NCBI GenBank assembly: GCA_965220725.1
Contig: OZ244840.1
Coordinates: 1,408,548 to 1,472,547, forward strand
Reading direction: 5' to 3'
DNA: 64,000 bases
Origin: Arenicellales bacterium
Lineage (GTDB): Bacteria; Pseudomonadota; Gammaproteobacteria; Arenicellales; JAJDZL01
Shown: positions 1-64,000 of the stretch, piece after piece
Layout of the letters: the number at the start of each line of letters is the position of its first letter
Numbering within the stretch: the first letter of the stretch is position 1
The notes under the pieces: model-generated
What the model saw: the letters and a program-made list of their open reading frames with translations, nothing else
Told to the model about the DNA's origin: nothing
The model's database searches: none
Translations under genes and position numbers: made by a program

Positions 1-8
1 GGTGTAAA

Positions 9-734
9 TCAATTTCGCATTTCGATGGTCATGATCGCAACCGGCCCGTTCCAGCCATGGATATCGGGATTCAGGGCGGAGCCCTCAGCACCGGATATGC
101 CTGGATGCCGGTTGACCTTGCCCTCAGCCTTCGCTGATGCGATTCCCGGTGCGTTCCTGTCGGCTAGGCCGCCAGGGTCGGCGGGGATGCCGGGTGTGTT
201 CGGTTGTGCGCCACCGGTGATCTGTTCATTGTTCGCTTCGGTACCTGCGTCAATGGCATACAGTTCCTGTGAGCCTTCCCGAATCAGCATGTCATTGGCG
301 GCGATGAAACCGTCATTTGTGGGCAGGATCTTGGCGATCAGGGAGAGTCTGGTATGGTTGCGGTTGATTGTGAAAGTCGTTGACTCGCCCGGCCCCAGCA
401 AGCCGCCATGGGGGTCTTTCACAACGTGATCGGAATTTGCATCAAACATCTGTGAAATCGGTTCCAGATTGCCACCTTCCGCCACGATCTGCAATGGTTC
501 AGAGGCGGCGCTTTCAAATTCGAACATCCTGCCTTGTTCATCACCGTGACCGACTGCAAGTATCGGGGTCAGGTACATGCCGGGGGTGATGTTGGTTATC
601 GTCACTTCGATGGAATCCGAATTGCCATTCCTATCCCAGAATTTCATCTTGTCGTAGGTGCTTTTCACTGTTTGGCAACCGACAAGAGACGTGCTCATCA
701 GTATTGCCAGAGCCAACGCAATCCCTCTCATCAT
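9..734 (-). CDS. Lipoprotein with spondin_N-like domain
   Basis: 241-aa ORF. The N-terminal signal peptide ends in the lipobox LVGC. The body (ITPGMYLTPILAVGHG..., LLGPGESTTF, LPTNDGF) matches my recollection of bacterial spondin_N domain proteins. Not searched. Confidence 0.7.
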   Translation of the reverse strand: MMRGIALALAILMSTSLVGCQTVKSTYDKMKFWDRNGNSDSIEVTITNITPGMYLTPILAVGHGDEQGRMFEFESAASEPLQIVAEGGNLEPISQMFDANSDHVVKDPHGGLLGPGESTTFTINRNHTRLSLIAKILPTNDGFIAANDMLIREGSQELYAIDAGTEANNEQITGGAQPNTPGIPADPGGLADRNAPGIASAKAEGKVNRHPGISGAEGSALNPDIHGWNGPVAIMTIEMRN

Positions 735-2241
735 CCGCTCCTGAATCCAGTCCTCAATCGCAACCCCCGTTGGATTACCGGTGCGCTGTCAATCGAATGT
801 ATCTTGTAGTCTTGAAGATTACGCATAATGCGGTAAATAATAGCATGGTAGTTGGTGTAATTCTCAATTTCGTGACTTCCTGACATCGAGAATTTGGTAC
901 TCAATGGAACAGCATCCTGCAACAGTTGAATCCCTCATGGTGTGCTGGTTGCGAAAGGTGAAAGGTTACGGTTTGCAACTCATACCCTGTGCTTTTGTTG
1001 ACAGAATTCTCCTGTTGGTTTTCAGTGTGAATGCGGCCTTTTCAGTTCGCATTGAAAATCATAAATTCCCAGTATTCTGTCAGCGTGTCATTGCCGGGTA
1101 AAACTGTACTTGGAAAACGCATAAAGTGCCAGTATCAGCTTTATCCGCGGAAGAGTAGTTGCGGGCATTACCATGCTGCCAGGATCAATCGCGATTCCAG
1201 TATAAATTGCTGTGTTGGTTTTTTCAAAATTCGATGCCAATGCCGACTTTTCAGTTGAAGTGAATGTGTTAAAATGCGATAGTCTTTTCAGTGAATTCTT
1301 TTCTTGGAAATGTTCCCGGTCAGATTCATTGAAATGACAAGGTTTTTCAATAATACGAATATCTCAAACCGACAATTCAGTATTTCTCGGCATTCGGATC
1401 AATCAATATTTTTGAGAGTCTTTTCTCGCGGCATTGGATGCCGGATTGAAGAGAGTAGAGTTAGGATTCATCCCATCACCACTAAATTAAGGGAATACAA
1501 AAAAAATCATGCATCACCGAATTGAACTTCCAGTTAATCCTGTAACCGTTTGCACACGGTAACTTGCCCTTGATCCTTTGCATATGGTTGGGTTGATCAT
1601 TTAGTTAATTTCCCAATTGTTTCGAAATTCCGACGGAATAATTGAAATGAAACCGCAATATAGGGACTACATTGACCGGAACTGTAGACTTGGTATGGAA
1701 TATTGCCAAGGGCTGAAAGGGGGCGTTACCCGATCGGGTAACGGATGCAACTGCCTATCGTTCAAGCATGATCAGGTCGGGTTAATGAAATTCCGTGTAT
1801 TTCCGCGATGTGTCGGCTTTCGCCGCCAAGTGTCACTGGAGGTTGGTAACAGTTCTGGTTGCCAAATGGTGTTGCCGCTGAAGTGGTTTGACGCGATTTG
1901 CTTGAGCAGCAGCGAAGGTGGCGGTGTTTCTTTACTGTTTGAGACTATTGGTGCCAAGTGGGATGCCATCCATTGCAGGGCCACCAAACTGCGGAAGCAG
2001 ATTATTAGGCGCGAACGAAGACAATTTCATGCCGGACTGTCGGTTGTTGATCTATTCAGATTGCCGGGCATGCGGCTGCGAACACTGTTCCGACACAGGA
2101 AACTGAGTCAATTCACAGTAAAGGCCAGCTATATCACTCAGAAGTCCAATACCGAATGCAAGATGTCATCTCTTTACCTTAAATATTGTTTTCGGCATCC
2201 TCTCATATGCAAGGCCAAGCGTCATCAGTTGGGGTGATTCG

Positions 2242-5200
2242 TTGATTTTCAAATCGAAAATACTGCGATTATTCGCATTCATCGGGTGCTTGCTGTGTGT
2301 TTCGGTTACTGCGTATCCCACAGCGGTATCGGGAAATGTACTGAAGTACACCTTCTCTGATGATGGTACGACCGTGACCATCACTGCCACGGGCAGGCTG
2401 GATGTCACGGATTTCGATATTGTTGCTCTGGATTCCATCCCGTCGGATTTTGAAAGAATCAGGATCGCCGACACACAGATCTGGGGGATTTTTCCGCCGT
2501 CACTGCAGCCCGAGCCCGAGACCCCGATCAGTCGCTACAGAGTACGTCCTGATTTTGTGACTACCGGCAGGGATTCGTACGATGGTACACCCGAGTTGGA
2601 CGGGTTGAGCAACTACGCCTACGATTCCAATTACCATATTCAGTTCAGCACCTGGTCAGAGCGGTTGGAGTTGGACAGCGACCATCTGACGGGGAACATC
2701 TACCAGATTTCGGACGGAGTGACGACGTTCACGGGAAGGTTGTATGACACCGATACCACAATCAAACAACTCGGAGACAATGATTTCCATATCGAGAATG
2801 CGATTGGCAGTCAGAAGATCATTTTCACAACCCGGACCAGCCTGACCCCGAGTTTCGGCACCGCGACGGTGGCTGATCAGAGTTACACGCAAGGCCGGGC
2901 CATCAGTGACCTCCAGTTGCCGGCGGCGAGCGGTGGCGATGGCACGCTGAGCTATTCGGTTATTCCGGCATTGCCGGCAGGGTTGTCGTTTGATGCAACG
3001 AGTCGCAAGATTACAGGCACACCGACTGCCGCACAGGCGGCGACCGAGTACACCTATTCCGTGATTGATACCGACGGCGACATCGCGTTGCTGAAGTTCA
3101 TGATCACGGTGGTGCAACAGCCGCACACGCTGAAGTACACCTTCTCTGATGACGGCACGACCGTGACCATCGCTGCCACGGGCAGGCTGGATGTCACGAA
3201 TTTCACTTTTGTTCGGGATGGCGTCCCGGGGGACTATTCACGAATCAAATTCGACGACACAGGGATCTGGGGGATTCATCCGCCGTCGCAGCCCACCACC
3301 CAGGCCAGACGCTACGACGGACTTCCTGATTTTGTGACTACCGGTGAGGATACCTACGGTGGTACATCCGAGTTGGACGGGTTGAGCAACTACGCCTACG
3401 ATTCCAATTACCACATTCGGTTCAATACCTGGCTCAAGTATCTGGAGCTGGACAACGGGCGTCTGACGGGAAACATCTACCAGATTTCGGACGGAGTGAC
3501 GACGTTCACGGGAAAGTTGTATGACACTGATACCACAATCAAACAACTCGGAGACAATGACTTCCACATCGAGCATGCGATTGGCAGTCAGAAGATCATT
3601 TTCACAACCCGGACCAGTCTGACACCGAGTTTCGGCACCGCGACGGTGGCTGATCAGAGTTACATGCAGAACCAGGCGATCAGTGAGTTGCAGTTGCCGG
3701 CGGCGAGCGGTGGCGATGGCACGCTGACCTACTCGGTCATTCCGGCATTACCCACAGGGTTGTCGTTTGATGCAGCGAGCCGCAAGATAACAGGCACACC
3801 GACTGCTGCACAGGCGGCGACCGAGTACACCTATTCTGTGACTGACACCGACGGCGACATCGCGTTGCTGAAGTTCATGATCACGGTGGTGCAGCGGCCG
3901 CACACGCTGACATTCACGTTCTCTGACAATGGCACGACCTCGACCATTGCGGCCTCGGGCAGTCTGGATGTTTCGGGTTTCACTTTTGACCGGGATCTGG
4001 AACAGCGGACAACTTTGAATCTCAAGATCGACGATACGGGTATCTGGGTGATTCATCCACAGCACCAGAACATCATCAATGTTTCGAAGAGTCGCTATAA
4101 GGATCTTCCGGCCTTTGTGACCACCGGCGGGGATACCTATACGGGCAGTACTGAAGTCCAGAATCTCAGCAACTATACCCAGCATGACTTCGCCATCAGG
4201 TTCAGTCCTTCGGGTAGGTATCTGGAAATCGACAAGGCGAACCTGACCGGTGGTATCTACGATCTTACGGGCGAATCGGCGACGTTCACGGGTACGTTGC
4301 TGAGTACCCTCAAAGACAATGACTTTCACATCGAGCATGCGATTGGGATTCACAAGATCATTTTCACGACGCCGGTTTATTTCGGCAATGCGACGATTGG
4401 CAATAAGACATACACCAAGGGTAAGGCGATCAGTGATTTTGAGCTGCCTCAGGCGCGCAGCAGCGACGATCAGACGGTATCTTATTCGATCAGCCCGGAT
4501 TTGCCTGCCGGGTTGTCATTCAATGCTGCGAGCCGCAAGTTGACGGGCACCCCGACTGTGGTGCAGGCAGCCACCGAGTACACCTACACAGCGATGGATT
4601 CGGACGGCGACACTGCGACGCTGACGTTCGAGATCACGGTGTTGCAGCCGCGTACGTTGAGGTTCACCTTCTCCGATGACGGCACAACCACGACGATTGC
4701 CGCTGCGGGCAGCCTGGATGTTTCGGGCTTCAAAATCGATAAGGAGGATACGCAGCCGGCTGACGATGATTATCTCAAAATAGCCGATACCGACCGCTGG
4801 GCGATTTATCCGCCGATTACCAACTACAATGTTCCGCTGAGGCGCTATAAGGATCTTCCGAACTTCGCGACCACCGGCAGGAGCAGCTATACAGGCCATG
4901 ATGAAGCCCGTAGTATGCCAAACTACTCCAACGAGTTTACCATCCGATTCCACACCCATCTCAAGTGGATGGAAGTTGACAAGGCGAGCCTGACTGGAGA
5001 TATCTACAATCCCTCGGGCAAGAAGGTGACATTCACCGGCACGTTGCTGAACACTCTCGATGACAATGACTTCCACATCGAGTTTGCGATCGGTCACCAG
5101 AAGATCATCTACACGACGAGGCCCAACAATACGCCGGACTTTGGTGTTGCGACAGTTGCCGATCAGGCTTACGTGAAAGATGAGGCGATCAGCGAACTCC

Positions 5201-8200
5201 TGCTGCCGGCGGCGACCGGTGGTGATGGCACGCTGAGCTATTCGATAAGCCCGGCCCTGCCCGCAGGACTGTCGTTTGATGATGTGAGCCGCAAGTTGAC
5301 AGGCACACCGACAACAGATCAGGCGGCGACTGAGTACACCTACACTGCGAGCGATGACGAGGAGGACACTGCGACACTGACGTTCAAGATTTCGGTGGTG
5401 CCGGTACCGGACAAGCCGTCTGGTTTCAGTGCGGTTGGAAACAACGGACAGGTGAGCCTGCGCTGGGTCAATCCGCGCAACAGCCTGATCACGAAATACC
5501 AGTACCGGCAACGAGTCGGCAGCGGGAATTTTGGTGCCTGGGAGGACATGTCGGACAGTGATGCGAATACCACCAGTCACACGGTGACCGGACTGACCAA
5601 CGGCACCGGCTACAGTTTCAGGATCCGGGCGGTGATTTCCCAGGTCAACGGAGTCGAGTCGGATGTGGTCACCGCAACACCCCAATTGATGCAGCCGGCA
5701 AAACCGACGCGGTTGTATGCATCCGTGCCGGCGACAGGTTCGGTTGACTTGCACTGGGTTGCGGTTGATGCGAGTGCGACCAGTTGGGAATACCGTAAAC
5801 GGTTCGAGGTCAGGCGAGGAACCGACGGGACACTGGTACGGCAGGATGACTATGAGAACTGGACTGCGGTGACCAACAGCACTTCAACCACCCGTATGGT
5901 TCAGGTCACCGGGTTGGAGACCGGTGTCAATCTGGGAAGCGGTGAGGAAGGCTGGTATCGGTTCCAGGTCCGTGGAAAGAATTCACAGGGGGTGGGATCG
6001 GCGTCCGATGAGGTTCAGGCGCGGCCGGTCATTGAGACGGATCTTTTCGGACCGGGTTATTCTGAACAACCCCAACGCTTCACGATTATTTCCGGACAGC
6101 ATACCACCTACATCCATCCGTCAATCATTAACCTGCATACGACGGAAGCCAATCCTAGTATGACTATCAGGGTGGAACCCGTAACCATCACACATACGTT
6201 CAAACCACAGGTTGACGGATGGATACCTAGTCATAGTGCGGACCTTCATCGCCAGGCACACACGTTCTCGGGTACACACAACGGTGCCACGACGAATCCG
6301 CTGGCTGGAACGGCGTCAGTCCGTGCGGGTGGGTTTCAAAGAGGTTCAGTGAATTTTTATTTCAGCTGGCTTGTGCCTCCTGATGCACCGACTTCAGTGT
6401 CTGTGGCAGCCGCCGGCAGTGGCCGTGCATTGCTGAGCTGGGGTGATTTACCCTCAACAACGCACGAGCCGATACGCAATGCGATCAGTTACTGGGAATA
6501 CCGCTCCAAGGAATCGACAGCCACAGACTATACGGCTGACTGGAAACGGGTGGCTGGCAGCTCCGGGGCAACCCGCAGTCATCTTGTCACCGGTCTCGAC
6601 GACAGCAAGTCCTATGATTTCGCAGTGCGGGCGGTGATCGACGCGGCCCGCGTCGACAACCTGATCCGACCGGACGACCCGACCGCGGACATCGTCTTGG
6701 AAGGCTCGGCGGCAACCACCAGTGAGTCGTTCACTCCGGGTGAAGGGGTGGCGGCCGTGTTGGTCAATATCCCGTCGCTTGCGGTGACAGAGGGTGCTTC
6801 GGTGACCTACACGGTGTCGCTGGGCAAGCAGCCGACTGCGGATGTGACGATCACACCTTCAAGCAGTGTCGCTGCACTTGCGAGTGTGTCTCCGTCCAGT
6901 CTGACCTTCACATCGTCCAACTGGGCGACCTCACAGACGGTGACGGTCACCGGTGTGGTGGACGATGATGGTGTGGGTGGAACAGCGACTGTGACGCACA
7001 GTTTGAGCAGCACGGATACGGATTATGCGGGACTGGCTGCTTTGGCATTGCCGAGTGTCTCGGTCACGGTGAGCGATGATGACACTCCCGATCTGACGCT
7101 GTCGGTGACCAGTCTTACCGGTCTGGATGAGGCAGGAACGCAGTCAAGGACTTACACGGTCAAACCGACGACCGCGCCGGCTTCGACGTTGACCGTGACG
7201 CCGCTGGCAGGGAGTTCGTCTGTGACACTGTCACCGGCCAGTCTGAGTTTTGATTCCAGCAACTGGGAGACGGCGCAGACAGTCACGGTGACCGGTGCAC
7301 AGGACGATGATGCAGTTGCAAATGATGTGCTGATCACGCATGGACTCAGCGGTCCGGCGGAATACAGTTCGTTGGATGGCACTGCGTATCAGGTGACAGC
7401 GGCGGTAAGTGATGATGACACGGCCGGTATTACAGCGCCGTTACCCGCCAGATTCAATCTGCGCGAAGGCAGCAGTTATGGGTATTCGGTTAAGTTGCAG
7501 ACCAAACCATCGGCAGCGGTGACACTGTCGGTCGGCAGCAGCAACACCAATGCGGTGACTGGCGGTTCAGTGACCTTCACACCAGGCAACTGGTCAACAC
7601 CGCAGACATTGACGATCACCGCGGTGGATGATGCGACTGCCACATCAGCGGTGCTGACGCGCAGTCTCAGCGGTGCGGCCGAGTATGCGGCATTGACGCT
7701 GTCATCGGTAACGGTGGACGTGATCGACAATGACAGCCCCGGACTGGTGGTGTTCACCAATACCCTGGCGATGATCGAGGCAGGTGATGATGCCAGCTAT
7801 ACCGTTTCACTGGCGACCCAGCCGACAGCCGACGTGACACTGACGGTGACCAGTGGCGATTCAACGCTTGCGCAGGTGTCGTCCGACACCGGATCCACCA
7901 AAACCTTCTCCGGCAGCGCTGATCTGACGTTCACGAATTCGAATTGGTCGAGCGCACAGACAGTGACGGTACGCAGTCCTGTTGATGAAAACTCAACCGA
8001 TGACAGCGTGACGCTGACCCACACCGCGGTGTCAACGGATTCAGATTACAACGCAGCAGACTTCAGTGCAGCGAATGTAACGGTGAGCATTACAGATGTG
8101 CCGGCACCAGCCAAACCCACGGATTTCAAGGCGAAACCGGGTAACACCGAGGTGACGCTGAGCTGGTCTGATCCATCCAACGACACCATCACGAAATACC

Positions 8201-11200
8201 AGGTGCGACACAAGGCTGGCTCGTCGTTTGATGACACCGCCACAGATGACGCCCTGTGGACAGACATTACAGGAAGCAACGCTGATACCACCGCGTATAA
8301 GTTGACCGGTCTCACCAATGGCACGCAGTACGTGTTTCAGATTCGGGCGGTGAATGCTGGTGGAAGTGGAATCGCGTCAGATGCATTGACCACGGCACCT
8401 CAGACACCTCCGCCTGCACCAACCGACTTTGCAGCGAAGGCGGGTGATGCGAAGGTGACGCTGACGTGGTCTGATCCATCCGACAGCAGCATCACGAAAT
8501 ACCAGGTGCGCCACAAGCAAGGCGAGTCGTTTGACAATACCACTGCCGATGATGACCTGTGGGCTGACATTCCGGAAAGTGATAGTGAGACCACAGAGCA
8601 CATCGTGATGAATTTGGACAACGATACGAAGTATGTGTTCCAGATTCGGGCGGTGAGGTCCGGCGTTGCGGGTGCTGAAACCGCAGCTGCGACGGCAACA
8701 CCAATTGCGGTACCGAAGAAGCCGTCTGGCCTCAGCACCATTGTGAATAGCATGCAGGTGAAACTGATCTGGAACCACCCGCAGGACAGTAGCATAACAA
8801 AATATCAGTACAAGCGCAGATTAGGCAATGGTCCATATTCTGTGGAGTGGGTTGACATGACGGGCAGCAATGCGCAGACCACTGAGTATCTGTTTACCGG
8901 ACTGCCCAATTACAATCGTTTCAGTTTCAAGATCCGGGCAGTCAATGCCAGTGGAGGTGGAGCCGAGTCCGATGTAGTGACTGCGCAACCCGAGATATTA
9001 CAGCCGGCAAAGCCGAAGCGATTGCACGCAGTCGTTCCGGTGACCGGGACTGTCGATTTGCACTGGGTTACCGTTGATGCGAGCTCGACCAGTTGGGAGT
9101 ATCGAAAACGGTTCGAGGTGCGACGTAGCAACGGGACACTGGTACGGCAGGAAGATTACGGGAACTGGACTGCGGTGACTGACAGCACCGTGACTACACG
9201 TTCGGCTCAGATAACCGGGTTGGAAACTGGAGCCAATCTGGGCTCCGACGAGCAGGGCTGGTATCGATTCCAGGTTCGTGGAAGGAATTCACTGGGGATG
9301 GGTCCGGCTTCCGATGAGGTTGAGGTGCGACCGGTTCAGATCGACGAGACTATACTTCAGGGGCCTGGCAATACCACACAAACCCAAAAATTCACGATAG
9401 TATCCGGGCAGTACACCACCTACACCTATCCTTCAATTATCAACCCGAATACAACGACGTCTGGTGCCAGAGTAACCATGCTGGTAAGAAACAAGCCCTC
9501 TGCCGTCAAAGAGACCTTTGAGCCACAGGCAACTGAATGGATGTTGGGTCAGAGTAAGGAAATTCTTCGCCAGGTACACACATTCTGCTGCACGCATCAC
9601 GGTGACACAGCAAACCCGCTGGAAGTGCAGGGATCGCTCCGTTTGGGTCAGCAATTGGGAAATAGCGTGAGTTTTGAATTCAGCTGGCTTGCACCTCCTG
9701 ATGCACCGACTTCACTGTCTGCGGCGGCCGCTGGCAGTGGACGTGCGTTGCTGAGCTGGGGCGATTCAGCCTCAGCGCATGAGCCGATACGCAATGCGAT
9801 CAGTTACTGGGAATACCGCTCCAAGGAGTCGACAGCCACAGACTATACGGCCGACTGGAAACAGGTACCCGGCAGTACCCGAACAACCCGCAGTCATCTT
9901 GTCACCGGTTTGCTCGACAGCAAGTCCTATGATTTCTCGGTGCGGGCGGTAATCGATGCGGCCCGCATCGACAACCTGATCCGACCGGACGATCCGACTG
10001 CGGACCTCGTACTGGAAGGTGCGGCGGCAACCACCAGCGCATCGTTCACTCCGGGTACAGGTGCGGCGGCGGTGTTTGCCACGCCCTCGACACTTGCCGT
10101 GACCGAGGGCAGCACTACGACCTACACGGTGTCGCTGGGCAAGCAGCCGAGTGCAAATGTGACGATCACGCCTTCAAGCAGTGCCGCAGCGCTGGCGAGT
10201 GTGTCTCCGTCCAGTCTGACTTTCACAGCGTCCAACTGGGCGACATCACAGACGGTGACGGTCACCGGTGTGACGGACGATGATGGTGTCGGTGGAACAG
10301 CGACCGTGACGCACAGTTTGAGCAGCACTGATACGGATTATGCGGGATTGGCTGCTTCGGCATTGCCGAGTGTCTCGGTGACAGTAACCGATGACGATAC
10401 TCCCAGTCTGACGCTTTTGCCAACCAGTCTTACCGGTCTGGATGAGGCGGGAACGCAGTCAAAGACATACACGGTCAAACCGACAACCGCGCCGGCTTCG
10501 ACGTTGACCGTGACACCGCTGGCAGGGAGTTCGTCTGTCACGCTGTCACCGGCCAATCTGAGTTTTGATTCCACCAACTGGCAGACGGCGCAGACAGTCA
10601 CGGTGACCGGTGCACAGGACGATGATGCAGTTGCAAATGATGTGCTGATTACGCATGGACTCAGTGGTCCGGCGGAATATGGCTCGTTGGACGGTACTGC
10701 ATATCAGGTAACAGCGGCGGTAAGTGATGATGACACGCCCGGAATTGCAGCGCCGTTACCCACCAGCTTCAATCTACGCGAAGGGAGCGAATATGAATAT
10801 TCGGTTGTTTTGCAGACCCGACCATCGGCAGCGGTGACACTGTCGGTCAGCAGCGACAGCAATGCGGTGACTGCCAATTCGGTGACCTTCACACCGAGCA
10901 ACTGGGCAACACCACAGACGTTGACGATCACCGCAGTGGATGATGCGACTTCCACAGAAGCGGAGCTGACGCCCAGTTTCACCGGTGCGGCCGAGTATGC
11001 GGCGCTGACGCTGTCATCGGTAACTGTGAATGTGATCGACAATGACAGCGCCGGCCTGGTGGTGCTCACGAATGCTTTGGCGATGAGCGAAGCGGGTGAT
11101 GATGCCAGCTATACCGTTGCGCTCGCAACCCAGCCGACAGCCAATGTGACCCTAACCGTGACCAGTGGCGATTCGACGCTGGCGCAGGTGTCGGCCGATA

Positions 11201-14200
11201 CGGGCAGTACCAAGACCTTTTCCGGCAGTGCAGTGCTCACGTTCACGAATTCGAACTGGTCGAGCGCGCAGACAGTGACGGTACGCAGTCCCATTGATGA
11301 CAACTCAACCGACGACAACGTGACGCTGACGCATACAGCGGCATCAACGGATACCAACTACAACAGTGCTGACTTCAGTGCTGCAAATGTGACGGTGAGC
11401 ATCACTGAATTACCGGTACCAGCCAAGCCGACGGATCTCAAGGCGTCGCGGGGTAACACCGAGGTGACGCTGAGTTGGTCCGACCCATCTGACAGTACCA
11501 TCACCAAGTACCAGGTGCGACACGCCAAGGGTACTTCGGTGCCGGTCAACATGGCCTGGACCGACATCATCGGTAGCGGCGCCAGTACCACCACCCACAC
11601 GGTGACAGGTCTGATCAACGATACGGAATACGCGTTCGAGTTGCGGGCAGTGAACAATTACGGAAACAGCTTGGCAGCAAGTACGACAGAGATACCGGTG
11701 GCGGAGCCGATACCGGTGCCACAGGATTTCACAGTCACGGTGGAGTTTCAGCGCGATAAAAACTTCGACTACAAGCCATTCATCCGTCTGGCGTGGACCA
11801 AGGCGGAAGGAATTGTGGGAGGGCAATTCAAGCGAAAGAAACAGGTCAATTCCGGATGGTGGGTGGTTTCCCCCTGGACGGCTCTTCCAGAGCTCTGTTT
11901 CGAACTCGAACATCCTTTCTGGCTGGAGTCCGCCGAGTGGAGCACGACCTATGAGTATGAGGTTCGCTTTGTGAGAAATGGCGTGCCGGGGCAGAGCACC
12001 GGCCGCATCCGGGTGACGACGCCCGATCACCCGGGCCCGGGGCTGGAGCTTGCCGCGAGAACGCCACCGGCCACCGACATGCGTCTGTACGAGACAGGCG
12101 ATGGCATAAGAGGACTCTTCGAAAGCTATCGTGTGCGGTTGATCACGCAACCGGCCGGCAATGTGACGGTGACGGTGACCAGCAGCGATACGAGTGCGGC
12201 GACGGTATTGCCATCGACTGTGACGTTCACGCCCGACAACTGGAGGGCCAGCTCACACATCATCTTCGTCTTCGGCGTGGACGATGACGTGGTCACAGGC
12301 ACCCGTCCCGTGGAGCTCGCGCACAGCATCAGTGAGACGAATTCACCGAACGACTATCCGACGACGCTGGAATTGCCATCGGCGCATGTGCGGATAGTGG
12401 ATGATGATGTGGAGTTGGAGCTTGACTTGTCTTCCGACGACTTGACGGTGGACGAGAACGGGACAGCAACGTTCGATGTGAAGCCATCGGTCGAGATTCC
12501 CGGAAGCATCACGTTGTCGGTTACGAGTGCCGACCCGTTGGCCGTGACCGTATCTCCGGCGGAACTGACATTCACGTATGCGGACTGGGAGACGACACAG
12601 ACGGTGACGGTGACCGGCGTGGATGACGTCGACGCGGTGCAGGAAACGACGATGGTGAGCCTGACATCGACCGAAGTGTCGGCAACCGTTTCAGTGACGG
12701 TGACCGATGACGATGTGGTGCCGGGCGCGCCGCGCAATCTGAGAGCGACGGCGGGTGACCAACAGGTGACGCTCACCTGGACAGCAGCATCGGGCCCGGG
12801 GATCACCAAGTACCAGGTGCGCTACGCCAAGGGAACTTCGGTGCCGTCGAATACGGCGTGGACGGACGTTGCAAACGGCGCGAACGCCACGACCCATACG
12901 GTGACGGGGCTGGAGAACAGTGAGCAATACGCCTTTGAGGTCAGTGCGGTGAATAGTGCCGGGAACGGCGCGGCGGCCAGCACGACAGCGACGCCGGTGC
13001 TCCCGATTCCAGCAGCGCCGAACGATTTGGACGTGACAGCGGGCAACGGTCAGGTGACACTTACCTGGACCCTGCCGACCAATACGAGTTCGATCGATAA
13101 AGCGCAAGTGCGTTACAAAATCCAAACAGACGCGGGCTGGAATGAGTGGGTACAAGCGTCTACGACCACTTCACATTCGCTGACAGGTCTGGTGAACGGG
13201 GCGAGGTATGTGTTTCAGGTCCGTTTGGAGAACGCAGCCGGCATCGGCGCGGCAGCAACGAAAGAAGTGTTGCTGGCATTGACGGCACCAGAGGCGCCGA
13301 CGGATTTTAATGCTACGGGTGGCGATACCCGGGCGACTTTGAGTTGGACGTTGCCAACCAATGTGAATCTGATTTCAAGTATTGATGTGCGCCACAAGCT
13401 GAAAACGGCGACAGAATGGTCCGATTGGACAATCCTTGCATCGAATTTGACCTCATATATCGTCGATGGATTGGTGAACGGGGAGACGTACTCGTTTGAG
13501 GTACGCGCGGTGAACACAGCCGGCGAAGGAATTGCATCGGCAGAAGCAACACTTGCGCTGACAAAACCGGGCCAGCCAACTGACCTTTCGGCGACAAGTG
13601 GAATCAACGAGGCAGATCTCAGTTGGACCCTGCCGACCAATGTGAATTCGATTACCCTGGTCCAGGTGCGTCACAAGGTCAAATCGGAACCGGATACACA
13701 GTGGAGTGCTTGGACAGATCTCGCATCGGCGACGGCGACCACGCACAAGGTCACAGGACTGGTGAACGGAGAAACCTACACGTTCGAAGTACGGGCGTCG
13801 AACTCAGTAGGTGACGGTGACCTTGCATCAGTGGATTTGATGGTGGAGTTGACGGTACCGGGAGTCGTGACAGGGTTTGCAGCGGTCGCCGGTGATACTG
13901 AGGCAGACCTTGGTTGGACGTTGCCGACCAATGCGAAAATCACCAGTGTTGAGGTGCGCCACAAGGTGAAATCGGCGCCGGATACGCAATGGAGTGGTTG
14001 GACAGCGCTCTCGTTGTCGGCGAACACACATAAGGTGACGGGATTGTTCAACGGGGAGACTTACGTGTTCGAGGTTCGGGCGAGGAACTCGAAGGGTGCC
14101 GCAGACGCGGTGTCGGCCGAGGCGACATTGGCGCCGACAAGACCGGGTAAGCCGACGGGACTGACAGCGGCGGAAGGTGACGCCAGGATCGTCGTCAATT

Positions 14201-15786
14201 GGAAGCTGCCGACCAATGTAAACGATCTTACCGCAGTGCAGGTGCGTCATAAGGCAGCATCGGCGAATTGGACGAATGCGGACAGATGGGTCTCGCTTTC
14301 GTCAGATGCCACTACGTACACGGTATCGACCGGGTTGATCATTGGCGAGGAGTACACGTTTCAGGTTCGGGCGGTCAACGCCGTTGGCGAAGGTGATGCG
14401 GCATCGATCAATGCGACAGTGGTTGAGAAGAATTTACTGATTCAGCAGTCCGTCGAGGAGATTCTGCCGAACGTGGCGGTCATCATGGGCGATCAGACTG
14501 TAACTGGAATCAGAGACCGTATCCAAAATTATGAGATGACAACGCGTGCAGGTGGCGTACGGTTCAACCTGACAAACGATGGACTGTTCTCACCTGGGAG
14601 TTGGCGGGCGCCGGTTCCAGTGGATGAGCAACGATTCTTGTACGATGGTCAGTTTGCGACGCTGGTGAATTCACTTGGCGTGTCGAATAATGGCCGCCGC
14701 GCGCCATCATTCTCAATATGGACCGGTGCGACCATCAAGCGGTTCAATGACAGTGGCGGCGAGCTGCAATACGATGGTGAGTTGACGGGATTCAGTTTTG
14801 GGATTGATACCAGGCTGGGCGAGGACATGGTTGGCGGAGTCACTTTTTCGAATTACACCACCAAGACAGATTACAAACGCGACTCCACGTCGGGGCACCA
14901 AAAGGTGGAGGTGAACAGCGTGAATCCGTATTTCGGGCTCAAGTCACCTGAGTACTCGGTTTGGTCATTTGTCGGAATGGGTTCCGGTGACCTGGAGGTG
15001 ACGCAGGAAAATGTGGGTGGCATCAATACCAGTGACCTCTCGATGAATTCGATGGGCGTCGGTGCGAGTGGCGCAGTGTGGTACGGCAAGAGGACAACGT
15101 TTCACGTGACGGGTGAATTCACCCGGACGGAAATGGACGTGGACGGTTCAGATACCATTGACGCAGTCAAGGTCGGCGTCATGCGCAGCCGCATGCTGAT
15201 AGCCGCCAGTCGGCGCCATGAGATGATTCAGGGTGGCTATGTGGAACCGAAAATTGAGTTTGGCGTAGCCTACGACAGCGGTGACGGCGCCACTGGCAGT
15301 CGGGTGGAGGTTGGTGCTGGGATGCATTACCTGTCGCCTTCGCATCGGATGACGATGTCACTGTCTTCTTACGGTTTGATGGAACGCAACGACTACGGCG
15401 AATGGGGTGTCCAAGGCAGCATACGGATGTTGCCGGGCGTGAGGGATCGCGGCTTGTCATTCAGTCTGCAACCCTCGTATGGCGCCACGGTGCGCGGTGT
15501 TGAGCGAATCTGGGAGACCGGTAAGCTGGCCGGCGAGGTTGCCGATGAGCGGCAATACCAGCCTCGACTGGATGCGAATCTTGGTTATGGATTCCGGATC
15601 ATCGGAGATCGGGGATTGCTGACTCCGTACAGTGAGGTGTCACTTGAAGGGGAGGATAGAACCTATCGAGTTGGAACCCGATTCAGGTATGGCGCCAGAT
15701 TTGAGTTGAATCTGGTTGGTGAAAGCGCGGATTCGCTAGACGACACCGACCGATCAATCAAGCTTCAAGGTGGAATTCGGTTCTAG
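2242..15786 (+). CDS. Giant autotransporter-type adhesin, paralog 1 (4514 aa)
   Basis: Uninterrupted 13.5-kb ORF with a TTG start, followed by a hydrophobic signal peptide (MIFKSKILRLFAFIGCLLCVSVTA). Passenger: 4x(unknown ~170-aa module + LPAGLSFDxxSRKxTGTPT cadherin-like Ig domain), FN3 domains (LxWxxP...Y.Y....W......T.H.VTGL.N.T.Y.F.xRAVN) and Calx-beta-like repeats (FTxxNWxxxQTVTVTxxDDD). The last ~450 aa show the autotransporter beta-domain pattern (SIWTGATIKRF...YDGELTGFSFGIDTRLG...) and end in ...LQGGIRF. Confidence 0.85.
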   Translation: MIFKSKILRLFAFIGCLLCVSVTAYPTAVSGNVLKYTFSDDGTTVTITATGRLDVTDFDIVALDSIPSDFERIRIADTQIWGIFPPSLQPEPETPISRYRVRPDFVTTGRDSYDGTPELDGLSNYAYDSNYHIQFSTWSERLELDSDHLTGNIYQISDGVTTFTGRLYDTDTTIKQLGDNDFHIENAIGSQKIIFTTRTSLTPSFGTATVADQSYTQGRAISDLQLPAASGGDGTLSYSVIPALPAGLSFDATSRKITGTPTAAQAATEYTYSVIDTDGDIALLKFMITVVQQPHTLKYTFSDDGTTVTIAATGRLDVTNFTFVRDGVPGDYSRIKFDDTGIWGIHPPSQPTTQARRYDGLPDFVTTGEDTYGGTSELDGLSNYAYDSNYHIRFNTWLKYLELDNGRLTGNIYQISDGVTTFTGKLYDTDTTIKQLGDNDFHIEHAIGSQKIIFTTRTSLTPSFGTATVADQSYMQNQAISELQLPAASGGDGTLTYSVIPALPTGLSFDAASRKITGTPTAAQAATEYTYSVTDTDGDIALLKFMITVVQRPHTLTFTFSDNGTTSTIAASGSLDVSGFTFDRDLEQRTTLNLKIDDTGIWVIHPQHQNIINVSKSRYKDLPAFVTTGGDTYTGSTEVQNLSNYTQHDFAIRFSPSGRYLEIDKANLTGGIYDLTGESATFTGTLLSTLKDNDFHIEHAIGIHKIIFTTPVYFGNATIGNKTYTKGKAISDFELPQARSSDDQTVSYSISPDLPAGLSFNAASRKLTGTPTVVQAATEYTYTAMDSDGDTATLTFEITVLQPRTLRFTFSDDGTTTTIAAAGSLDVSGFKIDKEDTQPADDDYLKIADTDRWAIYPPITNYNVPLRRYKDLPNFATTGRSSYTGHDEARSMPNYSNEFTIRFHTHLKWMEVDKASLTGDIYNPSGKKVTFTGTLLNTLDDNDFHIEFAIGHQKIIYTTRPNNTPDFGVATVADQAYVKDEAISELLLPAATGGDGTLSYSISPALPAGLSFDDVSRKLTGTPTTDQAATEYTYTASDDEEDTATLTFKISVVPVPDKPSGFSAVGNNGQVSLRWVNPRNSLITKYQYRQRVGSGNFGAWEDMSDSDANTTSHTVTGLTNGTGYSFRIRAVISQVNGVESDVVTATPQLMQPAKPTRLYASVPATGSVDLHWVAVDASATSWEYRKRFEVRRGTDGTLVRQDDYENWTAVTNSTSTTRMVQVTGLETGVNLGSGEEGWYRFQVRGKNSQGVGSASDEVQARPVIETDLFGPGYSEQPQRFTIISGQHTTYIHPSIINLHTTEANPSMTIRVEPVTITHTFKPQVDGWIPSHSADLHRQAHTFSGTHNGATTNPLAGTASVRAGGFQRGSVNFYFSWLVPPDAPTSVSVAAAGSGRALLSWGDLPSTTHEPIRNAISYWEYRSKESTATDYTADWKRVAGSSGATRSHLVTGLDDSKSYDFAVRAVIDAARVDNLIRPDDPTADIVLEGSAATTSESFTPGEGVAAVLVNIPSLAVTEGASVTYTVSLGKQPTADVTITPSSSVAALASVSPSSLTFTSSNWATSQTVTVTGVVDDDGVGGTATVTHSLSSTDTDYAGLAALALPSVSVTVSDDDTPDLTLSVTSLTGLDEAGTQSRTYTVKPTTAPASTLTVTPLAGSSSVTLSPASLSFDSSNWETAQTVTVTGAQDDDAVANDVLITHGLSGPAEYSSLDGTAYQVTAAVSDDDTAGITAPLPARFNLREGSSYGYSVKLQTKPSAAVTLSVGSSNTNAVTGGSVTFTPGNWSTPQTLTITAVDDATATSAVLTRSLSGAAEYAALTLSSVTVDVIDNDSPGLVVFTNTLAMIEAGDDASYTVSLATQPTADVTLTVTSGDSTLAQVSSDTGSTKTFSGSADLTFTNSNWSSAQTVTVRSPVDENSTDDSVTLTHTAVSTDSDYNAADFSAANVTVSITDVPAPAKPTDFKAKPGNTEVTLSWSDPSNDTITKYQVRHKAGSSFDDTATDDALWTDITGSNADTTAYKLTGLTNGTQYVFQIRAVNAGGSGIASDALTTAPQTPPPAPTDFAAKAGDAKVTLTWSDPSDSSITKYQVRHKQGESFDNTTADDDLWADIPESDSETTEHIVMNLDNDTKYVFQIRAVRSGVAGAETAAATATPIAVPKKPSGLSTIVNSMQVKLIWNHPQDSSITKYQYKRRLGNGPYSVEWVDMTGSNAQTTEYLFTGLPNYNRFSFKIRAVNASGGGAESDVVTAQPEILQPAKPKRLHAVVPVTGTVDLHWVTVDASSTSWEYRKRFEVRRSNGTLVRQEDYGNWTAVTDSTVTTRSAQITGLETGANLGSDEQGWYRFQVRGRNSLGMGPASDEVEVRPVQIDETILQGPGNTTQTQKFTIVSGQYTTYTYPSIINPNTTTSGARVTMLVRNKPSAVKETFEPQATEWMLGQSKEILRQVHTFCCTHHGDTANPLEVQGSLRLGQQLGNSVSFEFSWLAPPDAPTSLSAAAAGSGRALLSWGDSASAHEPIRNAISYWEYRSKESTATDYTADWKQVPGSTRTTRSHLVTGLLDSKSYDFSVRAVIDAARIDNLIRPDDPTADLVLEGAAATTSASFTPGTGAAAVFATPSTLAVTEGSTTTYTVSLGKQPSANVTITPSSSAAALASVSPSSLTFTASNWATSQTVTVTGVTDDDGVGGTATVTHSLSSTDTDYAGLAASALPSVSVTVTDDDTPSLTLLPTSLTGLDEAGTQSKTYTVKPTTAPASTLTVTPLAGSSSVTLSPANLSFDSTNWQTAQTVTVTGAQDDDAVANDVLITHGLSGPAEYGSLDGTAYQVTAAVSDDDTPGIAAPLPTSFNLREGSEYEYSVVLQTRPSAAVTLSVSSDSNAVTANSVTFTPSNWATPQTLTITAVDDATSTEAELTPSFTGAAEYAALTLSSVTVNVIDNDSAGLVVLTNALAMSEAGDDASYTVALATQPTANVTLTVTSGDSTLAQVSADTGSTKTFSGSAVLTFTNSNWSSAQTVTVRSPIDDNSTDDNVTLTHTAASTDTNYNSADFSAANVTVSITELPVPAKPTDLKASRGNTEVTLSWSDPSDSTITKYQVRHAKGTSVPVNMAWTDIIGSGASTTTHTVTGLINDTEYAFELRAVNNYGNSLAASTTEIPVAEPIPVPQDFTVTVEFQRDKNFDYKPFIRLAWTKAEGIVGGQFKRKKQVNSGWWVVSPWTALPELCFELEHPFWLESAEWSTTYEYEVRFVRNGVPGQSTGRIRVTTPDHPGPGLELAARTPPATDMRLYETGDGIRGLFESYRVRLITQPAGNVTVTVTSSDTSAATVLPSTVTFTPDNWRASSHIIFVFGVDDDVVTGTRPVELAHSISETNSPNDYPTTLELPSAHVRIVDDDVELELDLSSDDLTVDENGTATFDVKPSVEIPGSITLSVTSADPLAVTVSPAELTFTYADWETTQTVTVTGVDDVDAVQETTMVSLTSTEVSATVSVTVTDDDVVPGAPRNLRATAGDQQVTLTWTAASGPGITKYQVRYAKGTSVPSNTAWTDVANGANATTHTVTGLENSEQYAFEVSAVNSAGNGAAASTTATPVLPIPAAPNDLDVTAGNGQVTLTWTLPTNTSSIDKAQVRYKIQTDAGWNEWVQASTTTSHSLTGLVNGARYVFQVRLENAAGIGAAATKEVLLALTAPEAPTDFNATGGDTRATLSWTLPTNVNLISSIDVRHKLKTATEWSDWTILASNLTSYIVDGLVNGETYSFEVRAVNTAGEGIASAEATLALTKPGQPTDLSATSGINEADLSWTLPTNVNSITLVQVRHKVKSEPDTQWSAWTDLASATATTHKVTGLVNGETYTFEVRASNSVGDGDLASVDLMVELTVPGVVTGFAAVAGDTEADLGWTLPTNAKITSVEVRHKVKSAPDTQWSGWTALSLSANTHKVTGLFNGETYVFEVRARNSKGAADAVSAEATLAPTRPGKPTGLTAAEGDARIVVNWKLPTNVNDLTAVQVRHKAASANWTNADRWVSLSSDATTYTVSTGLIIGEEYTFQVRAVNAVGEGDAASINATVVEKNLLIQQSVEEILPNVAVIMGDQTVTGIRDRIQNYEMTTRAGGVRFNLTNDGLFSPGSWRAPVPVDEQRFLYDGQFATLVNSLGVSNNGRRAPSFSIWTGATIKRFNDSGGELQYDGELTGFSFGIDTRLGEDMVGGVTFSNYTTKTDYKRDSTSGHQKVEVNSVNPYFGLKSPEYSVWSFVGMGSGDLEVTQENVGGINTSDLSMNSMGVGASGAVWYGKRTTFHVTGEFTRTEMDVDGSDTIDAVKVGVMRSRMLIAASRRHEMIQGGYVEPKIEFGVAYDSGDGATGSRVEVGAGMHYLSPSHRMTMSLSSYGLMERNDYGEWGVQGSIRMLPGVRDRGLSFSLQPSYGATVRGVERIWETGKLAGEVADERQYQPRLDANLGYGFRIIGDRGLLTPYSEVSLEGEDRTYRVGTRFRYGARFELNLVGESADSLDDTDRSIKLQGGIRF
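2341..5400 (+). repeat. Four tandem ~250-263-aa composite modules (unknown domain + cadherin-like Ig domain) in paralog 1
   Basis: Module starts are marked by L(K/T/R)(Y/F)TFSD(D/N)GTT at 2341, 3130, 3907 and 4657. Each module ends ...TEYTY(S/T)xxDxDGDxAxLxFxITVV before the next. Confidence 0.85.
5401..11700 (+). repeat. Tandem ~3.3-kb super-repeat (two copies) inside paralog 1
   Basis: VPDKPSGFSAV... at 5404 recurs as VPKKPSGLSTI... at 8710, an offset of about 3306 nt. The same domain order follows in both copies: FN3, FN3-like, ~115-aa unknown insert, FN3-like, 4 Calx-like repeats, FN3. The second copy is shorter at its 3' end. Confidence 0.8.
14430..15786 (+). other. Putative linker plus autotransporter beta-barrel translocator region of paralog 1
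   Basis: The repeat architecture stops at ...ATVVEKNLLIQQSVEEILPNV. What follows has alternating-hydrophobic strand patterns, G/Y/W-rich beta-domain motifs and a terminal aromatic F. Confidence 0.65.
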
Positions 15787-16774
15787 CGGGCAGGCAGACC
15801 TGTCAATGCCATCTGTAGAGGTTCAGTGGCTGCGAAGGGTGATCTGCCAACACAAACGGCAACTGCTTCGAATGGTGCATCATATCGCCGGCAAATTGAC
15901 GGGATCACTTGATACAGGCAACCATTCACCTGCTCGCTGGGATGTATATTGTCCTTGATTCTCTCTCGTCTCGATGCGAGTCTTCTGAGGACTGCGAAGT
16001 GCACGTAGTCTCGACAAGACGGAAACTTTGTCCATCCGTCATTCAAAGCTGAATGCATTGACATTGTCGCAGGACAACTCGATGAGTCTTTGAAAATCAC
16101 CCGATGCCGAATTTCCACATCGATAAACGGAGTGCTCGTTCCATGGAATGGCAGTTGTGGGCGTTGTTCGCGACTGAAGTCTGATTCGAGAAATCACATG
16201 CAGATCATTGAATATTTTCAATAAAACCAAAGCCCGAAGACTAACAAGTAATGTTGTTTGTGTTAAAATGCACCTCGTCCTGCAGTAAAAGTTCTTTGGA
16301 AGTCGGAATTGTCCCGACCCATTGAGTTGCTGAGGCATTGAACTGGTTTGAAGAAGACAAACAACGGTTAATGGCATTTGGTTGTCAGAGAGTTCAATTA
16401 GTATGAGTTGACTCTCGACGAGCAGGATGCTGGCATGCGGTTGGTAAATGTAAAAATCATTTACACTGCCATCCAGACCTTAATTTGGGCACTTATATAT
16501 TTAAGTTGACAGTTAGGAATTCATTCTAATAATCCGAGTAAAATGACAATAATTGAAATATCATTCGAAAAATCTCGATCGGAATGATGAATATTTCCAA
16601 GATATTTTGTTCGTCCACTTAACTATATAAGCCCCTTAATTTGAGTTAGTCCTATTAATAATGAAGGAACATAGACCCAAGACGGGATGTAGAAGGTTAA
16701 AGCGATCCGGGCCATGGTCCAGACCTCTTTCTGTACCCGGTTCCTCTTCAACAAGCACAGGCCTTATCGACATG

Positions 16775-16990
16775 AGTATTGGTACTCTCATGCAGAGCCG
16801 GTCGCAGGTCGCACTATTCTTCAAATGGATCAAGCGGGATTTGACGAGCAAGTCGTCTTATGGCAACTCAGAAAATATTGCCAGCAGCGAGTTGTGGAAT
16901 GTGATTTCGATCTATGCATTGTGTGCGATCGTCAAGAAACAGTTGCGACCGGAACTCAACCTCTATTTGTATTCTATTCCGAAATACCAG
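16775..16990 (+). mobile_element. Remnant of an IS4/IS5-type DDE transposase (C-terminal fragment only)
   Basis: The translation ...IGTLMQSRSQVALFFKWIKRDLTSKSSYGNSENIASSELWNVISIYALCAIVKKQLRPELNLY resembles the conserved C-terminal ...RWQVELFFKWIKQHLRIK.F.GTSENAV.TQIW.A...Y.L.AI.KK... block of DDE_Tnp_1 transposases. No N-terminal or catalytic part is present, and the surrounding DNA is AT-rich. Confidence 0.6.
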
Positions 16991-17367
16991 TTACCAGCAT
17001 CAGGGTGTATCGATGGTGGCTACCTTTCGAATCCATTGCTGTTTGATGCAAATCGGAACATTGGAGCTGAGTGAAGTTTCATATAGCGAGCGTTTGGCAG
17101 GTTTCGATTAATGATGGGTAACCTTAAGCACAATCTGCACTGTGAGGGATTGTCGATGGTTGACACGTCTAGGTTGAACATCCGGCAATCACGGATATCG
17201 TTCGCGTCTGGATACGAGCGCCGGCGCGCAGAAGAAACCTACCAAGTGGGTCAGGAATCATACTCCGAGTGCAAGATGCAGGATGTCATCACCATACGCT
17301 GGAATTTGTATTCGGCATCCACTCATACGCAGGGCGATGCGTCATCGGTTGGGGCGGTTCGATAATT

Positions 17368-20300
17368 TTGAAATCGAAAATATCGCGATTATTCGCATTC
17401 ATCGGGTGCTTGCTGTGCTTTTCGGTTACTGCGTATCCCACAGTGGCATCGGGAAATGTACTGAAGTACACCTTCTCTGATGATGGTACGACCGTGACCA
17501 TCACTGCCACGGGCAGGCTGGATGTCACGGACTTCAATTTTGTTCTGGATACCATCCCGTCGGATTATGCGCGAATCAGGATCGACGACACACAGATCTG
17601 GGGGATTCATCCGCCGCTTCAGCAGCCCGCCACCCCGATCAGACGCTACAGCGGACTTCCTGATTTCGTGACTACCGGCAGGGATACCTACGATGGTACG
17701 AACGAGCTCGACACTTTAAGCAACTACAGCTCCAATTACCAGATTGAGTTCAGCACATGGTCCAAGCGGTTGGAGTTGGACACGGAACGTTTGACGGGGA
17801 ACATCTACCAGATTTCGGACGGAGTGACGACGTTCACGGGAAGGTTGTATGACACCGATACCACAATCAAACAACTCGGAGACAATGATTTCCACATCGT
17901 GAATGCGATTGGCAGTCAGAAGATCATATTCACAACCCAGACCAGCCTGACACCGAGTTTCGGTACTGCGACGGTGGCTGATCAGAGTTACATGCAAGGC
18001 CGGGCCATCAGTGACCTCCAGTTGCCGGCGGCGAGCGGTGGCGATGGCACGCTGAGCTACTCGGTCATTCCGGCATTGCCGGCAGGGTTGTCGTTTGATG
18101 CAGCGAGCCGCAAGATAACAGGCACACCGACTGCCGCACAGGCGGCGACCGAGTACACCTATTCTGTTATTGACACCGACGGCGACATCGCGTTGCTGAA
18201 GTTCATGATCACGGTGGTGCAACAGCCGCACACGCTGAAGTACACCTTCTCTGATGACGGCACGACCGTGACCATCGCTGCCACGGGCAGGCTGGATGTC
18301 ACGAATTTCACTTTTGTTCGGGATGGCGTCCCGGGGGACTATTCACGAATCAAATTCGACGACACAGGGATCTGGGGGATTCATCCGCCGTCGCAGCCCA
18401 CCACCCAGGCCAGACGCTACGACGGACTTCCTGATTTTGTGACTACCGGTAAGGATACCTACGGTGGCACATCCGAGTTGGACGGGTTGAGCAACTACGC
18501 CTACGATTCCAATTACCACATTCGGTTCAATACCTGGCTCAAGTATCTGGAGCTGGACAACGGGCGTCTGACGGGAAACATCTACCAGATTTCGGACGGA
18601 GTGACGACGTTCACGGGAAAGTTGTATGACACTGATACCACAATCAAACAACTCGGAGACAATGACTTCCACATCGTGCATGCGATTGGCAGTCAGAAGA
18701 TCATTTTCACAACCCGGACCAGCCTGACACCGAGTTTCGGCACCGCGACGGTGGCTGATAAGAGTTACATGCAGAACCAGGCGATCAGTGAGTTGCAGTT
18801 GCCGGCGGCGAGCGGTGGCGATGGCACGCTGACCTACTCGGTCATTCCGGCATTACCCACAGGGTTGTCGTTTGATGCAGCGAGCCGCAAGATAACAGGC
18901 ACACCGACTGCTGCACAGGCGGCGACCGAGTACACCTATTCTGTGACTGACACCGACGGCGACATCGCGTTGCTGAAGTTCATGATCACGGTGGTGCAGC
19001 GGCCGCACACGCTGACATTCACGTTCTCTGACAATGGCACGACCTCGACCATTGCGGCCTCGGGCAGTCTGGATGTTTCGGGTTTCACTTTTGACCGGGA
19101 TCTGGAACAGCGGACAACTTTGAATCTCAAGATCGACGATACGGGTATCTGGGTGATTCATCCACAGCACCAGAACATCATCAATGTTTCGAAGAGTCGC
19201 TATAAGGATCTTCCGGCCTTTGTGACCACCGGCGGGGATACCTATACGGGCAGTACTGAAGTCCAGAATCTCAGCAACTATACCCAGCATGACTTCGCCA
19301 TCAGGTTCAGTCCTTCGGGTAGGTATCTGGAAATCGACAAGGCGAACCTGACCGGTGGTATCTACGATCTTACGGGCGAATCGGCGACGTTCACGGGTAC
19401 GTTGCTGAGTACCCTCAAAGACAATGACTTTCACATCGAGCATGCGATTGGGATTCACAAGATCATTTTCACGACGCCGGTTTATTTCGGCAATGCGACG
19501 ATTGGCAATAAGACATACACCAAGGGTAAGGCGATCAGTGATTTTGAGCTGCCTCAGGCGCGCAGCAGCGACGATCAGACGGTATCTTATTCGATCAGCC
19601 CGGATTTGCCTGCCGGGTTGTCATTCAATGCTGCGAGCCGCAAGTTGACGGGTACCCCGACTGCGGTGCAGGCAGCCACCGAGTACACCTACACAGCGAC
19701 GGATTCGGACGGCGACACTGCGACGCTGACGTTCGAGATCACGGTGTTGCAGCCGCGTACGCTGAGGTTCACGTTTTCCGATGACGGCACAACCACGACC
19801 ATTGCCGCTGCGGGCAGCCTGGATGTTTCGGGCTTCACATTCGATACGGATAAGCAGCCGACTAACGATAGGTTTCTCAGTATTGCCAATACGGATCGCT
19901 GGGCGATTTACCCATCGACTGTGGTTGGCATCAATATTCCACTGCGCCGCTATAAGGATCTTCCGGGCTTCGTGACCACCGGTAGCGACAGCTACACGGG
20001 CCTCGATCAAGTCGAAAATCTTCCAAACTACTCCGACGAGTTCACCATCCGGTTCCACACCCATGCCAAGTGGCTGGAAGTTGACAAGGCGAGCCTGACT
20101 GGAGATATCTACAATCCCTCGGGCAAGAAGGTGACGTTCACGGGCACGTTGCTGAGCACCCTCACTGACAATGACTTCCACATCGAGCTTGCGATCGGTC
20201 ACCAGAAGATCATATACACGACGACGCCCAACAAGACGCCGGATTTCGGTGTTGCGACAGTTGCCGATCAGACTTACGTGAAAGATGAGGCGATCAGCGA

Positions 20301-23300
20301 GCTCCTGCTGCCGGCGGCGACCGGTGGTGATGGCACGCTGAGCTATTCGATAAGCCCGGCCCTGCCCGCAGGACTGTCGTTTGATGATGTGAGCCGCAAG
20401 TTGACGGGCACACCGACAACAGATCAGGCGGGGACTGAGTACACCTACACTGCGAGCGATGACGAGGAGGACACCGCAACACTGACGTTCAAGATTTCGG
20501 TGGTGCCGGTACCGGACAAGCCGTCTGGTTTGAGTGCGGTTGGAAACAATGGACAAGTGAGCCTGCGCTGGGTCAATCCGCGCAACAGTCTGATCACGAA
20601 ATACCAGTACCGTCAACGAGCCGGCAGCGGGAATTTTGGTGCCTGGGAGGACATGTCGGACAGTGATGCGAATACCACCAGCCATACGGTGACCGGACTG
20701 ACCAACGGCACCGGCTACGGTTTCAGGATCCGGGCGGTGATTTCCCAGGTCAACGGAGTCGAGTCGGATGTGGTCACCGCAACACCCCGGTTGATGCAGC
20801 CGGCAAAGCCGACGCGGTTGCATGCATCCGTGCCGGCGACAGGTTCGGTTGACTTGCACTGGGTTGCGGTTGATGCGAGTGCGACCAGTTGGGAATACCG
20901 CAAACGGTTCGAGGTCAGGCGAGGCAGCGACGGGACACTGGTACGGCAGGACAGCTATGAAAACTGGACTGCGGTGACCAACAGCACTGCGACCACCCGT
21001 ACGGTTCAGGTCACCGGGTTGGAGACCGGCGTCAATCTGGGAAGCGGCGAGGAAGGCTGGTATCGGTTCCAGGTTCGTGGAAGGAATTCATTGGGGATGG
21101 GTCCGGCGTCCGATGAGGTTCAGGCGCGGCCGGTCCTCGAAACGGGTCTTTTCGGACCGGGTTATTCTGAACAACCCCAACGCTTCACGATCATTTCCGG
21201 ACAGCATACCACCTACACCTATCCGTCAATCATTAACCTGCATACAACGGAAGCCAATCCTAGTATGACTATCAGGGTGGAACCCGTAACCATCACACAT
21301 ACGTTCAAACCACAGGTAGACGGATGGATACCTAGTCATAGTGCGGACCTTCATCGTCAGGCGCACACGTTCTCGGGTACACACAACGGTGCCACGACGA
21401 ATCCGCTGGCTGGAACGGCGTCAGTCCGTGCGGGTGGGTCTCAAAGAGGTTCAGTGAATTTTTATTTCAGCTGGCTTGTGCCTCCTGATGCCCCGACTTC
21501 ACTGTCTGCGGCAGCCGCCGGCAGTGGCCGTGCATTGCTGAGCTGGGGTGATTTACCCTCAACAACGCACGAGCCGATACGCAATGCGATCAGTTACTGG
21601 GAATACCGATCCAAGGAATCGACAGCCACAGACTATACGGCGGACTGGAAACGGGTGGCTGGCAGCTCCGGGGCAACCCGCAGTCATCTTGTCACCGGTC
21701 TCGACGACAGCAAGTCCTATGATTTCGCAGTGCGGGCGGTGATCGACGCGGCCCGAATCGACAACCTGATCCGACCGGACGACCCGACCGCGGACATCGT
21801 CTTGGAAGGCTCGGCGGCAACCACCAGCGAGTCGTTCACTCCGGGTGAAGGGGTGGCGGCCGTGTTGGTCAATATCCCGTCGCTTGCGGTGACAGAGGGT
21901 GCTTCGGTGACCTACACGGTGTCGCTGGGCAAGCAGCCGACTGCGGATGTGACGATCACACCTTCAAGCAGTGTTGCGGCTCTTGCGAGTGTGTCTCCGT
22001 CCAGTCTGACCTTCACAGCGTCCAACTGGGCGACATCACAGACGGTGACGGTCACCGGTGTGGTGGACGATGATGGTGTGGGTGGAACAGCGACCGTGAC
22101 GCACAGTTTGAGCAGCACGGATACGGATTATGCGGGATTGGCTGCTTTGGCATTGCCGAGTGTCTCGGTCACGGTGAGCGATGATGACACTCCCGATCTG
22201 ACGCTGTCGGTGACCAGTCTTACCGGTCTGGATGAGGCAGGAACGCAGTCAAGGACTTACACGGTCAAACCGACGACCGCGCCGGCTTCGACGTTGACCG
22301 TGACGCCGCTGACAGGGAGTTCGTCTGTGACGCTGTCACCGGCCAGTCTGAGTTTTGATTCCAGCAACTGGCAGACGGCACAGACAGTCACAGTGACCGG
22401 TGCACAGGACGATGATGCAGTTGCAAATGATGTGCTGATCACGCATGGACTCAGCGGTCCGGCGGAATACAGTTCGTTGGACGGCACTGCGTATCAGGTG
22501 ACAGCGGCGGTAAGCGATGATGACACGGCCGGTATTACAGCACCGTTACCCGCCAGATTCAATCTGCGCGAAGGCAGCAGTTATGGGTATTCGGTTGTAT
22601 TGCAGACCAAACCATCGGCAGCGGTGACGCTGTCGGTCGGCAGCAGCAACACCAATGCGGTGACTGGCGGTTCAGTGACCTTCACACCAGGCAACTGGGC
22701 AACACCGCAGACATTGACAATCACCGCGGTGGATGATGCGACTGCCACATCAGCGGTGCTGACGCGCAGTCTCACCGGTGCGGCCGAGTATGCGGCATTG
22801 ACGCTGTCATCGGTAACGGTGGACGTGATCGACAATGACAGTCCCGGACTGGTGGTGTTCACCAATACCCTGGCGATGATCGAGGCAGGTGATGATGCCA
22901 GCTACACCATTTCACTGACGACCCAGCCGACAGCCGATGTGACACTGACGGTGACCAGTGGCGATTCAACGCTTGCGCAGGTGTCGTCCGACACCGGATC
23001 CACCAAAACATTCTCCGGCAGTGCTGATCTGACGTTCACGAATTCGAACTGGTCGAGCGCACAGACGGTGACGGTACGCAGTCCTGTCGATGGCAACTCA
23101 ACCGATGACAGCGTGACGCTGAGTCATACCGTGGCTTCAACGGATGCGGGTTACAACAATGTTGACCTGAGTGCTTCGGACATCACGGTGAGCATTTCCG
23201 ATGTGCCGGCGCCGGCGGCGCCGACGGGTTTGACGGCGACCGCGGGTGATGCACAGGTGACGCTGGAGTGGACGGATCCGGGCAACAGTACGATTACGCG

Positions 23301-26300
23301 TTATCAGGTTCAGCAAAAATCCGGCACTGATGCCTACGGTGAGTGGGGCGACATTGAAGGCAGCACGGCGGCCACCACCAGCCACATATTGACCGGGCTG
23401 GACAACAATACGACGTATACCTTCCGCATCCGGGCGGTGAACGCCGGTGGTGTCGGTGCAGCGTCAGTTGAGGCGGCGGCGACGCCGATTGCGATACCGG
23501 CGGCACCGACGGGTTTGGTGGCGACCGCGGGTGATGCACAGGTGACGCTGGACTGGACGGATCCGGGCGACAGTTCGATCACAGGCTATCAGGTTCAGCA
23601 AAAGTCGGGCAGCGATGACTACGGTGAATGGAGCGCCATTGCGAACAGCACGGCGACCACCACCAGCCACACGGTGACGGGGCTGGACAACGATACGGCG
23701 TATACCTTCCGAATCCGGGCGGTGAATGCCGCTGGAGGAGGAGAGGCGTCGGCTGCGGTGACGGCGACACCGATTGCGGTACCGGCGGCGCCGACGGAAT
23801 TCAAAGCCAAGGCGGGTGATACACAGGTGACGCTGAGCTGGGCGGATCCCGACAACAGTACGATCACGGGCTATCAGGTTCAGCAAAAGTCAGGTGATGA
23901 CGCCTACGGCGCGTGGAATGACATTGAAGACAGCACGGCGACCACCACTGAGCACACGGTGACGGGTTTGACCAACAACACAGTGTATGGATTCAGGGTT
24001 CGTGCGGTGAATGCCTCCGGCGAGGGTGCCGCGTCACAGGAGGTGTTGGAGACACCGGTGACGATACCAGCGGCGCCGACGGGTTTGACGGCGGTGGCAG
24101 GCGATGCGCAGGTGACGCTGGGTTGGACGGATCCGGGCAACGCCAGCATCAACAACTATCAGTACCAGTCCAAGTCCGGCAGTGATGGCTACGGTGCATG
24201 GACGGACATGATGGACAGCGGCGCCGCGACCGTCAGTTACAAGGTGACGGGACTGGTCAACGACACCGCGTATACCTTCCGCATCCGAGCGGTGAACGAC
24301 ACCGGCGAGAGTCCGGAATCGGCTGAGGTGACGGCGACGCCAATCGCGTTGCCGGCGGCACCGACGGGGCTGACGGCGACAGTGGGTGATGCGCAGGTGA
24401 CGCTGGGCTGGACGGATCCTCAAAACAGCACGATCACGGACTATCAGTATCAGTACAAGTCAGGCAGCGATGATTACGGTGCATGGACTGCGATGATGGG
24501 CAGCACCGCGACCACCACCAGTCACCTGGTGACAGGGTTGGTCAACGACACGGCCTACACGTTCCGGATTCGGGCGGTGAATGCCAGTGGAGAAGGAGCG
24601 GCATCAGCTGAGGTGACGCAGACGCCGATTGCAGTGCCATTGGTGCCGACTGGGTTGACGATCGCGAAGGGCGATGCGCAGTTGACACTGGGCTGGACAG
24701 ATCCTCAGAACAGCACAATCACTGGTTATCAGTATCAGTACAAGTCGGGCAGCGATGATTACAGTGCATGGACTGCGATGATGGGCAGCACCGCGACCAC
24801 CACCAGCCACCTGGTGACAGGGTTGGTCAACGAAACGGCCTACACGTTCCGGATTCGCGCGTTGAATGCGAGTGGAGCGGGAGCGGTTTCGGCTGAGGTG
24901 ACGCAGACACCGATTGCGGTGCCGGCGGCGCCGACGGGATTGACGGCTGCGGTGGGCGATGCGCAGGTGACGCTGGGCTGGACTGATCCTCAAAACAGCA
25001 CGATCACGGGCTATGAGTATCAATACAAATCCGATAGCAGTACCTACGGTGCCTGGACGGCGATGACGCCCAGTACCGCGACCACCATCAGCCACCTGGT
25101 GACAGGGTTGGTCAACGAAACGGCCTACACGTTCCGGATTCGCGCGTTGAATGCGAGTGGAGCGGGAGCGGTTTCGGCTGAGGTGACGCAGACACCGATT
25201 GCGGTGCCGGCGGCGCCGACGGGATTGACGGCTGCGGTGGGCGATGCGCAGTTGACGCTGGGTTGGACCGATCCTCAGAACAGCACGATCACGGGCTATG
25301 AGTATCAATACAAATCCGGCACCGGTACCTACGGTGCCTGGACGGCGATGGCGAACAGCACTGCGACCACCACCAGTCACCCGGTGACGGGGTTGGTCAA
25401 CGAAACGGCCTACACGTTCCGGATTCGCGCGTTGAATGCGAGTGGAGCGGGAGCGGTTTCGGCTGAGGTGACGCAGACACCGATTGCGGTGCCGGCGGCG
25501 CCGACGGGATTGACGGTGGCGGTAGGCAACACGGAGTTGGTGTTGAGCTGGACGGATCCAGGCAACAGCACGATCACGGGTTATCAGTATCAGTACAAGT
25601 CCAGCGGTAATGCCTACGGTGCCTGGATGGCGATGACGCCGAGCACCGCGACCACCACCACTCACACGGTGACGGGGCTGACCAATAATACGGCCTACAC
25701 TCTGCGGATTCGGGCGCTGAATGCGAGTGGAGAGGGTGCAGTGTCGGCCGAAGTAACACAGACGCCGATCGCGGTGCCGGCGGCACCGACGGGTCTGACG
25801 GCAGCGGTTGGCGACACGGAGTTGGTGTTGAGTTGGACGGATCCGGGCAACAGCACGATCACGGGTTATCAGTATCAGTACAAGTCCGGCAACAGTGCTT
25901 ACGGTGCCTGGATGGCGATGACGGACAGTACCGCGACCACCACCAGTCACACGGTGACGGGGTTGGTCAACGGTACGGCCTACACGATCCGGATTCGGGC
26001 GTTGAATGCGAATGGAGAGAGTACGGCGTCGGCTGAGGTGACGCAGACGCCGATTGCGGTGCCGGCGGCGCCGACGGGACTGACGGCTGCGGTAGGAGAC
26101 TCGGAGTTGGTGTTGAGCTGGACGGATCCGGGCAACAGCACGATCACGGGCTATCAGTATCAGTCCAAATCCGGCAGTGGTACCTACGGTGCCTGGCTAC
26201 CCATGACAGGCAGCACTGCGACCACCACGAGTCATACGGTCATGGGGTTGATCAACGGCACAGCCTACACGTTCCGGATTCGCGCATTGAATGTCAGTGG

Positions 26301-29300
26301 AGACGGTGCGGTGTCGGCCGAGGTGACGCAGACGCCGATCGCGGTACCAGCGGCGCCGACGGGACTGACGGCTGCGGTAGGCGATGCGGAGTTGGAGTTG
26401 AGCTGGACGGATCCGGGCAACAGCACGATTACGGGTTATGAATATCAGTACAAGTCCGGTAACGGTGTTTACGGCGCCTGGATGGCGATGACGGACAGCA
26501 CCGCGACCACCACCAGTCACACGGTGTCGGGTTTGGTTAACGGTACGGCCTACACATTGCGGATCCGGGCGTTGAACGTCAGTGGAGCGGGAGCGGTGTC
26601 GGCCGAGGTGACGCAGACGCCGATTGTGGTACCAGCGGCGCCGACGGGTCTGATGGCTGCGGTAGGTGACACGGAGTTGGTGTTGAATTGGACGGATCCA
26701 GGAAATGGCTCGATCACAGGATATCAGTATCAGTACAAGTCTGGCAATGGTGCTTATGGTGCCTGGATGGCGATGACGGACAGCACCGCGACCACCACTA
26801 GTCACACGGTGACAGGTTTGGTTAACGGTACGGCCTACACGATCCGGATTCGGGCGTTGAACGTCAGTGGAGAGGGTGCGGCGTCGGCCGAGGTGACACA
26901 GACACCGATTGCGGTGCCGGCGGTACCGGTGGGATTGACGGCTGCGGTAGGCGATGCGGAGTTGTCGTTGAGCTGGACGGATCCGGGCAACAGCACGATC
27001 ACGGGTTATGAATATCAGTACAAGTCCGGCGGCGGTGCCTACGGCGCTTGGACAGCGATGACGGGTAGTACCGCGATCACCACCAGTCACATGGTGACGG
27101 GGCTGGTCAACAATACGGCCTACACTCTTCGGATTCGGGCGATGAATGTCAGTGGAGCAGGGACGGCGTCGGCCGAGGTGACACAGACACCGATTGCGGT
27201 GCCTGCGGCGCCGACGGGTCTGACGGCGGCGGTAGGCGATGCGCAGTTGTCGTTGAGCTGGACGGATCCGGGCAACAGCACGATCACAGGTTATCAGTAT
27301 CAGTACAAGTCCGGCAACAATGCCTACAGTGCCTGGACGGCGATGACGCCGAGCACCGCGACCACCACCAGTCACACGGTGACGGGTCTGGTCAACGACA
27401 CGGCCTATACGTTGCGGATTCGGGCGTTGAACGTCAGTGGAGCGGGTGCGGCGTCGGCCGAGGTGACGCAGACACCGATTGCAGTACCGGCGGCGCCGGC
27501 GGGTCTGACGGCTGCGGTAGGCGATGCGCAGTTGTCGTTGAGCTGGACGGATCCAGGCAACAGCACGATCTCAGGTTATCAGTATCAGTACAAGTCCGGC
27601 AACGGTGCCTACGGTGCCTGGACGGCGATGATGCCGAGCACCGCGACCACCACCAGTTTTACAGTGACTAGTCTCGTCAACGGCACAGCCTATACGATCC
27701 GGATACGGGCGTTAAATATCAGTGGAGCGGGTGCGGCATCGGCCGAGGTGACACAGACACCGATTGCGGTACCGGCGGCGCCGACGGGTCTGACGGCTGC
27801 GGTGGGCGACGCGGAGTTGTCGTTGAGCTGGACGGATCCGGGCAACAGCACGATCACGGGTTATGAATTTCAGTACAAGTCCGGCAATGGTACCTACGGT
27901 GCTTGGACGGCGATGACGGGCAGCACCGCGACCACCACCAGTCATACGGTGACGGGTTTGGTGAACGACACGGCCTATACGTTGCGGATCCGGGCGTTGA
28001 ACGTCAGTGGAGCGGGTGCGGCGTCGGCCGAGGTGACGCAGACACCGATTGCGGTGCCGGCGGCGCCGACGGGTCTGACGGCTGCAGTAGGTGATGCGAA
28101 GTTGTTGTTGAGCTGGACGGATCCGGGCAACAGCACGATCTCAGGCTATCAGTATCAATACAAGTCCGGCAATGGTGCCTATGGTGCCTGGACGGCGATG
28201 ACGCCGAGCACTGCGACCACCACCAGTCATACGGTGACGGGTCTGGTCAACGACACGGCCTATACGTTGCGGATCCGGGCGTTGAACGTCAGTGGAGCGG
28301 GTGCGGTGTCGGCCGAGGTGACACAGACACCGATCGCGGTGCCGGCGGCGCCGACGGGTCTGATGGCTGCGGTTGGCGATGCGCAGTTGTCGTTGAGCTG
28401 GACGGATTCAGGCAACAGCACGATCTCAGGCTATCAGTATCAGTACAAGTCCGGCAATGGTGCCTATGGTGCCTGGACGGCGATGACGCCGAGCACCGCA
28501 ACCACCACCAGTCATACGGTGACAGGTCTGGTCAACGACACGGCCTATACGTTGCGGATTCGGGCGTTGAACGTCAGTGGAGCGGGTGCGGCGTCGGCCG
28601 AGGTGACGCAGACACCGATCGCGGTGCCGGCGGCGCCGACGGGTCTGACGGCTGCGGTAGGCGATGCGGAGTTGGAGTTGAGTTGGACGAATCCTGGTAA
28701 CAATACGATCACGGGCTATCAGTATCAATACAAGTCCGGCAATGGTGCCTATGGTGCCTGGACGGCGATGACGCCGAGCACCGCGACCACCACCAGTCAC
28801 ACGGTGATGGGTCTGGTCAACGACACAGCCTATACGTTGCGGATTCGGGCGATGAATGTCAGTGGAGCGGGTGCTGCGTCGGCTGAGGTGACGCAGACAC
28901 CGATTGCGGTACCAGCGGCACCGACAGGTCTGACGGCTGCGGTAGGTGATGCAAAGTTGGAGTTGAGCTGGACGGATCCAAGAAACAGCACGATTACGGA
29001 CTATCAGTATCAGTACAAGTCCGGCAACGGCGCCTACGGTGCCTGGATGTCGATGACGGGCAGCAACTCGACCACCACCAGTCACACATTGAGAAGTTTG
29101 GTCAACGACACGGCCTACACGATACGGATCCGGGCGCTGAATATCAGCGGAGCGGGTGCGGTGTCGGCCGAGGTGACGCAGACGCCGATCGCGGTGCCGG
29201 CAGCGCCGACGGGCCTGACGGCTGCGGTAGGCGATGCGGAGTTGTTGTTGAGCTGGACGGATCCAGGCAACAGCACGATTTCAGGCTATCAGTATCAGTA

Positions 29301-31974
29301 CAAGTCCGGCAATGGTGCCTATGGTGCCTGGACGGCGATTACGGGCAGCACCGCGACAACCACCAGTCACACGGTGACAGGGCTCGTCAACGACACGGCC
29401 TACACCTTGCGGATTCGGGCGTTGAATATCAGTGGAGCGGGTGCGGTGTCAGCCGAGGTGACGCAGACGCCGATCGCGGTGCCGGCGGCGCCGGTGGGAT
29501 TGACGGTGGCGGTAGGCGACGCGCGGTTGGTGTTGAACTGGACAGATCCGGGCAACAGCACGATCACGGGCTATCAGTACCAGTACAAGTCCGGCAGCGG
29601 CACCTACGGAGCCTGGATGCCGATGACGGGCAGCACCGCGACAACCACCAGTCACCTGGTGACGGGGCTGGTCAACGACACGGCCTATGCTTTCCGGATT
29701 CGGGCGTTGAATATCAGTGGAGCGGGTGCAGTGTCGGCCGAGGTGACACAGACGCCGATCGCGGTACCGGCGGCGCCGACAGGTCTGACGGCGACGGGCG
29801 GCGATGAACAGGTGATACTGACCTGGACTGATCCGGGTAATCGTTCAATCACGGGCTATGAATTCCAGTACAAGTCCGGCAGCGGACCCTACGGTGCCTG
29901 GATGGACATCGAAAACAGTACGGCGTCAACTGTAAGTCACACGGTGGCGAACCTGACCAATGGAGTTCAATATGTGTTCAAGATCCGCGCGGCGAATGTG
30001 TCCGGTGATGGAGCTGAGTCAGTTGAAAAATCAGCGATACCGCAGCCACCAATACCGGCGGTACCGACAGGATTCACAGTGCAGGTTGGTGACAACCGGG
30101 CAACTCTCAGGTGGTCTATACCGACTAATACGACTTCGATTTCGAGAATTGAGGTTCGCCATCAGGTTAAGGGCGCGTCGGACTGGAGTGACTGGGTTCG
30201 GCTTTCTGCGACAACGACCGAGTATACGGTGACCGGTCTGGTGAACGGAGAGACCTATATCTTTGAGGTCCGCGCAGTGAATTCAACAGGCTCAGGAGAA
30301 GCGGCAACGAAGGAAGAGCGACTTCGCCTGACGGTGCCGGACAAGCCGACGGGGTTGAAAGCAGAGCTGGGTGACGCTGTAGTGAGTCTTAGCTGGGTAC
30401 TGCCGACCAATGTGAATGAAATCACCGGTGTGGAGGTTCGCCACAAGGAAGCTGCGACGTCAGACTGGAGCGTTTGGACGATGCTGCCGGCAGATGCGAC
30501 ATCTTACACAGTTTCGACTGGACTAGCCATAGGTGTAGTAAACACATTTGAGGTCAGGGCGGTCAACTCTGTTGGTAACGGTAGTGCAGCATCGATTGAT
30601 GCGACACCGGTTCTGAGAGGGTCGTTGATCGAAGAGAGTACCAGGGAAACTCTTCCAGAAGTGGCAGCCATTATGGGTAGCGAGATCGTATCCGGCATAA
30701 GGACTCGTATCCAGGGTTTCGATACGACTTCGGGTTCCGGTGGAGTGCGTTTCAATGCGAGGCACAACGAATTGTTCTCATCAGAAAAATGGAATGAACC
30801 GGTACAGTTGGATGAGCAAGGGTTCCTGTTTGATGGTCGGTTTGAGACGCTGGTGAATTCACTTGGTCAGTCGGCTGATGGCCGGCATGCATCGCCGGTT
30901 TCGATTTGGACCGGAGCTGCGCTAAAGCGGTTCAAAGACGACGGAGGTGCTTTGCAATACGATGGTGAGATGTCCAGCTACAGTTTCGGACTGGACACCA
31001 GGCTTGGCGAGAACACGCTGGGTGGTTTCACAATGTCGAGGTTCACCGGTAAGACGGATTATGAGCGCGAAGGCGCTTCTGGACGTCAACAGATCAATGT
31101 GACAAGTGTCAATCCCTATTTCGGTTTGAAGAAATCGGAGTATTCAGTGTGGTCTTTTGTTGGCGCTGGTTCGGGTGAATTGGAGGTGGAGCAGGACTTC
31201 GTGAGCGGTGTCAGCACCAGTGACCTGTCTTTGAATACGCTGGGTGTTGGTGCAAGTGGTGAAGTGTGGCGCAGTGCAAGAACAACATTGCACCTTACGG
31301 GTGAGATTACGGTAACCGAGTTGAGTGTGGATGGTTCGGACACGATCGATGCAGTGAAGGTCGGAGCCAATCGCAGTCGCATGATTCTGTCCGCCAGTCA
31401 GCGCTATCAGATGGACCGGGGCGGCTATGTGGAGCCGAAGTTCGAGTTTGGCGTGGCACACGACAGCGGAGACGGTTCTACCGGTAGCCGACTGGAGATT
31501 GGAGCCGGTATGTACTATCTGTCGCCTTCGCAACGGATATCGATGTCACTGTCATCCTATAGTCTGGTGGAACGGAACAATTACAGCGAGTGGGGAGTTG
31601 AGGCTGGTATTCGAATGTTGCCGGGAGCAAGGGAGCGTGGCTTGTCATTCAGTCTGCAACCTTCCTACGGCGCAACGGTACGAGGCGTTGATCGGATTTG
31701 GGAGTCCAGCCGAACGATTGGTGACGAGGTGGATGATGAAGTATATCGTCCTCGACTCGACGCAAATCTTGGTTTTGGAATACCTATTATTGGAAACAGA
31801 GGATTGTTGACACCTTACGGCGAAGCATCAGTTAAAGAGGACGATAAGACTTATCGCGTTGGAACCCGATTCAATAATGGTTCCGGCTTCGAGTTGAATC
31901 TGTATGGCGAGACCGAAGATTCGATAAGCGATACGCGGCGTTCAATCAGGTTGCAGGGTGGAATCCGATTCTAG
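17368..31974 (+). CDS. Giant autotransporter-type adhesin, paralog 2 (about 4868 aa from TTG 17368)
   Basis: The ORF is open from 17269. Alignment with paralog 1 places the signal peptide (LKSKISRLFAFIGCLLCFSVTA) at TTG 17368; the 33 upstream codons are not signal-like and align to the non-coding leader of paralog 1. N-terminal architecture matches paralog 1. Then come one super-repeat unit, 24 tandem FN3, 2 PTN-type FN3 and a C-terminal beta-domain ending ...LQGGIRF. Confidence 0.85.
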   Translation: MKSKISRLFAFIGCLLCFSVTAYPTVASGNVLKYTFSDDGTTVTITATGRLDVTDFNFVLDTIPSDYARIRIDDTQIWGIHPPLQQPATPIRRYSGLPDFVTTGRDTYDGTNELDTLSNYSSNYQIEFSTWSKRLELDTERLTGNIYQISDGVTTFTGRLYDTDTTIKQLGDNDFHIVNAIGSQKIIFTTQTSLTPSFGTATVADQSYMQGRAISDLQLPAASGGDGTLSYSVIPALPAGLSFDAASRKITGTPTAAQAATEYTYSVIDTDGDIALLKFMITVVQQPHTLKYTFSDDGTTVTIAATGRLDVTNFTFVRDGVPGDYSRIKFDDTGIWGIHPPSQPTTQARRYDGLPDFVTTGKDTYGGTSELDGLSNYAYDSNYHIRFNTWLKYLELDNGRLTGNIYQISDGVTTFTGKLYDTDTTIKQLGDNDFHIVHAIGSQKIIFTTRTSLTPSFGTATVADKSYMQNQAISELQLPAASGGDGTLTYSVIPALPTGLSFDAASRKITGTPTAAQAATEYTYSVTDTDGDIALLKFMITVVQRPHTLTFTFSDNGTTSTIAASGSLDVSGFTFDRDLEQRTTLNLKIDDTGIWVIHPQHQNIINVSKSRYKDLPAFVTTGGDTYTGSTEVQNLSNYTQHDFAIRFSPSGRYLEIDKANLTGGIYDLTGESATFTGTLLSTLKDNDFHIEHAIGIHKIIFTTPVYFGNATIGNKTYTKGKAISDFELPQARSSDDQTVSYSISPDLPAGLSFNAASRKLTGTPTAVQAATEYTYTATDSDGDTATLTFEITVLQPRTLRFTFSDDGTTTTIAAAGSLDVSGFTFDTDKQPTNDRFLSIANTDRWAIYPSTVVGINIPLRRYKDLPGFVTTGSDSYTGLDQVENLPNYSDEFTIRFHTHAKWLEVDKASLTGDIYNPSGKKVTFTGTLLSTLTDNDFHIELAIGHQKIIYTTTPNKTPDFGVATVADQTYVKDEAISELLLPAATGGDGTLSYSISPALPAGLSFDDVSRKLTGTPTTDQAGTEYTYTASDDEEDTATLTFKISVVPVPDKPSGLSAVGNNGQVSLRWVNPRNSLITKYQYRQRAGSGNFGAWEDMSDSDANTTSHTVTGLTNGTGYGFRIRAVISQVNGVESDVVTATPRLMQPAKPTRLHASVPATGSVDLHWVAVDASATSWEYRKRFEVRRGSDGTLVRQDSYENWTAVTNSTATTRTVQVTGLETGVNLGSGEEGWYRFQVRGRNSLGMGPASDEVQARPVLETGLFGPGYSEQPQRFTIISGQHTTYTYPSIINLHTTEANPSMTIRVEPVTITHTFKPQVDGWIPSHSADLHRQAHTFSGTHNGATTNPLAGTASVRAGGSQRGSVNFYFSWLVPPDAPTSLSAAAAGSGRALLSWGDLPSTTHEPIRNAISYWEYRSKESTATDYTADWKRVAGSSGATRSHLVTGLDDSKSYDFAVRAVIDAARIDNLIRPDDPTADIVLEGSAATTSESFTPGEGVAAVLVNIPSLAVTEGASVTYTVSLGKQPTADVTITPSSSVAALASVSPSSLTFTASNWATSQTVTVTGVVDDDGVGGTATVTHSLSSTDTDYAGLAALALPSVSVTVSDDDTPDLTLSVTSLTGLDEAGTQSRTYTVKPTTAPASTLTVTPLTGSSSVTLSPASLSFDSSNWQTAQTVTVTGAQDDDAVANDVLITHGLSGPAEYSSLDGTAYQVTAAVSDDDTAGITAPLPARFNLREGSSYGYSVVLQTKPSAAVTLSVGSSNTNAVTGGSVTFTPGNWATPQTLTITAVDDATATSAVLTRSLTGAAEYAALTLSSVTVDVIDNDSPGLVVFTNTLAMIEAGDDASYTISLTTQPTADVTLTVTSGDSTLAQVSSDTGSTKTFSGSADLTFTNSNWSSAQTVTVRSPVDGNSTDDSVTLSHTVASTDAGYNNVDLSASDITVSISDVPAPAAPTGLTATAGDAQVTLEWTDPGNSTITRYQVQQKSGTDAYGEWGDIEGSTAATTSHILTGLDNNTTYTFRIRAVNAGGVGAASVEAAATPIAIPAAPTGLVATAGDAQVTLDWTDPGDSSITGYQVQQKSGSDDYGEWSAIANSTATTTSHTVTGLDNDTAYTFRIRAVNAAGGGEASAAVTATPIAVPAAPTEFKAKAGDTQVTLSWADPDNSTITGYQVQQKSGDDAYGAWNDIEDSTATTTEHTVTGLTNNTVYGFRVRAVNASGEGAASQEVLETPVTIPAAPTGLTAVAGDAQVTLGWTDPGNASINNYQYQSKSGSDGYGAWTDMMDSGAATVSYKVTGLVNDTAYTFRIRAVNDTGESPESAEVTATPIALPAAPTGLTATVGDAQVTLGWTDPQNSTITDYQYQYKSGSDDYGAWTAMMGSTATTTSHLVTGLVNDTAYTFRIRAVNASGEGAASAEVTQTPIAVPLVPTGLTIAKGDAQLTLGWTDPQNSTITGYQYQYKSGSDDYSAWTAMMGSTATTTSHLVTGLVNETAYTFRIRALNASGAGAVSAEVTQTPIAVPAAPTGLTAAVGDAQVTLGWTDPQNSTITGYEYQYKSDSSTYGAWTAMTPSTATTISHLVTGLVNETAYTFRIRALNASGAGAVSAEVTQTPIAVPAAPTGLTAAVGDAQLTLGWTDPQNSTITGYEYQYKSGTGTYGAWTAMANSTATTTSHPVTGLVNETAYTFRIRALNASGAGAVSAEVTQTPIAVPAAPTGLTVAVGNTELVLSWTDPGNSTITGYQYQYKSSGNAYGAWMAMTPSTATTTTHTVTGLTNNTAYTLRIRALNASGEGAVSAEVTQTPIAVPAAPTGLTAAVGDTELVLSWTDPGNSTITGYQYQYKSGNSAYGAWMAMTDSTATTTSHTVTGLVNGTAYTIRIRALNANGESTASAEVTQTPIAVPAAPTGLTAAVGDSELVLSWTDPGNSTITGYQYQSKSGSGTYGAWLPMTGSTATTTSHTVMGLINGTAYTFRIRALNVSGDGAVSAEVTQTPIAVPAAPTGLTAAVGDAELELSWTDPGNSTITGYEYQYKSGNGVYGAWMAMTDSTATTTSHTVSGLVNGTAYTLRIRALNVSGAGAVSAEVTQTPIVVPAAPTGLMAAVGDTELVLNWTDPGNGSITGYQYQYKSGNGAYGAWMAMTDSTATTTSHTVTGLVNGTAYTIRIRALNVSGEGAASAEVTQTPIAVPAVPVGLTAAVGDAELSLSWTDPGNSTITGYEYQYKSGGGAYGAWTAMTGSTAITTSHMVTGLVNNTAYTLRIRAMNVSGAGTASAEVTQTPIAVPAAPTGLTAAVGDAQLSLSWTDPGNSTITGYQYQYKSGNNAYSAWTAMTPSTATTTSHTVTGLVNDTAYTLRIRALNVSGAGAASAEVTQTPIAVPAAPAGLTAAVGDAQLSLSWTDPGNSTISGYQYQYKSGNGAYGAWTAMMPSTATTTSFTVTSLVNGTAYTIRIRALNISGAGAASAEVTQTPIAVPAAPTGLTAAVGDAELSLSWTDPGNSTITGYEFQYKSGNGTYGAWTAMTGSTATTTSHTVTGLVNDTAYTLRIRALNVSGAGAASAEVTQTPIAVPAAPTGLTAAVGDAKLLLSWTDPGNSTISGYQYQYKSGNGAYGAWTAMTPSTATTTSHTVTGLVNDTAYTLRIRALNVSGAGAVSAEVTQTPIAVPAAPTGLMAAVGDAQLSLSWTDSGNSTISGYQYQYKSGNGAYGAWTAMTPSTATTTSHTVTGLVNDTAYTLRIRALNVSGAGAASAEVTQTPIAVPAAPTGLTAAVGDAELELSWTNPGNNTITGYQYQYKSGNGAYGAWTAMTPSTATTTSHTVMGLVNDTAYTLRIRAMNVSGAGAASAEVTQTPIAVPAAPTGLTAAVGDAKLELSWTDPRNSTITDYQYQYKSGNGAYGAWMSMTGSNSTTTSHTLRSLVNDTAYTIRIRALNISGAGAVSAEVTQTPIAVPAAPTGLTAAVGDAELLLSWTDPGNSTISGYQYQYKSGNGAYGAWTAITGSTATTTSHTVTGLVNDTAYTLRIRALNISGAGAVSAEVTQTPIAVPAAPVGLTVAVGDARLVLNWTDPGNSTITGYQYQYKSGSGTYGAWMPMTGSTATTTSHLVTGLVNDTAYAFRIRALNISGAGAVSAEVTQTPIAVPAAPTGLTATGGDEQVILTWTDPGNRSITGYEFQYKSGSGPYGAWMDIENSTASTVSHTVANLTNGVQYVFKIRAANVSGDGAESVEKSAIPQPPIPAVPTGFTVQVGDNRATLRWSIPTNTTSISRIEVRHQVKGASDWSDWVRLSATTTEYTVTGLVNGETYIFEVRAVNSTGSGEAATKEERLRLTVPDKPTGLKAELGDAVVSLSWVLPTNVNEITGVEVRHKEAATSDWSVWTMLPADATSYTVSTGLAIGVVNTFEVRAVNSVGNGSAASIDATPVLRGSLIEESTRETLPEVAAIMGSEIVSGIRTRIQGFDTTSGSGGVRFNARHNELFSSEKWNEPVQLDEQGFLFDGRFETLVNSLGQSADGRHASPVSIWTGAALKRFKDDGGALQYDGEMSSYSFGLDTRLGENTLGGFTMSRFTGKTDYEREGASGRQQINVTSVNPYFGLKKSEYSVWSFVGAGSGELEVEQDFVSGVSTSDLSLNTLGVGASGEVWRSARTTLHLTGEITVTELSVDGSDTIDAVKVGANRSRMILSASQRYQMDRGGYVEPKFEFGVAHDSGDGSTGSRLEIGAGMYYLSPSQRISMSLSSYSLVERNNYSEWGVEAGIRMLPGARERGLSFSLQPSYGATVRGVDRIWESSRTIGDEVDDEVYRPRLDANLGFGIPIIGNRGLLTPYGEASVKEDDKTYRVGTRFNNGSGFELNLYGETEDSISDTRRSIRLQGGIRF
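17461..20505 (+). repeat. Four tandem composite modules (unknown domain + cadherin-like Ig domain) in paralog 2
   Basis: Module starts are at 17461, 18235, 19012 and 19762. From module 2 onward they are collinear with paralog 1 at a constant offset of 15105 nt. Confidence 0.85.
23205..30045 (+). repeat. 24 tandem in-frame 285-bp (95-aa) FN3 repeat units
   Basis: I counted 24 successive units of the form PIAVPAAPTGLTAAVGDAxLxLSWTDPGNSTITGYQYQYKSGNGAYGAWTAMTxSTATTTSHTVTGLVNDTAYTLRIRALNVSGAGAxSAEVTQT. 24 x 285 nt equals the 6.84 kb span. Central units differ by only a few residues. Confidence 0.85.
30615..31974 (+). other. Putative linker plus autotransporter beta-barrel translocator region of paralog 2
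   Basis: Collinear with the paralog 1 C-terminus (RGSLIEESTRETLPEVAAIMG... to ...RSIRLQGGIRF). By eye it is only about two-thirds to three-quarters identical to paralog 1. Confidence 0.65.
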
Positions 31975-32772
31975 CGGACACTCAATATTTCAACGGAATT
32001 TTGTTGGCGTTTGCTGAAACTCACGCAGCTGTCCATTCGGTGCAAAAAGCCTTCTGAAGCTTCAAGGCTGAACATCGATTCCTTATTGGCTTCCTCGGAC
32101 ATTTCCCCAAAAATCTTGTCCGCTTCTATTGAGTCGCGCTGGCCCGGTCCTTTGGTGGATCAAGAACTCAGTCAGTCAGAGTTTTCCCATGTGTTGTAGC
32201 CTGCAAGTACAGTGGTTCTCGGTAGTCGCTTGAAACATGAATACACAGATTTGTCGCTGCATTGGAATTCACAGTGAAAGAATTAAAGACGTTGACTTGA
32301 TTGCAAAATGAGTGTATTCGGATATGCATGTATTTCAAAGTGACATTCTCCTCGCACACAACAACTTTCACTGCCAGATTCAAAAAGTCAGATCAATTGT
32401 TGAAGTCAGTTTTCGATTGGTCGACCCGACACCAGTGTTGGTGCGACTTCAGTTCAGTCGATCGCCAAGTTCGAAGTCCAACAGGTCATGTGAAATCTTG
32501 TAGTCTCACACGCACCACAGCGCATTGACTTGAAGCGGCACAGTTATTTGAAATGTCAAGTGAATATGATTTCGCTGACAGTCAATCGGTTTTCATTCAT
32601 TGAAAATCTTGGAAAAGATAGTATTATTTACTGCATCGTGAGGATGTTGACTTACAATTGTCCAAACCATGGCAGGAGTGCCTGCAGCGAAATTCATTCT
32701 CTGCTGATATCGTATCGGTAGAAGGATTGAAGGAATTAAATCTACCTAAACCGTTCTGGGGATCAGACTTAA

Positions 32773-32985
32773 ATGCTTGAGAATACTTCCGAGGAAATCC
32801 AAACAAGAATTGAGAAACTTAAAACTGAACACCGGGATCTCGACGACGTGCTGAACAGGCTGTCAGAAGATCTCAATGTCGATGAACTGCAGATCAGAAG
32901 AATGAAAAAACGCAAACTGCAGCTCAAGGACACCATAATGATGCTGGAAAGCCAGTTGATGCCTGACGTATCCGCAAGGAAATAA
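32773..32985 (+). CDS. DUF465 (YdcH-like) small coiled-coil protein
   Basis: 70 aa. The pattern ...KLKTEHRDLDDVLNRL....DELQIRRMKKRKLQLKDTI... matches the DUF465 signature (H..LD..I......LKK.KL.LKD.I). Confidence 0.7.
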   Translation: MLENTSEEIQTRIEKLKTEHRDLDDVLNRLSEDLNVDELQIRRMKKRKLQLKDTIMMLESQLMPDVSARK

Positions 32986-32992
32986 GCCAGGC

Positions 32993-33013
32993 AGGAACGC
33001 CCCGGGCGTTCCT
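32993..33013. terminator. GC-rich palindrome between convergent genes (possible bidirectional terminator)
   Basis: aggaacgccc/gggcgttcct is a perfect 20-21-nt palindrome lying between the DUF465 stop and the ahcY stop. No strong U-tract on either strand. Confidence 0.4.
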
Positions 33014-34322
33014 AGTAGCGGTAGTATTCCGGTTTGAAAGGCCCTTCAGCCGGAACGCCGATGTAATCAGCCTGCTCGTCCGTCAGGCGAGTCAGGGTTG
33101 CACCGATTTTATCCAGGTGAAGTCGGGCGACCTCCTCATCCAGATGCTTGGGCAGCACATACACCTCATTGTGATAGTCATCGGCATTCTTCCACAGCTC
33201 GATTTGCGCCAGCACCTGGTTGGTGAACGAATTTGACATCACAAAACTCGGATGGCCGGTGGCACAACCGAGATTCACCAGCCGCCCTTCCGCTAACAGG
33301 ATCAGACGCTTACCATCAGGAAAGATGATGTGATCAACCTGTGGCTTGATGTTTTCCCATTCCAGTTCTCGCAGTGAGGCGACATCAATCTCGCCGTCGA
33401 AGTGACCGATGTTGCAAACGATCGCCTGATCCTTCATCTGCCGCATGTGATCCATCGTGATCACATGCCAGTTGCCGGTCGCGGTCACGAAGATATCCGC
33501 AACAGCGGCGGCTTCTTCCATGGTCACCACCCGGTAACCCTCCATCGCCGCCTGCAGTGCGCAGATCGGATCGACTTCGGTGACCAGGACGTTGGCACCC
33601 TGTCCGCGCAGCGACTGTGCACATCCCTTGCCGACATCGCCATATCCGCAAACCACGGCCACCTTGCCTGCAATCATCACGTCAGTCGCCCGCTTGATGC
33701 CGTCAAGCAGTGACTCCCGGCAACCATACAGATTGTCGAACTTGCTTTTCGTCACCGAGTCATTGACGTTGAATGCCGGGCATTTCAGCGATTGATCCTT
33801 GACCATCTCATGCAGGCGGTGAACTCCGGTGGTGGTCTCCTCGGTCAGTCCGCGGACGTTGGCCATCAACTCCGGATACTTCTCATGCATCACTACAGTC
33901 AAATCTCCACCGTCATCCAGCAGCATGTTCGGAGTCCAGTTGTCCGGTCCGAATATGGTTTGATCCACACACCACCAGTATTCCTCCTCGGTCTCACCTT
34001 TCCAGGCAAATACCGGTGTTCCAGTGGCGGCAATCGCAGCGGCAGCATGGTCCTGCGTTGAGAATATGTTGCACGATGACCATCGCACCTCGGCACCCAG
34101 ATGCTGAAGCGTCTCAATCAGCACGGCAGTCTGAATGGTCATATGCAGACAGCCGGCGATTCGCGCACCTTGAAGAGGACGTTCTTCCGAGAACTTGTCC
34201 CGGATCGCCATCAGTCCTGGCATCTCGGTCTCGGCGATTGCGATTTCCTTGCGTCCCCATTGTGACAGACCAAGGTCTGCAACCTTGTAGTCATCTGATA
34301 TCGATTTCAGCACTGCGGACAT
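33012..34322 (-). CDS. ahcY: Adenosylhomocysteinase
   Basis: 436 aa. The N-terminus [29 protein letters not shown] and an NAD-binding glycine-rich segment ([12 protein letters not shown]) are typical of SahH. AGGAGG sits upstream of the ATG. Confidence 0.95.
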
Positions 34323-34367
34323 GTATGCTTCCTCCTAAAAATGGAATTGTTCAGTGATTGAGGCGGA

Positions 34368-35573
34368 CTAGCCCGCCGCCTGTCTCAGGGCATCCGCCTG
34401 ATCGGTCTGCTCCCATGAGAACTCGGATTCGGTTCGGCCAAAATGCCCATAAGCGGCGGTGTTTCTGTAGATCGGTCGCAACAGGTTCAGACCGCTGATG
34501 ATCTGCTTCGGTCGCAGGTCAAAGACCTCCCTGACAATGGCGGACAATCGGTCGTCGTCCAATCCGGGACGGCCGGTTCCGAATGTATTGACCATCAGTG
34601 ATACCGGCTGGGCAACACCGATTGCATAAGCGACCTGCACCTCGCAGCGGCTTGCAAGCTCTGCAGCGACGATATTCTTGGCAACGTATCGGGTTGCATA
34701 GGCGGCGGAACGGTCAACCTTGGACGGGTCCTTGCCCGAAAACGCACCACCACCGTGGCGGGCAGACCCGCCATAGGTGTCAACAATAATCTTGCGTCCG
34801 GTCAGTCCGCAGTCGGCTTTCGGACCGCCATCAATGAATCTTCCGGTTGGATTGATCAGGATCCGGTCTGATGCAGGCATCATCGACTCTGGAATGACCG
34901 GTACGATGATCTCCTCGATCACACCTTCGCGCACCTGCTTGGCGGACACATCCACATCATGCTGCGTCGACAGCACCACGGTGTTGATTGCCGAGGGTCT
35001 GTTGTCGTCGTAGACCACGCTGACCTGGGATTTGGCATCGGGACCGAGCCAGTCGAGACGACCGCTCTTTCTCACCTCGGCCTGCTGGCGAACCAGGCGA
35101 TGGGCATAGGTGATCGGCCAGGGCATCAATACATCCGTCTCGTCACACGCATAGCCAAACATCAGACCCTGATCGCCTGCACCCTGTTCAACATCCTCTC
35201 CCTCACCCTCGTTGACACCCTGTGCGATGTCAGGAGACTGCTTGTTCAGCAGATTCTCTACCCGTACCGTCTGCCAGTCAAATCCCCTGGCGTCGGAGTC
35301 ATACCCGATTTCCCTGATGGTATTGCGTACGATGGCCTCGTAGTCTGCATTTTCCGCGCCGGTTGTGACTTCGCCTGCAATGATGGCGTGGTGGCGGATA
35401 CTGGCATTGTCATCAGCAGTACTGGTTGACTTGACCAATGTCTCACAGGCAACGCGGCTGTTGGCATCCTGGGCGATCAGGGCATCGAGCACAGCGTCCG
35501 ATATCTGGTCCGCCATTTTGTCTGGATGTCCTTCAGACACAGACTCAGAGGTAAATATGAAATTTCCGGGCAT
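34368..35573 (-). CDS. metK: S-adenosylmethionine synthetase
   Basis: 401 aa. [37 protein letters not shown] and [19 protein letters not shown] are MetK signature motifs. Confidence 0.95.
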
Positions 35574-35797
35574 TTTCTTATGGGTTGGGGAGGTGAACGA
35601 TCAAAAGTGGTATTTTACTCATTTTCGCCGGGTTGATAGACGAATTGAACGATGATCGGTCAACCCCATGGCATTTTGTGATTATCTCATTTGAGATGTG
35701 CAGCAGGTGTGGTTGGAGTTGAATTTCACCGGCGCGACGAACTTCAAGGACCTGGAATCCCAGGCCGACTAAATCCAGTCATCGTCAGCTTTTGCGT

Positions 35798-37192
35798 CTA
35801 GCGTTCCCTGGTCTTCCGGGCGACTGTGTTTCTACTCCATCCCAGGATCTCCCCGGTTTTCTGTTTCGAGCCATCCGTGCTTTCCAATGCGCACTCCAGC
35901 AGGATTCGCTCGATCTCGTTCCTGATCATGCCGTCCTGTGTGAAGTGATCCAATTCCAGCATATTTCCGATCGCCCGGCGCAGGAACTGCTCCCACTCCG
36001 GCTGGGTGCTTAGACTGTCAAGCCTGTAACGGATTTGCTCGATATAGTCAGGGAGGTCGTGTGACATGATCAATCGCGAGGGACTCATCACAGTGACCGA
36101 GCGGCAGAAATTCTCTATCTCGCGGACATTGCCTGGCCATGGGTACGCGCAAAGGATATCCAGGGCATCGTCCGCAAACGATTTCTCCTCAACGTCCAAC
36201 TGTATCGCGGCCTGCTGCATGAAGTGGCGGATCAGCAACGGCACATCGTTGCCTCGGTTGCGTACCGGAGCCAGCGCGATACGCACGACGTTGAGTCTGT
36301 GAAAAAGATCGGTACGAAACGCCTTTTTCTCAACCTGTTCTTCAAGGTCCTGATTGGTTGCGGCAATGATGCGCACATCGACGCTGATTTCGTTGACACC
36401 CCCGACGCGGTAGAACTTTCCCTCTGACATCACCCGCAATAATCGGCTCTGAAGATCACGCGGCATGTCGCCGATCTCATCCAAAAAAAGCGTGCCGGTG
36501 TTCGCCTGCTCGAATCGTCCCACGCGTCGGTAGTTGGCGCCGGTAAACGCGCCTTTCTCATGCCCGAAAAGCTCCGATTCCAGAAGATCGGTCGGAATCG
36601 CCGCTGCGTTGATGGCGATGAAAGGATGATTTTTTCTCCGGCTGTTTTCGTACAGCGCCCGGGCCACCAGTTCCTTGCCGGTTCCCGACTCTCCGGTGAT
36701 GAGTACATTAAGGTCTGACCTGGACAGTCGGCCGATTGCCCGAAACACCTCCTGCATGGCTGCGGATTCTCCGATCATCAAAGTCGGACTCGGGTGTTCC
36801 ACCACAACCTCGTCGCTTGCAATCTCATCCATGACCTGCCTGATCAGGGTGACCGCGACGTCAATGTCAAACGGTTTGGGCAGATGCTCCCGGGCGCCGC
36901 GCTGAAACGACTCCACGGTGGTGTCAAGATCCGAGTAGGCGGTCATCACGATAACCGGCAGTTCCGGATTGCGTTGATGGACTCTCTCCAGAAATGTCAG
37001 TCCGTCAATTCCTTCCATGCGAATGTCGGTGACGATGACTTCGGGCAGCTCGTGATCGAAATGACTCAACGCATCATCGGCGCTGACGAAACTGCGCGCC
37101 AGGATGCCTTCCTTCTTGAGTGCCTTGGTCAGCACCCAGCGGATTGACTGATCATCGTCGATGATCCAAACCGGTTCGGCCGGGCCTGTCAT
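35798..37192 (-). CDS. glnG: Sigma-54-dependent response regulator NtrC (NR-I)
   Basis: 464 aa. It has a receiver domain (VWIIDDD...VTDIRMEG), an AAA+ sigma-54 activator core (GESGTGKE, GAFTGA, ESELFGHEKGAFTGA) and a C-terminal HTH. It overlaps the ntrB stop by 4 nt and lies downstream of glnA. Confidence 0.9.
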   Translation of the reverse strand: MTGPAEPVWIIDDDQSIRWVLTKALKKEGILARSFVSADDALSHFDHELPEVIVTDIRMEGIDGLTFLERVHQRNPELPVIVMTAYSDLDTTVESFQRGAREHLPKPFDIDVAVTLIRQVMDEIASDEVVVEHPSPTLMIGESAAMQEVFRAIGRLSRSDLNVLITGESGTGKELVARALYENSRRKNHPFIAINAAAIPTDLLESELFGHEKGAFTGANYRRVGRFEQANTGTLFLDEIGDMPRDLQSRLLRVMSEGKFYRVGGVNEISVDVRIIAATNQDLEEQVEKKAFRTDLFHRLNVVRIALAPVRNRGNDVPLLIRHFMQQAAIQLDVEEKSFADDALDILCAYPWPGNVREIENFCRSVTVMSPSRLIMSHDLPDYIEQIRYRLDSLSTQPEWEQFLRRAIGNMLELDHFTQDGMIRNEIERILLECALESTDGSKQKTGEILGWSRNTVARKTRER

Positions 37193-38337
37193 AGCGCAGC
37201 CCCGTTCTGTTCGACCGGTTCCAGAGATTGGATGGTTGCCTGATTCGCAAACTTGAGCAACACCGTGAAACGCGTTCGTCCAGGCACACTGTCACAGGTG
37301 ACCGACCCGTCATGACGCGTGATGATCTGTCGGACGATGGCAAGTCCCAAGCCCTCTCCTTTGGGTTTGCTGGTGATCAGGGGGAAGAATATCTGCTCGG
37401 CGAGTCCTTGCGGAATGCCAGGCCCATTATCCTCAACATCAATTCTCGCCGCGCTCTGGAAGCGATTCCTGCCCAGAGTGACTTGCCGTTCGACCCGGGT
37501 GCGGATGACAATCCGTCCTGCACGCTCAAAAGCCTCGACCGCATTGCGCACGATGTTGATGAACACCTGGATCAGCTGCTCCTGGTCGCCCAGCACCTCG
37601 GGCAGGCTCGGGTCATAGTCCCGAACGATCTTGAGATCGTGCGGATTCTCCGCATGAGCGAGCTTGCAGACATGCTCGAGAATTCTGTGTATGTTGAAAC
37701 TGGTCATGTCAAGCGGAGTCTGCGGTCCGGACATCTCATCGACAAGACTGCACAGTCGGTCAGTTTCCCTGACGATGACACGGGTGTATTCTGTCAGTTC
37801 GGGATGATCATCCAGCTCGGCTTCAAGCAGCTGGGCTGCCCCTCGCAACCCGCCCAGGGGGTTTTTGATTTCGTGGGCAACGGCGCGCAACACTTCTGAG
37901 TTGGCTGTCTGACCGGTGGCGGCTGAGTTCTCCAGCAACCGTTTCACCACCTCGTTGACTTCATTGAATTCCAGGATCAGGTGGGTCGAGCCCGCGATGG
38001 ATGTGGGCGTCAGCATGCAGTCCACCAGTCTCACCCGGCGCGAGGAATCCAGAAACTCAGCGTGGCGCAGGGTACTGGATTGAGATTCCTTCAGACATCG
38101 ACTAAGGAAGGCCTGACTGTCATTCTGTTTGAAAAAAGCGAGGACGGTTTTCCCCAGCACCTGATTTTCGCTGACGTCGAGGAGGGTCTGGGCGGCGGGG
38201 TTCAGCAGTACGATGTCCAACCGATCGTCACAGACTACAATGGCGGTCCCCAGTTCATCCAGCACTGCTGATGATCCGAGAACATTATCGACCGGGTTGG
38301 GTGTCGTGTCCGTTCGAACAGTCATTTCAATATCCAA
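37189..38337 (-). CDS. glnL: Nitrogen-regulation sensor histidine kinase NtrB (NR-II)
   Basis: 382 aa. PAS-like N-terminus, H-box (VAHEIKNPLGGLRGAAQLL) and N/G boxes (DNGPGIP, GLGLAIV). Operon position is between glnA and ntrC. Confidence 0.9.
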   Translation of the reverse strand: MDIEMTVRTDTTPNPVDNVLGSSAVLDELGTAIVVCDDRLDIVLLNPAAQTLLDVSENQVLGKTVLAFFKQNDSQAFLSRCLKESQSSTLRHAEFLDSSRRVRLVDCMLTPTSIAGSTHLILEFNEVNEVVKRLLENSAATGQTANSEVLRAVAHEIKNPLGGLRGAAQLLEAELDDHPELTEYTRVIVRETDRLCSLVDEMSGPQTPLDMTSFNIHRILEHVCKLAHAENPHDLKIVRDYDPSLPEVLGDQEQLIQVFINIVRNAVEAFERAGRIVIRTRVERQVTLGRNRFQSAARIDVEDNGPGIPQGLAEQIFFPLITSKPKGEGLGLAIVRQIITRHDGSVTCDSVPGRTRFTVLLKFANQATIQSLEPVEQNGAAL

Positions 38338-38373
38338 TGTTCCGTCATCGCATGTGTTGGAAGATGACGGGGG

Positions 38374-38417
38374 AACCCGAAATCCGGCAATTGCGATGGA
38401 TTGCCGGATTTCGGGTT
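38374..38417 (-). terminator. Perfect 18-bp stem-loop in the glnA-ntrB spacer
   Basis: aacccgaaatccggcaat (38374-38391) / 8-nt loop / attgccggatttcgggtt (38400-38417). It lies downstream of glnA and upstream of ntrB. The 3' flank on the transcribed strand is C-rich rather than U-rich. Confidence 0.5.
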
Positions 38418-38486
38418 GCGGTCAAGCGTGTCAGCCAGCAGGAGTCATTTCAAAACCAAATCTGAAAATTGAGATCTCCTGTCTGA

Positions 38487-39896
38487 TCAACCACTATAGT
38501 ACATTTCAAATTCCAGCGGATGCGTCACCAACTGCATGGCATCGACATCCTCGGACAACAGTCCGATATAGGAGTCGATGGCGTTGTCGGTGAAGACACC
38601 GCCCTCTTTGAGAAAGTCCCGATCGGAGTCCAGGGCTTCCAGCGCCTGGCGCAGCGATGCCGCAACGTGCGGGATTTTTCTCTCTTCTTCCCGGGACAGC
38701 TCATACAGATCGACCTCGACGGGCAGGCCCGGATCGATCTTGTTCTTGATGCCATCCAAGCCAGCCATCAGCATGGCCGAGAAGGCCAGATAGGGATTTG
38801 CCAGCGGATCCGGAAATCGCACCTCAACCCGACGCCCGCCTGCCGGTGAGTAGGGAATACGCACCGATGCGGACCGGTTGTAGGCTGAGTACTGCAGCAG
38901 ATTCGGTGCCTCAAAACCCGGTACCAGGCGCTTGTAGCTGTTGGTTGAGGGGTTCGTGAAGGCATTCAATGCCCGGGCGTGCTTGAATATGCCGCCAATG
39001 TAGTGCAGTGCCATCTCACTGAGTCCGCAATGATCATCGCCAGCAAACAGGTTCTTGCCATCCTTGAACAGTGACTGATGGGTATGCATGCCCGAGCCAT
39101 TGTCCCCGACCAGCGGTTTGGGCATGAATGTCGCCGTCATGCCGTGCGCAGCCGCAACGTTCTTGACGCAGAACTTGTAGATCTGTGTCCGGTCTGCCAT
39201 CTTGACAAGACTGTTGTACTTGACACCGATCTCACCCTGGCCGGCGGTTGCCACCTCGTGATGGTGTTTCTCAACATCGACGCCCATCGAGATCATGGCC
39301 TGGCACATGGCCGCCCGGATATCGCTCATCGAGTCAATGGGCGGAACCGGAAAATAGCCCCCCTTGACGGATGGCCGGTGCCCCAGGTTGGGTCCTTCAT
39401 CGAAGTCATGGGCGCTGTTCCATGCCCCCTCATAGGAGTTGATTTCATAGAACGCGCTTTCCATGGAAGTGTTCCAGCGAACACCGTCAAACACGAAAAA
39501 CTCAGGTTCCGGACCGAAGTAGGCGGTGTCGGCAATACCGGACGCAACGAGGTGATCCTCGGCCTTCTGTCCGATGCTTCTTGGGTCCTTGTCGTACCAC
39601 TCATCCGTGGTCGGGTTGTAGATGCTGCACCGAATCACGACCGTCGGTTCCTGCGTAAAGGGATCGACGATTGCCGCGGTCGGGTCCAGCCGCATGGCCA
39701 TGTCCGACTGATTGATCGGCTGCCATCCGGCGATGGACGAGCCATCGAACATCACATTCTCGTCGAACATCTCCTCGGAGAATGCGGATATGGGTAAATC
39801 CAGGTGCTGGACTGTACCCCGCGTATCCGTAAATCGCAGACTGACGAACTTGGCATCAATATCCTTGATCATCTGCATAACACTTTCAACTGACAT
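38487..39896 (-). CDS. glnA: Glutamine synthetase, type I
   Basis: The track ORF starts at TTG 39914, but ATG 39896 is preceded by GGAGG at about 9 nt and gives 469 aa ([12 protein letters not shown]...). GS-I motifs are present (FDGSSI, the adenylylation-region NLYELS-like DLYELS, and the ATP-site [16 protein letters not shown]). Confidence 0.93.
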
Positions 39897-39946
39897 TACT
39901 CTTGACCTCCACAAGTACTATAGGTTGATACATCAACCTATTTAAC

Positions 39947-39963
39947 AGCAATATTCATGCCAA
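39947..39963 (-). promoter_or_regulatory. Sigma-54 (-24/-12) promoter for glnA
   Basis: The minus strand reads TTGGCATGAATATTGCT. This matches TGGCAC-N5-TTGCW with correct GG/GC spacing and one mismatch, about 50 nt upstream of the glnA ATG. Confidence 0.7.
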
Positions 39964-40002
39964 CTATTTCTGTCCAAAATATACAGATTGGATACTATTT
40001 TA

Positions 40003-40049
40003 CGCGCAAAAATGGTGCATTCGATAAAAATATGCACCATTTTATAGCA
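40003..40049. promoter_or_regulatory. Putative NtrC enhancer sites upstream of glnA
   Basis: CGCGCAAAAATGGTGCA (40003-40019) and TGCACCATTTTATAGCA (40033-40049) resemble the TGCACC-N5-GGTGCA NtrC consensus. The inner half-sites form a perfect 10-bp inverted repeat (aatggtgcat ... atgcaccatt). The sites lie about 70-115 nt upstream of the sigma-54 promoter. Confidence 0.6.
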
Positions 40050-40184
40050 GTACGGTTGCAGTGCAGGGTTGGACCAGGTCGAAAATGTCGGAGATCATTT
40101 GCCGGACGTGGTTTTCAACTGTGTCATTCCCGAAATCTGTCCAGTTGAATTGTGCTGACTGTTCGGCGCAATGCCCGTTTTAAT

Positions 40185-40418
40185 CTAGCGGCACACCTGC
40201 AAGCGAACGATGGATTGGTTGCCGCGCGATTCAGTCCCAAGCAGTTTGTGGCCGTGGATTCTGCACCAGGCGGGAATATCGACCAGTGCGCCGGGGTCGG
40301 TACACACCACTTCGAGTACCTGACCGTGATCCAGCAATGCTACGTTTTCCTGGGTACGGATGACGGGCATCGGGCAGATCAGATTGGTTGCATCCAGTGT
40401 CTGGTCTACACGTACCAT
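40185..40418 (-). CDS. TusA/SirA-family sulfur-carrier protein
   Basis: 77 aa from ATG 40418 (MVRVDQTLDATNLICPMPVIRT...), with the CPxP active-site motif and overall TusA length. The track embeds it in a longer, implausible 169-aa ORF. Confidence 0.8.
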   Translation of the reverse strand: MVRVDQTLDATNLICPMPVIRTQENVALLDHGQVLEVVCTDPGALVDIPAWCRIHGHKLLGTESRGNQSIVRLQVCR

Positions 40419-41449
40419 GGTTTGGGTATCTCGGTTGGATGCATGGGAGACACGGTGAGTGCCTGCTGCGTGCCGTCCTGACGGGTGAAACAGACATCGA
40501 CCTGGTCTGCATCGCGGGAACTGCCGAAGCGGGCGACCAGACGCGCTGCCATCTCCAGATCGGCATCCGGAATGTCGCCATCGACCAGTGTCAGCGGACC
40601 GCTGTGACTGGTAATGGCAAAGTGCGCAAAATGAGACCGATATCCGCTTAAGTATTGGGTTTCTCCTGAGTCCCTGGCGATAATCAGCTTCCACTCACTC
40701 TTGGGACGAAGATGACGACCGACTTTAAGCAGCATGATGTCGTCGAGTTCATAATTCCGTTCGGACCGATGATTCCAGAAGTCCTTAAGTTTCCTCGAAT
40801 ACGACTCATCGGTCAGGAAGCAACAGCCACCGGCCGGTTGTGCGAATCCCTCGATCCCCAACTGGGTCGCGAGATCGATTTGTCTTCTGCGCCCCCTGCC
40901 GCAAAAGTCAAACAGCTGTTCCCGGTCAACCCATCCTGCGCGTTCCGGCAGGGTCGGTGCCAGCAGTTTGGCACTCAGCGGTCGCAACAGGCGATCGAAC
41001 GCGCCGGACTCGCGGGCGACAATCGGAAATGTGGAGCGACGTTGGGATTTGGGGCGCTGCCCCAACACCTCACCGGTGACAATGAAGTCAAAACCGTTTG
41101 CTTCCATCCACTGTCTTGCGCGGCCGACCATGAATCCCTTGCAGTCAAGACATGGGTTGAGATTGGCGCCATAGCCATGGCTTGGATTAAGGACAATGTT
41201 CTTATATGGTTCAATGGCGTCGATGATGTGGAGCTTGATTCCGATGTGCTCTGCCGCCCACAGTGCGTTGTTACGCTTTTGTTTCTTGCGATCCTTGTTT
41301 CTGATGGCGTGGGTGTGTCCCTCTACGCAGAAACCGGTGAAGATATTGAGACCTTCAACGTGAATTCCCTGTTCCTGCAAGACGCGCGCAGCCAGCATGG
41401 AGTCGAGACCACCGGAGATCAGTGCTACTGCTTTTCTTTGGGTTTTCAT
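40406..41449 (-). CDS. PP-loop ATP pyrophosphatase, ThiI/MnmA-like, lacking a THUMP domain
   Basis: PP-loop ALISGGLDS near the N-terminus. NPCLDCKGFM...FIVTGEVLGQRPKSQ resembles the ThiI/MnmA adenylation core, and a later GGCCF cysteine pair is present. ATG 41449 is preferred over TTG 41470. Its 3' end overlaps the tusA-like start by 13 nt. Confidence 0.7.
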   Translation of the reverse strand: MKTQRKAVALISGGLDSMLAARVLQEQGIHVEGLNIFTGFCVEGHTHAIRNKDRKKQKRNNALWAAEHIGIKLHIIDAIEPYKNIVLNPSHGYGANLNPCLDCKGFMVGRARQWMEANGFDFIVTGEVLGQRPKSQRRSTFPIVARESGAFDRLLRPLSAKLLAPTLPERAGWVDREQLFDFCGRGRRRQIDLATQLGIEGFAQPAGGCCFLTDESYSRKLKDFWNHRSERNYELDDIMLLKVGRHLRPKSEWKLIIARDSGETQYLSGYRSHFAHFAITSHSGPLTLVDGDIPDADLEMAARLVARFGSSRDADQVDVCFTRQDGTQQALTVSPMHPTEIPKPWYV

Positions 41450-41778
41450 GGCTACGCGAGAACAGGACAATTGCTAGTATTTTATCAATTCAGATGTCAT
41501 TAGGCTTTAATTGGGAAGACTTCGGTTTAGTCGGATCAATTGAATCGGCCAGCGTTTACGGCGTCTCAACTTTACTGACAATCCTACTGATAGAGGCAGT
41601 TCATGGAATCGACCGAGTTCATTAATGTAGTAAAATCAATTGTAATAGATTACTTTGAACGCCTCCCTTATGGTGTGGCACCAAATTGAGGACTAAAAGA
41701 GATTTTTAGCCAGATCAGGTACGCATAATCCAAATTTTGCATTTGATGATGGTAACCTAGACTTTACCAACCTAGAGT

Positions 41779-42870
41779 ATGTCGGAAATCGAACTACGCA
41801 TCGACGCCAAGGGATCCGAATCAATTGGGAATTCCTCGGGCAATACGTGTTCTGAAATTTCACGCAGTTTCGAAAGGTTCGAAAACTCAACAATCCATTT
41901 TGGTAAAGCTGAGTCGTTTTACAACGTTTGGCCTACTCCAATTTGTATCGTGTCTGACGGCCCATATGGTGTTTCAGGATACCCTGGAGATCTGCATTCC
42001 GTAACTGAATTGGCAGAGTGGTATAAACCGCATGTTGCAAAGTGGTCTGAAAGAGCAAGCACTCAGACCACCCTTTGGTTTTGGAACAGCGAACTAGGAT
42101 GGGCTACAGTTCATCCATTGATATCAGAAAGCGGCTGGGAATATCGAAGCTGTCACATCTGGGACAAGGGACTAGCTCACGTTGCTGGAAATTCAAACAC
42201 AGCCACACTTAGGAAGTATCCGGTTACTACAGAGGTGTGTGTTCAGTACGTGAGAAGACCGGATTTCATTTCTAGTGATGGTGAGTCCATCACGATGCAG
42301 CAATGGCTGCGTAGCGAATGGAAGCGGTCGGGACTGACGTTTCGTGTTGCGAATGATGCTTGTGGAACTGCAAACGCAGCTACTCGAAAATACCTTACAG
42401 CCGACCATATGTGGTATTTCCCTCCACCAAAAGCTTTTGCTTTGCTTTCAGACTATGCGAACACACATGGTCATCCACAAGGTAGGCCTTATTTCAGTGT
42501 TGACGGTCAACGACCGATATCGGAATTGGAGTGGAGCAAAATGCGTGCCAAGTTCAAGTGCCAGATAGGAATTACCAATGTCTGGCGAATGCCGCACGTT
42601 AGCGGGAGTGAACGAATCAATGGCGAGCGGCAGCGGATGCGCTGGAAGTACCGAAGCCTTCACGGCAGTCAAAAGCCTCTTGATCTGATCAGCTTGTGTA
42701 TTGACGCAACGACAGACCCAGATGACGTTGTATGGGAACCATTCGGTGGACTGTGTCCGTCCGCCGTGGCATCTTTGAAGCTTGGAAGAAGTTGCTACAG
42801 CGCTGAAATTGTCGAAGAATTCTACGATGCTGCTGTACGCAGACTTGCAAGTGCCTCAAAACGAAACTAA
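41779..42870 (+). CDS. Type II DNA methyltransferase (beta-class N4/N6, PF01555-like)
   Basis: 363 aa. A motif IV-like IVSDGPYG lies near the N-terminus. HGSQKPLDLISLCI...DVVWEPFGGLCPSAVASLKLGRSCYSAEI (AdoMet motif I region) lies near the C-terminus, which is the beta-class permutation. The gene is AT-richer than its flanks. Confidence 0.8.
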   Translation: MSEIELRIDAKGSESIGNSSGNTCSEISRSFERFENSTIHFGKAESFYNVWPTPICIVSDGPYGVSGYPGDLHSVTELAEWYKPHVAKWSERASTQTTLWFWNSELGWATVHPLISESGWEYRSCHIWDKGLAHVAGNSNTATLRKYPVTTEVCVQYVRRPDFISSDGESITMQQWLRSEWKRSGLTFRVANDACGTANAATRKYLTADHMWYFPPPKAFALLSDYANTHGHPQGRPYFSVDGQRPISELEWSKMRAKFKCQIGITNVWRMPHVSGSERINGERQRMRWKYRSLHGSQKPLDLISLCIDATTDPDDVVWEPFGGLCPSAVASLKLGRSCYSAEIVEEFYDAAVRRLASASKRN

Positions 42871-43630
42871 TTCAATTATTCCCTACGATTGGGAACACTT
42901 TCCTCTTTGGAAAAGTGTCCGTCAAGCACTGTACTCCTGCCCTGATCACTTTGTCACCTCGACAAACATTGAAGGATTATTGGCAACAGACATTTTTACA
43001 CTTAATACCTCTTTAGGTGCGACGATCGAAGAGTCAGTTGTAAAGACACTGAATGGTATGAGAGCTGTATGGGATCCGTTGGGGAACTATCAAACTTATT
43101 CTTTTGTCAGGCAGACTGAGACGTTTCCCGATGTGATTCTGCGAGAGACTGTCAATGGCAGTGCAATTCTTCTCGGAATCGAGTTGAAAGGTTGGTATCT
43201 GCTTGCCAAGGAAGAAGTGCCGACATTTCGATTTACAGTAACTGAGTCCGCCTGCAATCCTTGGGATTTGCTCGTAGTTGTTCCGTGGACATTGTCCAAT
43301 GTCCTGGCTGGTACACCAGTTCTTTACAAGCCTTTTGTACAGAGCTCTCTTTTCTGTGCGAAAAGACGCAACTACTATTGGATACACGAGAGGGAATCAG
43401 TTGCAGACCGGGGAGAAATTATCGAGCCTGAGAATGTTAGCCCTTATCCATTGAAAACCGACAGAATCAGCGATAAGGCTACAGAAGACAGCGGTAGCAA
43501 TTTTGGTAGACTGGCTCGTTATGGTGTGATGGATGAATACCTTAGAGAGGTGCGCGATACCCTTATTCGTGGAATCCCAGCAAGGGAATGGCAAACATTC
43601 TTCAGGAGTCAAATGAAAGACAGGAACTGA
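42827..43630 (+). CDS. Putative type II restriction endonuclease (PD-(D/E)xK)
   Basis: 267 aa from ATG 42827, overlapping the methyltransferase 3' end. ETFPDVIL-x12-LLGIELKGW fits PD...(D/E)xK. It sits immediately downstream of the MTase. Recognition specificity is unknown. Confidence 0.6.
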   Translation: MLLYADLQVPQNETNSIIPYDWEHFPLWKSVRQALYSCPDHFVTSTNIEGLLATDIFTLNTSLGATIEESVVKTLNGMRAVWDPLGNYQTYSFVRQTETFPDVILRETVNGSAILLGIELKGWYLLAKEEVPTFRFTVTESACNPWDLLVVVPWTLSNVLAGTPVLYKPFVQSSLFCAKRRNYYWIHERESVADRGEIIEPENVSPYPLKTDRISDKATEDSGSNFGRLARYGVMDEYLREVRDTLIRGIPAREWQTFFRSQMKDRN

Positions 43631-43767
43631 CACCATGTGTTCAGACAAAACCGTGAGTTGACTAAATTCACAACATCATCTGACTTCCCGAACAAAACTC
43701 TCGCACATCAAGGCGTGAATCCACCACTAAACTGAACATTCATCATCAACTAATCTTGAAACTTGGC

Positions 43768-44673
43768 TTATCGGTTCGCTTTTTGTATGAAACCCAATCC
43801 GACGAAAATCAGTATCGCCGCCACCCAGATTGTGAGTGGAAGAACCTCCTTGTACACATAAGCTCCAATCGCGATTCCAGATACCGTGACAAAATAAGTC
43901 GACTGGCTGGCGAACAGCGGACCTGAAAACTTCACCAGCGCGAACAAGGCCGTGTAGGCGATGGCTGTGACGATACCGTGATAGACGATCATCAACCCAA
44001 CCAAATCGAAACTTCGCCACAGGGGATAGATCGAATCGACGGTGCTGACGATCACGAACAGTGTGGCGGAACTGGTGACAGTCATGCCGGTGGACAGCTG
44101 CACGACTTCCAGTCCAGTCGGTTGAAACCGTCCGCTGCCCGCGATGAACATTGCATAGGTCGTTGGAGCCAGAAGCCCCAGCACGATGCCGAGAAAGGAA
44201 ATCGGCGCACTGCTGAACGCATTGGGAACAACGATGAAACAGGTACCGCAGAATCCAAGAATCACACCGATTGCTTTCAACTGATGCGGCTTTTCGCTGC
44301 GAATGGTCATGGCAAAAAGGTAGGTGGCAATCGGAGTGAGTGCGATAAACAGGGTCATCAAGCCGGCTGGAATGGTTCTGACAGCCGAGAACATGAATGT
44401 CTGCGGTAGTGTCAGACCAAAAAGACCGCACAGAAAATAAAATCCCGAGTGCTTCAACGGCGGGTGAATCGACCGTACCAGATTGATGGAAATCAGGATC
44501 ACGCTGGCCACCGTCATCACCCAGAAAGAATAATTGAACGGTGAGATTCCTTGGAGCGCGACATATTTCGCGCCATTGATGCTGCCACCCCACATTATTC
44601 CCAGCAGCAACAGACACAACACCGGGAGAACACTGCGAACGATGAAGGGGTGTCGCAGAATTTGGCGATTCAT
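43768..44673 (-). CDS. DMT-superfamily (EamA-like) transporter
   Basis: 301 aa with about 10 hydrophobic segments in two similar halves, typical of EamA-domain permeases. Confidence 0.75.
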   Translation of the reverse strand: MNRQILRHPFIVRSVLPVLCLLLLGIMWGGSINGAKYVALQGISPFNYSFWVMTVASVILISINLVRSIHPPLKHSGFYFLCGLFGLTLPQTFMFSAVRTIPAGLMTLFIALTPIATYLFAMTIRSEKPHQLKAIGVILGFCGTCFIVVPNAFSSAPISFLGIVLGLLAPTTYAMFIAGSGRFQPTGLEVVQLSTGMTVTSSATLFVIVSTVDSIYPLWRSFDLVGLMIVYHGIVTAIAYTALFALVKFSGPLFASQSTYFVTVSGIAIGAYVYKEVLPLTIWVAAILIFVGLGFIQKANR

Positions 44674-45171
44674 TCTGATCTTATTCCGAAAACAGAAGGA
44701 GGAATGGACTGATGAGTTAAAGAGTCACTAATTGATATCAGCGCAGGAATTGCTCACAGGCAGCACTCTGCATTGAGAGAATTCCAGTTTTCAATCACAG
44801 GAAAGCTCGCTTGCCTTTAGTAGCCGAATTCGAGTTGAATGTGGGAATCATCGGGTGCTTTACGGTAGTCGATTATCAGAAATGCAAACCTGTCGGAAGC
44901 GCTCTCATTTTACAGGAAGTCGATTGTCTCCCTGTACCGGTTGGTGATCGCTGCCGACCATAAACGAACGATTCGCAATAGCCTGGTTATCTTCCTGTGA
45001 GGTCTTAAGGGCATTCAACAGGAAAGTTCGGATTACCCTGTGTCGTTATAATGTTTGCAGTCCAAGCGGCGGGTGTCCGTGTGCGCGTTCAGAGGAACTT
45101 GAGATCAACCCGTGCAACTTGTGAACGCGGCATTTGGAAACCAATTCATTCAGGCTTTGTAGAGGATCCCC

Positions 45172-48100
45172 TTGAATTTTCAGCAGATCATATTCTCCCT
45201 CAATGAGTATTGGGCGGAACGAGGATGTGTCGTTCTGCAACCCTACGATATGGAGGTGGGGGCAGGGACTTTTCATCCCGCAACCTTTCTCGCGGCCATC
45301 GGTCCCGAGCCATCCAGATCTGCCTATGTCCAGCCGTCCAGGCGCCCAACCGACGGTCGTTACGGCGAAAACCCCAACCGGTTGCAACACTATTTCCAAT
45401 ATCAGGTGATACTCAAGCCGTCGCCTCCGGATTTTCAAGACCTCTACATCGAGTCTCTCAGGCGGCTCGGTATCGACCCGCTGCAGGACGATATCCGATT
45501 TGTCGAGGATGACTGGGAATCACCGACGCTGGGTGCATGGGGACTGGGCTGGGAAGTCTGGCTCAACGGCATGGAAATCACGCAGGTGACGTACTTCCAG
45601 CAAGTCGGTGGACTCGAATGCCGACCGGTGACCGGAGAGATCACCTACGGACTCGAACGTATTGCCATGTATGTTCAGGAAGTTGACAGTGTCTTTGATC
45701 TGAAATGGAATGATACGTTCAGTTATGGCGATCTCTACCTGCAAAATGAACAGGAGCAGTCAACCTACAACTTTGAGAAAGCCGACACCGACGAACTGTT
45801 CCAGCGTTTCCAGGCTTGCGAAAAACAGTGCGGTGAGCTGATCCAACAGAAACTGTCACTACCGGCGTATGAGCAGGTACTGCAGGCGTCTCATACATTC
45901 AACCTGTTGGATGCAAGACGTGTGATCGGTGTCACCGAGCGTGCCCGGTATATCGGCAGGGTGCGGACACTCGCCCGGCAGGTGGCGATGACCTACTACG
46001 AAAGCCGGGAAGCCAAGCAGTTTCCCAATCTCGTACACTCGAACAATCAAGCCGTAGAGTCGACCGTCTCACCTGAAAAAAATCAGTTTGCCGAGTCAGT
46101 CGATGGTGTTCTTCCCCTGCTGCTTGAAATCGGTACGGAAGAACTGCCGCCAGATGCCATTCATCGACTGGGAACCACGTTGGAACAGGAACTCAAGAAC
46201 GAGTTGCTCGGAGTGGGTCTGATTGATTCACTGGATGCTGAATCAGAGTGGCACGCGACACCGCGGCGTCTGGCCGTGATCGTCAGGGACGTAAAAGGGC
46301 GTCGAGAGGATTCGAGCAAAGAGCGGCGGGGACCGCCTGTATCCAGAGCTTATGACGATCAGGGTGAACCGACACAGGCAGCCATCGGATTCGCGGCTTC
46401 ATGCGGTGTTGCCGTTGAGGATCTTTCGATTACGGAAACCCAAAAAGGCAGTTTTGTCTCGTGCGTGGTCACAGAACAGGGACGCGATGCGCATGAACTG
46501 ATTCCGGATTGCGTACGCAACGCCGTATCAAAACTCCCCATTCCCAAAAGAATGCGTTGGGGGAGTCTAGAGAGTGAATTTGTCCGTCCGGTCCACTGGC
46601 TGGTGCTGCTGCACGGTGACCAGGTTGTTCCATGCGAGATTTTTTCCGTCGAGTCAGGTAACACCACCCGCGGACATCGCTTCCATCGCCCAGATGCTAT
46701 TGACGTTCCATCGGCGTCCGACTACGCGCAGGTGCTGTTGGACGGAGGTCGCCTGGTGTCGAATTGGCAGCACCGAAAGCAGGCCATCCAGTATCAGATT
46801 CACGAACTGGAACAGCAATTCGATGCCAAGGCACTGCGCGACGAGGCGTTGCTTGATCAGGTCACCAACCTGGTCGAGTGGCCATCTGCCTTTTGCGGAA
46901 CATTCGATGAAGGATTTCTGGCGCTTCCACCCGAGGTGCTGATCACATCCATGCGTCATCATCAGAAGTTTTTCCCGATGTTTGACGAAAATGACAAGCT
47001 GGTCAATCGATTCATCGGAGTTGCAAATATAGAACCCGAAAATGAGTCCATCCGGCAGCGGATTACCAAGGGTAATGAGCGCGTCCTGCAGGCGCGGTTG
47101 TCTGATGCCAGGTTTTTCTGGGATCAGGACTGCCGCGAGAGCCTCCAGCACAAGGCTCACATGCTTGATGATCTTGTCTTTCACAATGCACTGGGTTCAA
47201 TGACCCTGAAAGTCGAGCGGATGCAGACGCTGGTAGTTCACATTGCCGAATCAATCGGCGTAAACGAAAAAGATGTTGCAAGAGCCGCCCAACTGGCAAA
47301 GATCGATCTGGTCACTGAGATGGTGGGCGAGTTTCCGGACCTGCAGGGCATCATGGGACGTTATTATGCGTTGCGTGACCGCGAGCCCGGGCCGGTGGCT
47401 GAGGCGATTTCAGAACACTATCTCCCGAGAGGGGCGGCGGACACCCTGCCATCATCCGACGCAGGAAGGGTAATCGCAATTGCGGACCGCATTGATTCCC
47501 TGATCGGTCTGATAGCTGCCGGTGAGACGGTCAAGGGTGACCGTGATCCTTATTCCCTGCGGCGAATGGCCATTGCAGTACTGAGAATCATCATTGAGTG
47601 CCACCTTGAACTGGACCTGAAACATCTGCTGGAAAGATCCGCTGACATTTATGGTGCCCAGCAACGAAACAATAGCAAAACACTCAGTGTCAACCCGGAT
47701 GCCGACCTGGTCGGACACGTATTCGAATTCATGCTGGAGCGACTGCGGGCGTATTATCTCGATCAGGGATACTCAGCGGACGAATTCGCCTCGGTCTACG
47801 AACTCAAGCCAACCCGCCCGCTGGAATTCGACCGGCGGCTTCGGGCCGTGCGTCAGTTCCGGGAAGTCGCTGAGTATGATGATCTGATCGCCGCCAACAA
47901 GAGAATCAGCAATATTCTTCGACAAAGCAGTGGATCCGACATCACCGAGGTCAATCCCGAACTGCTGACCGAGCAGTCCGAACGCAGTCTGTACGAACAG
48001 TCGCTGGCGCTGAGTTCGCAGATTGTTCCCTTGATCGGCGAGTCACAGCACGATGTGATCCTGCGCAAGCTGGCGGTGCTGCGCGACCCGATTGATCGAT

Positions 48101-48234
48101 TCTTCGATGACGTGATGGTGATGGATGAGGACCTCCAGGTGCGCCAGAATCGAGTCGCACTGGTCCGATTTGTGAGTGATCTTTTCCGCGAGGTTGCCGA
48201 ACTCTCCTTACTCAAGCCAATCAGGGTGAATTGA
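45172..48234 (+). CDS. glyQS: Fused glycyl-tRNA synthetase alpha-beta (GlyQ-GlyS in one polypeptide)
   Basis: 1020-aa ORF. Residues 1 to about 290 align with E. coli GlyQ ([49 protein letters not shown]). A ~25-aa linker follows (46030-46110), and from [14 protein letters not shown] onward it is GlyS-like. TTG start at 45172: an in-frame TAG lies 12 nt upstream and AGAGGA sits 7 nt upstream. Confidence 0.88.
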
Positions 48235-48563
48235 TGAACAAGGATTCCTACACACAGATGCTCGACACGGTGAACAAATTCCATGAGAAGCATGACTTCA
48301 AAAATACCGGCGGACACGAACTTCGATTTCGGGTAGCCCTGATGGCTGAGGAGCTCGGAGAGATATCCGCGGCGGTCACCAAGGGCAAGAGCCGAGAGCA
48401 GCTGGCCGAAGAGTGTGCCGATTTGCTGATCCTGTTGCTTGGAACGTCAATCGCCGCGGAGTTTGATCTCAACAGCGCATTCTGGTCAAAGATGGCAAAA
48501 ATCCAGGATCGAAAAGGAAGGATCATTGATGGCACCTTGCGGGTGTCGGACTTTGAGTCATGA
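48234..48563 (+). CDS. MazG-like nucleotide pyrophosphohydrolase domain protein
   Basis: About 109 aa. The MAEELGEISAAV...EECADLLILLLG pattern (EExxE ... ExxD) is typical of all-alpha NTP pyrophosphatases. The start overlaps the glyQS stop (TTGATGA). Confidence 0.65.
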   Translation: MNKDSYTQMLDTVNKFHEKHDFKNTGGHELRFRVALMAEELGEISAAVTKGKSREQLAEECADLLILLLGTSIAAEFDLNSAFWSKMAKIQDRKGRIIDGTLRVSDFES

Positions 48564-48612
48564 CCTGCAAATGTTACTCATTGGATAAGGCAGTCGAATC
48601 GGAAGTATCACA

Positions 48613-49353
48613 ATGATCGGTGTGCTTCGATCTTCGGTCTTCATGGCCGGCATGGTATTGGCCGCACTCGTCTATTGGCCAGTCGCCTTGGCTGTCTGGT
48701 TCTGCAAACCCGGTATCCGTTCGCGCGTCATTGGCTTGTGGGCGCATTTTGTCATCTGGCTTCTCAAAGTCACATGTGGCCTGCGCCATGAAGTCGAGGG
48801 ATTGGAGAATCTGCCGTCTACACCTGCGGTGATTTTCTCAAAGCACCAGTCCGCGTGGGAAACCATTGCCTATCAGACCATCTTTCCACCCCAGGCCTGG
48901 GTCTTGAAGCGCTCGTTGCTGTACATCCCCTTTTTCGGCTGGGGTTTGGCTGCCACCCATCCGATCAAGATCGACCGGGGCGCCATTCGAAAAGCGCTGG
49001 CACAGGTTTTGGAACAAGGAAAGGCGGTGTTGGCTGAGGGGCGATGGGTTGTACTCTTTCCAGAGGGCACCAGAATCGCACCCGGTGAGCATGGCACCTA
49101 CCATGCCAGTGCGTCATTGCTTGCGATCAAGGCCGGTGTTCCACTGGTTCCGGTCGCCCACAACGCCGGAGACTACTGGCGCAGGCGGGAATTCACAAAA
49201 ACACCAGGTGTAATCCGGGTTCGGGTCGGCGAACCCATCTATCCCGAAAATATGAAACCCAAGGAAATGAACCTTGTTGCGGAGAACTGGATACGCAAGA
49301 CGATGCCTGAGATCAGCCAGGCCTATGCGCGCGAATCAGCCGCCAACGACTGA
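48613..49353 (+). CDS. plsC: 1-acyl-sn-glycerol-3-phosphate acyltransferase family
   Basis: 246 aa with an N-terminal TM segment, an acyltransferase HX4(D/E) block (SKHQSAWE) and an FPEGTR block. Confidence 0.8.
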   Translation: MIGVLRSSVFMAGMVLAALVYWPVALAVWFCKPGIRSRVIGLWAHFVIWLLKVTCGLRHEVEGLENLPSTPAVIFSKHQSAWETIAYQTIFPPQAWVLKRSLLYIPFFGWGLAATHPIKIDRGAIRKALAQVLEQGKAVLAEGRWVVLFPEGTRIAPGEHGTYHASASLLAIKAGVPLVPVAHNAGDYWRRREFTKTPGVIRVRVGEPIYPENMKPKEMNLVAENWIRKTMPEISQAYARESAAND

Positions 49354-49405
49354 ATCCGAGCAGTGCAATCTATAGCGACGCTGTAAGCGTTTCGGATACC
49401 CGATA

Positions 49406-49975
49406 TCAGAGTTTGTGGCACATGGACTCGATCGGAAAGAATATCTGGGCTGGCTCTATCGCCCGCAGTGAGTAAATGCCCCGCTCAAACTCGTAGACGA
49501 GATCGGCTGTCTCATCATCCGCATCAACCACCGACGCAGTATCCAGATCAATGGCAAGGTTCGGTGTCACGTAGACAGACCTGTTCCGGACCGGCGCATA
49601 ACCATCCCGAACGCGTCCGAATATGATCATCTCGTCAATCACCAGGGGTGTTCGCAACTCCCAGGCATTATCCTGCCAGACATACAGCATTTTCCCGCGG
49701 ATGTTCTGATTGGTGACAAAAACACCAATCCCTGACATGTCGCGTCCGTCGCGCAGTTTGAATTCTCCAATCTGATAATCGACATGTTCCTTGCGGGTGA
49801 TTTGATTGACCAGGGTGTCGACGTATCGCTCCGGGTCAACCAGGAAATTTGCCAGCATGAGTTGGTCGAATTCATCGTAGACGACACTGCAATCAAAATA
49901 ATTTGCCCGCGCCGGCAAGACAGCGATGCACAGCATCAGTGCTATAGCAGTCATCAGGTTTGACAGTATTCGCAT
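49406..49975 (-). CDS. Secreted hypothetical protein
   Basis: 189 aa with a signal peptide (MRILSNLMTAIALMLCIAVLPARA). No motif recognised. Confidence 0.55.
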   Translation of the reverse strand: MRILSNLMTAIALMLCIAVLPARANYFDCSVVYDEFDQLMLANFLVDPERYVDTLVNQITRKEHVDYQIGEFKLRDGRDMSGIGVFVTNQNIRGKMLYVWQDNAWELRTPLVIDEMIIFGRVRDGYAPVRNRSVYVTPNLAIDLDTASVVDADDETADLVYEFERGIYSLRAIEPAQIFFPIESMCHKL

Positions 49976-49984
49976 TTTGCTTCT

Positions 49985-50791
49985 TCAGATTGTCTCGATC
50001 TTATTGTAATGTCGGGATGTCAGGCACTCGGCAAGCCGCCAGTAATGGCCGACATCGAGCTCCTGTGCCCTGAGGCCTGAATCCACACCGCATTCTTGAA
50101 AGATGTCGCGGTCAACCACGCCTTGTAGTGAATTTCTCAAAGTCTTTCTCCGATTGCAGAATGCCAGACGAACCAGTTCCTCGAACTCCCGGGTGATGGA
50201 TGAATCGGCGTCCTGCATGGGTCTGGGTCTCATGTAAACCACGGTAGATTGTACTTCGGGCGGTGGTGAGAATGCACCTGGTGGCACGTCAAATACAGTC
50301 TCGACTTCCATTGACCTTGCAACACAGACTGTGAGTCTGCCGTATTGCCGGGTACCGCACGCTGCGCTCAGACGCTCGGCGACCTCGCGCTGAAGCATGA
50401 AACACAAGTCCTGAATGCAGTCAGAAAAATCGAGCAGTCGTATGATCAGCGCGGTGGAGATCGAGTAGGGAAGGTTGCCGACAACACGAATCTTGCTGTC
50501 ATCGGTCTGGAATGAGCGAAAGTCACAATTCAGCGCATCCGCATGATGCACGGTAAATCGGTCTGAAGAGGTGTGTTTTTGCAGTCCCTGTGCCAGTTGT
50601 GGGTCAACTTCAATCGCATGCAGGACGCGCGTCCTGCCGATCAGCCTCTCCGTCAGTGCACCTTTTCCCGGGCCGATTTCAACCATGATGTCATCGGCTG
50701 CTGGATTGATCAAGCGAACGATCTGATCGATGACCTGGGAGTCGGTCAGAAAGTGCTGGCCAAGGCGCTTTCGCTTTCCCTTTGCAGTCAT
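49985..50791 (-). CDS. rsmA: 16S rRNA (adenine1518/1519-N6)-dimethyltransferase
   Basis: 268 aa. KRLGQHFLTD, EIGPGKGALT and VGNLPY motifs. It overlaps the upstream pdxA by 4 nt, the conserved pdxA-ksgA arrangement. Confidence 0.92.
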   Translation of the reverse strand: MTAKGKRKRLGQHFLTDSQVIDQIVRLINPAADDIMVEIGPGKGALTERLIGRTRVLHAIEVDPQLAQGLQKHTSSDRFTVHHADALNCDFRSFQTDDSKIRVVGNLPYSISTALIIRLLDFSDCIQDLCFMLQREVAERLSAACGTRQYGRLTVCVARSMEVETVFDVPPGAFSPPPEVQSTVVYMRPRPMQDADSSITREFEELVRLAFCNRRKTLRNSLQGVVDRDIFQECGVDSGLRAQELDVGHYWRLAECLTSRHYNKIETI

Positions 50792-51768
50792 AACCCGGCA
50801 TGCATGGCGATCTCACCCGCCATCGATATCGCGCACAAAAGACTGCCGACATCAGCCTTGCCGGTCCCTGCAATGTCGTAGGCGGTGCCATGGTCAACAG
50901 AGGTTCTGATGATCGGGAGCCCCAAGGTGACATTGACAATTTCACCGAACCCACCGGACTTGATGACCGGAAGTCCCTGGTCGTGATACATCGACAGGAT
51001 GACATCAAAATTCTCGAGCCGATTCGGGGTAAACAGCGTATCCGCCGGAAATGGTCCGGAAACCCGCAAGCCCTCATCCTGGAGTTTCCGGATGGCCGGG
51101 ATGATTGTGTCGATCTCCTCCCTGCCCAGTTGACCGCTTTCGCCGGCATGTGGATTCAGCCCACAGACACCGATTCGCGGCGAACTGATCCCGAAGCGTG
51201 CGTTCAGGTCCTCATGCAAAACCCGCGCAACATCGAGAATTCTCGTTTCTGTGATCGATTGGGGCACACTTTTAAGTGGGATGTGCGTGGTCACCAATGC
51301 CACCCGCATCCTGCCGTCGGTCAACAGCATGACCGGACACCGGGCTTTGGCAGCTTTTGCCAGATACTCGGTGTGTCCAGTGAACTTGAGGCCCGGCCGT
51401 TGGATGGTTGCCTTGTTGACCGGACCGGTGACCATTGCGTCAAATGTCCCCGACTGACAGCCGGAGACTGCGCGATCAAGTGTCTCGAGTATGTAGTCAG
51501 TGTGGTCGGGATTGCCGACTCCAGGATCGACTTCGGCACCACATTCAACATGCACGATCTCAATCTCTCCGGTCGGTTCGGAATCTGCACCATAGCTGCG
51601 CAATGCAATGTCGTGAGTCAGCTGATCAGCCCGTTCCTCGAGTACGGTTTGATCGGCAATCACAACAACTCTATGGTCGGACAACTGATTCGCAGCGAGA
51701 ATGACAAGATCCGGTCCGATTCCAGCCGGGTCGCCCGGAGTCAATGCGATGGTACAGCGACGCCTCAC
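50788..51768 (-). CDS. pdxA: 4-hydroxythreonine-4-phosphate dehydrogenase
   Basis: 326 aa. GDPAGIGPD, TGHTEYLA and SVDHGTA motifs. Confidence 0.92.
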   Translation of the reverse strand: MRRRCTIALTPGDPAGIGPDLVILAANQLSDHRVVVIADQTVLEERADQLTHDIALRSYGADSEPTGEIEIVHVECGAEVDPGVGNPDHTDYILETLDRAVSGCQSGTFDAMVTGPVNKATIQRPGLKFTGHTEYLAKAAKARCPVMLLTDGRMRVALVTTHIPLKSVPQSITETRILDVARVLHEDLNARFGISSPRIGVCGLNPHAGESGQLGREEIDTIIPAIRKLQDEGLRVSGPFPADTLFTPNRLENFDVILSMYHDQGLPVIKSGGFGEIVNVTLGLPIIRTSVDHGTAYDIAGTGKADVGSLLCAISMAGEIAMHAGL

Positions 51769-51826
51769 AGTGCTTACCCAGCGCTGATCACGTTTTACTG
51801 TTTATGGACAATCAAGCCCATCAACT

Positions 51827-52066
51827 TCATTCAAGTGAGGTGTGGGTGCCATCGCAAAACGGTTGTTTTCCGGTGTGCTTGCAGCCACAGAACCAATATT
51901 TCCCGGCTCGGGAAATACTGACCTGCATGGGTTCGTACTCAGTGACCTTATGGGAGCCATCGCAGAATGGTTGCTTTTTCGACAGTCCGCATCGACACCA
52001 CCAGTAGTCGCCCGGCTTGAGTTCGAGTTCATAGGGTTCTTTCTGTGCAATATGGGGATCAGCCAT
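51827..52066 (-). CDS. CDGSH iron-sulfur domain protein (two CDGSH motifs)
   Basis: 79 aa from ATG 52066, with GGAG upstream. It contains CRCGLSKKQPFCDGSH and CGCKHTGKQPFCDGTH. The longer track ORF adds an implausible N-terminal extension. Confidence 0.8.
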   Translation of the reverse strand: MADPHIAQKEPYELELKPGDYWWCRCGLSKKQPFCDGSHKVTEYEPMQVSISRAGKYWFCGCKHTGKQPFCDGTHTSLE

Positions 52067-52406
52067 GATTGTTACTCCATTTATGTTTGCTATTGAGACA
52101 GGGAAAAAACCGATCACTACCGGACTGGCAGTTTTCATTCCAACCTTGCATTGATGATGCCTGCGTAGGCGTCACCGAACCAGGCTGGCACCCCCGATTG
52201 GATAATTCTACAACATTGACAGGATTGCGAAAGGATTCAAGGCGTTTTACCAATTCAATCGGTCGCAAGCCCTGGGAAAATTCCAACACACATCAGCCAC
52301 TTGTTCAGATTCAACTGGTAAAATGATAACGCTTTGGCCGTCCAGTATTGACCTGGCGCAGGAAGAGACCACACATTATTGTCCACCCTCCAACTCGCAA
52401 TCTCAA

Positions 52407-52949
52407 ATGGTAGAGAAAGATCAATCCAGACAGTTCATACCGGTATCAATCGCGGTTCTGACCATTTCCGATTCCCGGACCGAGGACAACGACAAGTCCG
52501 GTTCGCTGCTGGTCGGGCGGGTTGAACGAGCCGGTCACATCTGCACAGACAGGCAAATTGTCAAAGATGACATCCACCAAGTCAGGGCGCAGGTCTGTCA
52601 GTGGATTGTTGACTCGAAGGTTCAGGTTGTACTGACCACCGGCGGCACCGGCGTCACCGGAAGAGACGGCACACCGGAGGCGATCCGGCCCATACTTGAC
52701 AAGGAAATCGTTGGCTTTGGTGAGATGTTCAGAGTCCTGTCGTACGAAAAAATCAAGACGTCCACCCTGCAATCCAGGGCATTCGCCGGTGTTGCGAATG
52801 CGACGTATATCTTTTGTCTGCCCGGGTCGTCTGGTGCCTGTGCGGATGCATGGGACATGCTGATCGAGCATCAGTTGGACTATCGGAGCCGCCCGTGCAA
52901 CCTGGTTGAACTGATGCCAAGACTGCTCGAGCATCTTGTCAGCAAGTGA
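52407..52949 (+). CDS. moaB: Molybdenum cofactor biosynthesis protein B (MoaB/MogA fold)
   Basis: IAVLTISDSRTEDNDKSG..., VVLTTGGTGVTGRDGTPEA and FCLPGSSGAC motifs. The start is uncertain (52323 in the track; ATG 52407 gives about 180 aa). Confidence 0.8.
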   Translation: MVEKDQSRQFIPVSIAVLTISDSRTEDNDKSGSLLVGRVERAGHICTDRQIVKDDIHQVRAQVCQWIVDSKVQVVLTTGGTGVTGRDGTPEAIRPILDKEIVGFGEMFRVLSYEKIKTSTLQSRAFAGVANATYIFCLPGSSGACADAWDMLIEHQLDYRSRPCNLVELMPRLLEHLVSK

Positions 52950-52986
52950 CCAGCAAAATATCAATTCATCGCAAAGGACGAAAGTT

Positions 52987-53973
52987 ATGAAAACCAATAC
53001 ACTGGTATCTGATGGAAGTGCTTCCGCTGTGGCAGACTCAAAACCTGCCGCGGAAAGACAAGGTTTGAATTCAGATTTGTTTGGTGTCTGGGCGCCATGC
53101 CTGACACCCATTCACACGGATGGTTCCATCGATCATGCGAAGCTGTGCAATCATATCAACTGGCTGTTGGCCAATGGATGTCACGGAGTGGCCTTGTTCG
53201 GTACGACGGGCGAGGCACCCTCGTTTTCAGTCGTCGAACGAATGACCGCACTTGAAAAGGTGATCGAATCGGGAATTGATACCGGCAAACTGATGATTGG
53301 CAACGGCTTCCCGGCCGTGACAGACACCATCACTGTCACACGGCACGCCCTCGAAGCGGGTTGCACCAAGGTGCTGATGCTGCCACCGTTTTATTTCAAG
53401 AATCCATCCGTGGAAGGACTCAGTCGGAGTTATCAGTATGTTTTGGATCAGGTGAACTCCGAAGACATCAGGGTCATTCTCTATCACTTTCCACGAATGA
53501 GTGCGGTGCCCATCCCGCATGAGTTGATTGACGCGCTGATTGGTTCGCATGGTGAACTGATTGCGGGGTTGAAAGACTCTTCCGGAGAGTGGGCGAGTGT
53601 CGAGGGTTACATCCAGCGTTTTCCGGGGCTTCAGATCTTTCCGGGAACTGATGTGCTGCTGCTCAAGGCATTGCAAATCGGTGGGGCAGGCACCATCACC
53701 GCGACAGCCGATATCAATCCCGCAGGAATTCGACAAGTCTATGATCTATGGTTCAGCGGAGAAAGTGCGCAAGACGCCCAGGAGGCCGCCGAGCGTATTC
53801 GCGAGGTCGTGTTTCGTTACCCACTTGCAGCGGCATTGAAAACTGTCCACGCGCGATTCAGTGATGACTGGACATGGAAGAACGTCCGTCCGCCGTTGAC
53901 CGGCCTTTCATCTGCAGACGAGAGCGAATTGATGACCTCGCTGCACAATCTGAACTTCAGACTTGCTGATTGA
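52987..53973 (+). CDS. Dihydrodipicolinate synthase/N-acetylneuraminate lyase family protein
   Basis: PCLTPIHTDGSIDHAKL...GCHGVALFGTTGEAPSFS is typical of the DapA family, and a candidate Schiff-base lysine lies in AGLKDSSG. ATG 52987 has AAGGA upstream. Substrate is unknown. Confidence 0.75.
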   Translation: MKTNTLVSDGSASAVADSKPAAERQGLNSDLFGVWAPCLTPIHTDGSIDHAKLCNHINWLLANGCHGVALFGTTGEAPSFSVVERMTALEKVIESGIDTGKLMIGNGFPAVTDTITVTRHALEAGCTKVLMLPPFYFKNPSVEGLSRSYQYVLDQVNSEDIRVILYHFPRMSAVPIPHELIDALIGSHGELIAGLKDSSGEWASVEGYIQRFPGLQIFPGTDVLLLKALQIGGAGTITATADINPAGIRQVYDLWFSGESAQDAQEAAERIREVVFRYPLAAALKTVHARFSDDWTWKNVRPPLTGLSSADESELMTSLHNLNFRLAD

Positions 53974-54071
53974 CCACAGTCGGTGAATCAGCTGGAAATA
54001 CAGCACGTCCGCCAGCGGATTACACCGTCAAGCGGACGCGCGCGAGTCGAATATTTCAGCTATTCGTGAGT

Positions 54072-54533
54072 CTAGAATGACTGCATGAATGGGTTGGTAT
54101 GGCTTCGGTCCTCGATCTTGATGAAACCGTGCGCAGTCACTGTATGACAGGCATTGCAGGTTTCGATGACCGTCAAATACGCTTCGAGTGATGCTGTTGA
54201 ATCGCCAGACCTCAAGGCATCTTCAAAACTCTCAAAACTTGGAACCAGCATTGTCTTTACGAGTTCGCCGATGGGATACCCATCATACTCCTCAACGGTC
54301 ATCACGACATCAAGTGTTTCCTCAATTTCGTGAACGTAGAAGTCAGCGGCCTCCATGTTTCCGGCACGCAGTGAAAGCCCGGTCTTATGCATGAAACCTT
54401 GCAGATGGCTCATTTCCTGAGCCAATGCGACATCTCCTTCCGAATTTGCAGTAAGCGGTACAAGCGCGACAGCCAATGCGACCGGGATGCCAAGAATGAG
54501 TCGGGTGAAATTACGAAGCTTTACAACAGACAT
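54072..54533 (-). CDS. Cytochrome c' (class II c-type cytochrome)
   Basis: 153 aa with a signal peptide, helical-bundle-like composition and a single CNACH heme-binding motif close to the C-terminus. Confidence 0.7.
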   Translation of the reverse strand: MSVVKLRNFTRLILGIPVALAVALVPLTANSEGDVALAQEMSHLQGFMHKTGLSLRAGNMEAADFYVHEIEETLDVVMTVEEYDGYPIGELVKTMLVPSFESFEDALRSGDSTASLEAYLTVIETCNACHTVTAHGFIKIEDRSHTNPFMQSF

Positions 54534-54790
54534 TTAGATTCCCTCCAATTTGTTGTGTATTGTGGTTGCAACAGCAATGTGTAATGAATAGACCTTTTTG
54601 CTATCGCTGTTGCTCTGTCAATGCAGAATATACAGGAAATACACTACAAATTGTAGGAAATAAGTATTCAGTCTTTTTCGCAACAGGCGTCACCTGCAAC
54701 TATTTGTTGAGATTGACTGTGTCACGATGCCACCTCCCGGAATGGCTGTGAACTGCAGACAGACCGAACTCCGTGTCGAAATTACGTGTT

Positions 54791-54835
54791 CCAGGCAGGA
54801 TAAACGGAATTGTGTAATCCGTTTATCCTGCCTGG
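54791..54835 (-). terminator. Perfect 18-bp stem-loop downstream of katA
   Basis: ccaggcaggataaacgga (54791-54808) / 9-nt loop / tccgtttatcctgcctgg (54818-54835), starting 36 nt past the katA stop. The T-run (GTTTT) is on the plus-strand side only. Confidence 0.55.
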
Positions 54836-54870
54836 GTTTTAGGCCAATCAGTCTGTTGAGGTGTGAAACG

Positions 54871-56328
54871 TTATGCTGCCGAAGCCATTTCTCCTGAAAT
54901 TCCCAGGGCCGCCGCAACGCCATCAGCGTAGTCCGGGTGAACTCTTCGAAAGTGTTCGAGTTGCCGTTGAACAATTTCAACGGGAACACCGTTCATCGCC
55001 TCCGCGATGTTCGAATACAGCCGCTGGCGTTGGCCGTCATCGAACAATTCAAACAGTGCCCGCGGTTGCACGTAGTCGTCGTTTCCGTCCCGGTGGTCAT
55101 AGCGGTCCGCATCACCTGAAATCTTCAACGGTGGCTCCCGATACGAGCTGTTTTCAGCCGGTCCCCCAACCGAATTGGGTTCATAGTAGGCATCCTGATT
55201 ACCCGAGTCATTGGGGAAGAAACGCATCGCACCATCCTTATGATAGTGATGGACCGGACATCGCGGCGCGTTGACCGGCAGATGCTCGTAGTGAGTGCCA
55301 AGCCGATACCGATGGGCGTCCGCATAGGCGAAGATACGCGCCTGCAACACCTTGTCCGGACTGAATGCAATTCCCGGAACCACATTGGATGGGCTGAATG
55401 CAGCCTGTTCGACCTCGGCGAAATAGTTGTCTGGATTTCGATTCAGCTCAACGGTTCCGACTTCGATCAGAGGATATTCCGCATGTGGCCAGACCTTGGT
55501 CAGATCAAACGGATTGTAGTTTGTCTTTTCCGCATCATCCTCCGGCATCACCTGCACATACATGGTCCAACGCGGAAATGCGCCCCGTTCAATCGCACCG
55601 AACAGCTCTTCCTGGTAGCTCTCTCTCGAGGCACCGATCACTTCTGACGCCTTGGCATTGGTGTAGTGACGGTGACCTTGCCGAGTCTTGAAGTGAAACT
55701 TCACCCAGAACCGCTTGCCGTCCTCGTTCCAGAAACTGAATGTGTGTGAGCCGTAGCCATTCATGTACATCGGTGCGGTCGGCAGCCCGCGATCCGACAT
55801 CAGGATGGTGACCTGATGCAGGGACTCCGGCGACAGCGACCAAAAATCCCACATCGCGGTCGGCGAGCGAAGATTGGTTTTTGGATGACGCTTCTGGGTA
55901 CGGATGAAGTCTGGAAACTTCAATGGATCGCGAATGAAGAACACCGGTGTGTTGTTGCCAACCAAGTCCCAGTTTCCCTCTTCAGTGTAGAACTTGACGG
56001 CGAAACCACGCACGTCCCGTTCGGCATCCGCCGCGCCCAGTTCCCCGGCAACCGTGGAGAATCGAATCAGCAGTGGCGTTTTCTTTCCAACATTGGAGAA
56101 AACAGCCGCTCGCGTGTAATTCGAAATGTCCTTGGTGACAGTCAGGGTACCGTAAGCGCCCCAGCCCTTGGCGTGCACAACCCTTTCGGGTATCCGCTCG
56201 CGATTCTGATGGGCGAGTTTTTCGATCAGTTGATAGTCCTGCAGCAATACCGGTCCCCGTGGTCCGGCAGTCTGACTGTTTTGATTGTCGGCGACAGGTG
56301 CGCCGGCGGTGGTGGTTAGTTGTTTCAT
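54871..56328 (-). CDS. katA: Monofunctional heme catalase
   Basis: 485 aa. [32 protein letters not shown] and the C-terminal-half proximal Tyr region ([14 protein letters not shown]) are catalase signatures. Confidence 0.95.
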
Positions 56329-56360
56329 TGCAATCTCCTAGTTTTGCCAATTGAATGCAG

Positions 56361-56397
56361 ATAGGATAGCGATTGCCCAATAATAGGTGAAATACAT
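56361..56397. promoter_or_regulatory. Possible OxyR operator in the katA-oxyR divergent spacer
   Basis: ATAG-N7-ATTG-N7-ATAG-N7-ACAT compared with the OxyR motif ATAG-N7-CTAT-N7-ATAG-N7-CTAT. The ATAG elements are in register; the CTAT elements are degenerate. Confidence 0.4.
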
Positions 56398-56438
56398 TAT
56401 TATTATGATATTGATAGGTAATACATATTAGACGGGTA

Positions 56439-57353
56439 ATGAACATACGCGACCTCAAATACATCGTTGCAGTTGCTGAACTGGAACATTTCGGCAAGGC
56501 TGCCGCTGCCTGCCACGTCAGTCAGCCTGCATTGAGTGGACAGATTCGGAAAGTCGAGGAGCAACTTGGAGTCAGGTTGTTCGAACGAACCAAGCGCTCG
56601 GTCAGGCTGACGGGTGCCGGAGAGCGGATCGTCGAACGCGCCAGGGCGATTCTAGATCAGATTGATCAGATTGAGGGGATCGCCAGGACGTTGACGGACC
56701 CACTGGCGGGCACGCTGCATATCGGAATGATTCCCACCATTGCACCCTATCTCACACCGAAATTCCTGCCTGCCGCAGCGCGTTCTCTACCGAATCTGGA
56801 CATTCGATTGTATGAGGGACAAACTGCAACGCTTGAGCAGAAACTGAACGACGGGGAAATTGATGCGGCAATCCTCGCGACGCCGGTTCAGGACACGCGT
56901 CTCGAGGACATTGCGCTTTATGAGGAACCGTTCTGGGTGGCGCTGCCAAGTGGACATCCGATGGCTGGGCAGGATGCCGTTGACGTCAGGGACATTCACC
57001 TGGAGGATTTTCTGCTGCTTGAGGATGGCCACTGCTTCCGTGACCAGGTCATTTCATTCTGCACAGCAGTGCTGGACAGCGAAGCACGTTTCCGTACGCA
57101 ACAGACCAGTCTGACAACGATACTGGCGCTGGTCAGCGCCGGTGCCGGAGTCACTTTGGTTCCCGCAATGAGTCTCGTCGGCCCCTGGGTGACTGATTTT
57201 GGTATTACGCTGAGAAAGGAGAAGTCTGGTACTGCGTCCCGATCAGTTGTGCTCGTCTTGCGAAAATCCTATCCCAATCGGATCCTGTTGGAGCGATTGG
57301 CCGACATCATCTGTGCGGTCGTACCAAATACGGTTTATCCGGTCAGACGCTGA
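56439..57353 (+). CDS. oxyR: LysR-family peroxide sensor OxyR
   Basis: 304 aa. It has an N-terminal LysR HTH (FGKAAAACHVSQPALSGQIRKVEEQLG) and LLLEDGHCFRDQVISFC, which carries the two redox cysteines spaced as in E. coli OxyR C199/C208. It is divergent from katA. Confidence 0.88.
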   Translation: MNIRDLKYIVAVAELEHFGKAAAACHVSQPALSGQIRKVEEQLGVRLFERTKRSVRLTGAGERIVERARAILDQIDQIEGIARTLTDPLAGTLHIGMIPTIAPYLTPKFLPAAARSLPNLDIRLYEGQTATLEQKLNDGEIDAAILATPVQDTRLEDIALYEEPFWVALPSGHPMAGQDAVDVRDIHLEDFLLLEDGHCFRDQVISFCTAVLDSEARFRTQQTSLTTILALVSAGAGVTLVPAMSLVGPWVTDFGITLRKEKSGTASRSVVLVLRKSYPNRILLERLADIICAVVPNTVYPVRR

Positions 57354-57406
57354 GTGACAATCCTTTACAAATCCGCGTGGAAGCGATTCAGATCAGGCAG
57401 GCAGCG

Positions 57407-58435
57407 TCAACCGCCGACATAAGACATCTCAATCTTGGGATCTGTGGCCGGTTTGCTGGCGCGAAGTTCAGAATAGCGGTCGTTTCTGACGCTCCATAGT
57501 TCGCGGATGACCTGTGCCAGCTGTTCAGCGTCAGCGCCTCTACGAAGGTGCTCGCGAAGATCAAATCCGCTTGTCGCAAAAAGACAGGTGTAGATTTTCC
57601 CTTCGGCGGTGAGTCGGGCGCGGTTGCACGAGCCACAGAAAGGTTCGGTAACCGAGGTGATGACGCCGATCTCGCCCGGGCCATCCTTGAATTTCCAGCG
57701 CTTGGCAACCTCTCCCCGATACGTGGGTGACACCGGTTCAATCGGGAATTCCTGATTGACCGCAGCTAGAATCTCCTTGGCCGGGATGACCTTGTCCATC
57801 TGCCAGTCGTTGGTATTGCCGACATCCATGAACTCAATGAAGCGCAAAATGACATCAGTACCATGAAATTCCCGAACCATGGGCAGGATTTCGTTTTCGT
57901 TCATGCCCCGTGCGACCACCATGTTGACCTTGATCGGTGACATGCCGGCGGCTCTCGCATTCTCGATTCCCTGCAGAACGCGTTTGACCGGAAACTTCAC
58001 ATCGTTGATGGAATGGAAGATTTCGTTGTCGATGGCATCCAGGCTGATGGTGATTCGTTGCAAGCCCGCACTGTGCAGTTCCTGAGCCGCGGCGAGCGTG
58101 AGGAGCGACGCGTTGGTCGTCATGCTCAGGTCCTCAACCCCGGAAATCGTGGACAGCACTGAAATCAGATCCGGCAGGTCCTTGCGAACCATGGGCTCAC
58201 CACCGGTGATTCGGACTTTCTTGACACCATTGGCAACAAATGCCCGAACCGACCTTTCGATCTCTTCAAAGGTGAGGAGGTCCGCCCGCGGCAGAAAAGC
58301 ATGATTGGAGCCAAAGAATTCCTTTGGCATGCAGTAGACACACCGAAAGTTGCAACGATCGGTAATGGATACGCGAATATCCCTGATCGGGCGATTCAAC
58401 GTGTCTGTAACAGCTTGGACTGGTATCGTTTCCAT
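57407..58435 (-). CDS. moaA: GTP 3',8-cyclase (radical SAM)
   Basis: ITDRCNFRCVYCMP radical-SAM cluster motif and C-terminal CGSCNRARLTAEG second-cluster motif. ATG 58435 gives 342 aa; the track start 58519 adds 28 residues. Confidence 0.9.
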   Translation of the reverse strand: METIPVQAVTDTLNRPIRDIRVSITDRCNFRCVYCMPKEFFGSNHAFLPRADLLTFEEIERSVRAFVANGVKKVRITGGEPMVRKDLPDLISVLSTISGVEDLSMTTNASLLTLAAAQELHSAGLQRITISLDAIDNEIFHSINDVKFPVKRVLQGIENARAAGMSPIKVNMVVARGMNENEILPMVREFHGTDVILRFIEFMDVGNTNDWQMDKVIPAKEILAAVNQEFPIEPVSPTYRGEVAKRWKFKDGPGEIGVITSVTEPFCGSCNRARLTAEGKIYTCLFATSGFDLREHLRRGADAEQLAQVIRELWSVRNDRYSELRASKPATDPKIEMSYVGG

Positions 58436-58571
58436 TAGGCTTTCAGTGGCCGGAAAATCAAGGCTTGCCGAATATTTTAACTTTTTTGGCGTGTGGATGC
58501 CTTTATGGTACCCAAACAACCAATCAAAGACGGTTCAGCGTGCCATTTTCCAGATCGGTGACTGCCTTGGG

Positions 58572-59198
58572 CTATGCCGGATTGTTCAACCTGCAGACCG
58601 AAAAGAAACCACACAGAATACGATAAGTCAGACCCCAGATCACTCTCGGGTCAGTCTTCGACACCCGAATTCCAGGGAATTGCCCCCGATAGTTTGCGGG
58701 GCGAAAGTCTGGAATGAAGTGACCGGAGTCGACCAGAGTACCGACGGGAATCCAGACCGTGTCCTTGACCTCCTGATTGGGTGATGTCAGTTTCGGTGAT
58801 GGCAATTGAAAGACATGGCACGAAACAATCAGGCCGTGCGCGGGACTGCCCTTGGGTGCGGTGATGTCGTCCAGCCGTCCGATATGATGTTCGGCGCCGA
58901 TATGCAGTCCGATCTCTTCAAACGTTTCCCGCTGAGCGGTCAGCATCAGGTTCTTGTCCTCGGGCTCGCGTTTTCCGCCGGGCAGCGCCATCTGACCCGA
59001 CCAGGGATCATCCTTGCGGGTGGAACGCTCGATAAACAGTATTTCGGCACCGCTGTCACCGTCAGTCAGGATGAGACTGACTGCGGCTTCACCGGATCCG
59101 CTGTTTGGAATGAGTTCCGGGTTGTGTGCGGCAATGCAGTCACTGATTGAGGAAATCGTAACCGAAGTCATTGGTGTTGAAATGTGTCGATCTGACAA
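58572..59198 (-). CDS. Nudix hydrolase (CoA-pyrophosphatase-like)
   Basis: Nudix box LPGGKREPEDKNLMLTAQRETFEEIGL. The start codon is uncertain. Confidence 0.75.
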   Translation of the reverse strand: MSDRHISTPMTSVTISSISDCIAAHNPELIPNSGSGEAAVSLILTDGDSGAEILFIERSTRKDDPWSGQMALPGGKREPEDKNLMLTAQRETFEEIGLHIGAEHHIGRLDDITAPKGSPAHGLIVSCHVFQLPSPKLTSPNQEVKDTVWIPVGTLVDSGHFIPDFRPANYRGQFPGIRVSKTDPRVIWGLTYRILCGFFSVCRLNNPA

Positions 59199-59506
59199 AT
59201 CATTGTTCTGTGTATCAATTGCGTCAATGTATCACCTGACCAACAATGGACAACTTGAGTTGATGGTTATACCCATGCTTGGATGTAGGCAAATACCCTC
59301 CAATCACATGTCGGTTAACGTCAAAGCTGAACTGGTCAATCCGCTTAAGTCACAATCAACTAGAAATGGAGAATTGACGTAATTCACCACAAATTCTGCG
59401 CATTCGAGCGAATCGATTATGCAACCTGATTTCAGGGAAGATTATATGTTCAACCAAATTAACCTATTTGAGATGTGAATTCGGTTTAGCAATAGCAATA
59501 AAATAT

Positions 59507-59631
59507 GACTGTGCTGGTTCACTTACCTTTGGGAATAGATTGAATACCAGTACCGCGTGGTCTGCATACGCATCGTGGGCACACATGCAGAGTATGAACT
59601 AGTAAACGTAAGGGAGATTCGACATGACTGA
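59507..59631 (+). pseudogene. Degraded HigB-family toxin remnant
   Basis: The frame ending at TGA 59629-59631 reads IEYQYRVVCIRIVGTHAEYELVNVREI, resembling HigB C-termini (...YIRF(V/I)GTHAEYD...). An in-frame TAG at 59536 and a frame change (FGNRL in another frame) truncate it. No intact ORF lies upstream of higA. Confidence 0.45.
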
Positions 59632-60019
59632 CATCAAGCCCATCCGGTCCGAAAGGGATTATGAGGCGGCTTTGGTGCGGATTGCCGAGTTCATGGACGC
59701 GAAAACCGACAGCCCCGAGGGCGACGAGCTCGACGTCCTGGTCGATCTGGTGGAACGCTACGAAAGCAAATACGTACCGATGGGTATGCCAAGTCCCATT
59801 GGTGCGATTGAATTTCGCATGGAGCAGGCGGGTCTGTGCCCCGAGGACCTCGTACCCTTCATAGGAAGCCGCGCAAAGGTCTCCGAGGTTCTCGCCGGCA
59901 AGCGATCAATCACCGAGGCGATGGCGCGCAAACTGCATGAACACCTCGGTATTCCGGCAGATGTGCTCCTGCAGCAACCGGATGTTGATCTTGCCAATCC
60001 GTCAGCAGACATCGAGTGA
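59624..60019 (+). CDS. higA: HigA-type antitoxin / XRE-family HTH protein
   Basis: 131 aa. N-terminus IRSERDYEAALVRIAEFMD...GDELDVLVDLVERYE and C-terminal HTH (KVSEVLAGKRSITEAMARKLHEHLGIP), as in COG5499-type HigA. The ATG overlaps the remnant toxin frame. Confidence 0.7.
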   Translation: MTDIKPIRSERDYEAALVRIAEFMDAKTDSPEGDELDVLVDLVERYESKYVPMGMPSPIGAIEFRMEQAGLCPEDLVPFIGSRAKVSEVLAGKRSITEAMARKLHEHLGIPADVLLQQPDVDLANPSADIE

Positions 60020-60168
60020 ATACGGATTTGCGTCAAAGCAATGGTGAAGCTGGGTTGGTGGCGTGATGTCCAAAATAGATTGACTGCTTCACTGGACCGG
60101 GATGGGATAACCGATTCTTGCTCTGCGTTATCCGTATCTTGGGTAATTTTTTCTGAACGATTAATGGT

Positions 60169-61395
60169 TCAGTTCATTTCGAGCAAGCGTTCGACACTGG
60201 TTGGACTTACGCTAAGAATTCTTCCTGCCTTGGTATGGGTCAGTTCATTCTCCCTCAAGCTACGATGAACCAATTCAAGTAGCGGTTTGCCGAGCCTGTG
60301 CCGTCGAATGGTGTAATGATTCGAACCTGAAGATTCCTGTTTTGGTAACCTGTTACGGCGTTTTTCTTTCTCGTGCTGCCAACGCCTTTCGTAACTGTTC
60401 GACAGTGTGCGATAGGTTTCAGCGCTTATCCTGTCAGACCGCCAAAGACGATATAAGATCGTGGATTCACTAACGTTTGCTTCGGTGGCGAGCGCGGCAA
60501 CCACTTTGGCGACATGTTTTTTATCGGTTGTTGGCTTCAGCTTGTAAACCACCTCTTCAGGAATCAGGAACTCGGCGGCAACGTCGTTACAGAACCGCTC
60601 AATTTGTGCCTCCTTGGAATTTGCTCGCTCTGACCTCGGTGCACCACTGATGCCTGCGGAACCCAGCATCAGGGGCGTAAATTCATGCATCAATGTAAAC
60701 GAACGTGCAGACAAGGCATCTTGATGATTGATGACAATGAAGGGAGCGATTTTGTCAGCGATGGTAAATCCACGGAAAGCCTGTTCGCAGATTGCGGAAT
60801 GATGGGAGCCAAGATCCCCAATCAGAAGGACGAACACTCCCGTGTTTTCGATTTTCTCCCTGAGAAATGCAAAGAGTTTTTTTGGAGATTTGAAGCCTTT
60901 TCCAATCAGACCCAAGTTGTCAACTCCGAGAAGTTTCTTGATTGAACTCACAGTGTTTTTGACATTGTTACCTGGAGAAACTGACTCAACAAAGTCAAGT
61001 GGCTCGTGATCTTCATCGTCCTCCAGAATGGACTTCACCATCTCTTGTCTAACGTGAACGTCCCGCAAAATGGCGTTTAGTGTCGCTGCTTCCTCAAGGG
61101 ATACCGAAGTAACCTTGTATACAGTTCGAAAATCTGTACCGAGTAACCTGATCTTCGGAGGACTGTTCAGATAGAAAACAGTCAGAGGACATCTGTAGAT
61201 TTCCGAGATCTTCACCAATTGGTTACGCGTTGGTTTCACATCACCACGTTCAAACGCTTCAAGCTTCTCACTCGCTGTAGACCTGCTTGTTGAAGTCAGT
61301 TGCAGCTTCTTCGCAGCGGAATCAACTGTCAAACCCGCAATCTCGCGCGCCCAGGTGAGAATCTCTGGATTGATGTTTTCTGCCCGCGCTGTCAT
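60169..61395 (-). CDS. XRE-HTH plus ImmA/IrrE (DUF955) metallopeptidase-like protein with a degenerate HExxH
   Basis: 408 aa with an N-terminal HTH region. The central SFTLMHEFTPLMLG...ERFCNDVAAEFLIPEE matches the ImmA/IrrE pattern (HExxH ... E..AN.FA.EFLMP), except that the second His is Pro (CCC at 60673-60675). Confidence 0.65.
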   Translation of the reverse strand: MTARAENINPEILTWAREIAGLTVDSAAKKLQLTSTSRSTASEKLEAFERGDVKPTRNQLVKISEIYRCPLTVFYLNSPPKIRLLGTDFRTVYKVTSVSLEEAATLNAILRDVHVRQEMVKSILEDDEDHEPLDFVESVSPGNNVKNTVSSIKKLLGVDNLGLIGKGFKSPKKLFAFLREKIENTGVFVLLIGDLGSHHSAICEQAFRGFTIADKIAPFIVINHQDALSARSFTLMHEFTPLMLGSAGISGAPRSERANSKEAQIERFCNDVAAEFLIPEEVVYKLKPTTDKKHVAKVVAALATEANVSESTILYRLWRSDRISAETYRTLSNSYERRWQHEKEKRRNRLPKQESSGSNHYTIRRHRLGKPLLELVHRSLRENELTHTKAGRILSVSPTSVERLLEMN

Positions 61396-61737
61396 TTTTT
61401 TTCAATTGATCCAAGTGAGCGGAATGACTGTCTGATTTATGAACGAGTGGTCATTCCCGGAGAATGAGTTTACCGACAAAGTGTTCTGGAATGCTTGAAT
61501 TCAAATGAGTAGTTTGCGCTATCGACGTCCTTGTGATCCAAACGAATGTACCTCGCCAAGTCTCACTTGCAAATGCACCGCAAACCAGCACAACCCGAAG
61601 CCAGTCTGAAATTAGTCAAACTTGAAGCACTGTAAACAAGTATGATATTCAATCTTTCTAATATAACTTGTAGACGTTTCCGCTTTGTAAACAGAAATGC
61701 GGAGAGAAATTTAACTTGTTGGGAGGTTTCAAGAAAG

Positions 61738-62784
61738 ATGAAATCAAAAAAATTGATTGCAGTAATTCTGGCAATGTTCTTTGCATTTGCCGGACTGGCC
61801 TCAGCACCAGTATCTGCTGACAAGGTCCGTTGGAAAATGGCAAGCTGGTTTCCCAAGAACCTGACTCAGTTGGGTACCCTGGGACTTCACGTCACCGAAA
61901 CCCTTGACCGCGTTTCCGATGGCCAGATCGAACTGAAGTATTTCGAGCCTGGTGCCCTGGTGCCACCGCGTGAATGTTTTGATTCCGTTGCAACAGGTGC
62001 AGTGGATGCCTGCTGGTCAACCCCCGGTTACTGGTATGGAAAAAACTCAGCGCTGGCCATGTTCGCCGCTGTTCCATTCGGTCCGCAGGCAGCTGAATAT
62101 GGTGCCTGGATCTATTTTGGAGGCGGACAGGAGTTGATGAATGAGATCTATGCCGAGCATGGATTGTATTCATTGATCTGTGGCGTGATCGCGCCTGAGG
62201 CTTCGGGATGGTTCCGCAACGAGATCAATTCGGTTGATGATCTGAAGGGACTGAAAATGAGATTTTTCGGACTCGGCGCGAAAGTCATGGAGAAAATGGG
62301 TGTTTCAACCCAGTTGATTCCAGGCGGTGACATCTTCCCGGCTCTCGAGCTCGGATCAATTGATGCAACCGAATACTCCATGCCGGCGATCGACCTGAAT
62401 CTTGGATTCTACCAGATCGCAAAACATTACTACTTCCCAGGCTGGCATCAGCAATCCACCTTGTTTGAAGTTCTCATGAACAAGGAAAAATGGGAAGGCC
62501 TGACCGACCATCAGCGCGCACTGTTCGAACTGTCATGTGGCGATAACTTCCGTTATGGACTGCTTGAGGGTGAGGCGATTCAGGCACCGGCCCTGCAGGA
62601 GCTGCAGGAAAAGGGTGTGACCATCCACCGATGGCCGCAAGAGATTCTGGATGCACTTGAAGGTGCATGGAACGAGGTGGTTGCCGAAGAGAGCGCTGCC
62701 AATCCGGATTTCAAGAGAGTCTGGGATCACTACAGCGCGTTTCGCGAGCAGTATACAGTCTGGCGTGAACTCGGTTATCTGTAA
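61738..62784 (+). CDS. dctP: TRAP transporter substrate-binding protein (DctP family)
   Basis: ATG 61738 follows GGGAGG. Signal peptide MKSKKLIAVILAMFFAFAGLASAPVSA. It is followed by the dctQ and dctM homologs. Confidence 0.85.
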   Translation: MKSKKLIAVILAMFFAFAGLASAPVSADKVRWKMASWFPKNLTQLGTLGLHVTETLDRVSDGQIELKYFEPGALVPPRECFDSVATGAVDACWSTPGYWYGKNSALAMFAAVPFGPQAAEYGAWIYFGGGQELMNEIYAEHGLYSLICGVIAPEASGWFRNEINSVDDLKGLKMRFFGLGAKVMEKMGVSTQLIPGGDIFPALELGSIDATEYSMPAIDLNLGFYQIAKHYYFPGWHQQSTLFEVLMNKEKWEGLTDHQRALFELSCGDNFRYGLLEGEAIQAPALQELQEKGVTIHRWPQEILDALEGAWNEVVAEESAANPDFKRVWDHYSAFREQYTVWRELGYL

Positions 62785-62903
62785 GTCAGGATAGACTGAA
62801 CATTTAACCAACAATTTGAAGATTGCCTGTTGCGGGGTGTCGGGCCATACCCCGCAGCAGGTTTTTCCAATTTTTTCAATCAACTTGAAACAGGAGCATC
62901 CCG

Positions 62904-63497
62904 ATGAGACTGTTGCTCCGACTGGATGAAATCGCTGAATCGATAATTATCGGCATTGGCCGGGTTGCGGCCTGGGTTGCCGTCCTGCTGATGATCGTCA
63001 TTGTGTTTGACGTGATTACACGCCGGTTTTTTGTACTGGGTTCCACCAAGTTGCAGGATCTGGAGTGGCACATTCACGCGATCCTGTTTCTATTCTGCCT
63101 GGGCTACGCTTACCTCAAGGATGCGCACGTTCGGATTGATCTGGTCAGGGAGCGCATGAGCGAGCGCACCAAACTGTGGATCGAACTGATCGGCTGTCTG
63201 CTGTTTCTGATTCCCTACACGGTCATTGTGATTTATTACGGTGTCGACTGGTGGCACCGTTCATTCCTGCAAAATGAGATGGCTGAATCCGCGACCGGCC
63301 TGCCGTTTCGATGGATCATCAAGGCAGCCCTGCCCATCGGATTCGTAGTCTTACTGGCCAGTGGCGTGAGCATGGCGTTTCGCAAGCTCGTGCAGCTGTT
63401 CGCTCCGGATGATTTGAAGGCAATCGTCAATGAGCGCGAAAAGGTGGAAACCATCCATCTTGACGAAGTGGACATCACCGAGTTTGGTCGCGACTGA
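62904..63497 (+). CDS. dctQ: TRAP transporter small permease (DctQ family)
   Basis: 197 aa with four hydrophobic helices, positioned between dctP and dctM. Confidence 0.8.
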   Translation: MRLLLRLDEIAESIIIGIGRVAAWVAVLLMIVIVFDVITRRFFVLGSTKLQDLEWHIHAILFLFCLGYAYLKDAHVRIDLVRERMSERTKLWIELIGCLLFLIPYTVIVIYYGVDWWHRSFLQNEMAESATGLPFRWIIKAALPIGFVVLLASGVSMAFRKLVQLFAPDDLKAIVNEREKVETIHLDEVDITEFGRD

Positions 63498-63508
63498 GGG
63501 GCATAGCG

Positions 63509-64000
63509 ATGCTGGATCTATTTATTGACTACATGCCTCTATTCATGTTCCTGGCATTGGCGATCCTGCTGTTTTCGGGATATCCGGTGGCTGCGGTGCT
63601 TGGCGGCATCGCATTGGGATTTGGATATCTGGGTGTATACCTGGATGTATTCGTTCCGATCGAGTTCTTCAATATTGTCGGGCGGATTTGGAGCGGCATT
63701 GCAGACAATCTGGTATTGGTGGCGATACCCATGTTCATATTCATGGGCACCATGCTGGAAAAAAGTGGCGTCGCCAGGGATCTTCTGTACTGCCTTCAGG
63801 TTTTGCTGAGAAGGGTGCCCGGCGGACTGGCACTGTCAGTCACCGTGATGGGTACGATCATGGCGGCGACTACCGGAATCATCGGGGCCTCGGTTGTGAT
63901 GATGACCCTGATGGCATTGCCGGTGATGCTGCATCGAAACTACAACGTTCCGCTGGCAACGGGAACCATCGCCGCGTCTGGAACACTGGGAATTCTGATT
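63509..64000 (+). CDS. dctM: TRAP transporter large permease (DctM family), 5' partial
   Basis: ATG 63509 opens a frame that runs without a stop to the window end (164 codons): MLDLFIDYMPLFMFLALAILLFSGYPVAAVLGG...GTIMAATTGIIGASVV. It is absent from the track because it has no stop. The track ORF 63525..63809 is in another frame. Confidence 0.8.
   Translation, partial: MLDLFIDYMPLFMFLALAILLFSGYPVAAVLGGIALGFGYLGVYLDVFVPIEFFNIVGRIWSGIADNLVLVAIPMFIFMGTMLEKSGVARDLLYCLQVLLRRVPGGLALSVTVMGTIMAATTGIIGASVVMMTLMALPVMLHRNYNVPLATGTIAASGTLGILI

Follow-up and report, generated by a model that had tools for sequence, protein, structure and literature searches.

Two giant tandem paralogues with bead-string passengers on a predicted C-terminal beta-barrel of an uncurated, widely distributed family

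Two neighbouring genes, A and B, encoded on the plus strand of the window (the whole 64,000-nucleotide stretch of DNA analysed here), are intact open reading frames whose products are probably self-contained, type V-like giant fibrillar adhesins mounted on a distinct barrel chassis, as judged from their sequences and from structure prediction. The novelty lies in the barrel family and in how it is distributed, bead-string passengers on a C-terminal barrel being already known. The same barrel terminates hundreds of large proteins encoded in MAGs, some with sponge-symbiont names, and the A/B locus is no unique oddity. An earlier note on this DNA had described two uninterrupted same-strand frames of 13.5 and 14.6 kb, each opening with a Sec-type signal peptide; the list of open reading frames bears out the former at the same positions and inspection of the N-termini the latter. 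The genes and their signal peptides are as follows.

2242-15786, plus strand: gene A, encoding a giant adhesin-like protein of 4514 aa; TTG start, stop codon included (open reading frame list and translation).
17368-31974, plus strand: gene B, encoding a paralogue of A of ~4868 aa; probable TTG start, within a maximal frame at 17269-31974 (GTG start, 4901 aa; the ORF numbering used below for B).
2242-2334, plus strand: signal peptide of A, aa 1-31, Sec type by inspection; MIFKSKILRLFAFIGCLLCVSVTAYPTAVSG.
17368-17454, plus strand: signal peptide of B, ORF aa 34-62; MKSKISRLFAFIGCLLCFSVTAYPTVASG, alignable to that of A.

The true start of B is probably the TTG at 17368, yielding a protein of ~4868 aa, since the signal peptide-like sequence begins at residue 34 of the maximal frame and the 86 bp preceding the A and B starts are homologous. 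A Shine-Dalgarno-like GGGGTGA lies directly 5' of the A start. In both proteins, basic residues leading into a hydrophobic stretch were recognized by eye (MIFKSKILRLFAFIGCLLCVSVTAYPTAVSG in A, MKSKISRLFAFIGCLLCFSVTAYPTVASG in B). If FIGC were read as a lipoprotein motif, it would be an atypical one, with a short hydrophobic stretch before the cysteine. In the spacers of the A/B locus, scans for promoters and terminators stayed within chance level, and Rfam and tRNA scans returned no matches.

The passengers of A and B each consist of 36-42 beta-sandwich modules spanning more than 4,000 aa, which were delineated as follows.

2335-5415, plus strand: putative distal tip of A, aa 32-1058; four pairs of an orphan N-module (~160-169 aa) and a 92-aa He_PIG Ig-like module (jackhmmer self-map, PF05345).
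5416-14427, plus strand: stalk of A, aa 1059-4062; 15 FN3 modules, two X-modules, ten Calx-like modules and one unassigned stretch.
aa 1265-1381 and aa 2369-2487 of A, plus strand: the X-modules, a second orphan type of ~117 aa (domain map).
17455-23202, plus strand: putative tip and proximal stalk of B, ORF aa 63-1978; four N-module/He_PIG pairs, three FN3 modules, one X-module and four Calx-like modules (domain map).
23212-30615, plus strand: FN3 array of B, ORF aa 1982-4449; 26 consecutive FN3 modules (domain map).

The jackhmmer self-map of A resolved four pairs of the orphan ~165-aa module with He_PIG, 15 FN3 modules, the two orphan modules of ~117 aa and ten modules of ~105 aa referred to as 'Calx-like' (CalxL), a stretch of ~130 aa (aa 3156-3286) carrying no module assignment; the corresponding Pfam matches were 12 for fn3 and four for He_PIG. 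The first 1,950 aa of B are organized as in A and are followed by 26 more FN3 modules, the Pfam fn3 model matching 27 stretches of this protein with a score of 1126.9 bits. The modular passenger of more than 4,000 aa that had been anticipated, with its FN3 domains and two unrecognized modules, is thus present, as are the expected fn3 and PF05345 matches, but the Calx-beta and cadherin labels did not hold: neither the Calx-beta (PF03160) nor the cadherin models of Pfam matched A or B, the beads described as cadherin-like are He_PIG (PF05345), and the CalxL module is devoid of a Pfam assignment. CalxL is common to A and other members of the barrel family, such as the public protein P0066. The orphan N-module, in turn, has no Pfam match and no homologue in a search of 5.8 billion proteins, and is absent, A and B themselves excepted, from 172 family proteins and 80 loci.

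Both proteins terminate in LQGGIRF, that is, with a terminal Phe at the end of a C-terminal domain of ~450 aa, in agreement with the earlier description. Modeling of the last 470 aa of A with AlphaFold2 from a 36-sequence alignment (pLDDT 80.7, pTM 0.77) yielded one model in which a helix at residues 21-51 is followed by 18 long strands with short turns at residues 113-468; the strand blocks mostly have pLDDT values of 80-98, and the strand count was taken from the DSSP string of the model. A first model, based on 7 sequences, was of low quality (pLDDT 52). Hydrophobic alternation peaks in a 117-sequence alignment fall on most of the predicted strands. The C-terminal domain is best described as a predicted outer-membrane beta-barrel resembling an enlarged autotransporter barrel, of ~18 strands; the anticipated barrel is found in the model behind a helix of 31 residues, with ~18 strands rather than 12.

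14434-14526, plus strand: linker helix of A, aa 4065-4095, 31 residues directly 5' of the barrel domain (AlphaFold2, pLDDT ~90).
30622-30714, plus strand: linker helix of B, ORF aa 4452-4482 (position derived from the alignment with A).
14710-15783, plus strand: predicted C-terminal beta-barrel of A, aa 4157-4514, ~18 predicted strands, terminal Phe (AlphaFold2, hydrophobic alternation, family HMM).
30898-31971, plus strand: predicted C-terminal beta-barrel of B, ORF aa 4544-4901, terminal Phe (alignments A1-A3).

Membership of the barrel family was defined with alignments A2 and A3 as a full-length profile match at the extreme C-terminus that ends in W or F and includes the motifs NPY, WG..G.G.G, D.GD.ETG, (Y)EEWG and RGLSFSL.P. 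A and B align with the family throughout, their public counterparts P0168 and P0037 scoring 709 and 691 bits, respectively, with the A2 HMM. The copies of Pfam and NCBIfam that were searched hold no model of this family, and the C-terminal domain itself had no match in NCBIfam. Barrel carriers were counted among 150 listed proteins with a barrel-only HMM, whereby at least 123 proteins among the matches listed proved to carry the full domain, 117 of them as their very C-terminal end; the last residue of these 117 domains is W in 95 cases and F in 18. At least 38 family proteins have a signal peptide-like N-terminus, and the family as collected covers proteins of 348 to 6313 aa. A count of 56,007 profile matches was discarded as an estimate of family size, most of them being Calx-beta proteins drawn in by passenger columns of the search profile. 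The notion of a rare domain was likewise rejected, a word-indexed search having produced only 6 and 11 matches and the HMM and genome searches far more.

Among species-representative genomes, 475 relatives were confirmed. The best 80 of these 475, ranked by similarity to the present query, all come from MAGs, several of which bear the names of sponge symbionts, and cover Alpha- and Gammaproteobacteria, Nitrospirota, Nitrospinota, Acidobacteriota, Binatia, Thermodesulfobacteriota and Cyanobacteria. Genome notes confirmed the sponge origin of the named lineages, and we infer that the remaining MAGs among the best 80 of 475 are sponge-associated as well. The closest relative in a GTDB species representative is just 37-38% identical. 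Barrel-bearing open reading frames in the 80 loci start at 400 aa in length and exceed 3,800 aa at the upper end, and in the genomes scanned the barrel terminates large proteins with FN3, Calx-beta, cadherin-like, SWM or Big repeats, its motifs being kept in distant relatives.

The arrangement of A and B suggests a plausible mechanism of display. The Sec signal peptide would direct the chain into the periplasm, where the C-terminal domain of ~360 aa, of predicted barrel fold, would be handed to BAM for insertion into the outer membrane, a step suggested by the terminal aromatic residue and the alternating hydrophobic pattern, both apparent in the sequence. The conserved helix predicted upstream would join barrel to passenger, presumably from a position within the pore, and the 36-42 modules would be passed outwards and adopt their fold on the exterior, forming a fibre of ~130-170 nm if each module is assumed to span ~3.5-4 nm. 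By the logic of fibrillar adhesins, the four N-module/He_PIG pairs would constitute the distal tip and likely the ligand-binding end. By analogy with the literature on 'eukaryotic-like domains', the fibres are likely to attach to the extracellular matrix of a host or to mimic it, the window being of possible sponge-symbiont origin.

An alternative is that the barrel acts as a mere anchor or porin-like module, the beads either remaining periplasmic or reaching the surface through a T2SS, a Slam-like or TAM-dependent route or an unlinked partner. An 18-stranded barrel is unlike any characterized type V translocator, and the generic outer membrane barrel model PF13505 (OMP_b-brl) is matched by 10 of 36 diverse family members, which would both fit this scenario; so would the short upstream flank of A, since with only 2.2 kb of it in the window a partner gene may lie just beyond. 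We nevertheless consider it unlikely. The domain not only occupies the extreme C-terminus in 117 of 123 proteins but always follows repeats and the conserved helix, an order that denotes an autotransporter arrangement rather than a porin fusion. The 30 kb downstream of A and B are free of secretion partner genes, T1SS genes are absent from the window, and no neighbour gene, let alone a partner gene, recurs across the 80 loci of relatives. Finally, FN3, Calx-beta and cadherin-type arrays exceeding 4,000 aa would have no obvious role in the periplasm.

More doubtful still is that A and B are ordinary type Va autotransporters in which a 12-stranded PF03797 barrel and a pore-spanning helix serve a very long Ig-like passenger. 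With classical type Va proteins (EspP, NalP, BrkA, Ag43), A and B share the succession of Sec signal (in both by inspection), passenger, helix directly before the barrel and C-terminal barrel with an aromatic end (the BAM beta-signal, here a terminal Phe in both), as well as the lack of a partner gene. PF03797 produced a weak match above threshold in A (32.9 bits for a cut-off of 26), and proteins of the fibrillar adhesin-like type anchored by PF03797 are known in Proteobacteria (PMC8286594). However, this match is confined to profile positions 4-124 of 255 and to residues 118-235 of the last 470 aa, or approximately the first six strands; B, for which the earlier note had expected the same hit, remains under the cut-off with 22.7 bits, and only 7 of 36 diverse family members match the model at E <= 10 (best E 2.1e-9), leaving 29 without a match. 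Counted from the Trp of strand 1, the chain runs on for 355 aa to its end in A and for a median of 374 aa in the family, compared with 261 aa in E. coli YcgV; the barrel segment is ~100 aa longer, with ~18 strands over ~356 aa in the confident model compared to 12 over ~260; classical type Va barrels have 12 strands in ~250-280 aa.

Foldseek searches with the low-confidence first model returned a list topped by type Va barrels only (BrkA at 1.7e-8, Hbp, EspP, NalP and AIDA-I), which we treat as a lead, whereas the confident model retrieved generic barrels at TMq values of ~0.3, with LptD, TonB-dependent receptors and autotransporters mixed, the autotransporter barrels among them spanning just ~240-270 of the 470 residues (TMq ~0.31). 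Queries of the PDB sequences with the C-terminal domain, as a single sequence or as a profile, revealed no autotransporter; one profile search yielded Calx-beta matches only, because alignment A1 still contained columns of the passenger. Comparison by hhalign against four E. coli autotransporter beta-domains was insignificant (probability 0.6%), a result that constitutes weak negative evidence because the E. coli alignment of four sequences is thin. The passenger, for its part, is a chain of beta-sandwiches where that of type Va proteins is a beta-helix with an autochaperone, and it has no Pfam match to pertactin, AC_1/autochaperone or PATR; A and B are, in addition, three to four times as long as typical type Va proteins, and no sequence relation to solved autotransporters was detected. 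The best reading is that the modeled barrel represents a distinct, uncurated family, distantly autotransporter-like, and not a canonical 12-stranded type Va barrel. The earlier suggestion of an unusual secretion and adhesion solution is therefore upheld as to the Sec signal, the beads, the C-terminal barrel and the failure to find a partner, and amended in that the system is neither canonical type Va nor unique.

Inverse autotransporters (type Ve; intimin, invasin) also combine a barrel and a surface string of Ig-like domains in one polypeptide, but their 12-stranded barrel is N-terminal and their passenger C-terminal, whereas the barrel of A and B is C-terminal and PF11924 did not match. Two-partner secretion (type Vb) is not indicated either, A and B lacking TPS or ShlB-type matches and no TpsB gene being found downstream or recurring in the 80 loci. 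The T1SS-dependent RTX/BAP giants (LapA, SiiE, MpIBP) resemble A and B in size, in their bead-on-a-string stalk and in their Calx-like and Ig-like repeats; they differ in having no Sec signal, C-terminal RTX repeats followed by a T1SS signal and an N-terminal retention module held in a TolC-like pore, while A and B carry a Sec-type signal and a C-terminal predicted barrel, show no HemolysinCabind match and reach 13 bits with T1SS_rpt_143 for a cut-off of 66. BapP of Pseudoalteromonas (PMC12153261) was considered as a match and set aside as a different protein without a barrel. Closest in overall design are the fibrillar adhesin-like proteins, those with a PF03797 anchor having been catalogued in bulk by Monzon, Lafita & Bateman in 2021 (PMC8286594); in their survey PF03797 is one of the most frequent anchors of Proteobacteria, and roughly one in two of these proteins has no known anchor. 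Like A and B, these proteins associate an anchor, a repeated stalk and a distal terminal region; A and B depart from this set in their anchor, a barrel family mostly below Pfam gathering thresholds, and in a putative tip built with orphan modules. Sponge symbionts have been reported to be enriched in FN3, Calx-beta and cadherin domains (PMC11706023); of these classes, FN3 is present in A and B, alongside He_PIG, and relatives of the barrel occur in named sponge-symbiont MAGs. The literature on eukaryotic-like proteins that we found counts domains and describes no shared C-terminal barrel anchor, and our literature searches retrieved no specific description of a sponge-symbiont autotransporter or barrel.

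We tentatively put forward a broader proposal, to which we give somewhat less than even chances, namely that the C-terminal domain defines an undescribed type V-like class in which a helix and an ~18-stranded barrel export and hold megadalton bead strings free of any partner, and that this class has spread horizontally among sponge-microbiome symbionts of at least seven phyla as the common way in which 'eukaryotic-like' adhesion domains are presented to the host. In textbook accounts, type V secretion rests on barrels of 12 or 16 strands; if confirmed, a self-contained protein of autotransporter-like build, with ~18 strands and an Ig-like passenger exceeding 4,000 aa, would widen this scheme, and the helix and barrel with one FN3 module would provide a simple construct for studying how folded-domain passengers cross the outer membrane. 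In sponge symbionts, 'eukaryotic-like' proteins of the FN3, cadherin and Calx-beta classes have long been tallied with no known mechanism of display, a question that a barrel anchor common to many phyla would make directly testable. The family would also supply a single HMM marker for host-interaction proteins in metagenomes.

Between these tandem paralogues, DNA identity reaches 94.6% over the 5' 6 kb (blastn, 2156-8174 for A versus 17276-23279 for B), and sliding identity plots resolve this shared region into a mosaic of tracts at 83-100%, with 3656-4555 at 100%. The barrel regions are 69% identical in DNA and the last 470 aa 65% identical. That these frames result from faulty assembly or from the repeats, or are pseudogenes in decay, so that no protein is made, is very improbable, in spite of the tandem array of 6.7 kb in B, the A/B tracts at 100% identity and the frameshifted relatives present in low-coverage long-read contigs (P0002, a frameshifted fragment of B, and L001), given that stop-free frames of 13.5 and 14.6 kb cannot last by chance, that the array units are just 84% alike and hence assemblable, that the barrel motifs are conserved and that near-identical proteins or fragments exist in other public records (P0168, identical to A from residue 17; P0037, 99.98% identical to B from residue 59; and the variant P0046, a fragment of A with few substitutions on a different contig). 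The array in B comprises 23.5 copies of a 285-bp unit at 23198-29902 with 84% matches (TRF). In the stalk of A, a block of FN3, X-module, FN3 and four CalxL modules is duplicated internally, and the segment 8708-11472 is 80% identical to 20507-23265 (blastn).

We consider it fairly probable that the tandem genes A and B encode self-contained, type-V-like giant adhesins built on a distinct, enlarged barrel chassis. As the earlier note had claimed, two giant uninterrupted reading frames lie on the same strand in the ORF listing, and the same proteins recur in public collections:

2242-15786, + strand: A, uninterrupted ORF of 4514 aa with a TTG start
17269-31974, + strand: B as its maximal ORF, uninterrupted, 4901 aa

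The translations of both have a signal-peptide-like N-terminus, in agreement with the Sec-type signal peptide proposed for each. That of B starts at residue 34 of the ORF and, since DNA homology between A and B begins 86 bp upstream of the signal-peptide start point, the sequence comparison makes TTG 17368 the most likely translation start of this gene. Among public proteins, P0168 and P0037 carry other start calls and correspond to A from residue 17 and to B from residue 59 (99.98% identity), respectively; P0046 is a slightly divergent fragment of A on a different contig and P0002 a fragment of B with a frameshift. The two ORFs are real and no one-off assembly product. The interval between them, 1.5 kb of AT-rich DNA, has no gene-like ORF.

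The proposal of a modular beta-sandwich passenger stood for FN3 and for He_PIG (predicted as PF05345): the Pfam search found fn3 in 12 stretches of A and 27 of B and He_PIG in four of each, and nothing of substance beyond these in either passenger. The "Calx-like" part of the proposal is mere resemblance, as the ~105-aa module so named gave no Pfam match to PF03160; it is common to other members of the barrel family, such as P0066, a public protein of 4592 aa made up of a signal peptide, "Calx-like" modules and a barrel as in A and B. With the remaining modules delimited by a jackhmmer self-similarity map, A reads as a signal peptide, four pairs of N-module (159-169 aa) and He_PIG, two FN3, an X-module, one FN3 and four Calx-like modules; then four FN3, an X-module, one FN3, four Calx-like modules, one FN3 and an unassigned 130 aa; and finally two Calx-like modules, six FN3 and the C-terminal domain, for a total of ~36 modules. 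B is organized as A over its first ~1,950 aa and continues with 26 FN3 in unbroken series (42 modules). The N- and X-modules, neither with a significant Pfam match, bear out the claim of two unrecognised modules; outside A and B themselves, both are absent from 172 family proteins and 80 relatives' loci, and the N-module has no homologue in a database of 5.8 billion proteins. FN3 domains of B are encoded by a tandem array at 23198-29902 (285 bp x 23.5 copies, 84% matches), a likely site of copy-number variation.

Barrel identity between A and B is 65% at the protein and 69% at the DNA level, whereas the 5' 6 kb of the two genes (2156-8174 and 17276-23279) are 94.6% identical and form a mosaic: identity in 300-bp windows varies between 83 and 100%, and a fully identical tract at 3656-4555 adjoins tracts of 83-87%. 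This disparity is suggestive of an old tandem pair that is still recombining, with ongoing gene conversion.

The predicted PF03797 match at the C-terminus was recovered above the cut-off of 26 bits in A (32.9 bits), albeit as a weak match to half of the profile (positions 4-124 of 255; residues 118-235 of the last 470), and fell below it in B (22.7 bits). NCBIfam gave no match to this domain, and neither a single sequence nor two different profiles retrieved autotransporters among PDB sequences. Aligned by hhalign with the beta-domains of E. coli Ag43, YfaL, YpjA and YcgV, the family gave an insignificant match (probability 0.6%) spanning 57 columns in the region of strands 1-3. A first AlphaFold2 model from seven sequences was poor (pLDDT 52), and Va barrels headed its Foldseek list. 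A second, from 36 diverse family members, was confident (pLDDT 80.7, pTM 0.77), and predicts a helix of 31 residues (21-51 of the last 470 of A; pLDDT ~90), a disordered, variable linker and 18 long strands (residues 113-468), connected by short turns except for a longer loop at 371-397. The 18 strands, a count drawn from this one model, speak against the canonical autotransporter domain, which has 12. Most of the predicted strands coincide with peaks of hydrophobic alternation in an alignment of 117 sequences, and the conserved strand-1 Trp lies 355 aa from the C-terminus in A (family median 374, range 342-410), compared to 261 aa for the equivalent IWLR motif of YcgV. Foldseek with the second model turned up nothing specifically related: autotransporter barrels, which cover just ~240-270 residues, are interspersed with LptD and TonB-dependent receptors at TMq ~0.3. 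On this model, we read the domain as a true outer membrane barrel, laid out like that of an autotransporter and with a faint autotransporter signal in the first half, but predicted to exceed the canonical 12-stranded domain clearly in size. In the helix preceding it (alignment A3; ~4065-4095 of A), most family members share a strongly conserved WLxRFGRT motif; A, B and the public protein P0001 have LIQQSVEEILPN there instead.

A word-indexed search (6, later 11 matches) had given the impression of a rare domain, which an exhaustive HMM search and a genome scan overturned. Among the 150 best proteins of the exhaustive search and the earlier matches, 123 contain the full domain, at the extreme C-terminus in 117; they measure 348-6313 aa (median 1898), and the last residue of the C-terminal members is W in 95 of 117 and F in 18. 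At least 38 have a signal-peptide-like N-terminus, many others being truncated gene calls, and Calx-beta, cadherin-like, SWM_repeat, Big_5 and Big_12 domains occur in the family's passengers. Just 7 of 36 diverse members show any match to PF03797, and 10 to the generic OMP_b-brl model; the family therefore lacks a curated model in the libraries searched.

With one GTDB genome per species, at least 475 stretches encode a confirmed relative. The best 80 are all MAGs and include the named sponge-symbiont lineages Ca. Poriferihabitaceae, Ca. Spongiihabitans, Ca. Porisulfidus and Aphanocapsa feldmannii, whose sponge-metagenome origin is confirmed by genome notes; from the naming pattern we infer that the other MAGs among them are also sponge-associated. 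Further members of this set are Alpha- and Gammaproteobacteria, Paracoccaceae, Rhodospirillales, Chromatiales, Thiotrichales, Nitrospirales, Nitrospinales, Binatia, Thermodesulfobacteriota, Vicinamibacterales, Marinacidobacterales and Bryobacterales. Identity to A among the best 80 is out of step with taxonomy (Nitrospinales 38%, Alphaproteobacteria 37%, several Gammaproteobacteria just 29-30%), which suggests that the barrel has been exchanged horizontally. One alphaproteobacterial MAG of this set, Thermohalobaculum sp., has at least 13 barrel-bearing genes (among them loci L003-L010, L012, L018, L068 and L082) encoding up to >3,700 aa, with a barrel 37% identical to that of A; several lie near ORFs that, by eye, resemble IS transposases or integrases. 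Barrel-bearing ORFs in the best 80 loci span 400 to >3,800 aa, 17 of them extending past the 10-kb flank. Outside the window's own lineage, the closest relative (56% barrel identity) is L001, on a 4.9x ENA long-read contig, where three successive same-strand gene calls (1-12241; 10,234, 1,201 and 746 aa), the barrel at their end, are probably pieces of one protein of >12,000 aa interrupted by frameshifts from sequencing. Clustering of all flanking ORFs in the best 80 loci revealed no partner gene recurring across organisms. In L055, from a Chromatiales MAG, a 996-aa barrel-bearing gene (2976-5966) is followed ~9.6 kb downstream by glyQS (15573-15959; 68% aa identity to the window's copy), a spacing that recalls the 13 kb in the window; no further neighbour is shared.

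The autotransporter-type reading of the earlier note survives in the layout, and the locus would work like an autotransporter; it differs in its predicted strand count, which departs from the defining 12, and in its marginal PF03797 match, and membership of type Va was rejected on these two grounds. Type Ve was rejected as the barrel is at the wrong end; TPS and T1SS adhesins were rejected too. A and B fit the definition of fibrillar adhesin-like proteins, in which PF03797 is a common anchor in Proteobacteria and half have no known anchor (PMC8286594); after that survey, a bead string on a barrel is no novelty as an idea. Three things appear to be new: a barrel family that is uncurated, exceeds Va barrels by ~100 aa and has a conserved helix; the use of this barrel as a shared C-terminus by giant repeat proteins in many phyla, named sponge symbionts included; and, at this locus, the two orphan modules at the tip. 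No description of such a barrel or anchor was found in the searchable literature, the coverage of which is incomplete, and an earlier one is possible.

Each protein has a Sec-type signal and, by prediction, a C-terminal helix and then a large barrel ending in Phe, with no conserved partner gene. BAM would insert the barrel, the helix would fill the pore, and the passenger would be threaded out C-to-N to fold outside the cell as in type V systems. The 36-42 beta-sandwich-size modules could form a fibre of ~130-170 nm whose orphan N-module/He_PIG tip may bind a ligand. Calx-beta domains also occur in sponge aggregation factors, which would render mimicry plausible in those family members that carry Calx-beta. 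Judging by the family's hosts and by published work on FN3, cadherin and Calx-beta "eukaryotic-like" domains in sponge symbionts (PMC11706023), the probable target is the extracellular matrix or the cells of the host.

Downstream of the pair lie the housekeeping genes ahcY, metK, ntrC, ntrB and glnA, a thiI-like gene, a DNA methylase, an EamA transporter and a fused glyQS, with no T1SS, T2SS, TpsB or TamA gene there within the window; upstream of A the window holds just 2.2 kb. Other features are:

9-734, - strand: lipoprotein-like gene (MMRGIALALAILMSTSLVGC...), Spondin_N (PF06468, 27.7 bits, cut-off 24), directly upstream of the pair
735-2241, 15787-17367 and 31975-33011: non-coding spacers around the giant genes, 1-1.5 kb each, 44-45% GC against ~55-60% in genes
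41779-42870 and 42782-43630, + strand: N6_N4 DNA methylase (Pfam), then an overlapping 282-aa ORF
45172-48234, + strand: single ORF of 1020 aa that joins the alpha and beta subunits of glycyl-tRNA synthetase
60169-61395, - strand: 408-aa protein with a Peptidase_M78 (ImmA/IrrE-like) domain

The spacers gave no Rfam or tRNA match and no promoter or terminator signals above chance, and conservation between those of A and B is limited to the last 86 bp before each start. Spondin_N is a domain of animal extracellular-matrix proteins. The methylase and the 282-aa ORF, the latter without a Pfam match, may form a restriction-modification pair, and Peptidase_M78 proteins of this type are often tied to mobile elements or toxin-antitoxin-like modules.

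Follow-up and report, generated by a model that had tools for sequence, protein, structure and literature searches.

Fibrillar adhesins are conceived as a stalk that carries an adhesive domain and is held by a PF03797 anchor (Monzon, Lafita & Bateman 2021; PMC8286594; PMC9210967), and for Gram-negative autotransporters the adhesive domains are poorly defined (PMC8286594, where AIDA is also discussed). Ig-like passengers are typical of inverse autotransporters (type Ve, for example intimin), which have an N-terminal barrel (PMC8286594). The binding region of Staphylococcus aureus SraP (PDB 4m00-4m03) comprises an L-lectin domain, a β-grasp domain and two cadherin-like modules. In sponge symbionts, PMC10947273, citing Robbins et al. 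2021, describes adhesion proteins and eukaryotic-like proteins (Fn3, cadherin) as enriched and laterally transferred.

The window (the whole stretch of DNA analysed, 64,000 nt) contains two paralogous reading frames, ORF1 and ORF2, with a common plan. A putative signal peptide is followed by four units, each composed of a ~165-aa module and a He_PIG domain, and then by a long stalk rich in Fn3 and an autotransporter β-barrel at the C-terminus (Table 1). ORF2 appears as 17269-31974 with a GTG start in the ORF listing, and alignment with ORF1 favours a TTG at ~17367. By eye, the N-terminus of ORF1 has the typical n/h/c regions of a putative Sec signal peptide (KSK, the hydrophobic stretch LRLFAFIGCLLCVSVTA, then ...AVSG), and 2-10 residues separate the signal peptide from the first module. 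The C-terminal outer-membrane β-domain that marks type Va autotransporters was found in ORF1 as a PF03797 match above the cut-off, and relatives P0016, P0023 and P0029 likewise carry this barrel. The ORF1 passenger consists of module, He_PIG, Fn3 and other ~100-aa β units; a β-helix, which is typical of type Va passengers and not strictly defining, is absent from it. Repeated stalk domains (Fn3/He_PIG arrays) and a surface anchor (PF03797) are both present, as in fibrillar adhesins. The window gave no matches when scanned for Rfam families and tRNAs.

Table 1. Positions of the module copies, paired domains and reading frames in the window.
Feature	Position	Strand	Remark
ORF1	2242..15786	+	4514 aa; putative signal peptide, four module + He_PIG units, stalk rich in Fn3 that also has unassigned repeats, autotransporter barrel at C-terminus
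ORF1 Sec-type signal peptide (putative)	2242..2334	+	M/L-IFKSKILRLFAFIGCLLCVSVTAYPTAVSG; read from translation; conserved in ORF2
Module copy 1, ORF1	2341..2835	+	copy used for AF2 model
He_PIG (cadherin-like Ig) domain 1, ORF1	2842..3120	+	
Module copy 2, ORF1	3130..3612	+	
He_PIG domain 2, ORF1	3619..3897	+	
Module copy 3, ORF1	3907..4374	+	protein identical to ORF2 copy 3
He_PIG domain 3, ORF1	4375..4650	+	
Module copy 4, ORF1	4657..5121	+	
He_PIG domain 4, ORF1	5128..5406	+	
ORF1 autotransporter β-domain (outer-membrane anchor)	14725..15783	+	PF03797, 31.0 bits vs cut-off 26, E 2.9e-7
ORF2 (paralog)	17367..31974	+	shares the N-terminal plan of ORF1, followed by ~29 near-identical Fn3 units and a barrel
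Module copy 1, ORF2	17461..17940	+	
He_PIG domain 1, ORF2	17947..18225	+	
Module copy 2, ORF2	18235..18717	+	
He_PIG domain 2, ORF2	18724..19002	+	
Module copy 3, ORF2	19012..19479	+	
He_PIG domain 3, ORF2	19480..19755	+	
Module copy 4, ORF2	19762..20226	+	
He_PIG domain 4, ORF2	20233..20511	+	

The eight module copies were located and aligned (alignment A1), confirming the four-unit repeat that an earlier note on this DNA had described in both paralogs. All eight of its start positions are exact, and its motifs L[KTR][YF]TFSD[DN]GTT, RY..LP.F.TTG, SNY, LTG.IY, TFTG.L and DNDFHI..AIG.QKII[FY]TT are present in A1. The repeated module is real, and its length of ~170 aa was refined to ~160-169 aa, from ~4 residues upstream of LKYTF through ...KIIFTT(R). 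A1 contains 62 invariant columns with 47-84% identity to copy 1, and the per-domain HMM E-values of the copies (1e-81 to 1e-84) lie well past chance.

The second part of each unit, which the note had taken for an Ig domain, is matched by PF05345 (He_PIG) in four stretches of 2341-5400 (125.6 bits against a gathering threshold of 24 bits; E 1.1e-36). In an AF2 two-domain model this part (residues ~175-263) has a pLDDT of 91-98, and its fold was matched by Foldseek to the SraP CDHL structure 4m02 (E 1.2e-6, 29% identity, rmsd 3.2 Å, 101 columns). The top matches were SraP 4m00, 4m02 and 4m03, and protocadherins and desmosomal cadherins were also matched. The profile match and the model support the assignment of this half as a cadherin-like Ig domain with a predicted cadherin-like β-sandwich fold.

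The first part, for which no family had been recognised, indeed found no match in any of these searches. The window copies hit no family in Pfam, NCBIfam or PHROGs, and no Pfam family was matched below E 1e-3 by the 33 module members, the best being a chance match of one member to OLF (E 1.3e-3). The module profile had no match to PDB sequences at E<=10. The AF2 model of copy 1 is all-β with 12 strands (pLDDT 90.8, pTM 0.87; the underlying MSA is shallow, with 33 sequences), and its secondary structure was reproduced in a second AF2 run. Foldseek with this model yielded no neighbour in the PDB (best E 0.12) or BFVD (best E 0.034); the best TM-score was <=0.26 with an rmsd >8 Å, and the module alone did not match SraP 4m00. 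As a positive control, module plus He_PIG produced 151 PDB matches at E<=1e-3. A diverged Fn3 or He_PIG domain was rejected (hhalign probability 0.1-0.7% against He_PIG/Fn3 profiles), as was an internal duplication (0.1% for the N-half vs the C-half). With the tools used, these searches and the predicted model support the view that the module belongs to no described family or solved fold.

The module family is real but very rare, comprising 31 clusters among 1.84 billion representatives (E down to 1e-135), and another 70 copies are spread over 50 genomic loci. Every member that was traced belongs either to one of two ENA assemblies or to a single block of MAG accessions, and only one set of marine metagenomes is known to contain the module. 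The source records include the ENA analyses ERZ25072258 and ERZ25067264, OZ244782-OZ244905 and the CBDC... records. A family-pattern scan of JGI metagenome contigs and IMG/VR found no relative. A protein homologue search returned the single fragment P0001 with A1 and nothing with the more diverse alignment A2, an outcome that we attribute to the word index and do not read as absence, given that A1 had retrieved P0001. The check for the module and its partners beyond the source lineage, which had been suggested earlier, located it in other taxa, mostly with Fn3 next. Pairing with a cadherin-like Ig domain, claimed to be constant, holds for 8/8 copies in the window but not for the family, in which the next domain is Fn3 in 91/113 cases and He_PIG in 13/113; the module-He_PIG pairing is a feature of the source lineage only. 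The claimed distal N-terminal place on a surface fibre stands for ORF1 and ORF2, given their barrel and the nearby signal peptide, but relatives also have internal copies. These lie, for example, deep inside the 7109-aa P0004 (residues 1094, 2415 and 4672), and modules are interspersed with Fn3/He_PIG within the giant proteins P0003-P0007 and P0010. In 25 cases the module stands directly behind the signal peptide, and P0011 and P0023 have no passenger domain other than the module, which lies between signal peptide and barrel; in P0011, residues 235-722 can be aligned with the P0016 linker and barrel (43% identity, E 9e-99). The idea of a candidate ligand-binding head is strengthened by these two relatives, and the earlier interpretation as a whole is partly supported.

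Between the two paralogs, the module protein evolves faster than the stalk. The dN/dS values are 0.59 for module 1 and 0.53 for module 4, compared with 0.06-0.16 in the He_PIG domains beside them and 0.21 in the 600 codons that come next. Module values of 0.5-0.6 mean that constraint is relaxed; they do not show positive selection. In its centre the module has hypervariable loops with many indels, and the core is conserved, with invariant or near-invariant acidic (D11, D12, D25, D150, D152, E156) and aromatic (Y84, Y96) residues in its loops, of which D11, D25 and D150 are near-invariant. No Ser, Cys, His or Lys is invariant among the relatives. A catalytic His in DNDFH was dropped because H154 is not conserved; relatives have S, R, D, Y, T or E in its place.

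We consider the module, with a probability of roughly 55%, to be a previously undescribed extracellular all-β domain that forms the adhesive or ligand-binding head in fibrillar adhesins with an autotransporter anchor. The Sec signal peptide read from the sequence would export the protein. The C-terminal barrel, matched by PF03797, would then enter the outer membrane and display the passenger outside, a topology taken from type Va biology. The Fn3, He_PIG and other Ig-like domains seen here make up a long stalk. Modules at the distal N-terminal end, and sometimes along the stalk, may touch a ligand on the surface of a host, on matrix or on a cell nearby, and four tandem heads with cadherin-like spacers may bind multivalently. 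In the weakest step, the conserved acidic/aromatic core and the hypervariable, indel-rich loops would fit a Ca2+-assisted, lectin-like or protein-binding site with diversifying specificity. The support for a candidate adhesive domain is positional and evolutionary: the sole-passenger relatives, the place behind the signal peptide, the dN/dS above that of the stalk and, as a known analogue, the lectin head on cadherin-like modules in SraP point to a head. Copies between Fn3 domains, placed like stalk elements, argue against it.

It is possible, though unlikely, that a described β-sandwich binding family (CBM, legume or other lectin, PA14/GLEYA, or a Pfam putative adhesive domain) includes the module as a highly diverged member missed by profiles and Foldseek, in which case it would still bind but would not be new. 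The empty PDB profile search even at E<=10, the lack of any Pfam match below E 1e-3 among the 33 members and the low structural scores speak against such a relationship; the neighbouring He_PIG domain was easily recognised in a similar model. A role in cell-cell association of a homophilic or heterophilic kind (co-aggregation, or biofilm formation among co-resident bacteria) rather than host-ligand binding is less probable. Self-associating autotransporters and cadherins are precedents for cell-cell adhesion. Near-identical modules in different taxa of one community, the many copies within a protein and the presence of several module proteins in a genome would agree with such a role, but the hypervariable central loops suit diversifying recognition more than a conserved homophilic interface.

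Slightly lower still stands the proposal that the module is a structural stalk element, i.e. a spacer, cap or rigidifying unit without its own ligand. Its mixing with Fn3/He_PIG in the giant proteins and the tandem alternation in the window ORFs are what such an element would produce; it is, however, ~1.7x the size of a stalk domain, unrelated to stalk domains by hhalign and faster-evolving than they are, and it also stands alone as passenger or right behind the signal peptide. Many classical autotransporter passengers are enzymes, and the near-invariant D11, D25 and D150, plus E156, could suit a small surface-displayed carboxylate-based glycosidase or lyase. This is very improbable, given that no Ser, Cys, His or Lys is invariant, that H154 varies, that Pfam, NCBIfam, PDB profiles and Foldseek revealed no likeness to any enzyme family or structure, and that a tandem multicopy arrangement is unusual for catalytic domains.

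As an adhesive head, the module would add a new tip-domain family, and possibly a new fold, to the poorly catalogued Gram-negative autotransporter set (PMC8286594). Its distribution is unusual, with one sampling context and yet carriers in at least five phyla; the groups named are Gammaproteobacteria, Alphaproteobacteria, Nitrospirota, Gemmatimonadota and Thermodesulfobacteriota, and the carriers include the genus Ca. Porisulfidus, known as a sponge symbiont (PMC12988363). Between a Gammaproteobacteria MAG and a Nitrospirales MAG, copies share 98.7% protein identity and 92-95% DNA identity, which indicates a probable recent transfer of the module across phyla. Whether co-resident symbionts exchange attachment hardware for a common host or matrix ligand therefore becomes testable. 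It is a doubtful but conceivable extension that the module is a new fold and a horizontally mobile 'adhesion head' common to unrelated bacteria of one host-associated community, whose holobiont members would converge on one host or matrix ligand by swapping giant adhesin cassettes, a community-level attachment or recognition code. Structure determination and glycan/ECM array screening should be straightforward, since the module is small, has a high-confidence predicted model and lends itself to recombinant work.

Compared with the described systems, the ORF1 fibre resembles fibrillar adhesins in being one long polypeptide with a repeated Ig-like stalk (Fn3, He_PIG), a PF03797 anchor and a distinct non-stalk domain at the opposite end. 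In contrast to them, its tip domain is in no listed adhesive family and occurs in four copies that alternate with a stalk domain, and in relatives copies lie far inside the stalk as well. ORF1 shares with classical type Va autotransporters (PF03797) a passenger and a C-terminal barrel, behind a putative N-terminal signal peptide, whereas its passenger is an Ig-like chain with a new module and not a right-handed β-helix. The module proteins also resemble those described for sponge symbionts (PMC10947273) in their richness in Fn3/cadherin-like domains and in evidence of lateral transfer among co-resident taxa, but the element shared here is an unclassified domain rather than Fn3 or cadherin. Like SraP, ORF1 mounts a candidate head on cadherin-like Ig modules, and its He_PIG domain is structurally closest to the SraP cadherin-like module. 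The candidate head of ORF1 has no legume-lectin fold, however, and the anchor is an outer-membrane barrel, in contrast to LPXTG in SraP. SraP is specific for sialic acid, a specificity that is not transferable to the ORF1 module.

The eight starts of the ~165-aa all-β module that the earlier note had placed in ORF1 and ORF2, two giant paralogous surface-fibre genes, are all recovered by motif search, and each is followed at regular spacing by DNDFHI, LPxGLSF and TGTPT. The alignment of the copies spans ~169 columns, 62 of them invariant, at 47–84% identity to copy 1 and with HMM E-values of ~1e-82 per copy; copy 3 has the same sequence in both ORFs. The second part of each unit, which had been read as a cadherin-like Ig domain, is He_PIG (PF05345, four stretches, E 1.1e-36), located directly C-terminal of the module.

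Positions of the features discussed in the text (window coordinates, except for the P0001 locus)
Feature	Position	Strand	Detail
Spondin_N ORF	9-734	-	241 aa; PF06468, E 3.6e-6
Block common to both adhesin genes	2156-8174 and 17276-23279		6 kb; 94.7% nucleotide identity
ORF1	2242-15786	+	4514 aa
Module starts in ORF1	2341, 3130, 3907, 4657	+	motif search
Passenger segments without Pfam assignment	~6035-6380, ~6679-8121; repeated at ~9.7-11.4 kb
ORF2 (as called)	17269-31974	+	4901 aa
Module starts in ORF2	17461, 18235, 19012, 19762	+	motif search
Fn3 array of ORF2	~23300-31000		~29 tandem units of 95 aa
Methylase ORF and overlapping ORF	41779-43630	+	PF01555; 282 aa
Fused glycyl-tRNA synthetase	45172-48234	+	1020 aa
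P0001 locus (L001)	10001-12486		ENA ERZ25072258 ctg5783; low-coverage long-read contig, 2.2x

A Sec-type signal peptide is read from the sequence at the N-terminus of both ORFs, and the first module begins a few residues later. The four units are followed by Fn3 domains and other ~100-aa β units, and the C-terminus carries an autotransporter β-domain (PF03797; 31 bits in ORF1, cut-off 26). This order implies an outer-membrane barrel anchor, a long Ig-like stalk and distal N-terminal modules. The alignment with ORF1 favours a TTG start for ORF2 at ~17367 with a GGGG-rich ribosome-binding site. The called GTG is probably mistaken, and so is the start (MASGNV) in the public gene entry P0002, which cuts away the signal peptide. 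The Ig-like passenger, which lacks a β-helix, is joined to a C-terminal barrel of type Va; such passengers are normally linked to inverse autotransporters, in which the barrel is N-terminal. Of the passenger segments without Pfam assignment, one spans ~115 aa; the rest consist of ~100-aa units that follow the pattern VTEG...TVTVxDDD and match only fn3_6 (23.5 bits, under the cut-off of 26.4). The near-identical Fn3 units of ORF2 form an array that is absent from ORF1 and is a very recent expansion.

The adhesin genes have an ordinary chromosomal neighbourhood (ahcY, metK, ntrBC, glnA and a fused glyQS), the last of which encodes the alpha and beta subunits of glycyl-tRNA synthetase in a single ORF. 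A further ORF, just upstream of the two adhesin genes, matches Spondin_N, which is characteristic of extracellular-matrix proteins in animals. An N6/N4 DNA methylase ORF overlaps an ORF without a family, and the two may form a restriction-modification pair.

The 6-kb block common to the two adhesin genes starts 86 nt before ORF1. Within it, units 2 and 3 are nearly 100% identical between the paralogs and units 1 and 4 have diverged, a mosaic that points to gene conversion. Between ORF1 and ORF2, modules 1 and 4 have dN/dS ratios of 0.59 and 0.53, respectively; the ratio is 0.06–0.16 in the He_PIG domains beside them and 0.21 over the 600 codons that follow.

The module family is rare and apparently restricted in habitat. 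HMMER, run over all 1.84 billion cluster representatives, returned 31 proteins of 87–7109 aa at E≤1e-3, eight of them at E≤1e-30. The 50 loci in 185,579 species-representative genomes all belong to MAGs whose accessions form one block (OZ244782-OZ244905 and CBDC...), and every traceable module protein lies in these MAGs or on contigs of ENA analyses ERZ25072258 and ERZ25067264; a pattern-level scan of JGI metagenome contigs and IMG/VR found no relative. Labelled carriers comprise Thermodesulfobacteriota, Longimicrobiales and Nitrospirales, Alphaproteobacteria including Paracoccaceae and Rhodobacterales, and several gammaproteobacterial lineages (Ca. Azophilus, Ca. Foliamicus, Pseudohongiella and others, together with Ca. 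Porisulfidus, a recognised sponge symbiont; PMC12988363). The window's own genome (2.94-Mb contig) encodes two more proteins with the module: P0032, and P0042 from the P0029 cluster. A word-indexed search of proteins gave P0001 as its sole match. This sequence is a frameshifted piece of a giant module/Fn3 adhesin, from a contig of low coverage. Such genes are likely under-called in protein databases.

Between a Gammaproteobacteria MAG (OZ244895, L006) and one from Nitrospirales (OZ244884, L005), module copies are 98.7% identical at the protein level, and the gene DNA around the module is 92–95% identical over kilobases. The giant adhesin genes of two further pairs of loci from different-phylum MAGs (L025/L028 and L007/L013) likewise share 92–95% nucleotide identity; module protein identity is 97–99% across the three pairs, and the loci have ~69% GC. 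The top Alphaproteobacteria-Gammaproteobacteria module pair is 91.8% identical. Because the sequences are similar rather than identical and the chromosomes were separately assembled, recent lateral transfer is more likely than an assembly duplicate, and the pattern suggests transfer within one community. No copy from elsewhere exceeds 65% identity to the window's modules, which thus represent a more divergent branch.

The invariable pairing with a cadherin-like Ig domain proposed in the earlier note holds for all eight window copies and fails for the family. HMMs derived from the domains of the window were used to score 113 module instances: the next domain is Fn3 in 91 and He_PIG in 13 (eight of them the window's copies), and nine have no further stalk domain; the cadherin-like pairing is therefore a lineage feature. 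In 25 cases the protein N-terminus or signal peptide directly precedes the module.

The module is without classification in every library used here, and the earlier note could assign it to no known family. Pfam and NCBIfam match none of the window copies, none of 33 diverse members matches a Pfam family below E 1e-3, PHROGs gives no match, and profile searches of all PDB sequences yield none even at E≤10. Copy 1 was modelled with AlphaFold2 from a 33-sequence alignment. The model is all-β with 12 strands and has high confidence (mean pLDDT 90.8, pTM 0.87), and an independent two-domain run gives the same secondary structure (pLDDT 89.8, pTM 0.76). Foldseek finds no neighbour of the copy 1 model in the PDB (best E 0.12, TM ≤0.26) or BFVD (best E 0.034), and no family match at E below 1e-5 emerged from profile or structure searches. 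This silence is meaningful, since the module + He_PIG model, taken as a positive control, gives 151 PDB matches at E≤1e-3; SraP ranks first with its cadherin-like modules (4m02: E 1.2e-6, 29% identity, rmsd 3.2 Å), and cadherins come next. Internal duplication of the module and derivation from the He_PIG or Fn3 domains of the same proteins were rejected by hhalign, which detects neither.

The best-supported reading, to which we assign a probability of about 0.55, is that the module is a new candidate adhesive or ligand-binding head domain of autotransporter fibrillar adhesins. Given the null searches, a hidden membership in an established sandwich family is conceivable but doubtful. The module might instead mediate homophilic aggregation, which appears unlikely. 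A structural spacer is quite unlikely: in P0011, a 722-aa relative, the module is the sole passenger domain, residues 235–722 matching the linker and barrel of the relative P0016 (43% identity, E 9e-99), and P0023 has the same layout, which argues that the module is functional cargo. In 56 non-redundant modules, conservation covers the N-terminal hairpin (residues 4–25) and the C-terminal strands (133–168); D11, G13, G22, D25, G86, Y96, F134, G136, D150 and F153 are near-invariant, and the hypervariable centre has indel hot spots. The DNDFH motif varies at H154, which argues against a His-based active site; an enzyme is very improbable. For a ligand-binding head, the conserved acidic and aromatic loops may point to Ca2+-assisted recognition.

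The candidate head domain is new; the kind of system, an autotransporter fibrillar adhesin, is already known. In the binding region of SraP, a lectin head is held out by cadherin-like modules. By analogy, this region would be a close functional counterpart of module + He_PIG, the Foldseek likeness lying in the He_PIG part. The adhesive domains of Gram-negative autotransporters are poorly defined (PMC8286594), and the window proteins fit the concept of fibrillar adhesins as stalk, adhesive domain and anchor (PMC8286594).

Follow-up and report, generated by a model that had tools for sequence, protein, structure and literature searches.

Two tandem plus-strand genes, g1 and g2, lie in the 64,000-nt stretch of Arenicellales DNA analysed here (the window), and raise the question of how their 5' parts came to be base-for-base identical in some segments and clearly divergent in others. 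A reading made from the letters and their translations (the sequence-only reading) attributed the patchwork to gene conversion between tandem paralogs, and suggested that it could generate adhesin variants.

Architecture of the two giant genes

Each gene codes for a giant autotransporter-type protein. The layout of g1 runs from a TTG start through a putative signal peptide, four modules (M1-M4), block A, FN3, block A' and a further FN3 segment to the beta-barrel. The principal elements are as follows:

2242-15786, plus strand: g1, predicted giant autotransporter-type adhesin; uninterrupted ORF of 4514 aa with Pfam fn3, He_PIG and Autotransporter matches; dN/dS 0.21 in this frame
8710-11448, plus strand: block A', an internal duplicate of block A inside g1, 56-94% identical to it patchwise; served as outgroup
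14611-15786, plus strand: g1 C-terminal linker and autotransporter beta-domain (partner 30799-31974); dS 1.28, the old divergence tier
15787-17367, no strand: intergenic spacer, not duplicated; no homology in the blastn and global alignments
~17368-31974, plus strand: g2, the predicted paralogous giant adhesin; ~4868 aa from a probable TTG at 17368, the frame being open from a GTG at 17269
23198-29902, plus strand: tandem FN3 array of g2, 285 nt x 23.5 copies; passenger segment not shared with g1
30799-31974, plus strand: g2 C-terminal linker and beta-domain, partner of 14611-15786 in g1

Both ORFs are complete, extending in frame across 13.5-14.7 kb from a putative signal peptide to a PF03797 barrel between unique flanks, and both genes look intact and functional. 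The N-terminus of g1, MIFKSKILRLFAFIGCLLCVSVTAYPTAVSG, looks by eye like a Sec signal peptide, and an equivalent is found in g2 when translated from the TTG at 17368; in the database copy of g2 (P0121) the start is called at a GTG at 17443, with the consequent loss of the signal peptide. The PF03797 match covers ~350 aa at the C-terminus of each protein, scoring 32.9 bits on the C-terminal 480 aa of g1 (cutoff 26; E = 7e-8) and 22.8 bits, under the cutoff, on g2 (E = 8.7e-5), which is 65% identical to g1 across the domain. Given these matches, the earlier "translocator" label for the C-terminal domains is reasonable, and their similarity, previously put at two-thirds to three-quarters, is indeed 65% at the amino-acid and 72.8% at the nucleotide level (dS 1.28). 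Both proteins also end in ...GGIRF, which provides the C-terminal aromatic residue of an outer-membrane beta-barrel. Taken together, these features suggest that g1 and g2 are giant classical (type Va-like) autotransporter adhesins with predicted surface display. With FN3, He_PIG and further Ig-like domains in place of a beta-helix, their passengers are atypical, and the relatives P0122-P0151 share this composition. Nothing informative emerged from scans for promoters and terminators near the two starts. The spacer contains, at 16661-17074, a weak remnant of an IS4-transposase C-terminus (E = 6.6e-4, far under the curated cutoff).

Each of the four "tip" modules comprises an uncharacterised ~155-aa all-beta domain followed by a He_PIG Ig-like domain. 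The tip domain corresponds to no Pfam family and has no sequence match in the PDB; a Foldseek search of PDB and BFVD with a confident AlphaFold model, built from 30 sequences, was likewise negative. It occurs in 31 protein clusters of 1.84 billion, and its N-terminal half is hypervariable across the family. The closest members of the family are placed in 50%-identity clusters of their own and occur as single genes in other metagenomes, and g2 is alone in its 90% cluster. Searches with the M3-M4-block A protein against GTDB representative genomes and JGI metagenomes recovered no orthologs or strain variants of the locus, the pattern matches being unrelated; a word-indexed protein search returned He_PIG-domain matches only, and no record carried the exact protein of g1, g2, the spondin-like neighbour, metK or the intergenic ORF, AhcY alone being found. 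The best syntenic genome, an Arenicellales MAG (AhcY 83% identity), has glnA, ntrBC, metK and ahcY and is devoid of the giant gene.

Tiers of divergence in the shared 5' block

The shared part of the two genes is divisible into the following segments:

2156-8208, plus strand: collinear 5' block, copy 1; ~90 nt of leader, putative signal peptide, M1-M4 and block A
17276-23313, plus strand: collinear 5' block, copy 2; its end is the start of the g2 285-nt FN3 array (23198)
2404-2691, plus strand: module-1 divergent patch (partner 17524-17796); 80% nucleotide identity, three indels, dS 0.27, dN 0.16
2589-2652, plus strand: module-2-like tract of 64 nt in g1 module 1; candidate inter-module conversion
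3070-4547, plus strand: near-identical core (partner 18175-19652); end of M1, whole of M2 and most of M3
4732-4970, plus strand: module-4 divergent patch (partner 19837-20075); 76% nucleotide identity, dS 0.40, dN 0.26
4971-7998, plus strand: background tier, the rest of M4 and block A; ~96-97% identical, dS 0.087, dN/dS 0.21
7999-8208, plus strand: 3' edge of the block, where identity falls from 93% to ~65% and is then lost; dS 0.87

By blastn, 2156-8174 and 17276-23279 are 94.7% identical over 6026 columns. The sequence-only reading placed the collinearity at about 3130-8100 with a constant offset of 15105 nt; in a global alignment this offset holds exactly over 2632-8208, but the real onset lies ~90 nt 5' of the start codons, and three short indels within module 1 shift the offset from 15120 to 15111 upstream of 2632. 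Homology ceases at the stop codons, ~90 nt before the starts and at the onset of the g2 FN3 array; exchange is therefore confined to the 5' part of the gene.

Comparison of g1 with g2 reveals distinct tiers of dS, namely 0.006 in the core, 0.087-0.144 in the background, 0.27-0.40 in the patches and 1.28 in the barrels. At codons with unchanged amino acids, silent differences amount to 0.6% in the core, 6.0% in the background and 24% in the module-4 patch (Fisher P against background: core 9e-8, module-4 patch 6e-5). Uninterrupted codon identity extends over at most 296 codons, and 0/20000 permutations of the differences produced so long a run. The core has 5 differences in 1478 nt, all of them left of 3656 (P ~0.01 for this clustering), leaving a perfect run of 892 nt (3656-4547) in which every base is the same in g1 and g2. 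This run covers both of the translated tracks reported earlier as letter-for-letter equal to their partners, 3748-4353 on the minus strand and 4319-4543 on the plus strand, which are equal because the underlying DNA is identical. The minus-strand tracks are antisense to the real genes and have no Pfam match, and the dN/dS of 0.21 lies in the sense frame; they are ruled out as real genes. The 3 differences counted earlier in module 2 were also recovered, but out of 259 residues rather than ~185.

The two stretches flagged earlier as divergent (about 2420-2690 in module 1 and 4730-5000 in module 4) proved to be so, and the patches defined here occupy matching positions in the tip domain, both within its hypervariable half. 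The columns they occupy are variable across the family (entropy 2.7-2.9 versus 1.95, P <= 3e-5), with 26% of codons changed in the module-1 patch and 36% in the module-4 patch; the silent excess of the former is weak (P = 0.03). Their dN/dS of 0.6, against 0.21 in the background, does not exceed 1, and diversifying selection is therefore not demonstrated.

An outgroup test with M2 as the third sequence shows that the nearest relative switches inside module 1, a case of phylogenetic incongruence. In the tract at 2589-2652, M2 matches g1 at 12/12 informative sites, and elsewhere in module 1 it matches g2 at 31/43 (Fisher 6e-6, uncorrected; a run of 12 arises in 18/100000 permutations, P = 1.8e-4). 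The tract also carries the AYD insertion of module 2. The resemblance of this part of g1 module 1 to module 2 suggests that the modules, too, swap sequence.

Probable gene conversion and competing explanations

Non-reciprocal recombination between g1 and g2, i.e. gene conversion, best explains the tiers, and is preferred as their cause because they are equally strong at silent sites: with synonymous sites included, the core is more alike than the homologous sequence that flanks it (0.006 versus 0.087). We assign a probability of roughly 0.7 to this reading, under which g1 and g2 would be old tandem paralogs, the whole history being reconstructed from one genome. Long after the duplication (barrel dS ~1.3), homologous, non-reciprocal recombination would have replaced the 5' 6 kb of one gene by a copy of the other's, resetting divergence to dS ~0.09. 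One or two later, shorter events would then have re-homogenised 3070-4547 (dS 0.006), the newest tract being no longer than the 892-nt perfect run. The tract ends probably lie in the segments coding for He_PIG, where all the modules closely resemble one another. What we infer from this pattern is in which order and direction these events took place, that the mechanism was of RecA type, and any functional consequence for adhesion.

Conversion between g1 and g2 does not, however, account for the whole mosaic. The dS of the patches is well under that of the barrels, and they thus cannot simply have persisted unconverted since the original duplication. Both look like regions that escaped homogenisation or were overwritten from elsewhere, rather than products of g1/g2 conversion, and to this extent the original explanation of the patchwork needs amendment. 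They may have been kept different by local divergence that blocks heteroduplex extension together with selection favouring two different tips, or made different by overwriting from other donors, of which one instance might be visible at 2589-2652 in g1 M1.

A related proposal, that the patches, and especially g1 4733-5301, were imported from a third, more distant allele (a paralog elsewhere in the genome or DNA of another strain), is in our view unlikely, even though it would fit their intermediate dS (0.27-0.40), distinct from the background as well as from the ancient tier. When M3 serves as outgroup, the odd state lies in g1 at 20/22 sites of 4907-5301, which fits import into g1 or its acceleration better than symmetric divergence, and with block A' as outgroup g1 is the odd copy at 7/8 sites of a cluster at 5941-6030. 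Against this, the 64-kb window contains no donor, the best match of each patch being its positional paralog, and none of the collections searched yielded a close relative.

The concentration of amino-acid differences in family-variable columns, and a patch dN/dS three times that of the background, would also be expected had a single recent event (partial duplication or 6-kb conversion) been followed by uneven divergence through selection alone, with modules 2-3 constrained and the patches diversifying. This scenario is rendered very improbable by the recurrence of the tiers at silent sites (0.6%, 6.0% and 24%), as protein-level selection cannot erase or inflate synonymous change 10-40 fold across adjacent kilobases. 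Moreover, a perfect 892-nt run at background divergence has a probability of ~1e-13 (calculated from the difference counts), and no overlapping functional RNA or antisense gene was found that could constrain the synonymous sites of the core.

The locus is also extremely repetitive, with eight modules, 23.5 copies of the 285-nt repeat and an internal duplicate of 2.7 kb, and the 5' blocks might in truth be more different, or one of them mis-placed, the core having been made identical by polishing with multi-mapping reads. Compatible with this is a 19-kb contig of another ENA assembly, encoding an identical AhcY protein, which breaks 75 nt from ahcY on the g2-facing side, before reaching g2. Nonetheless, such an artefact is very unlikely, given that both genes are complete, in frame and uniquely flanked, that identity shifts gradually via three tiers, unlike one pasted block, and that five isolated differences remain within the core; furthermore, the 2.94 Mb source contig spans the 6.7-kb FN3 array, which probably implies long reads. 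Targeted hypermutation by a diversity-generating retroelement or similar machinery, suggested by the fixed position of two short, hypervariable patches within a surface-exposed domain of binding type, can be practically dismissed, since mismatches span all four bases in both copies without adenine specificity, the patches contain indels and the window has no template-repeat-like third copy.

As for the proposal that the patchwork generates adhesin variants, the visible effect is mostly homogenisation, but the 64-nt tract in g1 module 1 stands as the sole candidate for a variant-making event at the locus.

Comparison with known systems and significance

Conversion-shaped mosaic adhesin paralogs are textbook material in pathogens such as Helicobacter, Bartonella, Moraxella and Neisseria; to our knowledge they have rarely been documented in uncultured environmental bacteria or for proteins this large. 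In Moraxella, cassette exchange between the adhesin paralogs UspA1, UspA2 and UspA2H gives rise to mosaic proteins, and Neisseria pilE/pilS, Borrelia vlsE and Anaplasma msp2 employ non-reciprocal recombination among repeated coding segments. The latter three combine one expression site with promoterless partial donor cassettes, whereas g1 and g2 are both complete genes and the window holds no partial cassettes. A silent-cassette antigenic variation system is not seen here, as the window has only eight modules, all inside the two complete genes.

In Helicobacter pylori babA/babB and homA/homB, intragenomic gene conversion homogenises segments and the allele-defining variable segment stays diverse (PMC2795765). 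As in g1 and g2, surface-adhesin paralogs of one genome are thus homogenised in some segments and diverse in a variable one. However, the Hop-family proteins measure ~700 aa, lack the autotransporter build with a separate passenger and are encoded at dispersed rather than tandem loci; their 3' segment is the homogenised one, in contrast to the 5' 6 kb of g1/g2 with its diverged barrel, and their conversion is documented across many strains, that of g1/g2 being inferred from one genome. The vomp genes of Bartonella quintana are tandem adhesin paralogs with a conserved 5' region, in which repeats permit recombination and variant repertoires (PMC10936683). They share with g1/g2 the tandem arrangement of autotransporter adhesin paralogs and the conserved 5' region, but the Vomps are trimeric (type Vc) with a head-stalk-anchor organisation, and the documented events are whole-gene deletions during infection; g1 and g2 have monomeric-type barrels and FN3/He_PIG passengers, in an uncultured and probably environmental host. 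For Moraxella catarrhalis, one passage in the literature states that hybrid UspA2H proteins can arise by recombination (PMC3458076); the UspA proteins differ from g1/g2 in being trimeric autotransporters of unrelated domains at non-tandem loci.

On the whole, the conversion mechanism is not new; an unfamiliar protein follows a familiar evolutionary route of bacterial adhesin families. The hypervariable half of the tip domain is probably the specificity determinant. Tentatively, the tip domain could be an undescribed ligand-binding module of environmental autotransporters, with the tandem pair serving as a two-gene specificity system in which conversion keeps the scaffold (modules 2-3 and block A) identical, selection keeps the hypervariable tip halves of modules 1 and 4 apart, and inter-module and inter-gene micro-conversions occasionally make new binding variants. 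Structural and binding work on the tip-domain family would be reasonable, and if reads and related genomes agree with the above reconstruction, the locus would be a clean natural example of three dated conversion layers with two resisting islands.

Layout and surroundings of the tandem genes

Within its first 32 kb, the window contains two tandem giant ORFs, g1 and g2, both on the + strand, each encoding a protein whose N-terminus is formed by four modules (M1-M4) of ~250-263 aa. Each module comprises ~155 aa devoid of a Pfam match, here termed the tip domain, followed by a He_PIG domain.

The two genes and their tip domains (window coordinates)
2242-15786, + strand: g1, ORF of 4514 aa, likely start TTG 2242
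Open 17269-31974, + strand: g2, ORF, likely start TTG 17368
2341-2835, 3130-3612, 3907-4362, 4657-5121: tip domains of g1, ~155 aa
17461-17940, 18235-18717, 19012-19467, 19762-20226: tip domains of g2, ~155 aa

Putative signal-peptide sequences, equivalent in the two genes, can be read at both 5' ends. The public call of the g2 protein (P0121, 4843 aa) begins at GTG 17443, a codon within the putative signal peptide, and so removes the latter; translation from TTG 17368 recovers a counterpart of the g1 signal peptide. Pfam searches recovered many FN3 and four He_PIG Ig-like domains per protein, as well as the Autotransporter beta-domain (PF03797) in the C-terminal ~350 aa of g1 (32.9 bits, cutoff 26); the same region of g2 scores 22.8 bits (E = 8.7e-5, cutoff 26), and both proteins end in GGIRF. 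Taken together, these features make g1 and g2 candidates for giant adhesins of the classical autotransporter type, with an atypical passenger carrying Ig-like domains throughout.

The modules are followed in both genes by a common 2.7-kb segment, block A. Beyond it, g1 encodes two FN3 domains, a diverged copy of block A (A', 8710-11448) and further domains, and g2 a tandem FN3-coding array (23198-29902; 285 nt x 23.5 copies, 84% matches). Within g1, the 2.7-kb internal duplicates, block A (5404-8136) and A' (8710-11448), show patchy identity ranging from 56% to 94%, and thus constitute a second mosaic inside a single gene. A further segment of g1 (~11400-12900, residues ~3050-3550), starting DFTVTVEFQRDKNFDYKPFIRLAWTK, has close counterparts in two tip-domain relatives from other genomes (P0125 and P0127); hence, passenger cassettes appear to be shared, and shuffled, across the family.

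The chromosomal neighbours are housekeeping genes, namely ahcY, metK, ntrC, ntrB, glnA and a fused glyQS, the latter being a single 1020-aa ORF (45172-48234) that joins the alpha and beta subunits of glycine-tRNA ligase. The best AhcY match among GTDB representative genomes, from an Arenicellales MAG, is 83% identical; thus, the host is an uncultured member of the Gammaproteobacteria that lacks a close sequenced representative. In the closest syntenic genome (Arenicellales MAG OZ243975.1, 1-21278 versus window 31975-40000) the glnA-ntrB-ntrC-metK-ahcY order is kept, and no giant adhesin gene lies beside ahcY, which makes the adhesin pair lineage-specific at this position. A 19-kb contig of another assembly (ENA ERZ25067264), encoding an identical AhcY protein, stops 75 nt past ahcY on the side facing g2, at ~window 32940, which is consistent with a repeat-rich adhesin locus that breaks assemblies; the contig that carries g2 is 2.94 Mb on record. 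A spacer ORF between g1 and g2 (16661-17074) weakly matches the C-terminus of IS4-family transposases (E = 6.6e-4, 18.9 bits versus a cutoff of 115) and may be an insertion-sequence remnant.

Identity tiers and silent-site divergence

Blastn aligns 2156-8174 with 17276-23279 at 94.7% identity. Global alignment places the two copies at an offset of exactly 15105 over 2632-8208, in agreement with the constant offset that the sequence-only reading had recorded for ~3130-8100 versus 18235-23205; upstream of 2632, three short indels shift it, up to 15120. Homology starts ~90 nt before the start codons and stops exactly where the FN3 array of g2 begins. It returns only in the final ~1.2 kb of the genes (72.8% nucleotide and 65% amino-acid identity), bearing out an earlier estimate of two-thirds to three-quarters for the C-terminal beta-domains, and neither blastn nor global alignment detected homology in the spacer and downstream flanks.

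Within the collinear part, a core (3070-4547) contains only 5 differences in 1478 nt, including 892 nt (3656-4547) that are identical base for base. The equal translations reported previously for 3748..4353(-) and 4319..4543(+) and their partners fall here; the minus-strand tracks are antisense to the real gene and simply reflect DNA identity. Likewise, the 3 differences counted in module 2 were recovered, over a length of 259 rather than ~185 residues. The background (2692-3069 and 4971-7998) is ~96-97% identical. The divergence noticed in parts of modules 1 and 4 resolves into two patches, 2404-2691 (80% identity) and 4732-4970 (76%). With these corrections, everything that the sequence-only reading specifically recorded is borne out. 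Silent-site divergence follows these tiers (Nei-Gojobori estimates, g1 frame). Because multi-hit codons can inflate dS, silent differences were also counted solely at codons with an unchanged amino acid and compared with the background by Fisher's test.

Silent-site divergence between g1 and g2
3070-4547, core: dS 0.006; silent differences 0.6% (P 9e-8)
2692-3069, background: dS 0.144
4972-7998, background: dS 0.087, dN/dS 0.21
Background: silent differences 6.0%
2404-2691, module-1 patch: dS 0.27, dN 0.16; silent differences 13.4% (P 0.03)
4732-4970, module-4 patch: dS 0.40, dN 0.26; silent differences 24% (P 6e-5)
C-terminal domain: dS 1.28, dN 0.21

None of 20000 permutations of the differing codons reached the longest observed stretch of identical codons, 296. 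All five core differences lie in its leftmost 586 nt (P ~0.01 under random placement), a skew that hints at two nested events. Protein-level selection cannot produce silent-site tiers of the observed size, and these indicate segments with different coalescence times, that is, repeated non-reciprocal exchange between anciently duplicated paralogs. An artefact of assembly or polishing is unlikely, as it agrees poorly with the graded pattern of three tiers, the two intact 14-kb reading frames and the isolated differences that persist within the core. The silent sites contradict a single event with selection thereafter.

Gene conversion is thus supported as the explanation of the near-identical blocks. 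The sequence-only reading had ascribed the whole patchwork to this process; the divergent patches are instead escapes or imports, and not products of conversion between g1 and g2. Adhesin variants may arise from the process, as that reading suggested. The most likely history begins with an old tandem duplication, or with two family members brought side by side, after which 6 kb at the 5' end were converted. Once ~3-4% divergence had built up, one or two shorter conversions, with ends in the repeats that encode He_PIG, would have covered M2-M3. In M1 and M4, the variable half of the tip domain would have stayed different or re-diverged, possibly through local divergence impeding heteroduplex formation, selection for two specificities or overwriting from other donors.

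Possible exchange among modules and possible outside donors

M1 and M2 are 88% identical at the nucleotide level (~95% in their He_PIG parts). M2, being virtually identical in g1 and g2, served as a third sequence at sites where the two M1 copies differ. It sides with M1 of g2 at 31 of the 43 sites overall; between 2589 and 2652 it sides with M1 of g1 at 12 consecutive sites out of 12 (a run that long arose in 18 of 100000 permutations) and shares with it an AYD insertion. This switch of nearest relative within one module is a candidate M2-to-g1M1 micro-conversion, in which case part of the divergent module-1 patch would itself be a recombination product. At a homologous position, M1 (2790/2795) and M2 (3572) show one and the same Glu/Val difference between the genes (HIE.. 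in g1, HIV.. in g2), a single-site hint of intragenic exchange between M1 and M2.

With M3 as outgroup, g1 is the deviating copy at 20 of 22 sites in 4907-5301 of module 4; with A' as outgroup, g1 likewise deviates at 7 of 8 sites that cluster in block A (5941-6030). These asymmetries suggest either sequence from a donor absent from the window or faster evolution of g1 in these regions, and no patch donor was found anywhere within the 64 kb. DGR-type mutagenesis of the patches is ruled out by their indels and a mismatch spectrum that is not adenine-specific, and a silent-cassette system by the completeness of both genes.

The tip domain, and known systems with a similar pattern

Both patches occupy the same place in the ~155-aa tip domain, namely its N-terminal half. 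A profile of the domain matched 31 proteins among 1.84 billion representative proteins. In these relatives it is typically near the N-terminus, either directly behind the signal peptide or scattered among FN3 and He_PIG domains, and those that include the C-terminus end in an autotransporter-like barrel. Throughout the family the domain is conserved at both ends and variable, in sequence as well as length, in between. Residues differing between g1 and g2 favour family-variable columns (entropy 2.7-2.9 versus 1.95; P = 3e-5 for module 4 and 3e-7 for module 1). Given their position in the variable half, the patches represent a naturally hypervariable, presumably exposed part of the domain. Their dN/dS of ~0.6 is no demonstration of positive selection. 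AlphaFold, supplied with a 30-sequence alignment, predicted an all-beta structure (pLDDT 93, pTM 0.88), with lower confidence at residues 31-60, within the variable half. This model had no Foldseek match in PDB or BFVD (best TM 0.24), nor did profile searches of PDB sequences and Pfam yield one.

Searches of GTDB representatives, JGI metagenomes, the 90% cluster of g2 and the loci of the tip-domain family recovered neither an ortholog nor a strain variant nor a tandem pair. The pattern is of the same kind as the segment-specific concerted evolution of babA/babB and homA/homB in H. pylori (PMC2795765) and as the vomp genes of Bartonella quintana, tandem, recombining autotransporter adhesin genes with a common conserved 5' region (PMC10936683), and as the Moraxella UspA hybrids (PMC3458076). 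It differs from these systems in protein class and size, in the end that is homogenised and in the host. The mosaic of g1 and g2 belongs to an already known kind of phenomenon, and the uncharacterised tip domain is the most interesting by-product of the analysis.

Follow-up and report, generated by a model that had tools for sequence, protein, structure and literature searches.

The 24-unit fibronectin type III (FN3) array of the gene P2 is fairly likely to serve a giant fibrillar adhesin as its membrane-proximal stalk, with a copy number that is slow to change. P2 (17368–31974, forward strand) was recognized from the ORF list, the translation, and the upstream sequence as the gene of a giant surface protein of 4868 codons. 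It lies in a window of 64,000 nucleotides, i.e., the whole stretch of DNA analyzed, from an Arenicellales bacterium (contig OZ244840.1), and all coordinates refer to this window. The core units of the array have a synonymous divergence (dS) of ~0.48 and a dN/dS of ~0.22 (dN 0.10); for this reason, they are old copies kept by purifying selection.

Organization of the FN3 array

Cutting the reading frame gave 24 consecutive in-frame units of 95 amino acids (285 bp) at positions 23206–30045. Tandem Repeats Finder reported a single array (23198–29902) with a period of 285, 23.5 copies, 84% matches, 0% indels, and a score of 7369, while Pfam fn3 matched 27 stretches across the P2 protein (E = 0). 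The 24 tandem 285-bp FN3 units described in an earlier reading of the letters alone (the sequence-only reading) are thus borne out, as is their end at 30045; the start, which had been placed at 23205, was one base too early with respect to the frame. The linkers between the FN3 units are 3–4 residues long, and no insertions or deletions were found.

Units 1–4 (23206–24345, forward strand) form a diverged 5′ edge, with 66–83% nucleotide identity among themselves. They are followed by the core, units 5–23 (24346–29760, forward strand), with a mean identity of 83.9% at the nucleotide level and 83% at the amino acid level, and by unit 24 (29761–30045, forward strand), a diverged 3′ edge with 60–67% nucleotide identity to every other unit. 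The most homogeneous block of the core consists of units 15–20 and 22, which are 87–95% identical, whereas units 1–4 and 24 are 60–83% identical to the others; the contrast between central homogenization and diverged edges, suggested earlier, was therefore recovered. Higher-order periodicity was sought within the array and none was found in the window, in contrast with a relative (L083) that carries a 3-unit super-repeat.

Downstream of the array lie two FN3 domains of another subtype (30046–30615, forward strand), with 35–44% nucleotide identity to the array units. The same subtype makes up the C-terminal FN3 domains of the paralog P1 and the 13.8-copy array of a relative (L003). On the reverse strand, the ORFs at 24604–25950 and 26197–27375, which had been taken as another sign of the repeat, are indeed present and periodic (self-identity at a 95-aa lag: 0.77 and 0.65); they arise as periodic by-products of the GC3-rich repeat rather than as genes.

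Age and recombination of the units

The mean pairwise nucleotide identity among all the 24 units was 78.6%, and the closest pair, units 18 and 19, reached 94.7% (15 differences over 285 bp, with at least 15 in every other pair), figures that do not bear out the description of the units as near-identical. That they differ at only a handful of positions is correct for few pairs (four amino acids for 18/22, five for 18/19), while core pairs typically differ at ~16 amino acids. Long identical nucleotide stretches are present, as had been noticed, but they are few: 163 bp between units 6 and 7, 127 bp twice (7/8 and 6/8), and 95 bp between units 15 and 19. From the column profile, the variable residues fall in loops and at putative outward-facing strand positions, and the core Trp, Tyr, and Leu are invariant.

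Unit identity declines with distance along the array: it is 0.871 between neighbours (lag 1) and 0.824 at lag 11, with a Spearman coefficient of −0.47 (none of 2,000 permutations was as extreme). Exact shared runs also revealed a mosaic tract joining units 6, 7, and 8 (24804–25516, forward strand), referable to gene conversion or unequal crossover. In more detail, positions 24804–24966 are copied exactly at 25089–25251 (163 bp), and the 127-bp run starting at 24820 and 25105 recurs from 25390. The tract spans 57 consecutive matching polymorphic sites and is the sole significant one (global permutation p = 0.027). Together with 153 exact in-register runs of at least 25 bp between units, only 13 of which reach 50 bp, it agrees with the proposal that the array contains substrates for recombination. 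The unit junctions were also considered as a homogenized recombination hot spot and rejected, synonymous codon diversity being flat along the unit (0.23–0.28).

The youngest unit pairs have a dS of 0.118–0.148, to be compared with inter-strain values of 0.016–0.103 for housekeeping genes and 0.113 for P1 orthologues. Since the divergence of the youngest pairs equals or exceeds that between the two strains, the turnover of units appears slow, and no unit seems to have been born or homogenized since approximately the strain split; deletions in other strains, which leave no trace in divergence, lie outside the reach of this dS argument. Set against the core dS of ~0.48 and the inter-strain range of 0.016–0.11, the rapid length variation expected by the sequence-only reading is unsupported.

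Copy number

Every unit of the array is unique. Repeated 150-mers account for 0.42% of the array, all in units 6–8, and there are no repeated k-mers at k ≥ 164. The warning about an assembly hazard was overstated, and the copy number, previously considered unreliable for a short-read assembly, is exposed to a small risk limited to units 6–8 and not to one extending over the array at large. Furthermore, a long-read contig from another sample (L002) is collinear with positions 28164–33886 at 99.56% identity, including the same units 18–24, in the same order, and the 3′ flank. The count of 24 is trustworthy, save for a possible one-unit ambiguity at units 6–8.

We consider it very improbable that the number 24 is an artefact of repeat collapse or expansion. 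Units 6–8 contain three exact repeats of 127 bp or more, which could mislead a short-read de Bruijn assembly, and neither of two low-coverage long-read contigs crosses the array (L001 ends 0.96 kb before the gene, and L002 begins inside the array). On the other hand, any two units differ by at least 15 positions, no k-mer of 164 or longer is repeated, the 14.6-kb reading frame is unbroken and the array contains zero indels, and the match to L002 comes from a different sample. The length of the source contig (2.94 Mb) also suggests a long-read assembly.

Exact look-ups with three alternative starts returned no second full-length P2 on record, and P2 is alone in its 90% cluster. The protein search with the array gave no match above 50% identity, and the JGI metagenome scans gave 0 hits with a 24-mer present in seven units and 0 relatives with the barrel protein.

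Architecture of the P2 protein

The length of P2 is counted from the likely TTG start at 17368; the mechanical ORF starts at GTG 17269, and the database gene call at GTG 17443, corresponding to P2 residues 26–4868. A Sec signal peptide (LKSKISRLFAFIGCLLCFSVTAYPTVASG; 17368–17454, forward strand) was predicted by inspection, from a basic n-region and, after it, a hydrophobic core of 15 residues, both traits being visible in P1 too. Then come four head modules (17458–20506, forward strand; starts at 17458, 18232, 19009, and 19759), each composed of a ~160-aa domain followed by a He_PIG Ig-like domain (four He_PIG in total). The ~160-aa domain had zero matches in Pfam, where no known adhesive domain was found at the distal end, and its relatives amount to only 30 representatives among 1.84 billion proteins; its AlphaFold model (pLDDT 30) did not yield a fold. 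The middle region (20507–23205, forward strand), ~95% common to P1, comprises FN3 domains, a stretch without family, and four ~100-aa repeats without family.

At the other end, the protein closes with a 32-residue conserved helix, a low-confidence linker, and a predicted autotransporter-like C-terminal outer-membrane beta-barrel ending in GGIRF (30616–31971, forward strand). The Pfam Autotransporter family (PF03797) matched the C-terminus with E = 8e-5 and 22.9 bits, under the gathering score of 26. The barrel model (pLDDT 65) has ~18 predicted strands, with the 32-residue helix ahead of it and a ~55-residue low-confidence segment in between. Its top Foldseek matches were the beta-domains of BrkA, Hbp, EspP, and NalP, with target-normalised TM-scores of 0.45–0.59. 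When the barrel alignment was used as a profile against PDB sequences, no autotransporter barrel was found, only Calx-beta matches, which stemmed from what lies upstream of the barrel in the aligned homologues. The moderate confidence of the model, the ~18 strands in place of the canonical 12, and the sub-threshold Pfam score are points against the assignment. The same barrel is found in many genomes with FN3 or Calx-beta-like arrays immediately upstream.

The signal peptide, the distal head modules, and the C-terminal barrel (autotransporter beta-domains in Foldseek, sub-threshold Autotransporter in Pfam) are consistent with the head-bearing stalk topology advanced by the sequence-only reading. 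Given the N-terminal signal peptide and the C-terminal barrel, the array would lie beside the membrane anchor, with the head modules at the distal end.

Paralog P1 and strain variation

P1 (2242–15786, forward strand; 4514 aa) shares its head and middle regions with P2, at 94.8% nucleotide identity to positions 17368–23279. The homology stops at 23279, 73 nt inside unit 1, and no 285-bp array is present in P1, where 5.9 kb of different FN3 and repeat modules stand instead; the absence of an equivalent array from the paralog had been correctly noted. The barrels of the two proteins are 65% identical at the amino acid level, and a tract with a dS of 0.009 marks gene conversion between the two genes.

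The low-GC spacer and the entire P2 form a strain-variable segment of 16.75 kb (15806–32557) lacking in two related contigs (L082/L084 and L086), where P1 is directly followed by DUF465 and AdoHcyase. In this segment, the ORF at 16661–17074 was considered as a transposase remnant and dropped, having no Pfam match at E ≤ 0.01. P1 has four head modules here and two in a relative. The strain variation observed at the locus consists of the presence or absence of P2 and of the number of P1 head modules; because of the latter (four vs two), repeat-number change between strains does occur in the P1/P2 gene family.

Stalk, periscope, or multivalent binder

P2 would be exported via Sec, and the divergent autotransporter-like C-terminal barrel would anchor it in the outer membrane, with a passenger of ~4400 aa of Ig-fold domains on display. 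With a rise of ~3.5 nm assumed per FN3 domain, the 24 units would likely act as a spacer of ~80–90 nm, whose putative rod shape is suggested by the short linkers, keeping the four N-terminal head modules off the cell. The array grew by tandem duplication and by local gene conversion or unequal crossover, a local process being indicated by the fall of identity with lag and by the mosaic tract of units 6–8. Most of the units are old and each is conserved through purifying selection on the FN3 fold; since they are old and individually conserved, the copy number would change slowly, beyond strain-divergence times, and would not serve as a rapid contingency switch. Coherently, the number of FN3 domains is 18 in each of six relatives whose FN3 units are diverged, which suggests that diverged arrays are stable. 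The term adhesin itself is suggested by the architecture of P2.

A different possibility is that frequent RecA-dependent unequal recombination resizes the array within populations, tuning the projection of the head. The core units are above the detection criteria of Periscope Proteins (80% identity, 50 residues) (Whelan et al. 2021, PMC8201768), exact in-register runs and a mosaic tract are available in the array, and recombination is active at the locus, as shown by the P1/P2 conversion tract and the strain-dependent number of head modules. Moreover, Calx-beta-like arrays beside the same barrel vary between congeners (ORFs of 2123 vs 2848 aa and of 1509 vs 1616 aa). We consider such frequent resizing unlikely, however: the mean dS of the core is 0.48, the youngest pair (dS 0.118) is not younger than the strain split, and no pair of units falls under 15 differences. 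In the Periscope survey, extreme variation goes with the highest repeat identity (PMC8201768). The sole independent sequence, L002, has units 18–24 identical in order, and P2 has no recorded length variant.

The array could also be itself a multivalent binder of a repeated host or matrix ligand (sponge extracellular matrix, glycans), with the variety of units providing avidity or breadth. The substitutions cluster in the predicted CC′, C′E, and FG loops and at outward-facing strand positions, and these are the usual binding surfaces of FN3 domains. FN3 domains of sponge symbionts have been proposed as mediators of attachment (PMC8163846), and the boundary between stalk and adhesive domain is blurred in fibrillar adhesins (PMC9210967). 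Nevertheless, the overall dN/dS is 0.22 and nothing here points to positive selection, neutral drift under fold constraint gives the same pattern of variation, and rare, separate distal head modules fit a head and a stalk with separate tasks. For these reasons, binding by the array is improbable, and we prefer the reading of a slowly changing stalk.

Probable sponge-symbiont context

The source organism is probably a sponge-associated gammaproteobacterium, because the relatives of the barrel are mostly in MAGs whose names point to sponge symbionts and because of the AdoHcyase matches (86% identity to a protein filed under Geodia barretti, 89% to a protein of an Acidiferrobacterales MAG). Among reference genomes, the barrel had only distant relatives, at 28–38% identity. 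In sponge MAGs, FN3 and cadherin genes are enriched and laterally transferred (Robbins et al. 2021, PMC8163846), and the sponge cyanobiont 277cV encodes multi-FN3 proteins with an autotransporter domain, as well as cadherin (Burgsdorf et al. 2019, PMC6506613). The 277cV genome is among the matches of the barrel family (L044, L058). P2 differs from 277cV-type and other sponge FN3 proteins in its much larger size, its homogeneous 24-unit array, and its rare head modules, and the sponge link of its source is a probable one.

FN3-plus-autotransporter proteins were already known in sponge symbionts; to this FN3/cadherin repertoire, P2 adds a large strain-variable surface protein whose observed variation lies outside the repeat array. 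The locus also provides a worked example of how a fast "periscope" can be told from a stable stalk using only unit dS, exact-run lengths, and an inter-strain clock. A broader reading, tentative and as a whole doubtful, would place P2 in a type V-like system that is not formally described, with a divergent barrel and a conserved helix, an all-Ig-fold passenger (FN3 or Calx-beta-like), an occurrence mostly in sponge microbiomes, and a spread by lateral transfer among eight or more phyla. In such a system, the array would be a molecular ruler of fixed length, and strains would vary through gain or loss of paralogs and the number of head modules.

Comparison with known systems

SiiE, LapA, and MpIBP are type 1-secreted giant adhesins in which tens of tandem Ig-like repeats extend distal binding modules, and the P2 array can be likened to their extender repeats. 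The ends are different: these proteins start with a retention module and finish with a T1SS signal at the C-terminus, whereas P2 starts with a signal peptide and finishes with a barrel. With type Va autotransporters (BrkA, EspP, Hbp, NalP), P2 shares the N-terminal Sec signal, a large passenger, an aromatic C-terminus, and, as far as the model goes, a pre-barrel helix. However, the type Va passenger is typically, although not universally, a beta-helix, while that of P2 is made up of FN3, He_PIG, and further repeat domains; in addition, PF03797 is sub-threshold in P2, the low-confidence model has more than the 12 strands that, behind a pore-traversing alpha-helix, form the type Va barrel, and a ~55-residue low-confidence segment separates helix and barrel.

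Great length, an Ig-fold repetitive stalk, a surface anchor, and a distinct distal N-terminus are common to P2 and to the fibrillar adhesins (Monzon and Bateman; PMC9210967). The combination of long protein, repetitive stalk, and anchor that marks these adhesins is found in P2 (4868 aa, 27 fn3, 4 He_PIG, barrel), while their recognized distal adhesive domain is absent from it.

Periscope Proteins (SasG/Aap, Rib, Sgo_0707 SHIRT, CdrA; PMC8201768) and P2 both have a tandem array of similar domains between the anchor and the N-terminal functional region. As in Periscope Proteins, the identity between adjacent core domains of P2 (79–95% aa) is far over the norm of multidomain proteins. The Periscope repeat-identity level is reached by units 5–23, while units 1–4 and 24 (55–77%) fall below it; that adjacent core units attain this 80% cut-off counts against the slow stalk. 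Periscope Proteins are defined by strain-to-strain variation in copy number, whereas P2 is known from one full-length sequence; P2 also has a lower DNA identity (84% mean) and old units (dS 0.48), and its anchor is an outer-membrane barrel rather than LPXTG. The best reading of these comparisons is that P2 is periscope-like in architecture, and it is an ordinary member of the known class of repetitive bacterial adhesins.

Anatomy of the FN3 array and architecture of P2

The FN3 array of P2, the giant surface-protein gene at 17368-31974 (+), is a real feature. Tandem Repeats Finder identified one array at 23198-29902 (period 285, 23.5 copies, 84% matches, 0 indels, score 7369) inside an ORF of 4901 codons (17269-31974), and cutting the translation every 95 residues gave 24 clean FN3-like units from 23206 to 30045. 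Against this reading-frame cut, the location given by the sequence-only reading was right to within one base, its count of 24 holds provided that the diverged last unit is counted, and the antisense ORFs over the array are, as it took them, periodic by-products of the repeat. At the protein level, the Pfam fn3 family matched 27 stretches of P2 (E = 0).

From its N-terminus, P2 presents a signal-peptide-like segment, four head modules (each a ~160-aa domain without family plus He_PIG), and a middle region that combines FN3 domains with ~100-aa repeats. Next come the 24-unit array, two more FN3 domains whose subtype differs from that of the array, and non-repeat sequence, with a C-terminal region of 452 aa as its last part. 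This region had a sub-threshold match to the Pfam Autotransporter family (E = 8e-5), and AlphaFold modelled it, at moderate confidence (pLDDT 65), as a beta-barrel of about 18 strands preceded by a 32-residue helix; its closest folds in the PDB were the BrkA, Hbp, EspP, and NalP beta-domains. Because the region models as a barrel matching autotransporter beta-domains, the array is probably anchor-proximal, adjoining the predicted barrel as the stalk orientation first proposed implied. Given about 18 strands and the moderate model confidence, P2 is a candidate type Va autotransporter. The ~160-aa head domain (17458-17937 and seven paralogous copies) had no Pfam match, and among 1.84 billion proteins its representative relatives number only 30, most of them within other giant proteins; its AlphaFold model had a pLDDT of 30.

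Unit similarity and assembly reliability

The units had been described as near-identical with long identical stretches, and neither description held in full. Averaged over all pairs, nucleotide identity was 78.6% for the complete set of 24 units and 83.9% for the core (units 5-23), and even the closest pair, units 18/19, has 15 differences (94.7% identity). The edges are lower than the core, which bears out the suspected identity gradient: units 1-4 share 66-83% among themselves, and unit 24 shares 60-67% with all the others. Amino-acid identity of the core units was on average 83%, at best 96%. The exact shared stretches are short, the longest being 163 bp (24804-24966 = 25089-25251, units 6/7), followed by two of 127 bp and one of 95 bp; in-register exact runs of at least 50 bp number 13, and those of at least 25 bp number 153.

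No two of the 24 units are the same, non-unique 150-mers amount to only 0.42% of the array (all in 24804-25251), and no k-mer of the array is repeated at k >= 164. The worst case for an assembly from short reads would be a one-unit ambiguity around units 6-8. Furthermore, a long-read contig obtained independently from a second sample (ERZ25072670) matches 28164-33886 collinearly at 99.56%, a stretch that takes in the barrel and 3' flank as well as units 18-24, and the source contig of the window is 2.94 Mb long. Of the assembly hazard, a possible slight ambiguity at units 6-8 thus stands, while the wider risk does not, every unit being distinct and the independent contig agreeing for units 18-24.

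Evolution and turnover of the array

The core units gave a dS of 0.48 and a dN of 0.10 (ratio 0.22, Nei-Gojobori), so the copies are old and purifying selection maintains each of them. The variable columns sit at the expected FN3 loops and at outward-facing strand residues (strand assignment inferred), core aromatic and aliphatic residues are invariant across units, and synonymous codon diversity is level all along the unit.

The units carry traces of exchange. Identity decreases with array distance, being 0.871 for neighbouring units (lag 1) and 0.824 at lag 11 (Spearman -0.47; 0/2000 permutations of unit order as extreme), a decay characteristic of duplication or conversion acting locally. 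In a GENECONV-style permutation analysis, p was <= 0.01 in 6/171 unit pairs and the sole globally significant mosaic tract involved units 6/7/8 (p = 0.027); recombination has therefore acted on the array, but rarely. Unit age was gauged against the divergence from a related strain (ERZ25072236 contig_3, loci L082/L084), taken as a clock. Between the window and this strain, dS was 0.016-0.103 for the housekeeping genes adjoining the locus and 0.113 for the orthologues of P1, the 4514-aa paralog of P2 at 2242-15786 (+); the youngest unit pairs had a dS of 0.118 (7/8) and 0.148 (18/19). On this clock, no array unit has been made or overwritten since about the split of the two strains, a statement that concerns births and overwriting only, deletions elsewhere being possible. 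The collections searched contain no other full-length P2 against which to compare copy number. Overall, the array was correctly located from the start, but the first account made too much of how similar its units are, how variable it is, and how risky it is to assemble.

Paralogy and variation between strains

P1 and P2 have their 5' 5.9 kb in common at 94.8% identity. The homology ends 73 nt inside array unit 1 and restarts from 30224 at 69% identity. At the array position P1 has 5.9 kb of other modules, and no 285-bp repeat was found in it, in agreement with the view that it lacks an equivalent array. A second copy of the middle region lies inside P1 (8708-11472 vs 5402-8211, about 80% nucleotide identity) and fills part of the place held by the array in P2. 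The dS of the shared 5' part (17368-23279 vs 2248-8174) was 0.097, and only 0.009 in codons 330-660, against 1.4 for the barrels, so the two genes are old paralogs, with gene conversion homogenising their 5' parts.

The region 15806-32557, whole P2 included, is missing from two related contigs (L084 and L086, flank identity 98.3% and 97.9% respectively), making a 16.75-kb presence/absence polymorphism of P2 plus a low-GC (45%) spacer. In these contigs (ERZ25072236 and ERZ25072258) the 3' end of P1 is joined straight to the DUF465/AdoHcyase flank; P2 is present in ERZ25072670. P1 has four head modules in the window and two in its L084 orthologue (4002 aa), where module 1 gives way directly to module 4, with the switch at the module boundary (window 3127-4653, P1 head modules 2-3; L084 10400-11050), as in-register recombination between repeats would produce. 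Since head-module number and P2 presence differ between strains, repeat-mediated change in the family takes place at long, similar modules and through whole-paralog gain or loss.

Within the low-GC spacer that separates P1 from P2, an ORF (16661-17074, 137 aa) was considered as a transposase remnant and rejected, having no Pfam match. Elsewhere in the window, the segment 41495-43769, made up of a DNA methylase gene (41779-42870, N6_N4_Mtase) and the gene beside it, shares only about 80% identity with the related strain, both flanks being 97-98% identical; the segment looks like a strain-variable methylase island. A single 1020-aa ORF (45172-48234) encodes a fusion of the alpha and beta subunits of glycyl-tRNA synthetase. 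The AdoHcyase of the window shares 86% identity with a protein listed under the sponge Geodia barretti and places the organism near Acidiferrobacterales-like Gammaproteobacteria.

Barrel relatives and known systems

Reference genomes contain 398 relatives of the barrel, each about 28-38% identical to it, and these span many phyla. Loci L004-L081 (barrel ~10001-11400) belong to Alpha- and Gammaproteobacteria, Acidobacteriota, Nitrospirota, Thermodesulfobacteriota, Binatia, and Cyanobacteria MAGs. By inference from their names, many of the MAGs are those of sponge symbionts. In their passengers, arrays directly upstream of the barrel are FN3 (18 domains in six loci, 32 in one, and 8 in a cyanobiont) or Calx-beta-like (2-27 domains), a pattern that suggests lateral spread within sponge microbiomes. 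Nor are 24 units extreme, since a metagenome contig (ERZ25070786, L083 5092-21558) carries a 58-unit, 282-bp FN3 array (79% matches), in which a higher-order period of 3 units (849 bp) is superimposed and whose protein sequence is 50% identical to that of the window array.

The architecture of P2 matches that of fibrillar adhesins (PMC9210967) and resembles that of Periscope Proteins, whose defining behaviour is length variation between strains and in which variation tracks repeat identity (PMC8201768). The dS data disfavour variation of this type in the P2 array. Congener ORFs with near-identical Calx-beta-like units vary in size (2123 vs 2848 aa; 1509 vs 1616 aa) and relatives with diverged 18-FN3 arrays keep a constant domain number, which fits that rule. 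A better candidate than the window array for a truly length-variable stalk is the Calx-beta-like array that two Candidatus Versatilivorator genomes carry beside a window-type barrel, with 16.4 copies in one (L057 4152-9519), where several neighbouring units are identical in protein, and 9.5 in the other (L054 6441-9540). FN3-rich proteins with cadherin and autotransporter domains were already described in a sponge cyanobiont (PMC6506613), and sponge MAGs are known for an enrichment of FN3 and cadherin genes, which also pass between them by lateral transfer (PMC8163846).
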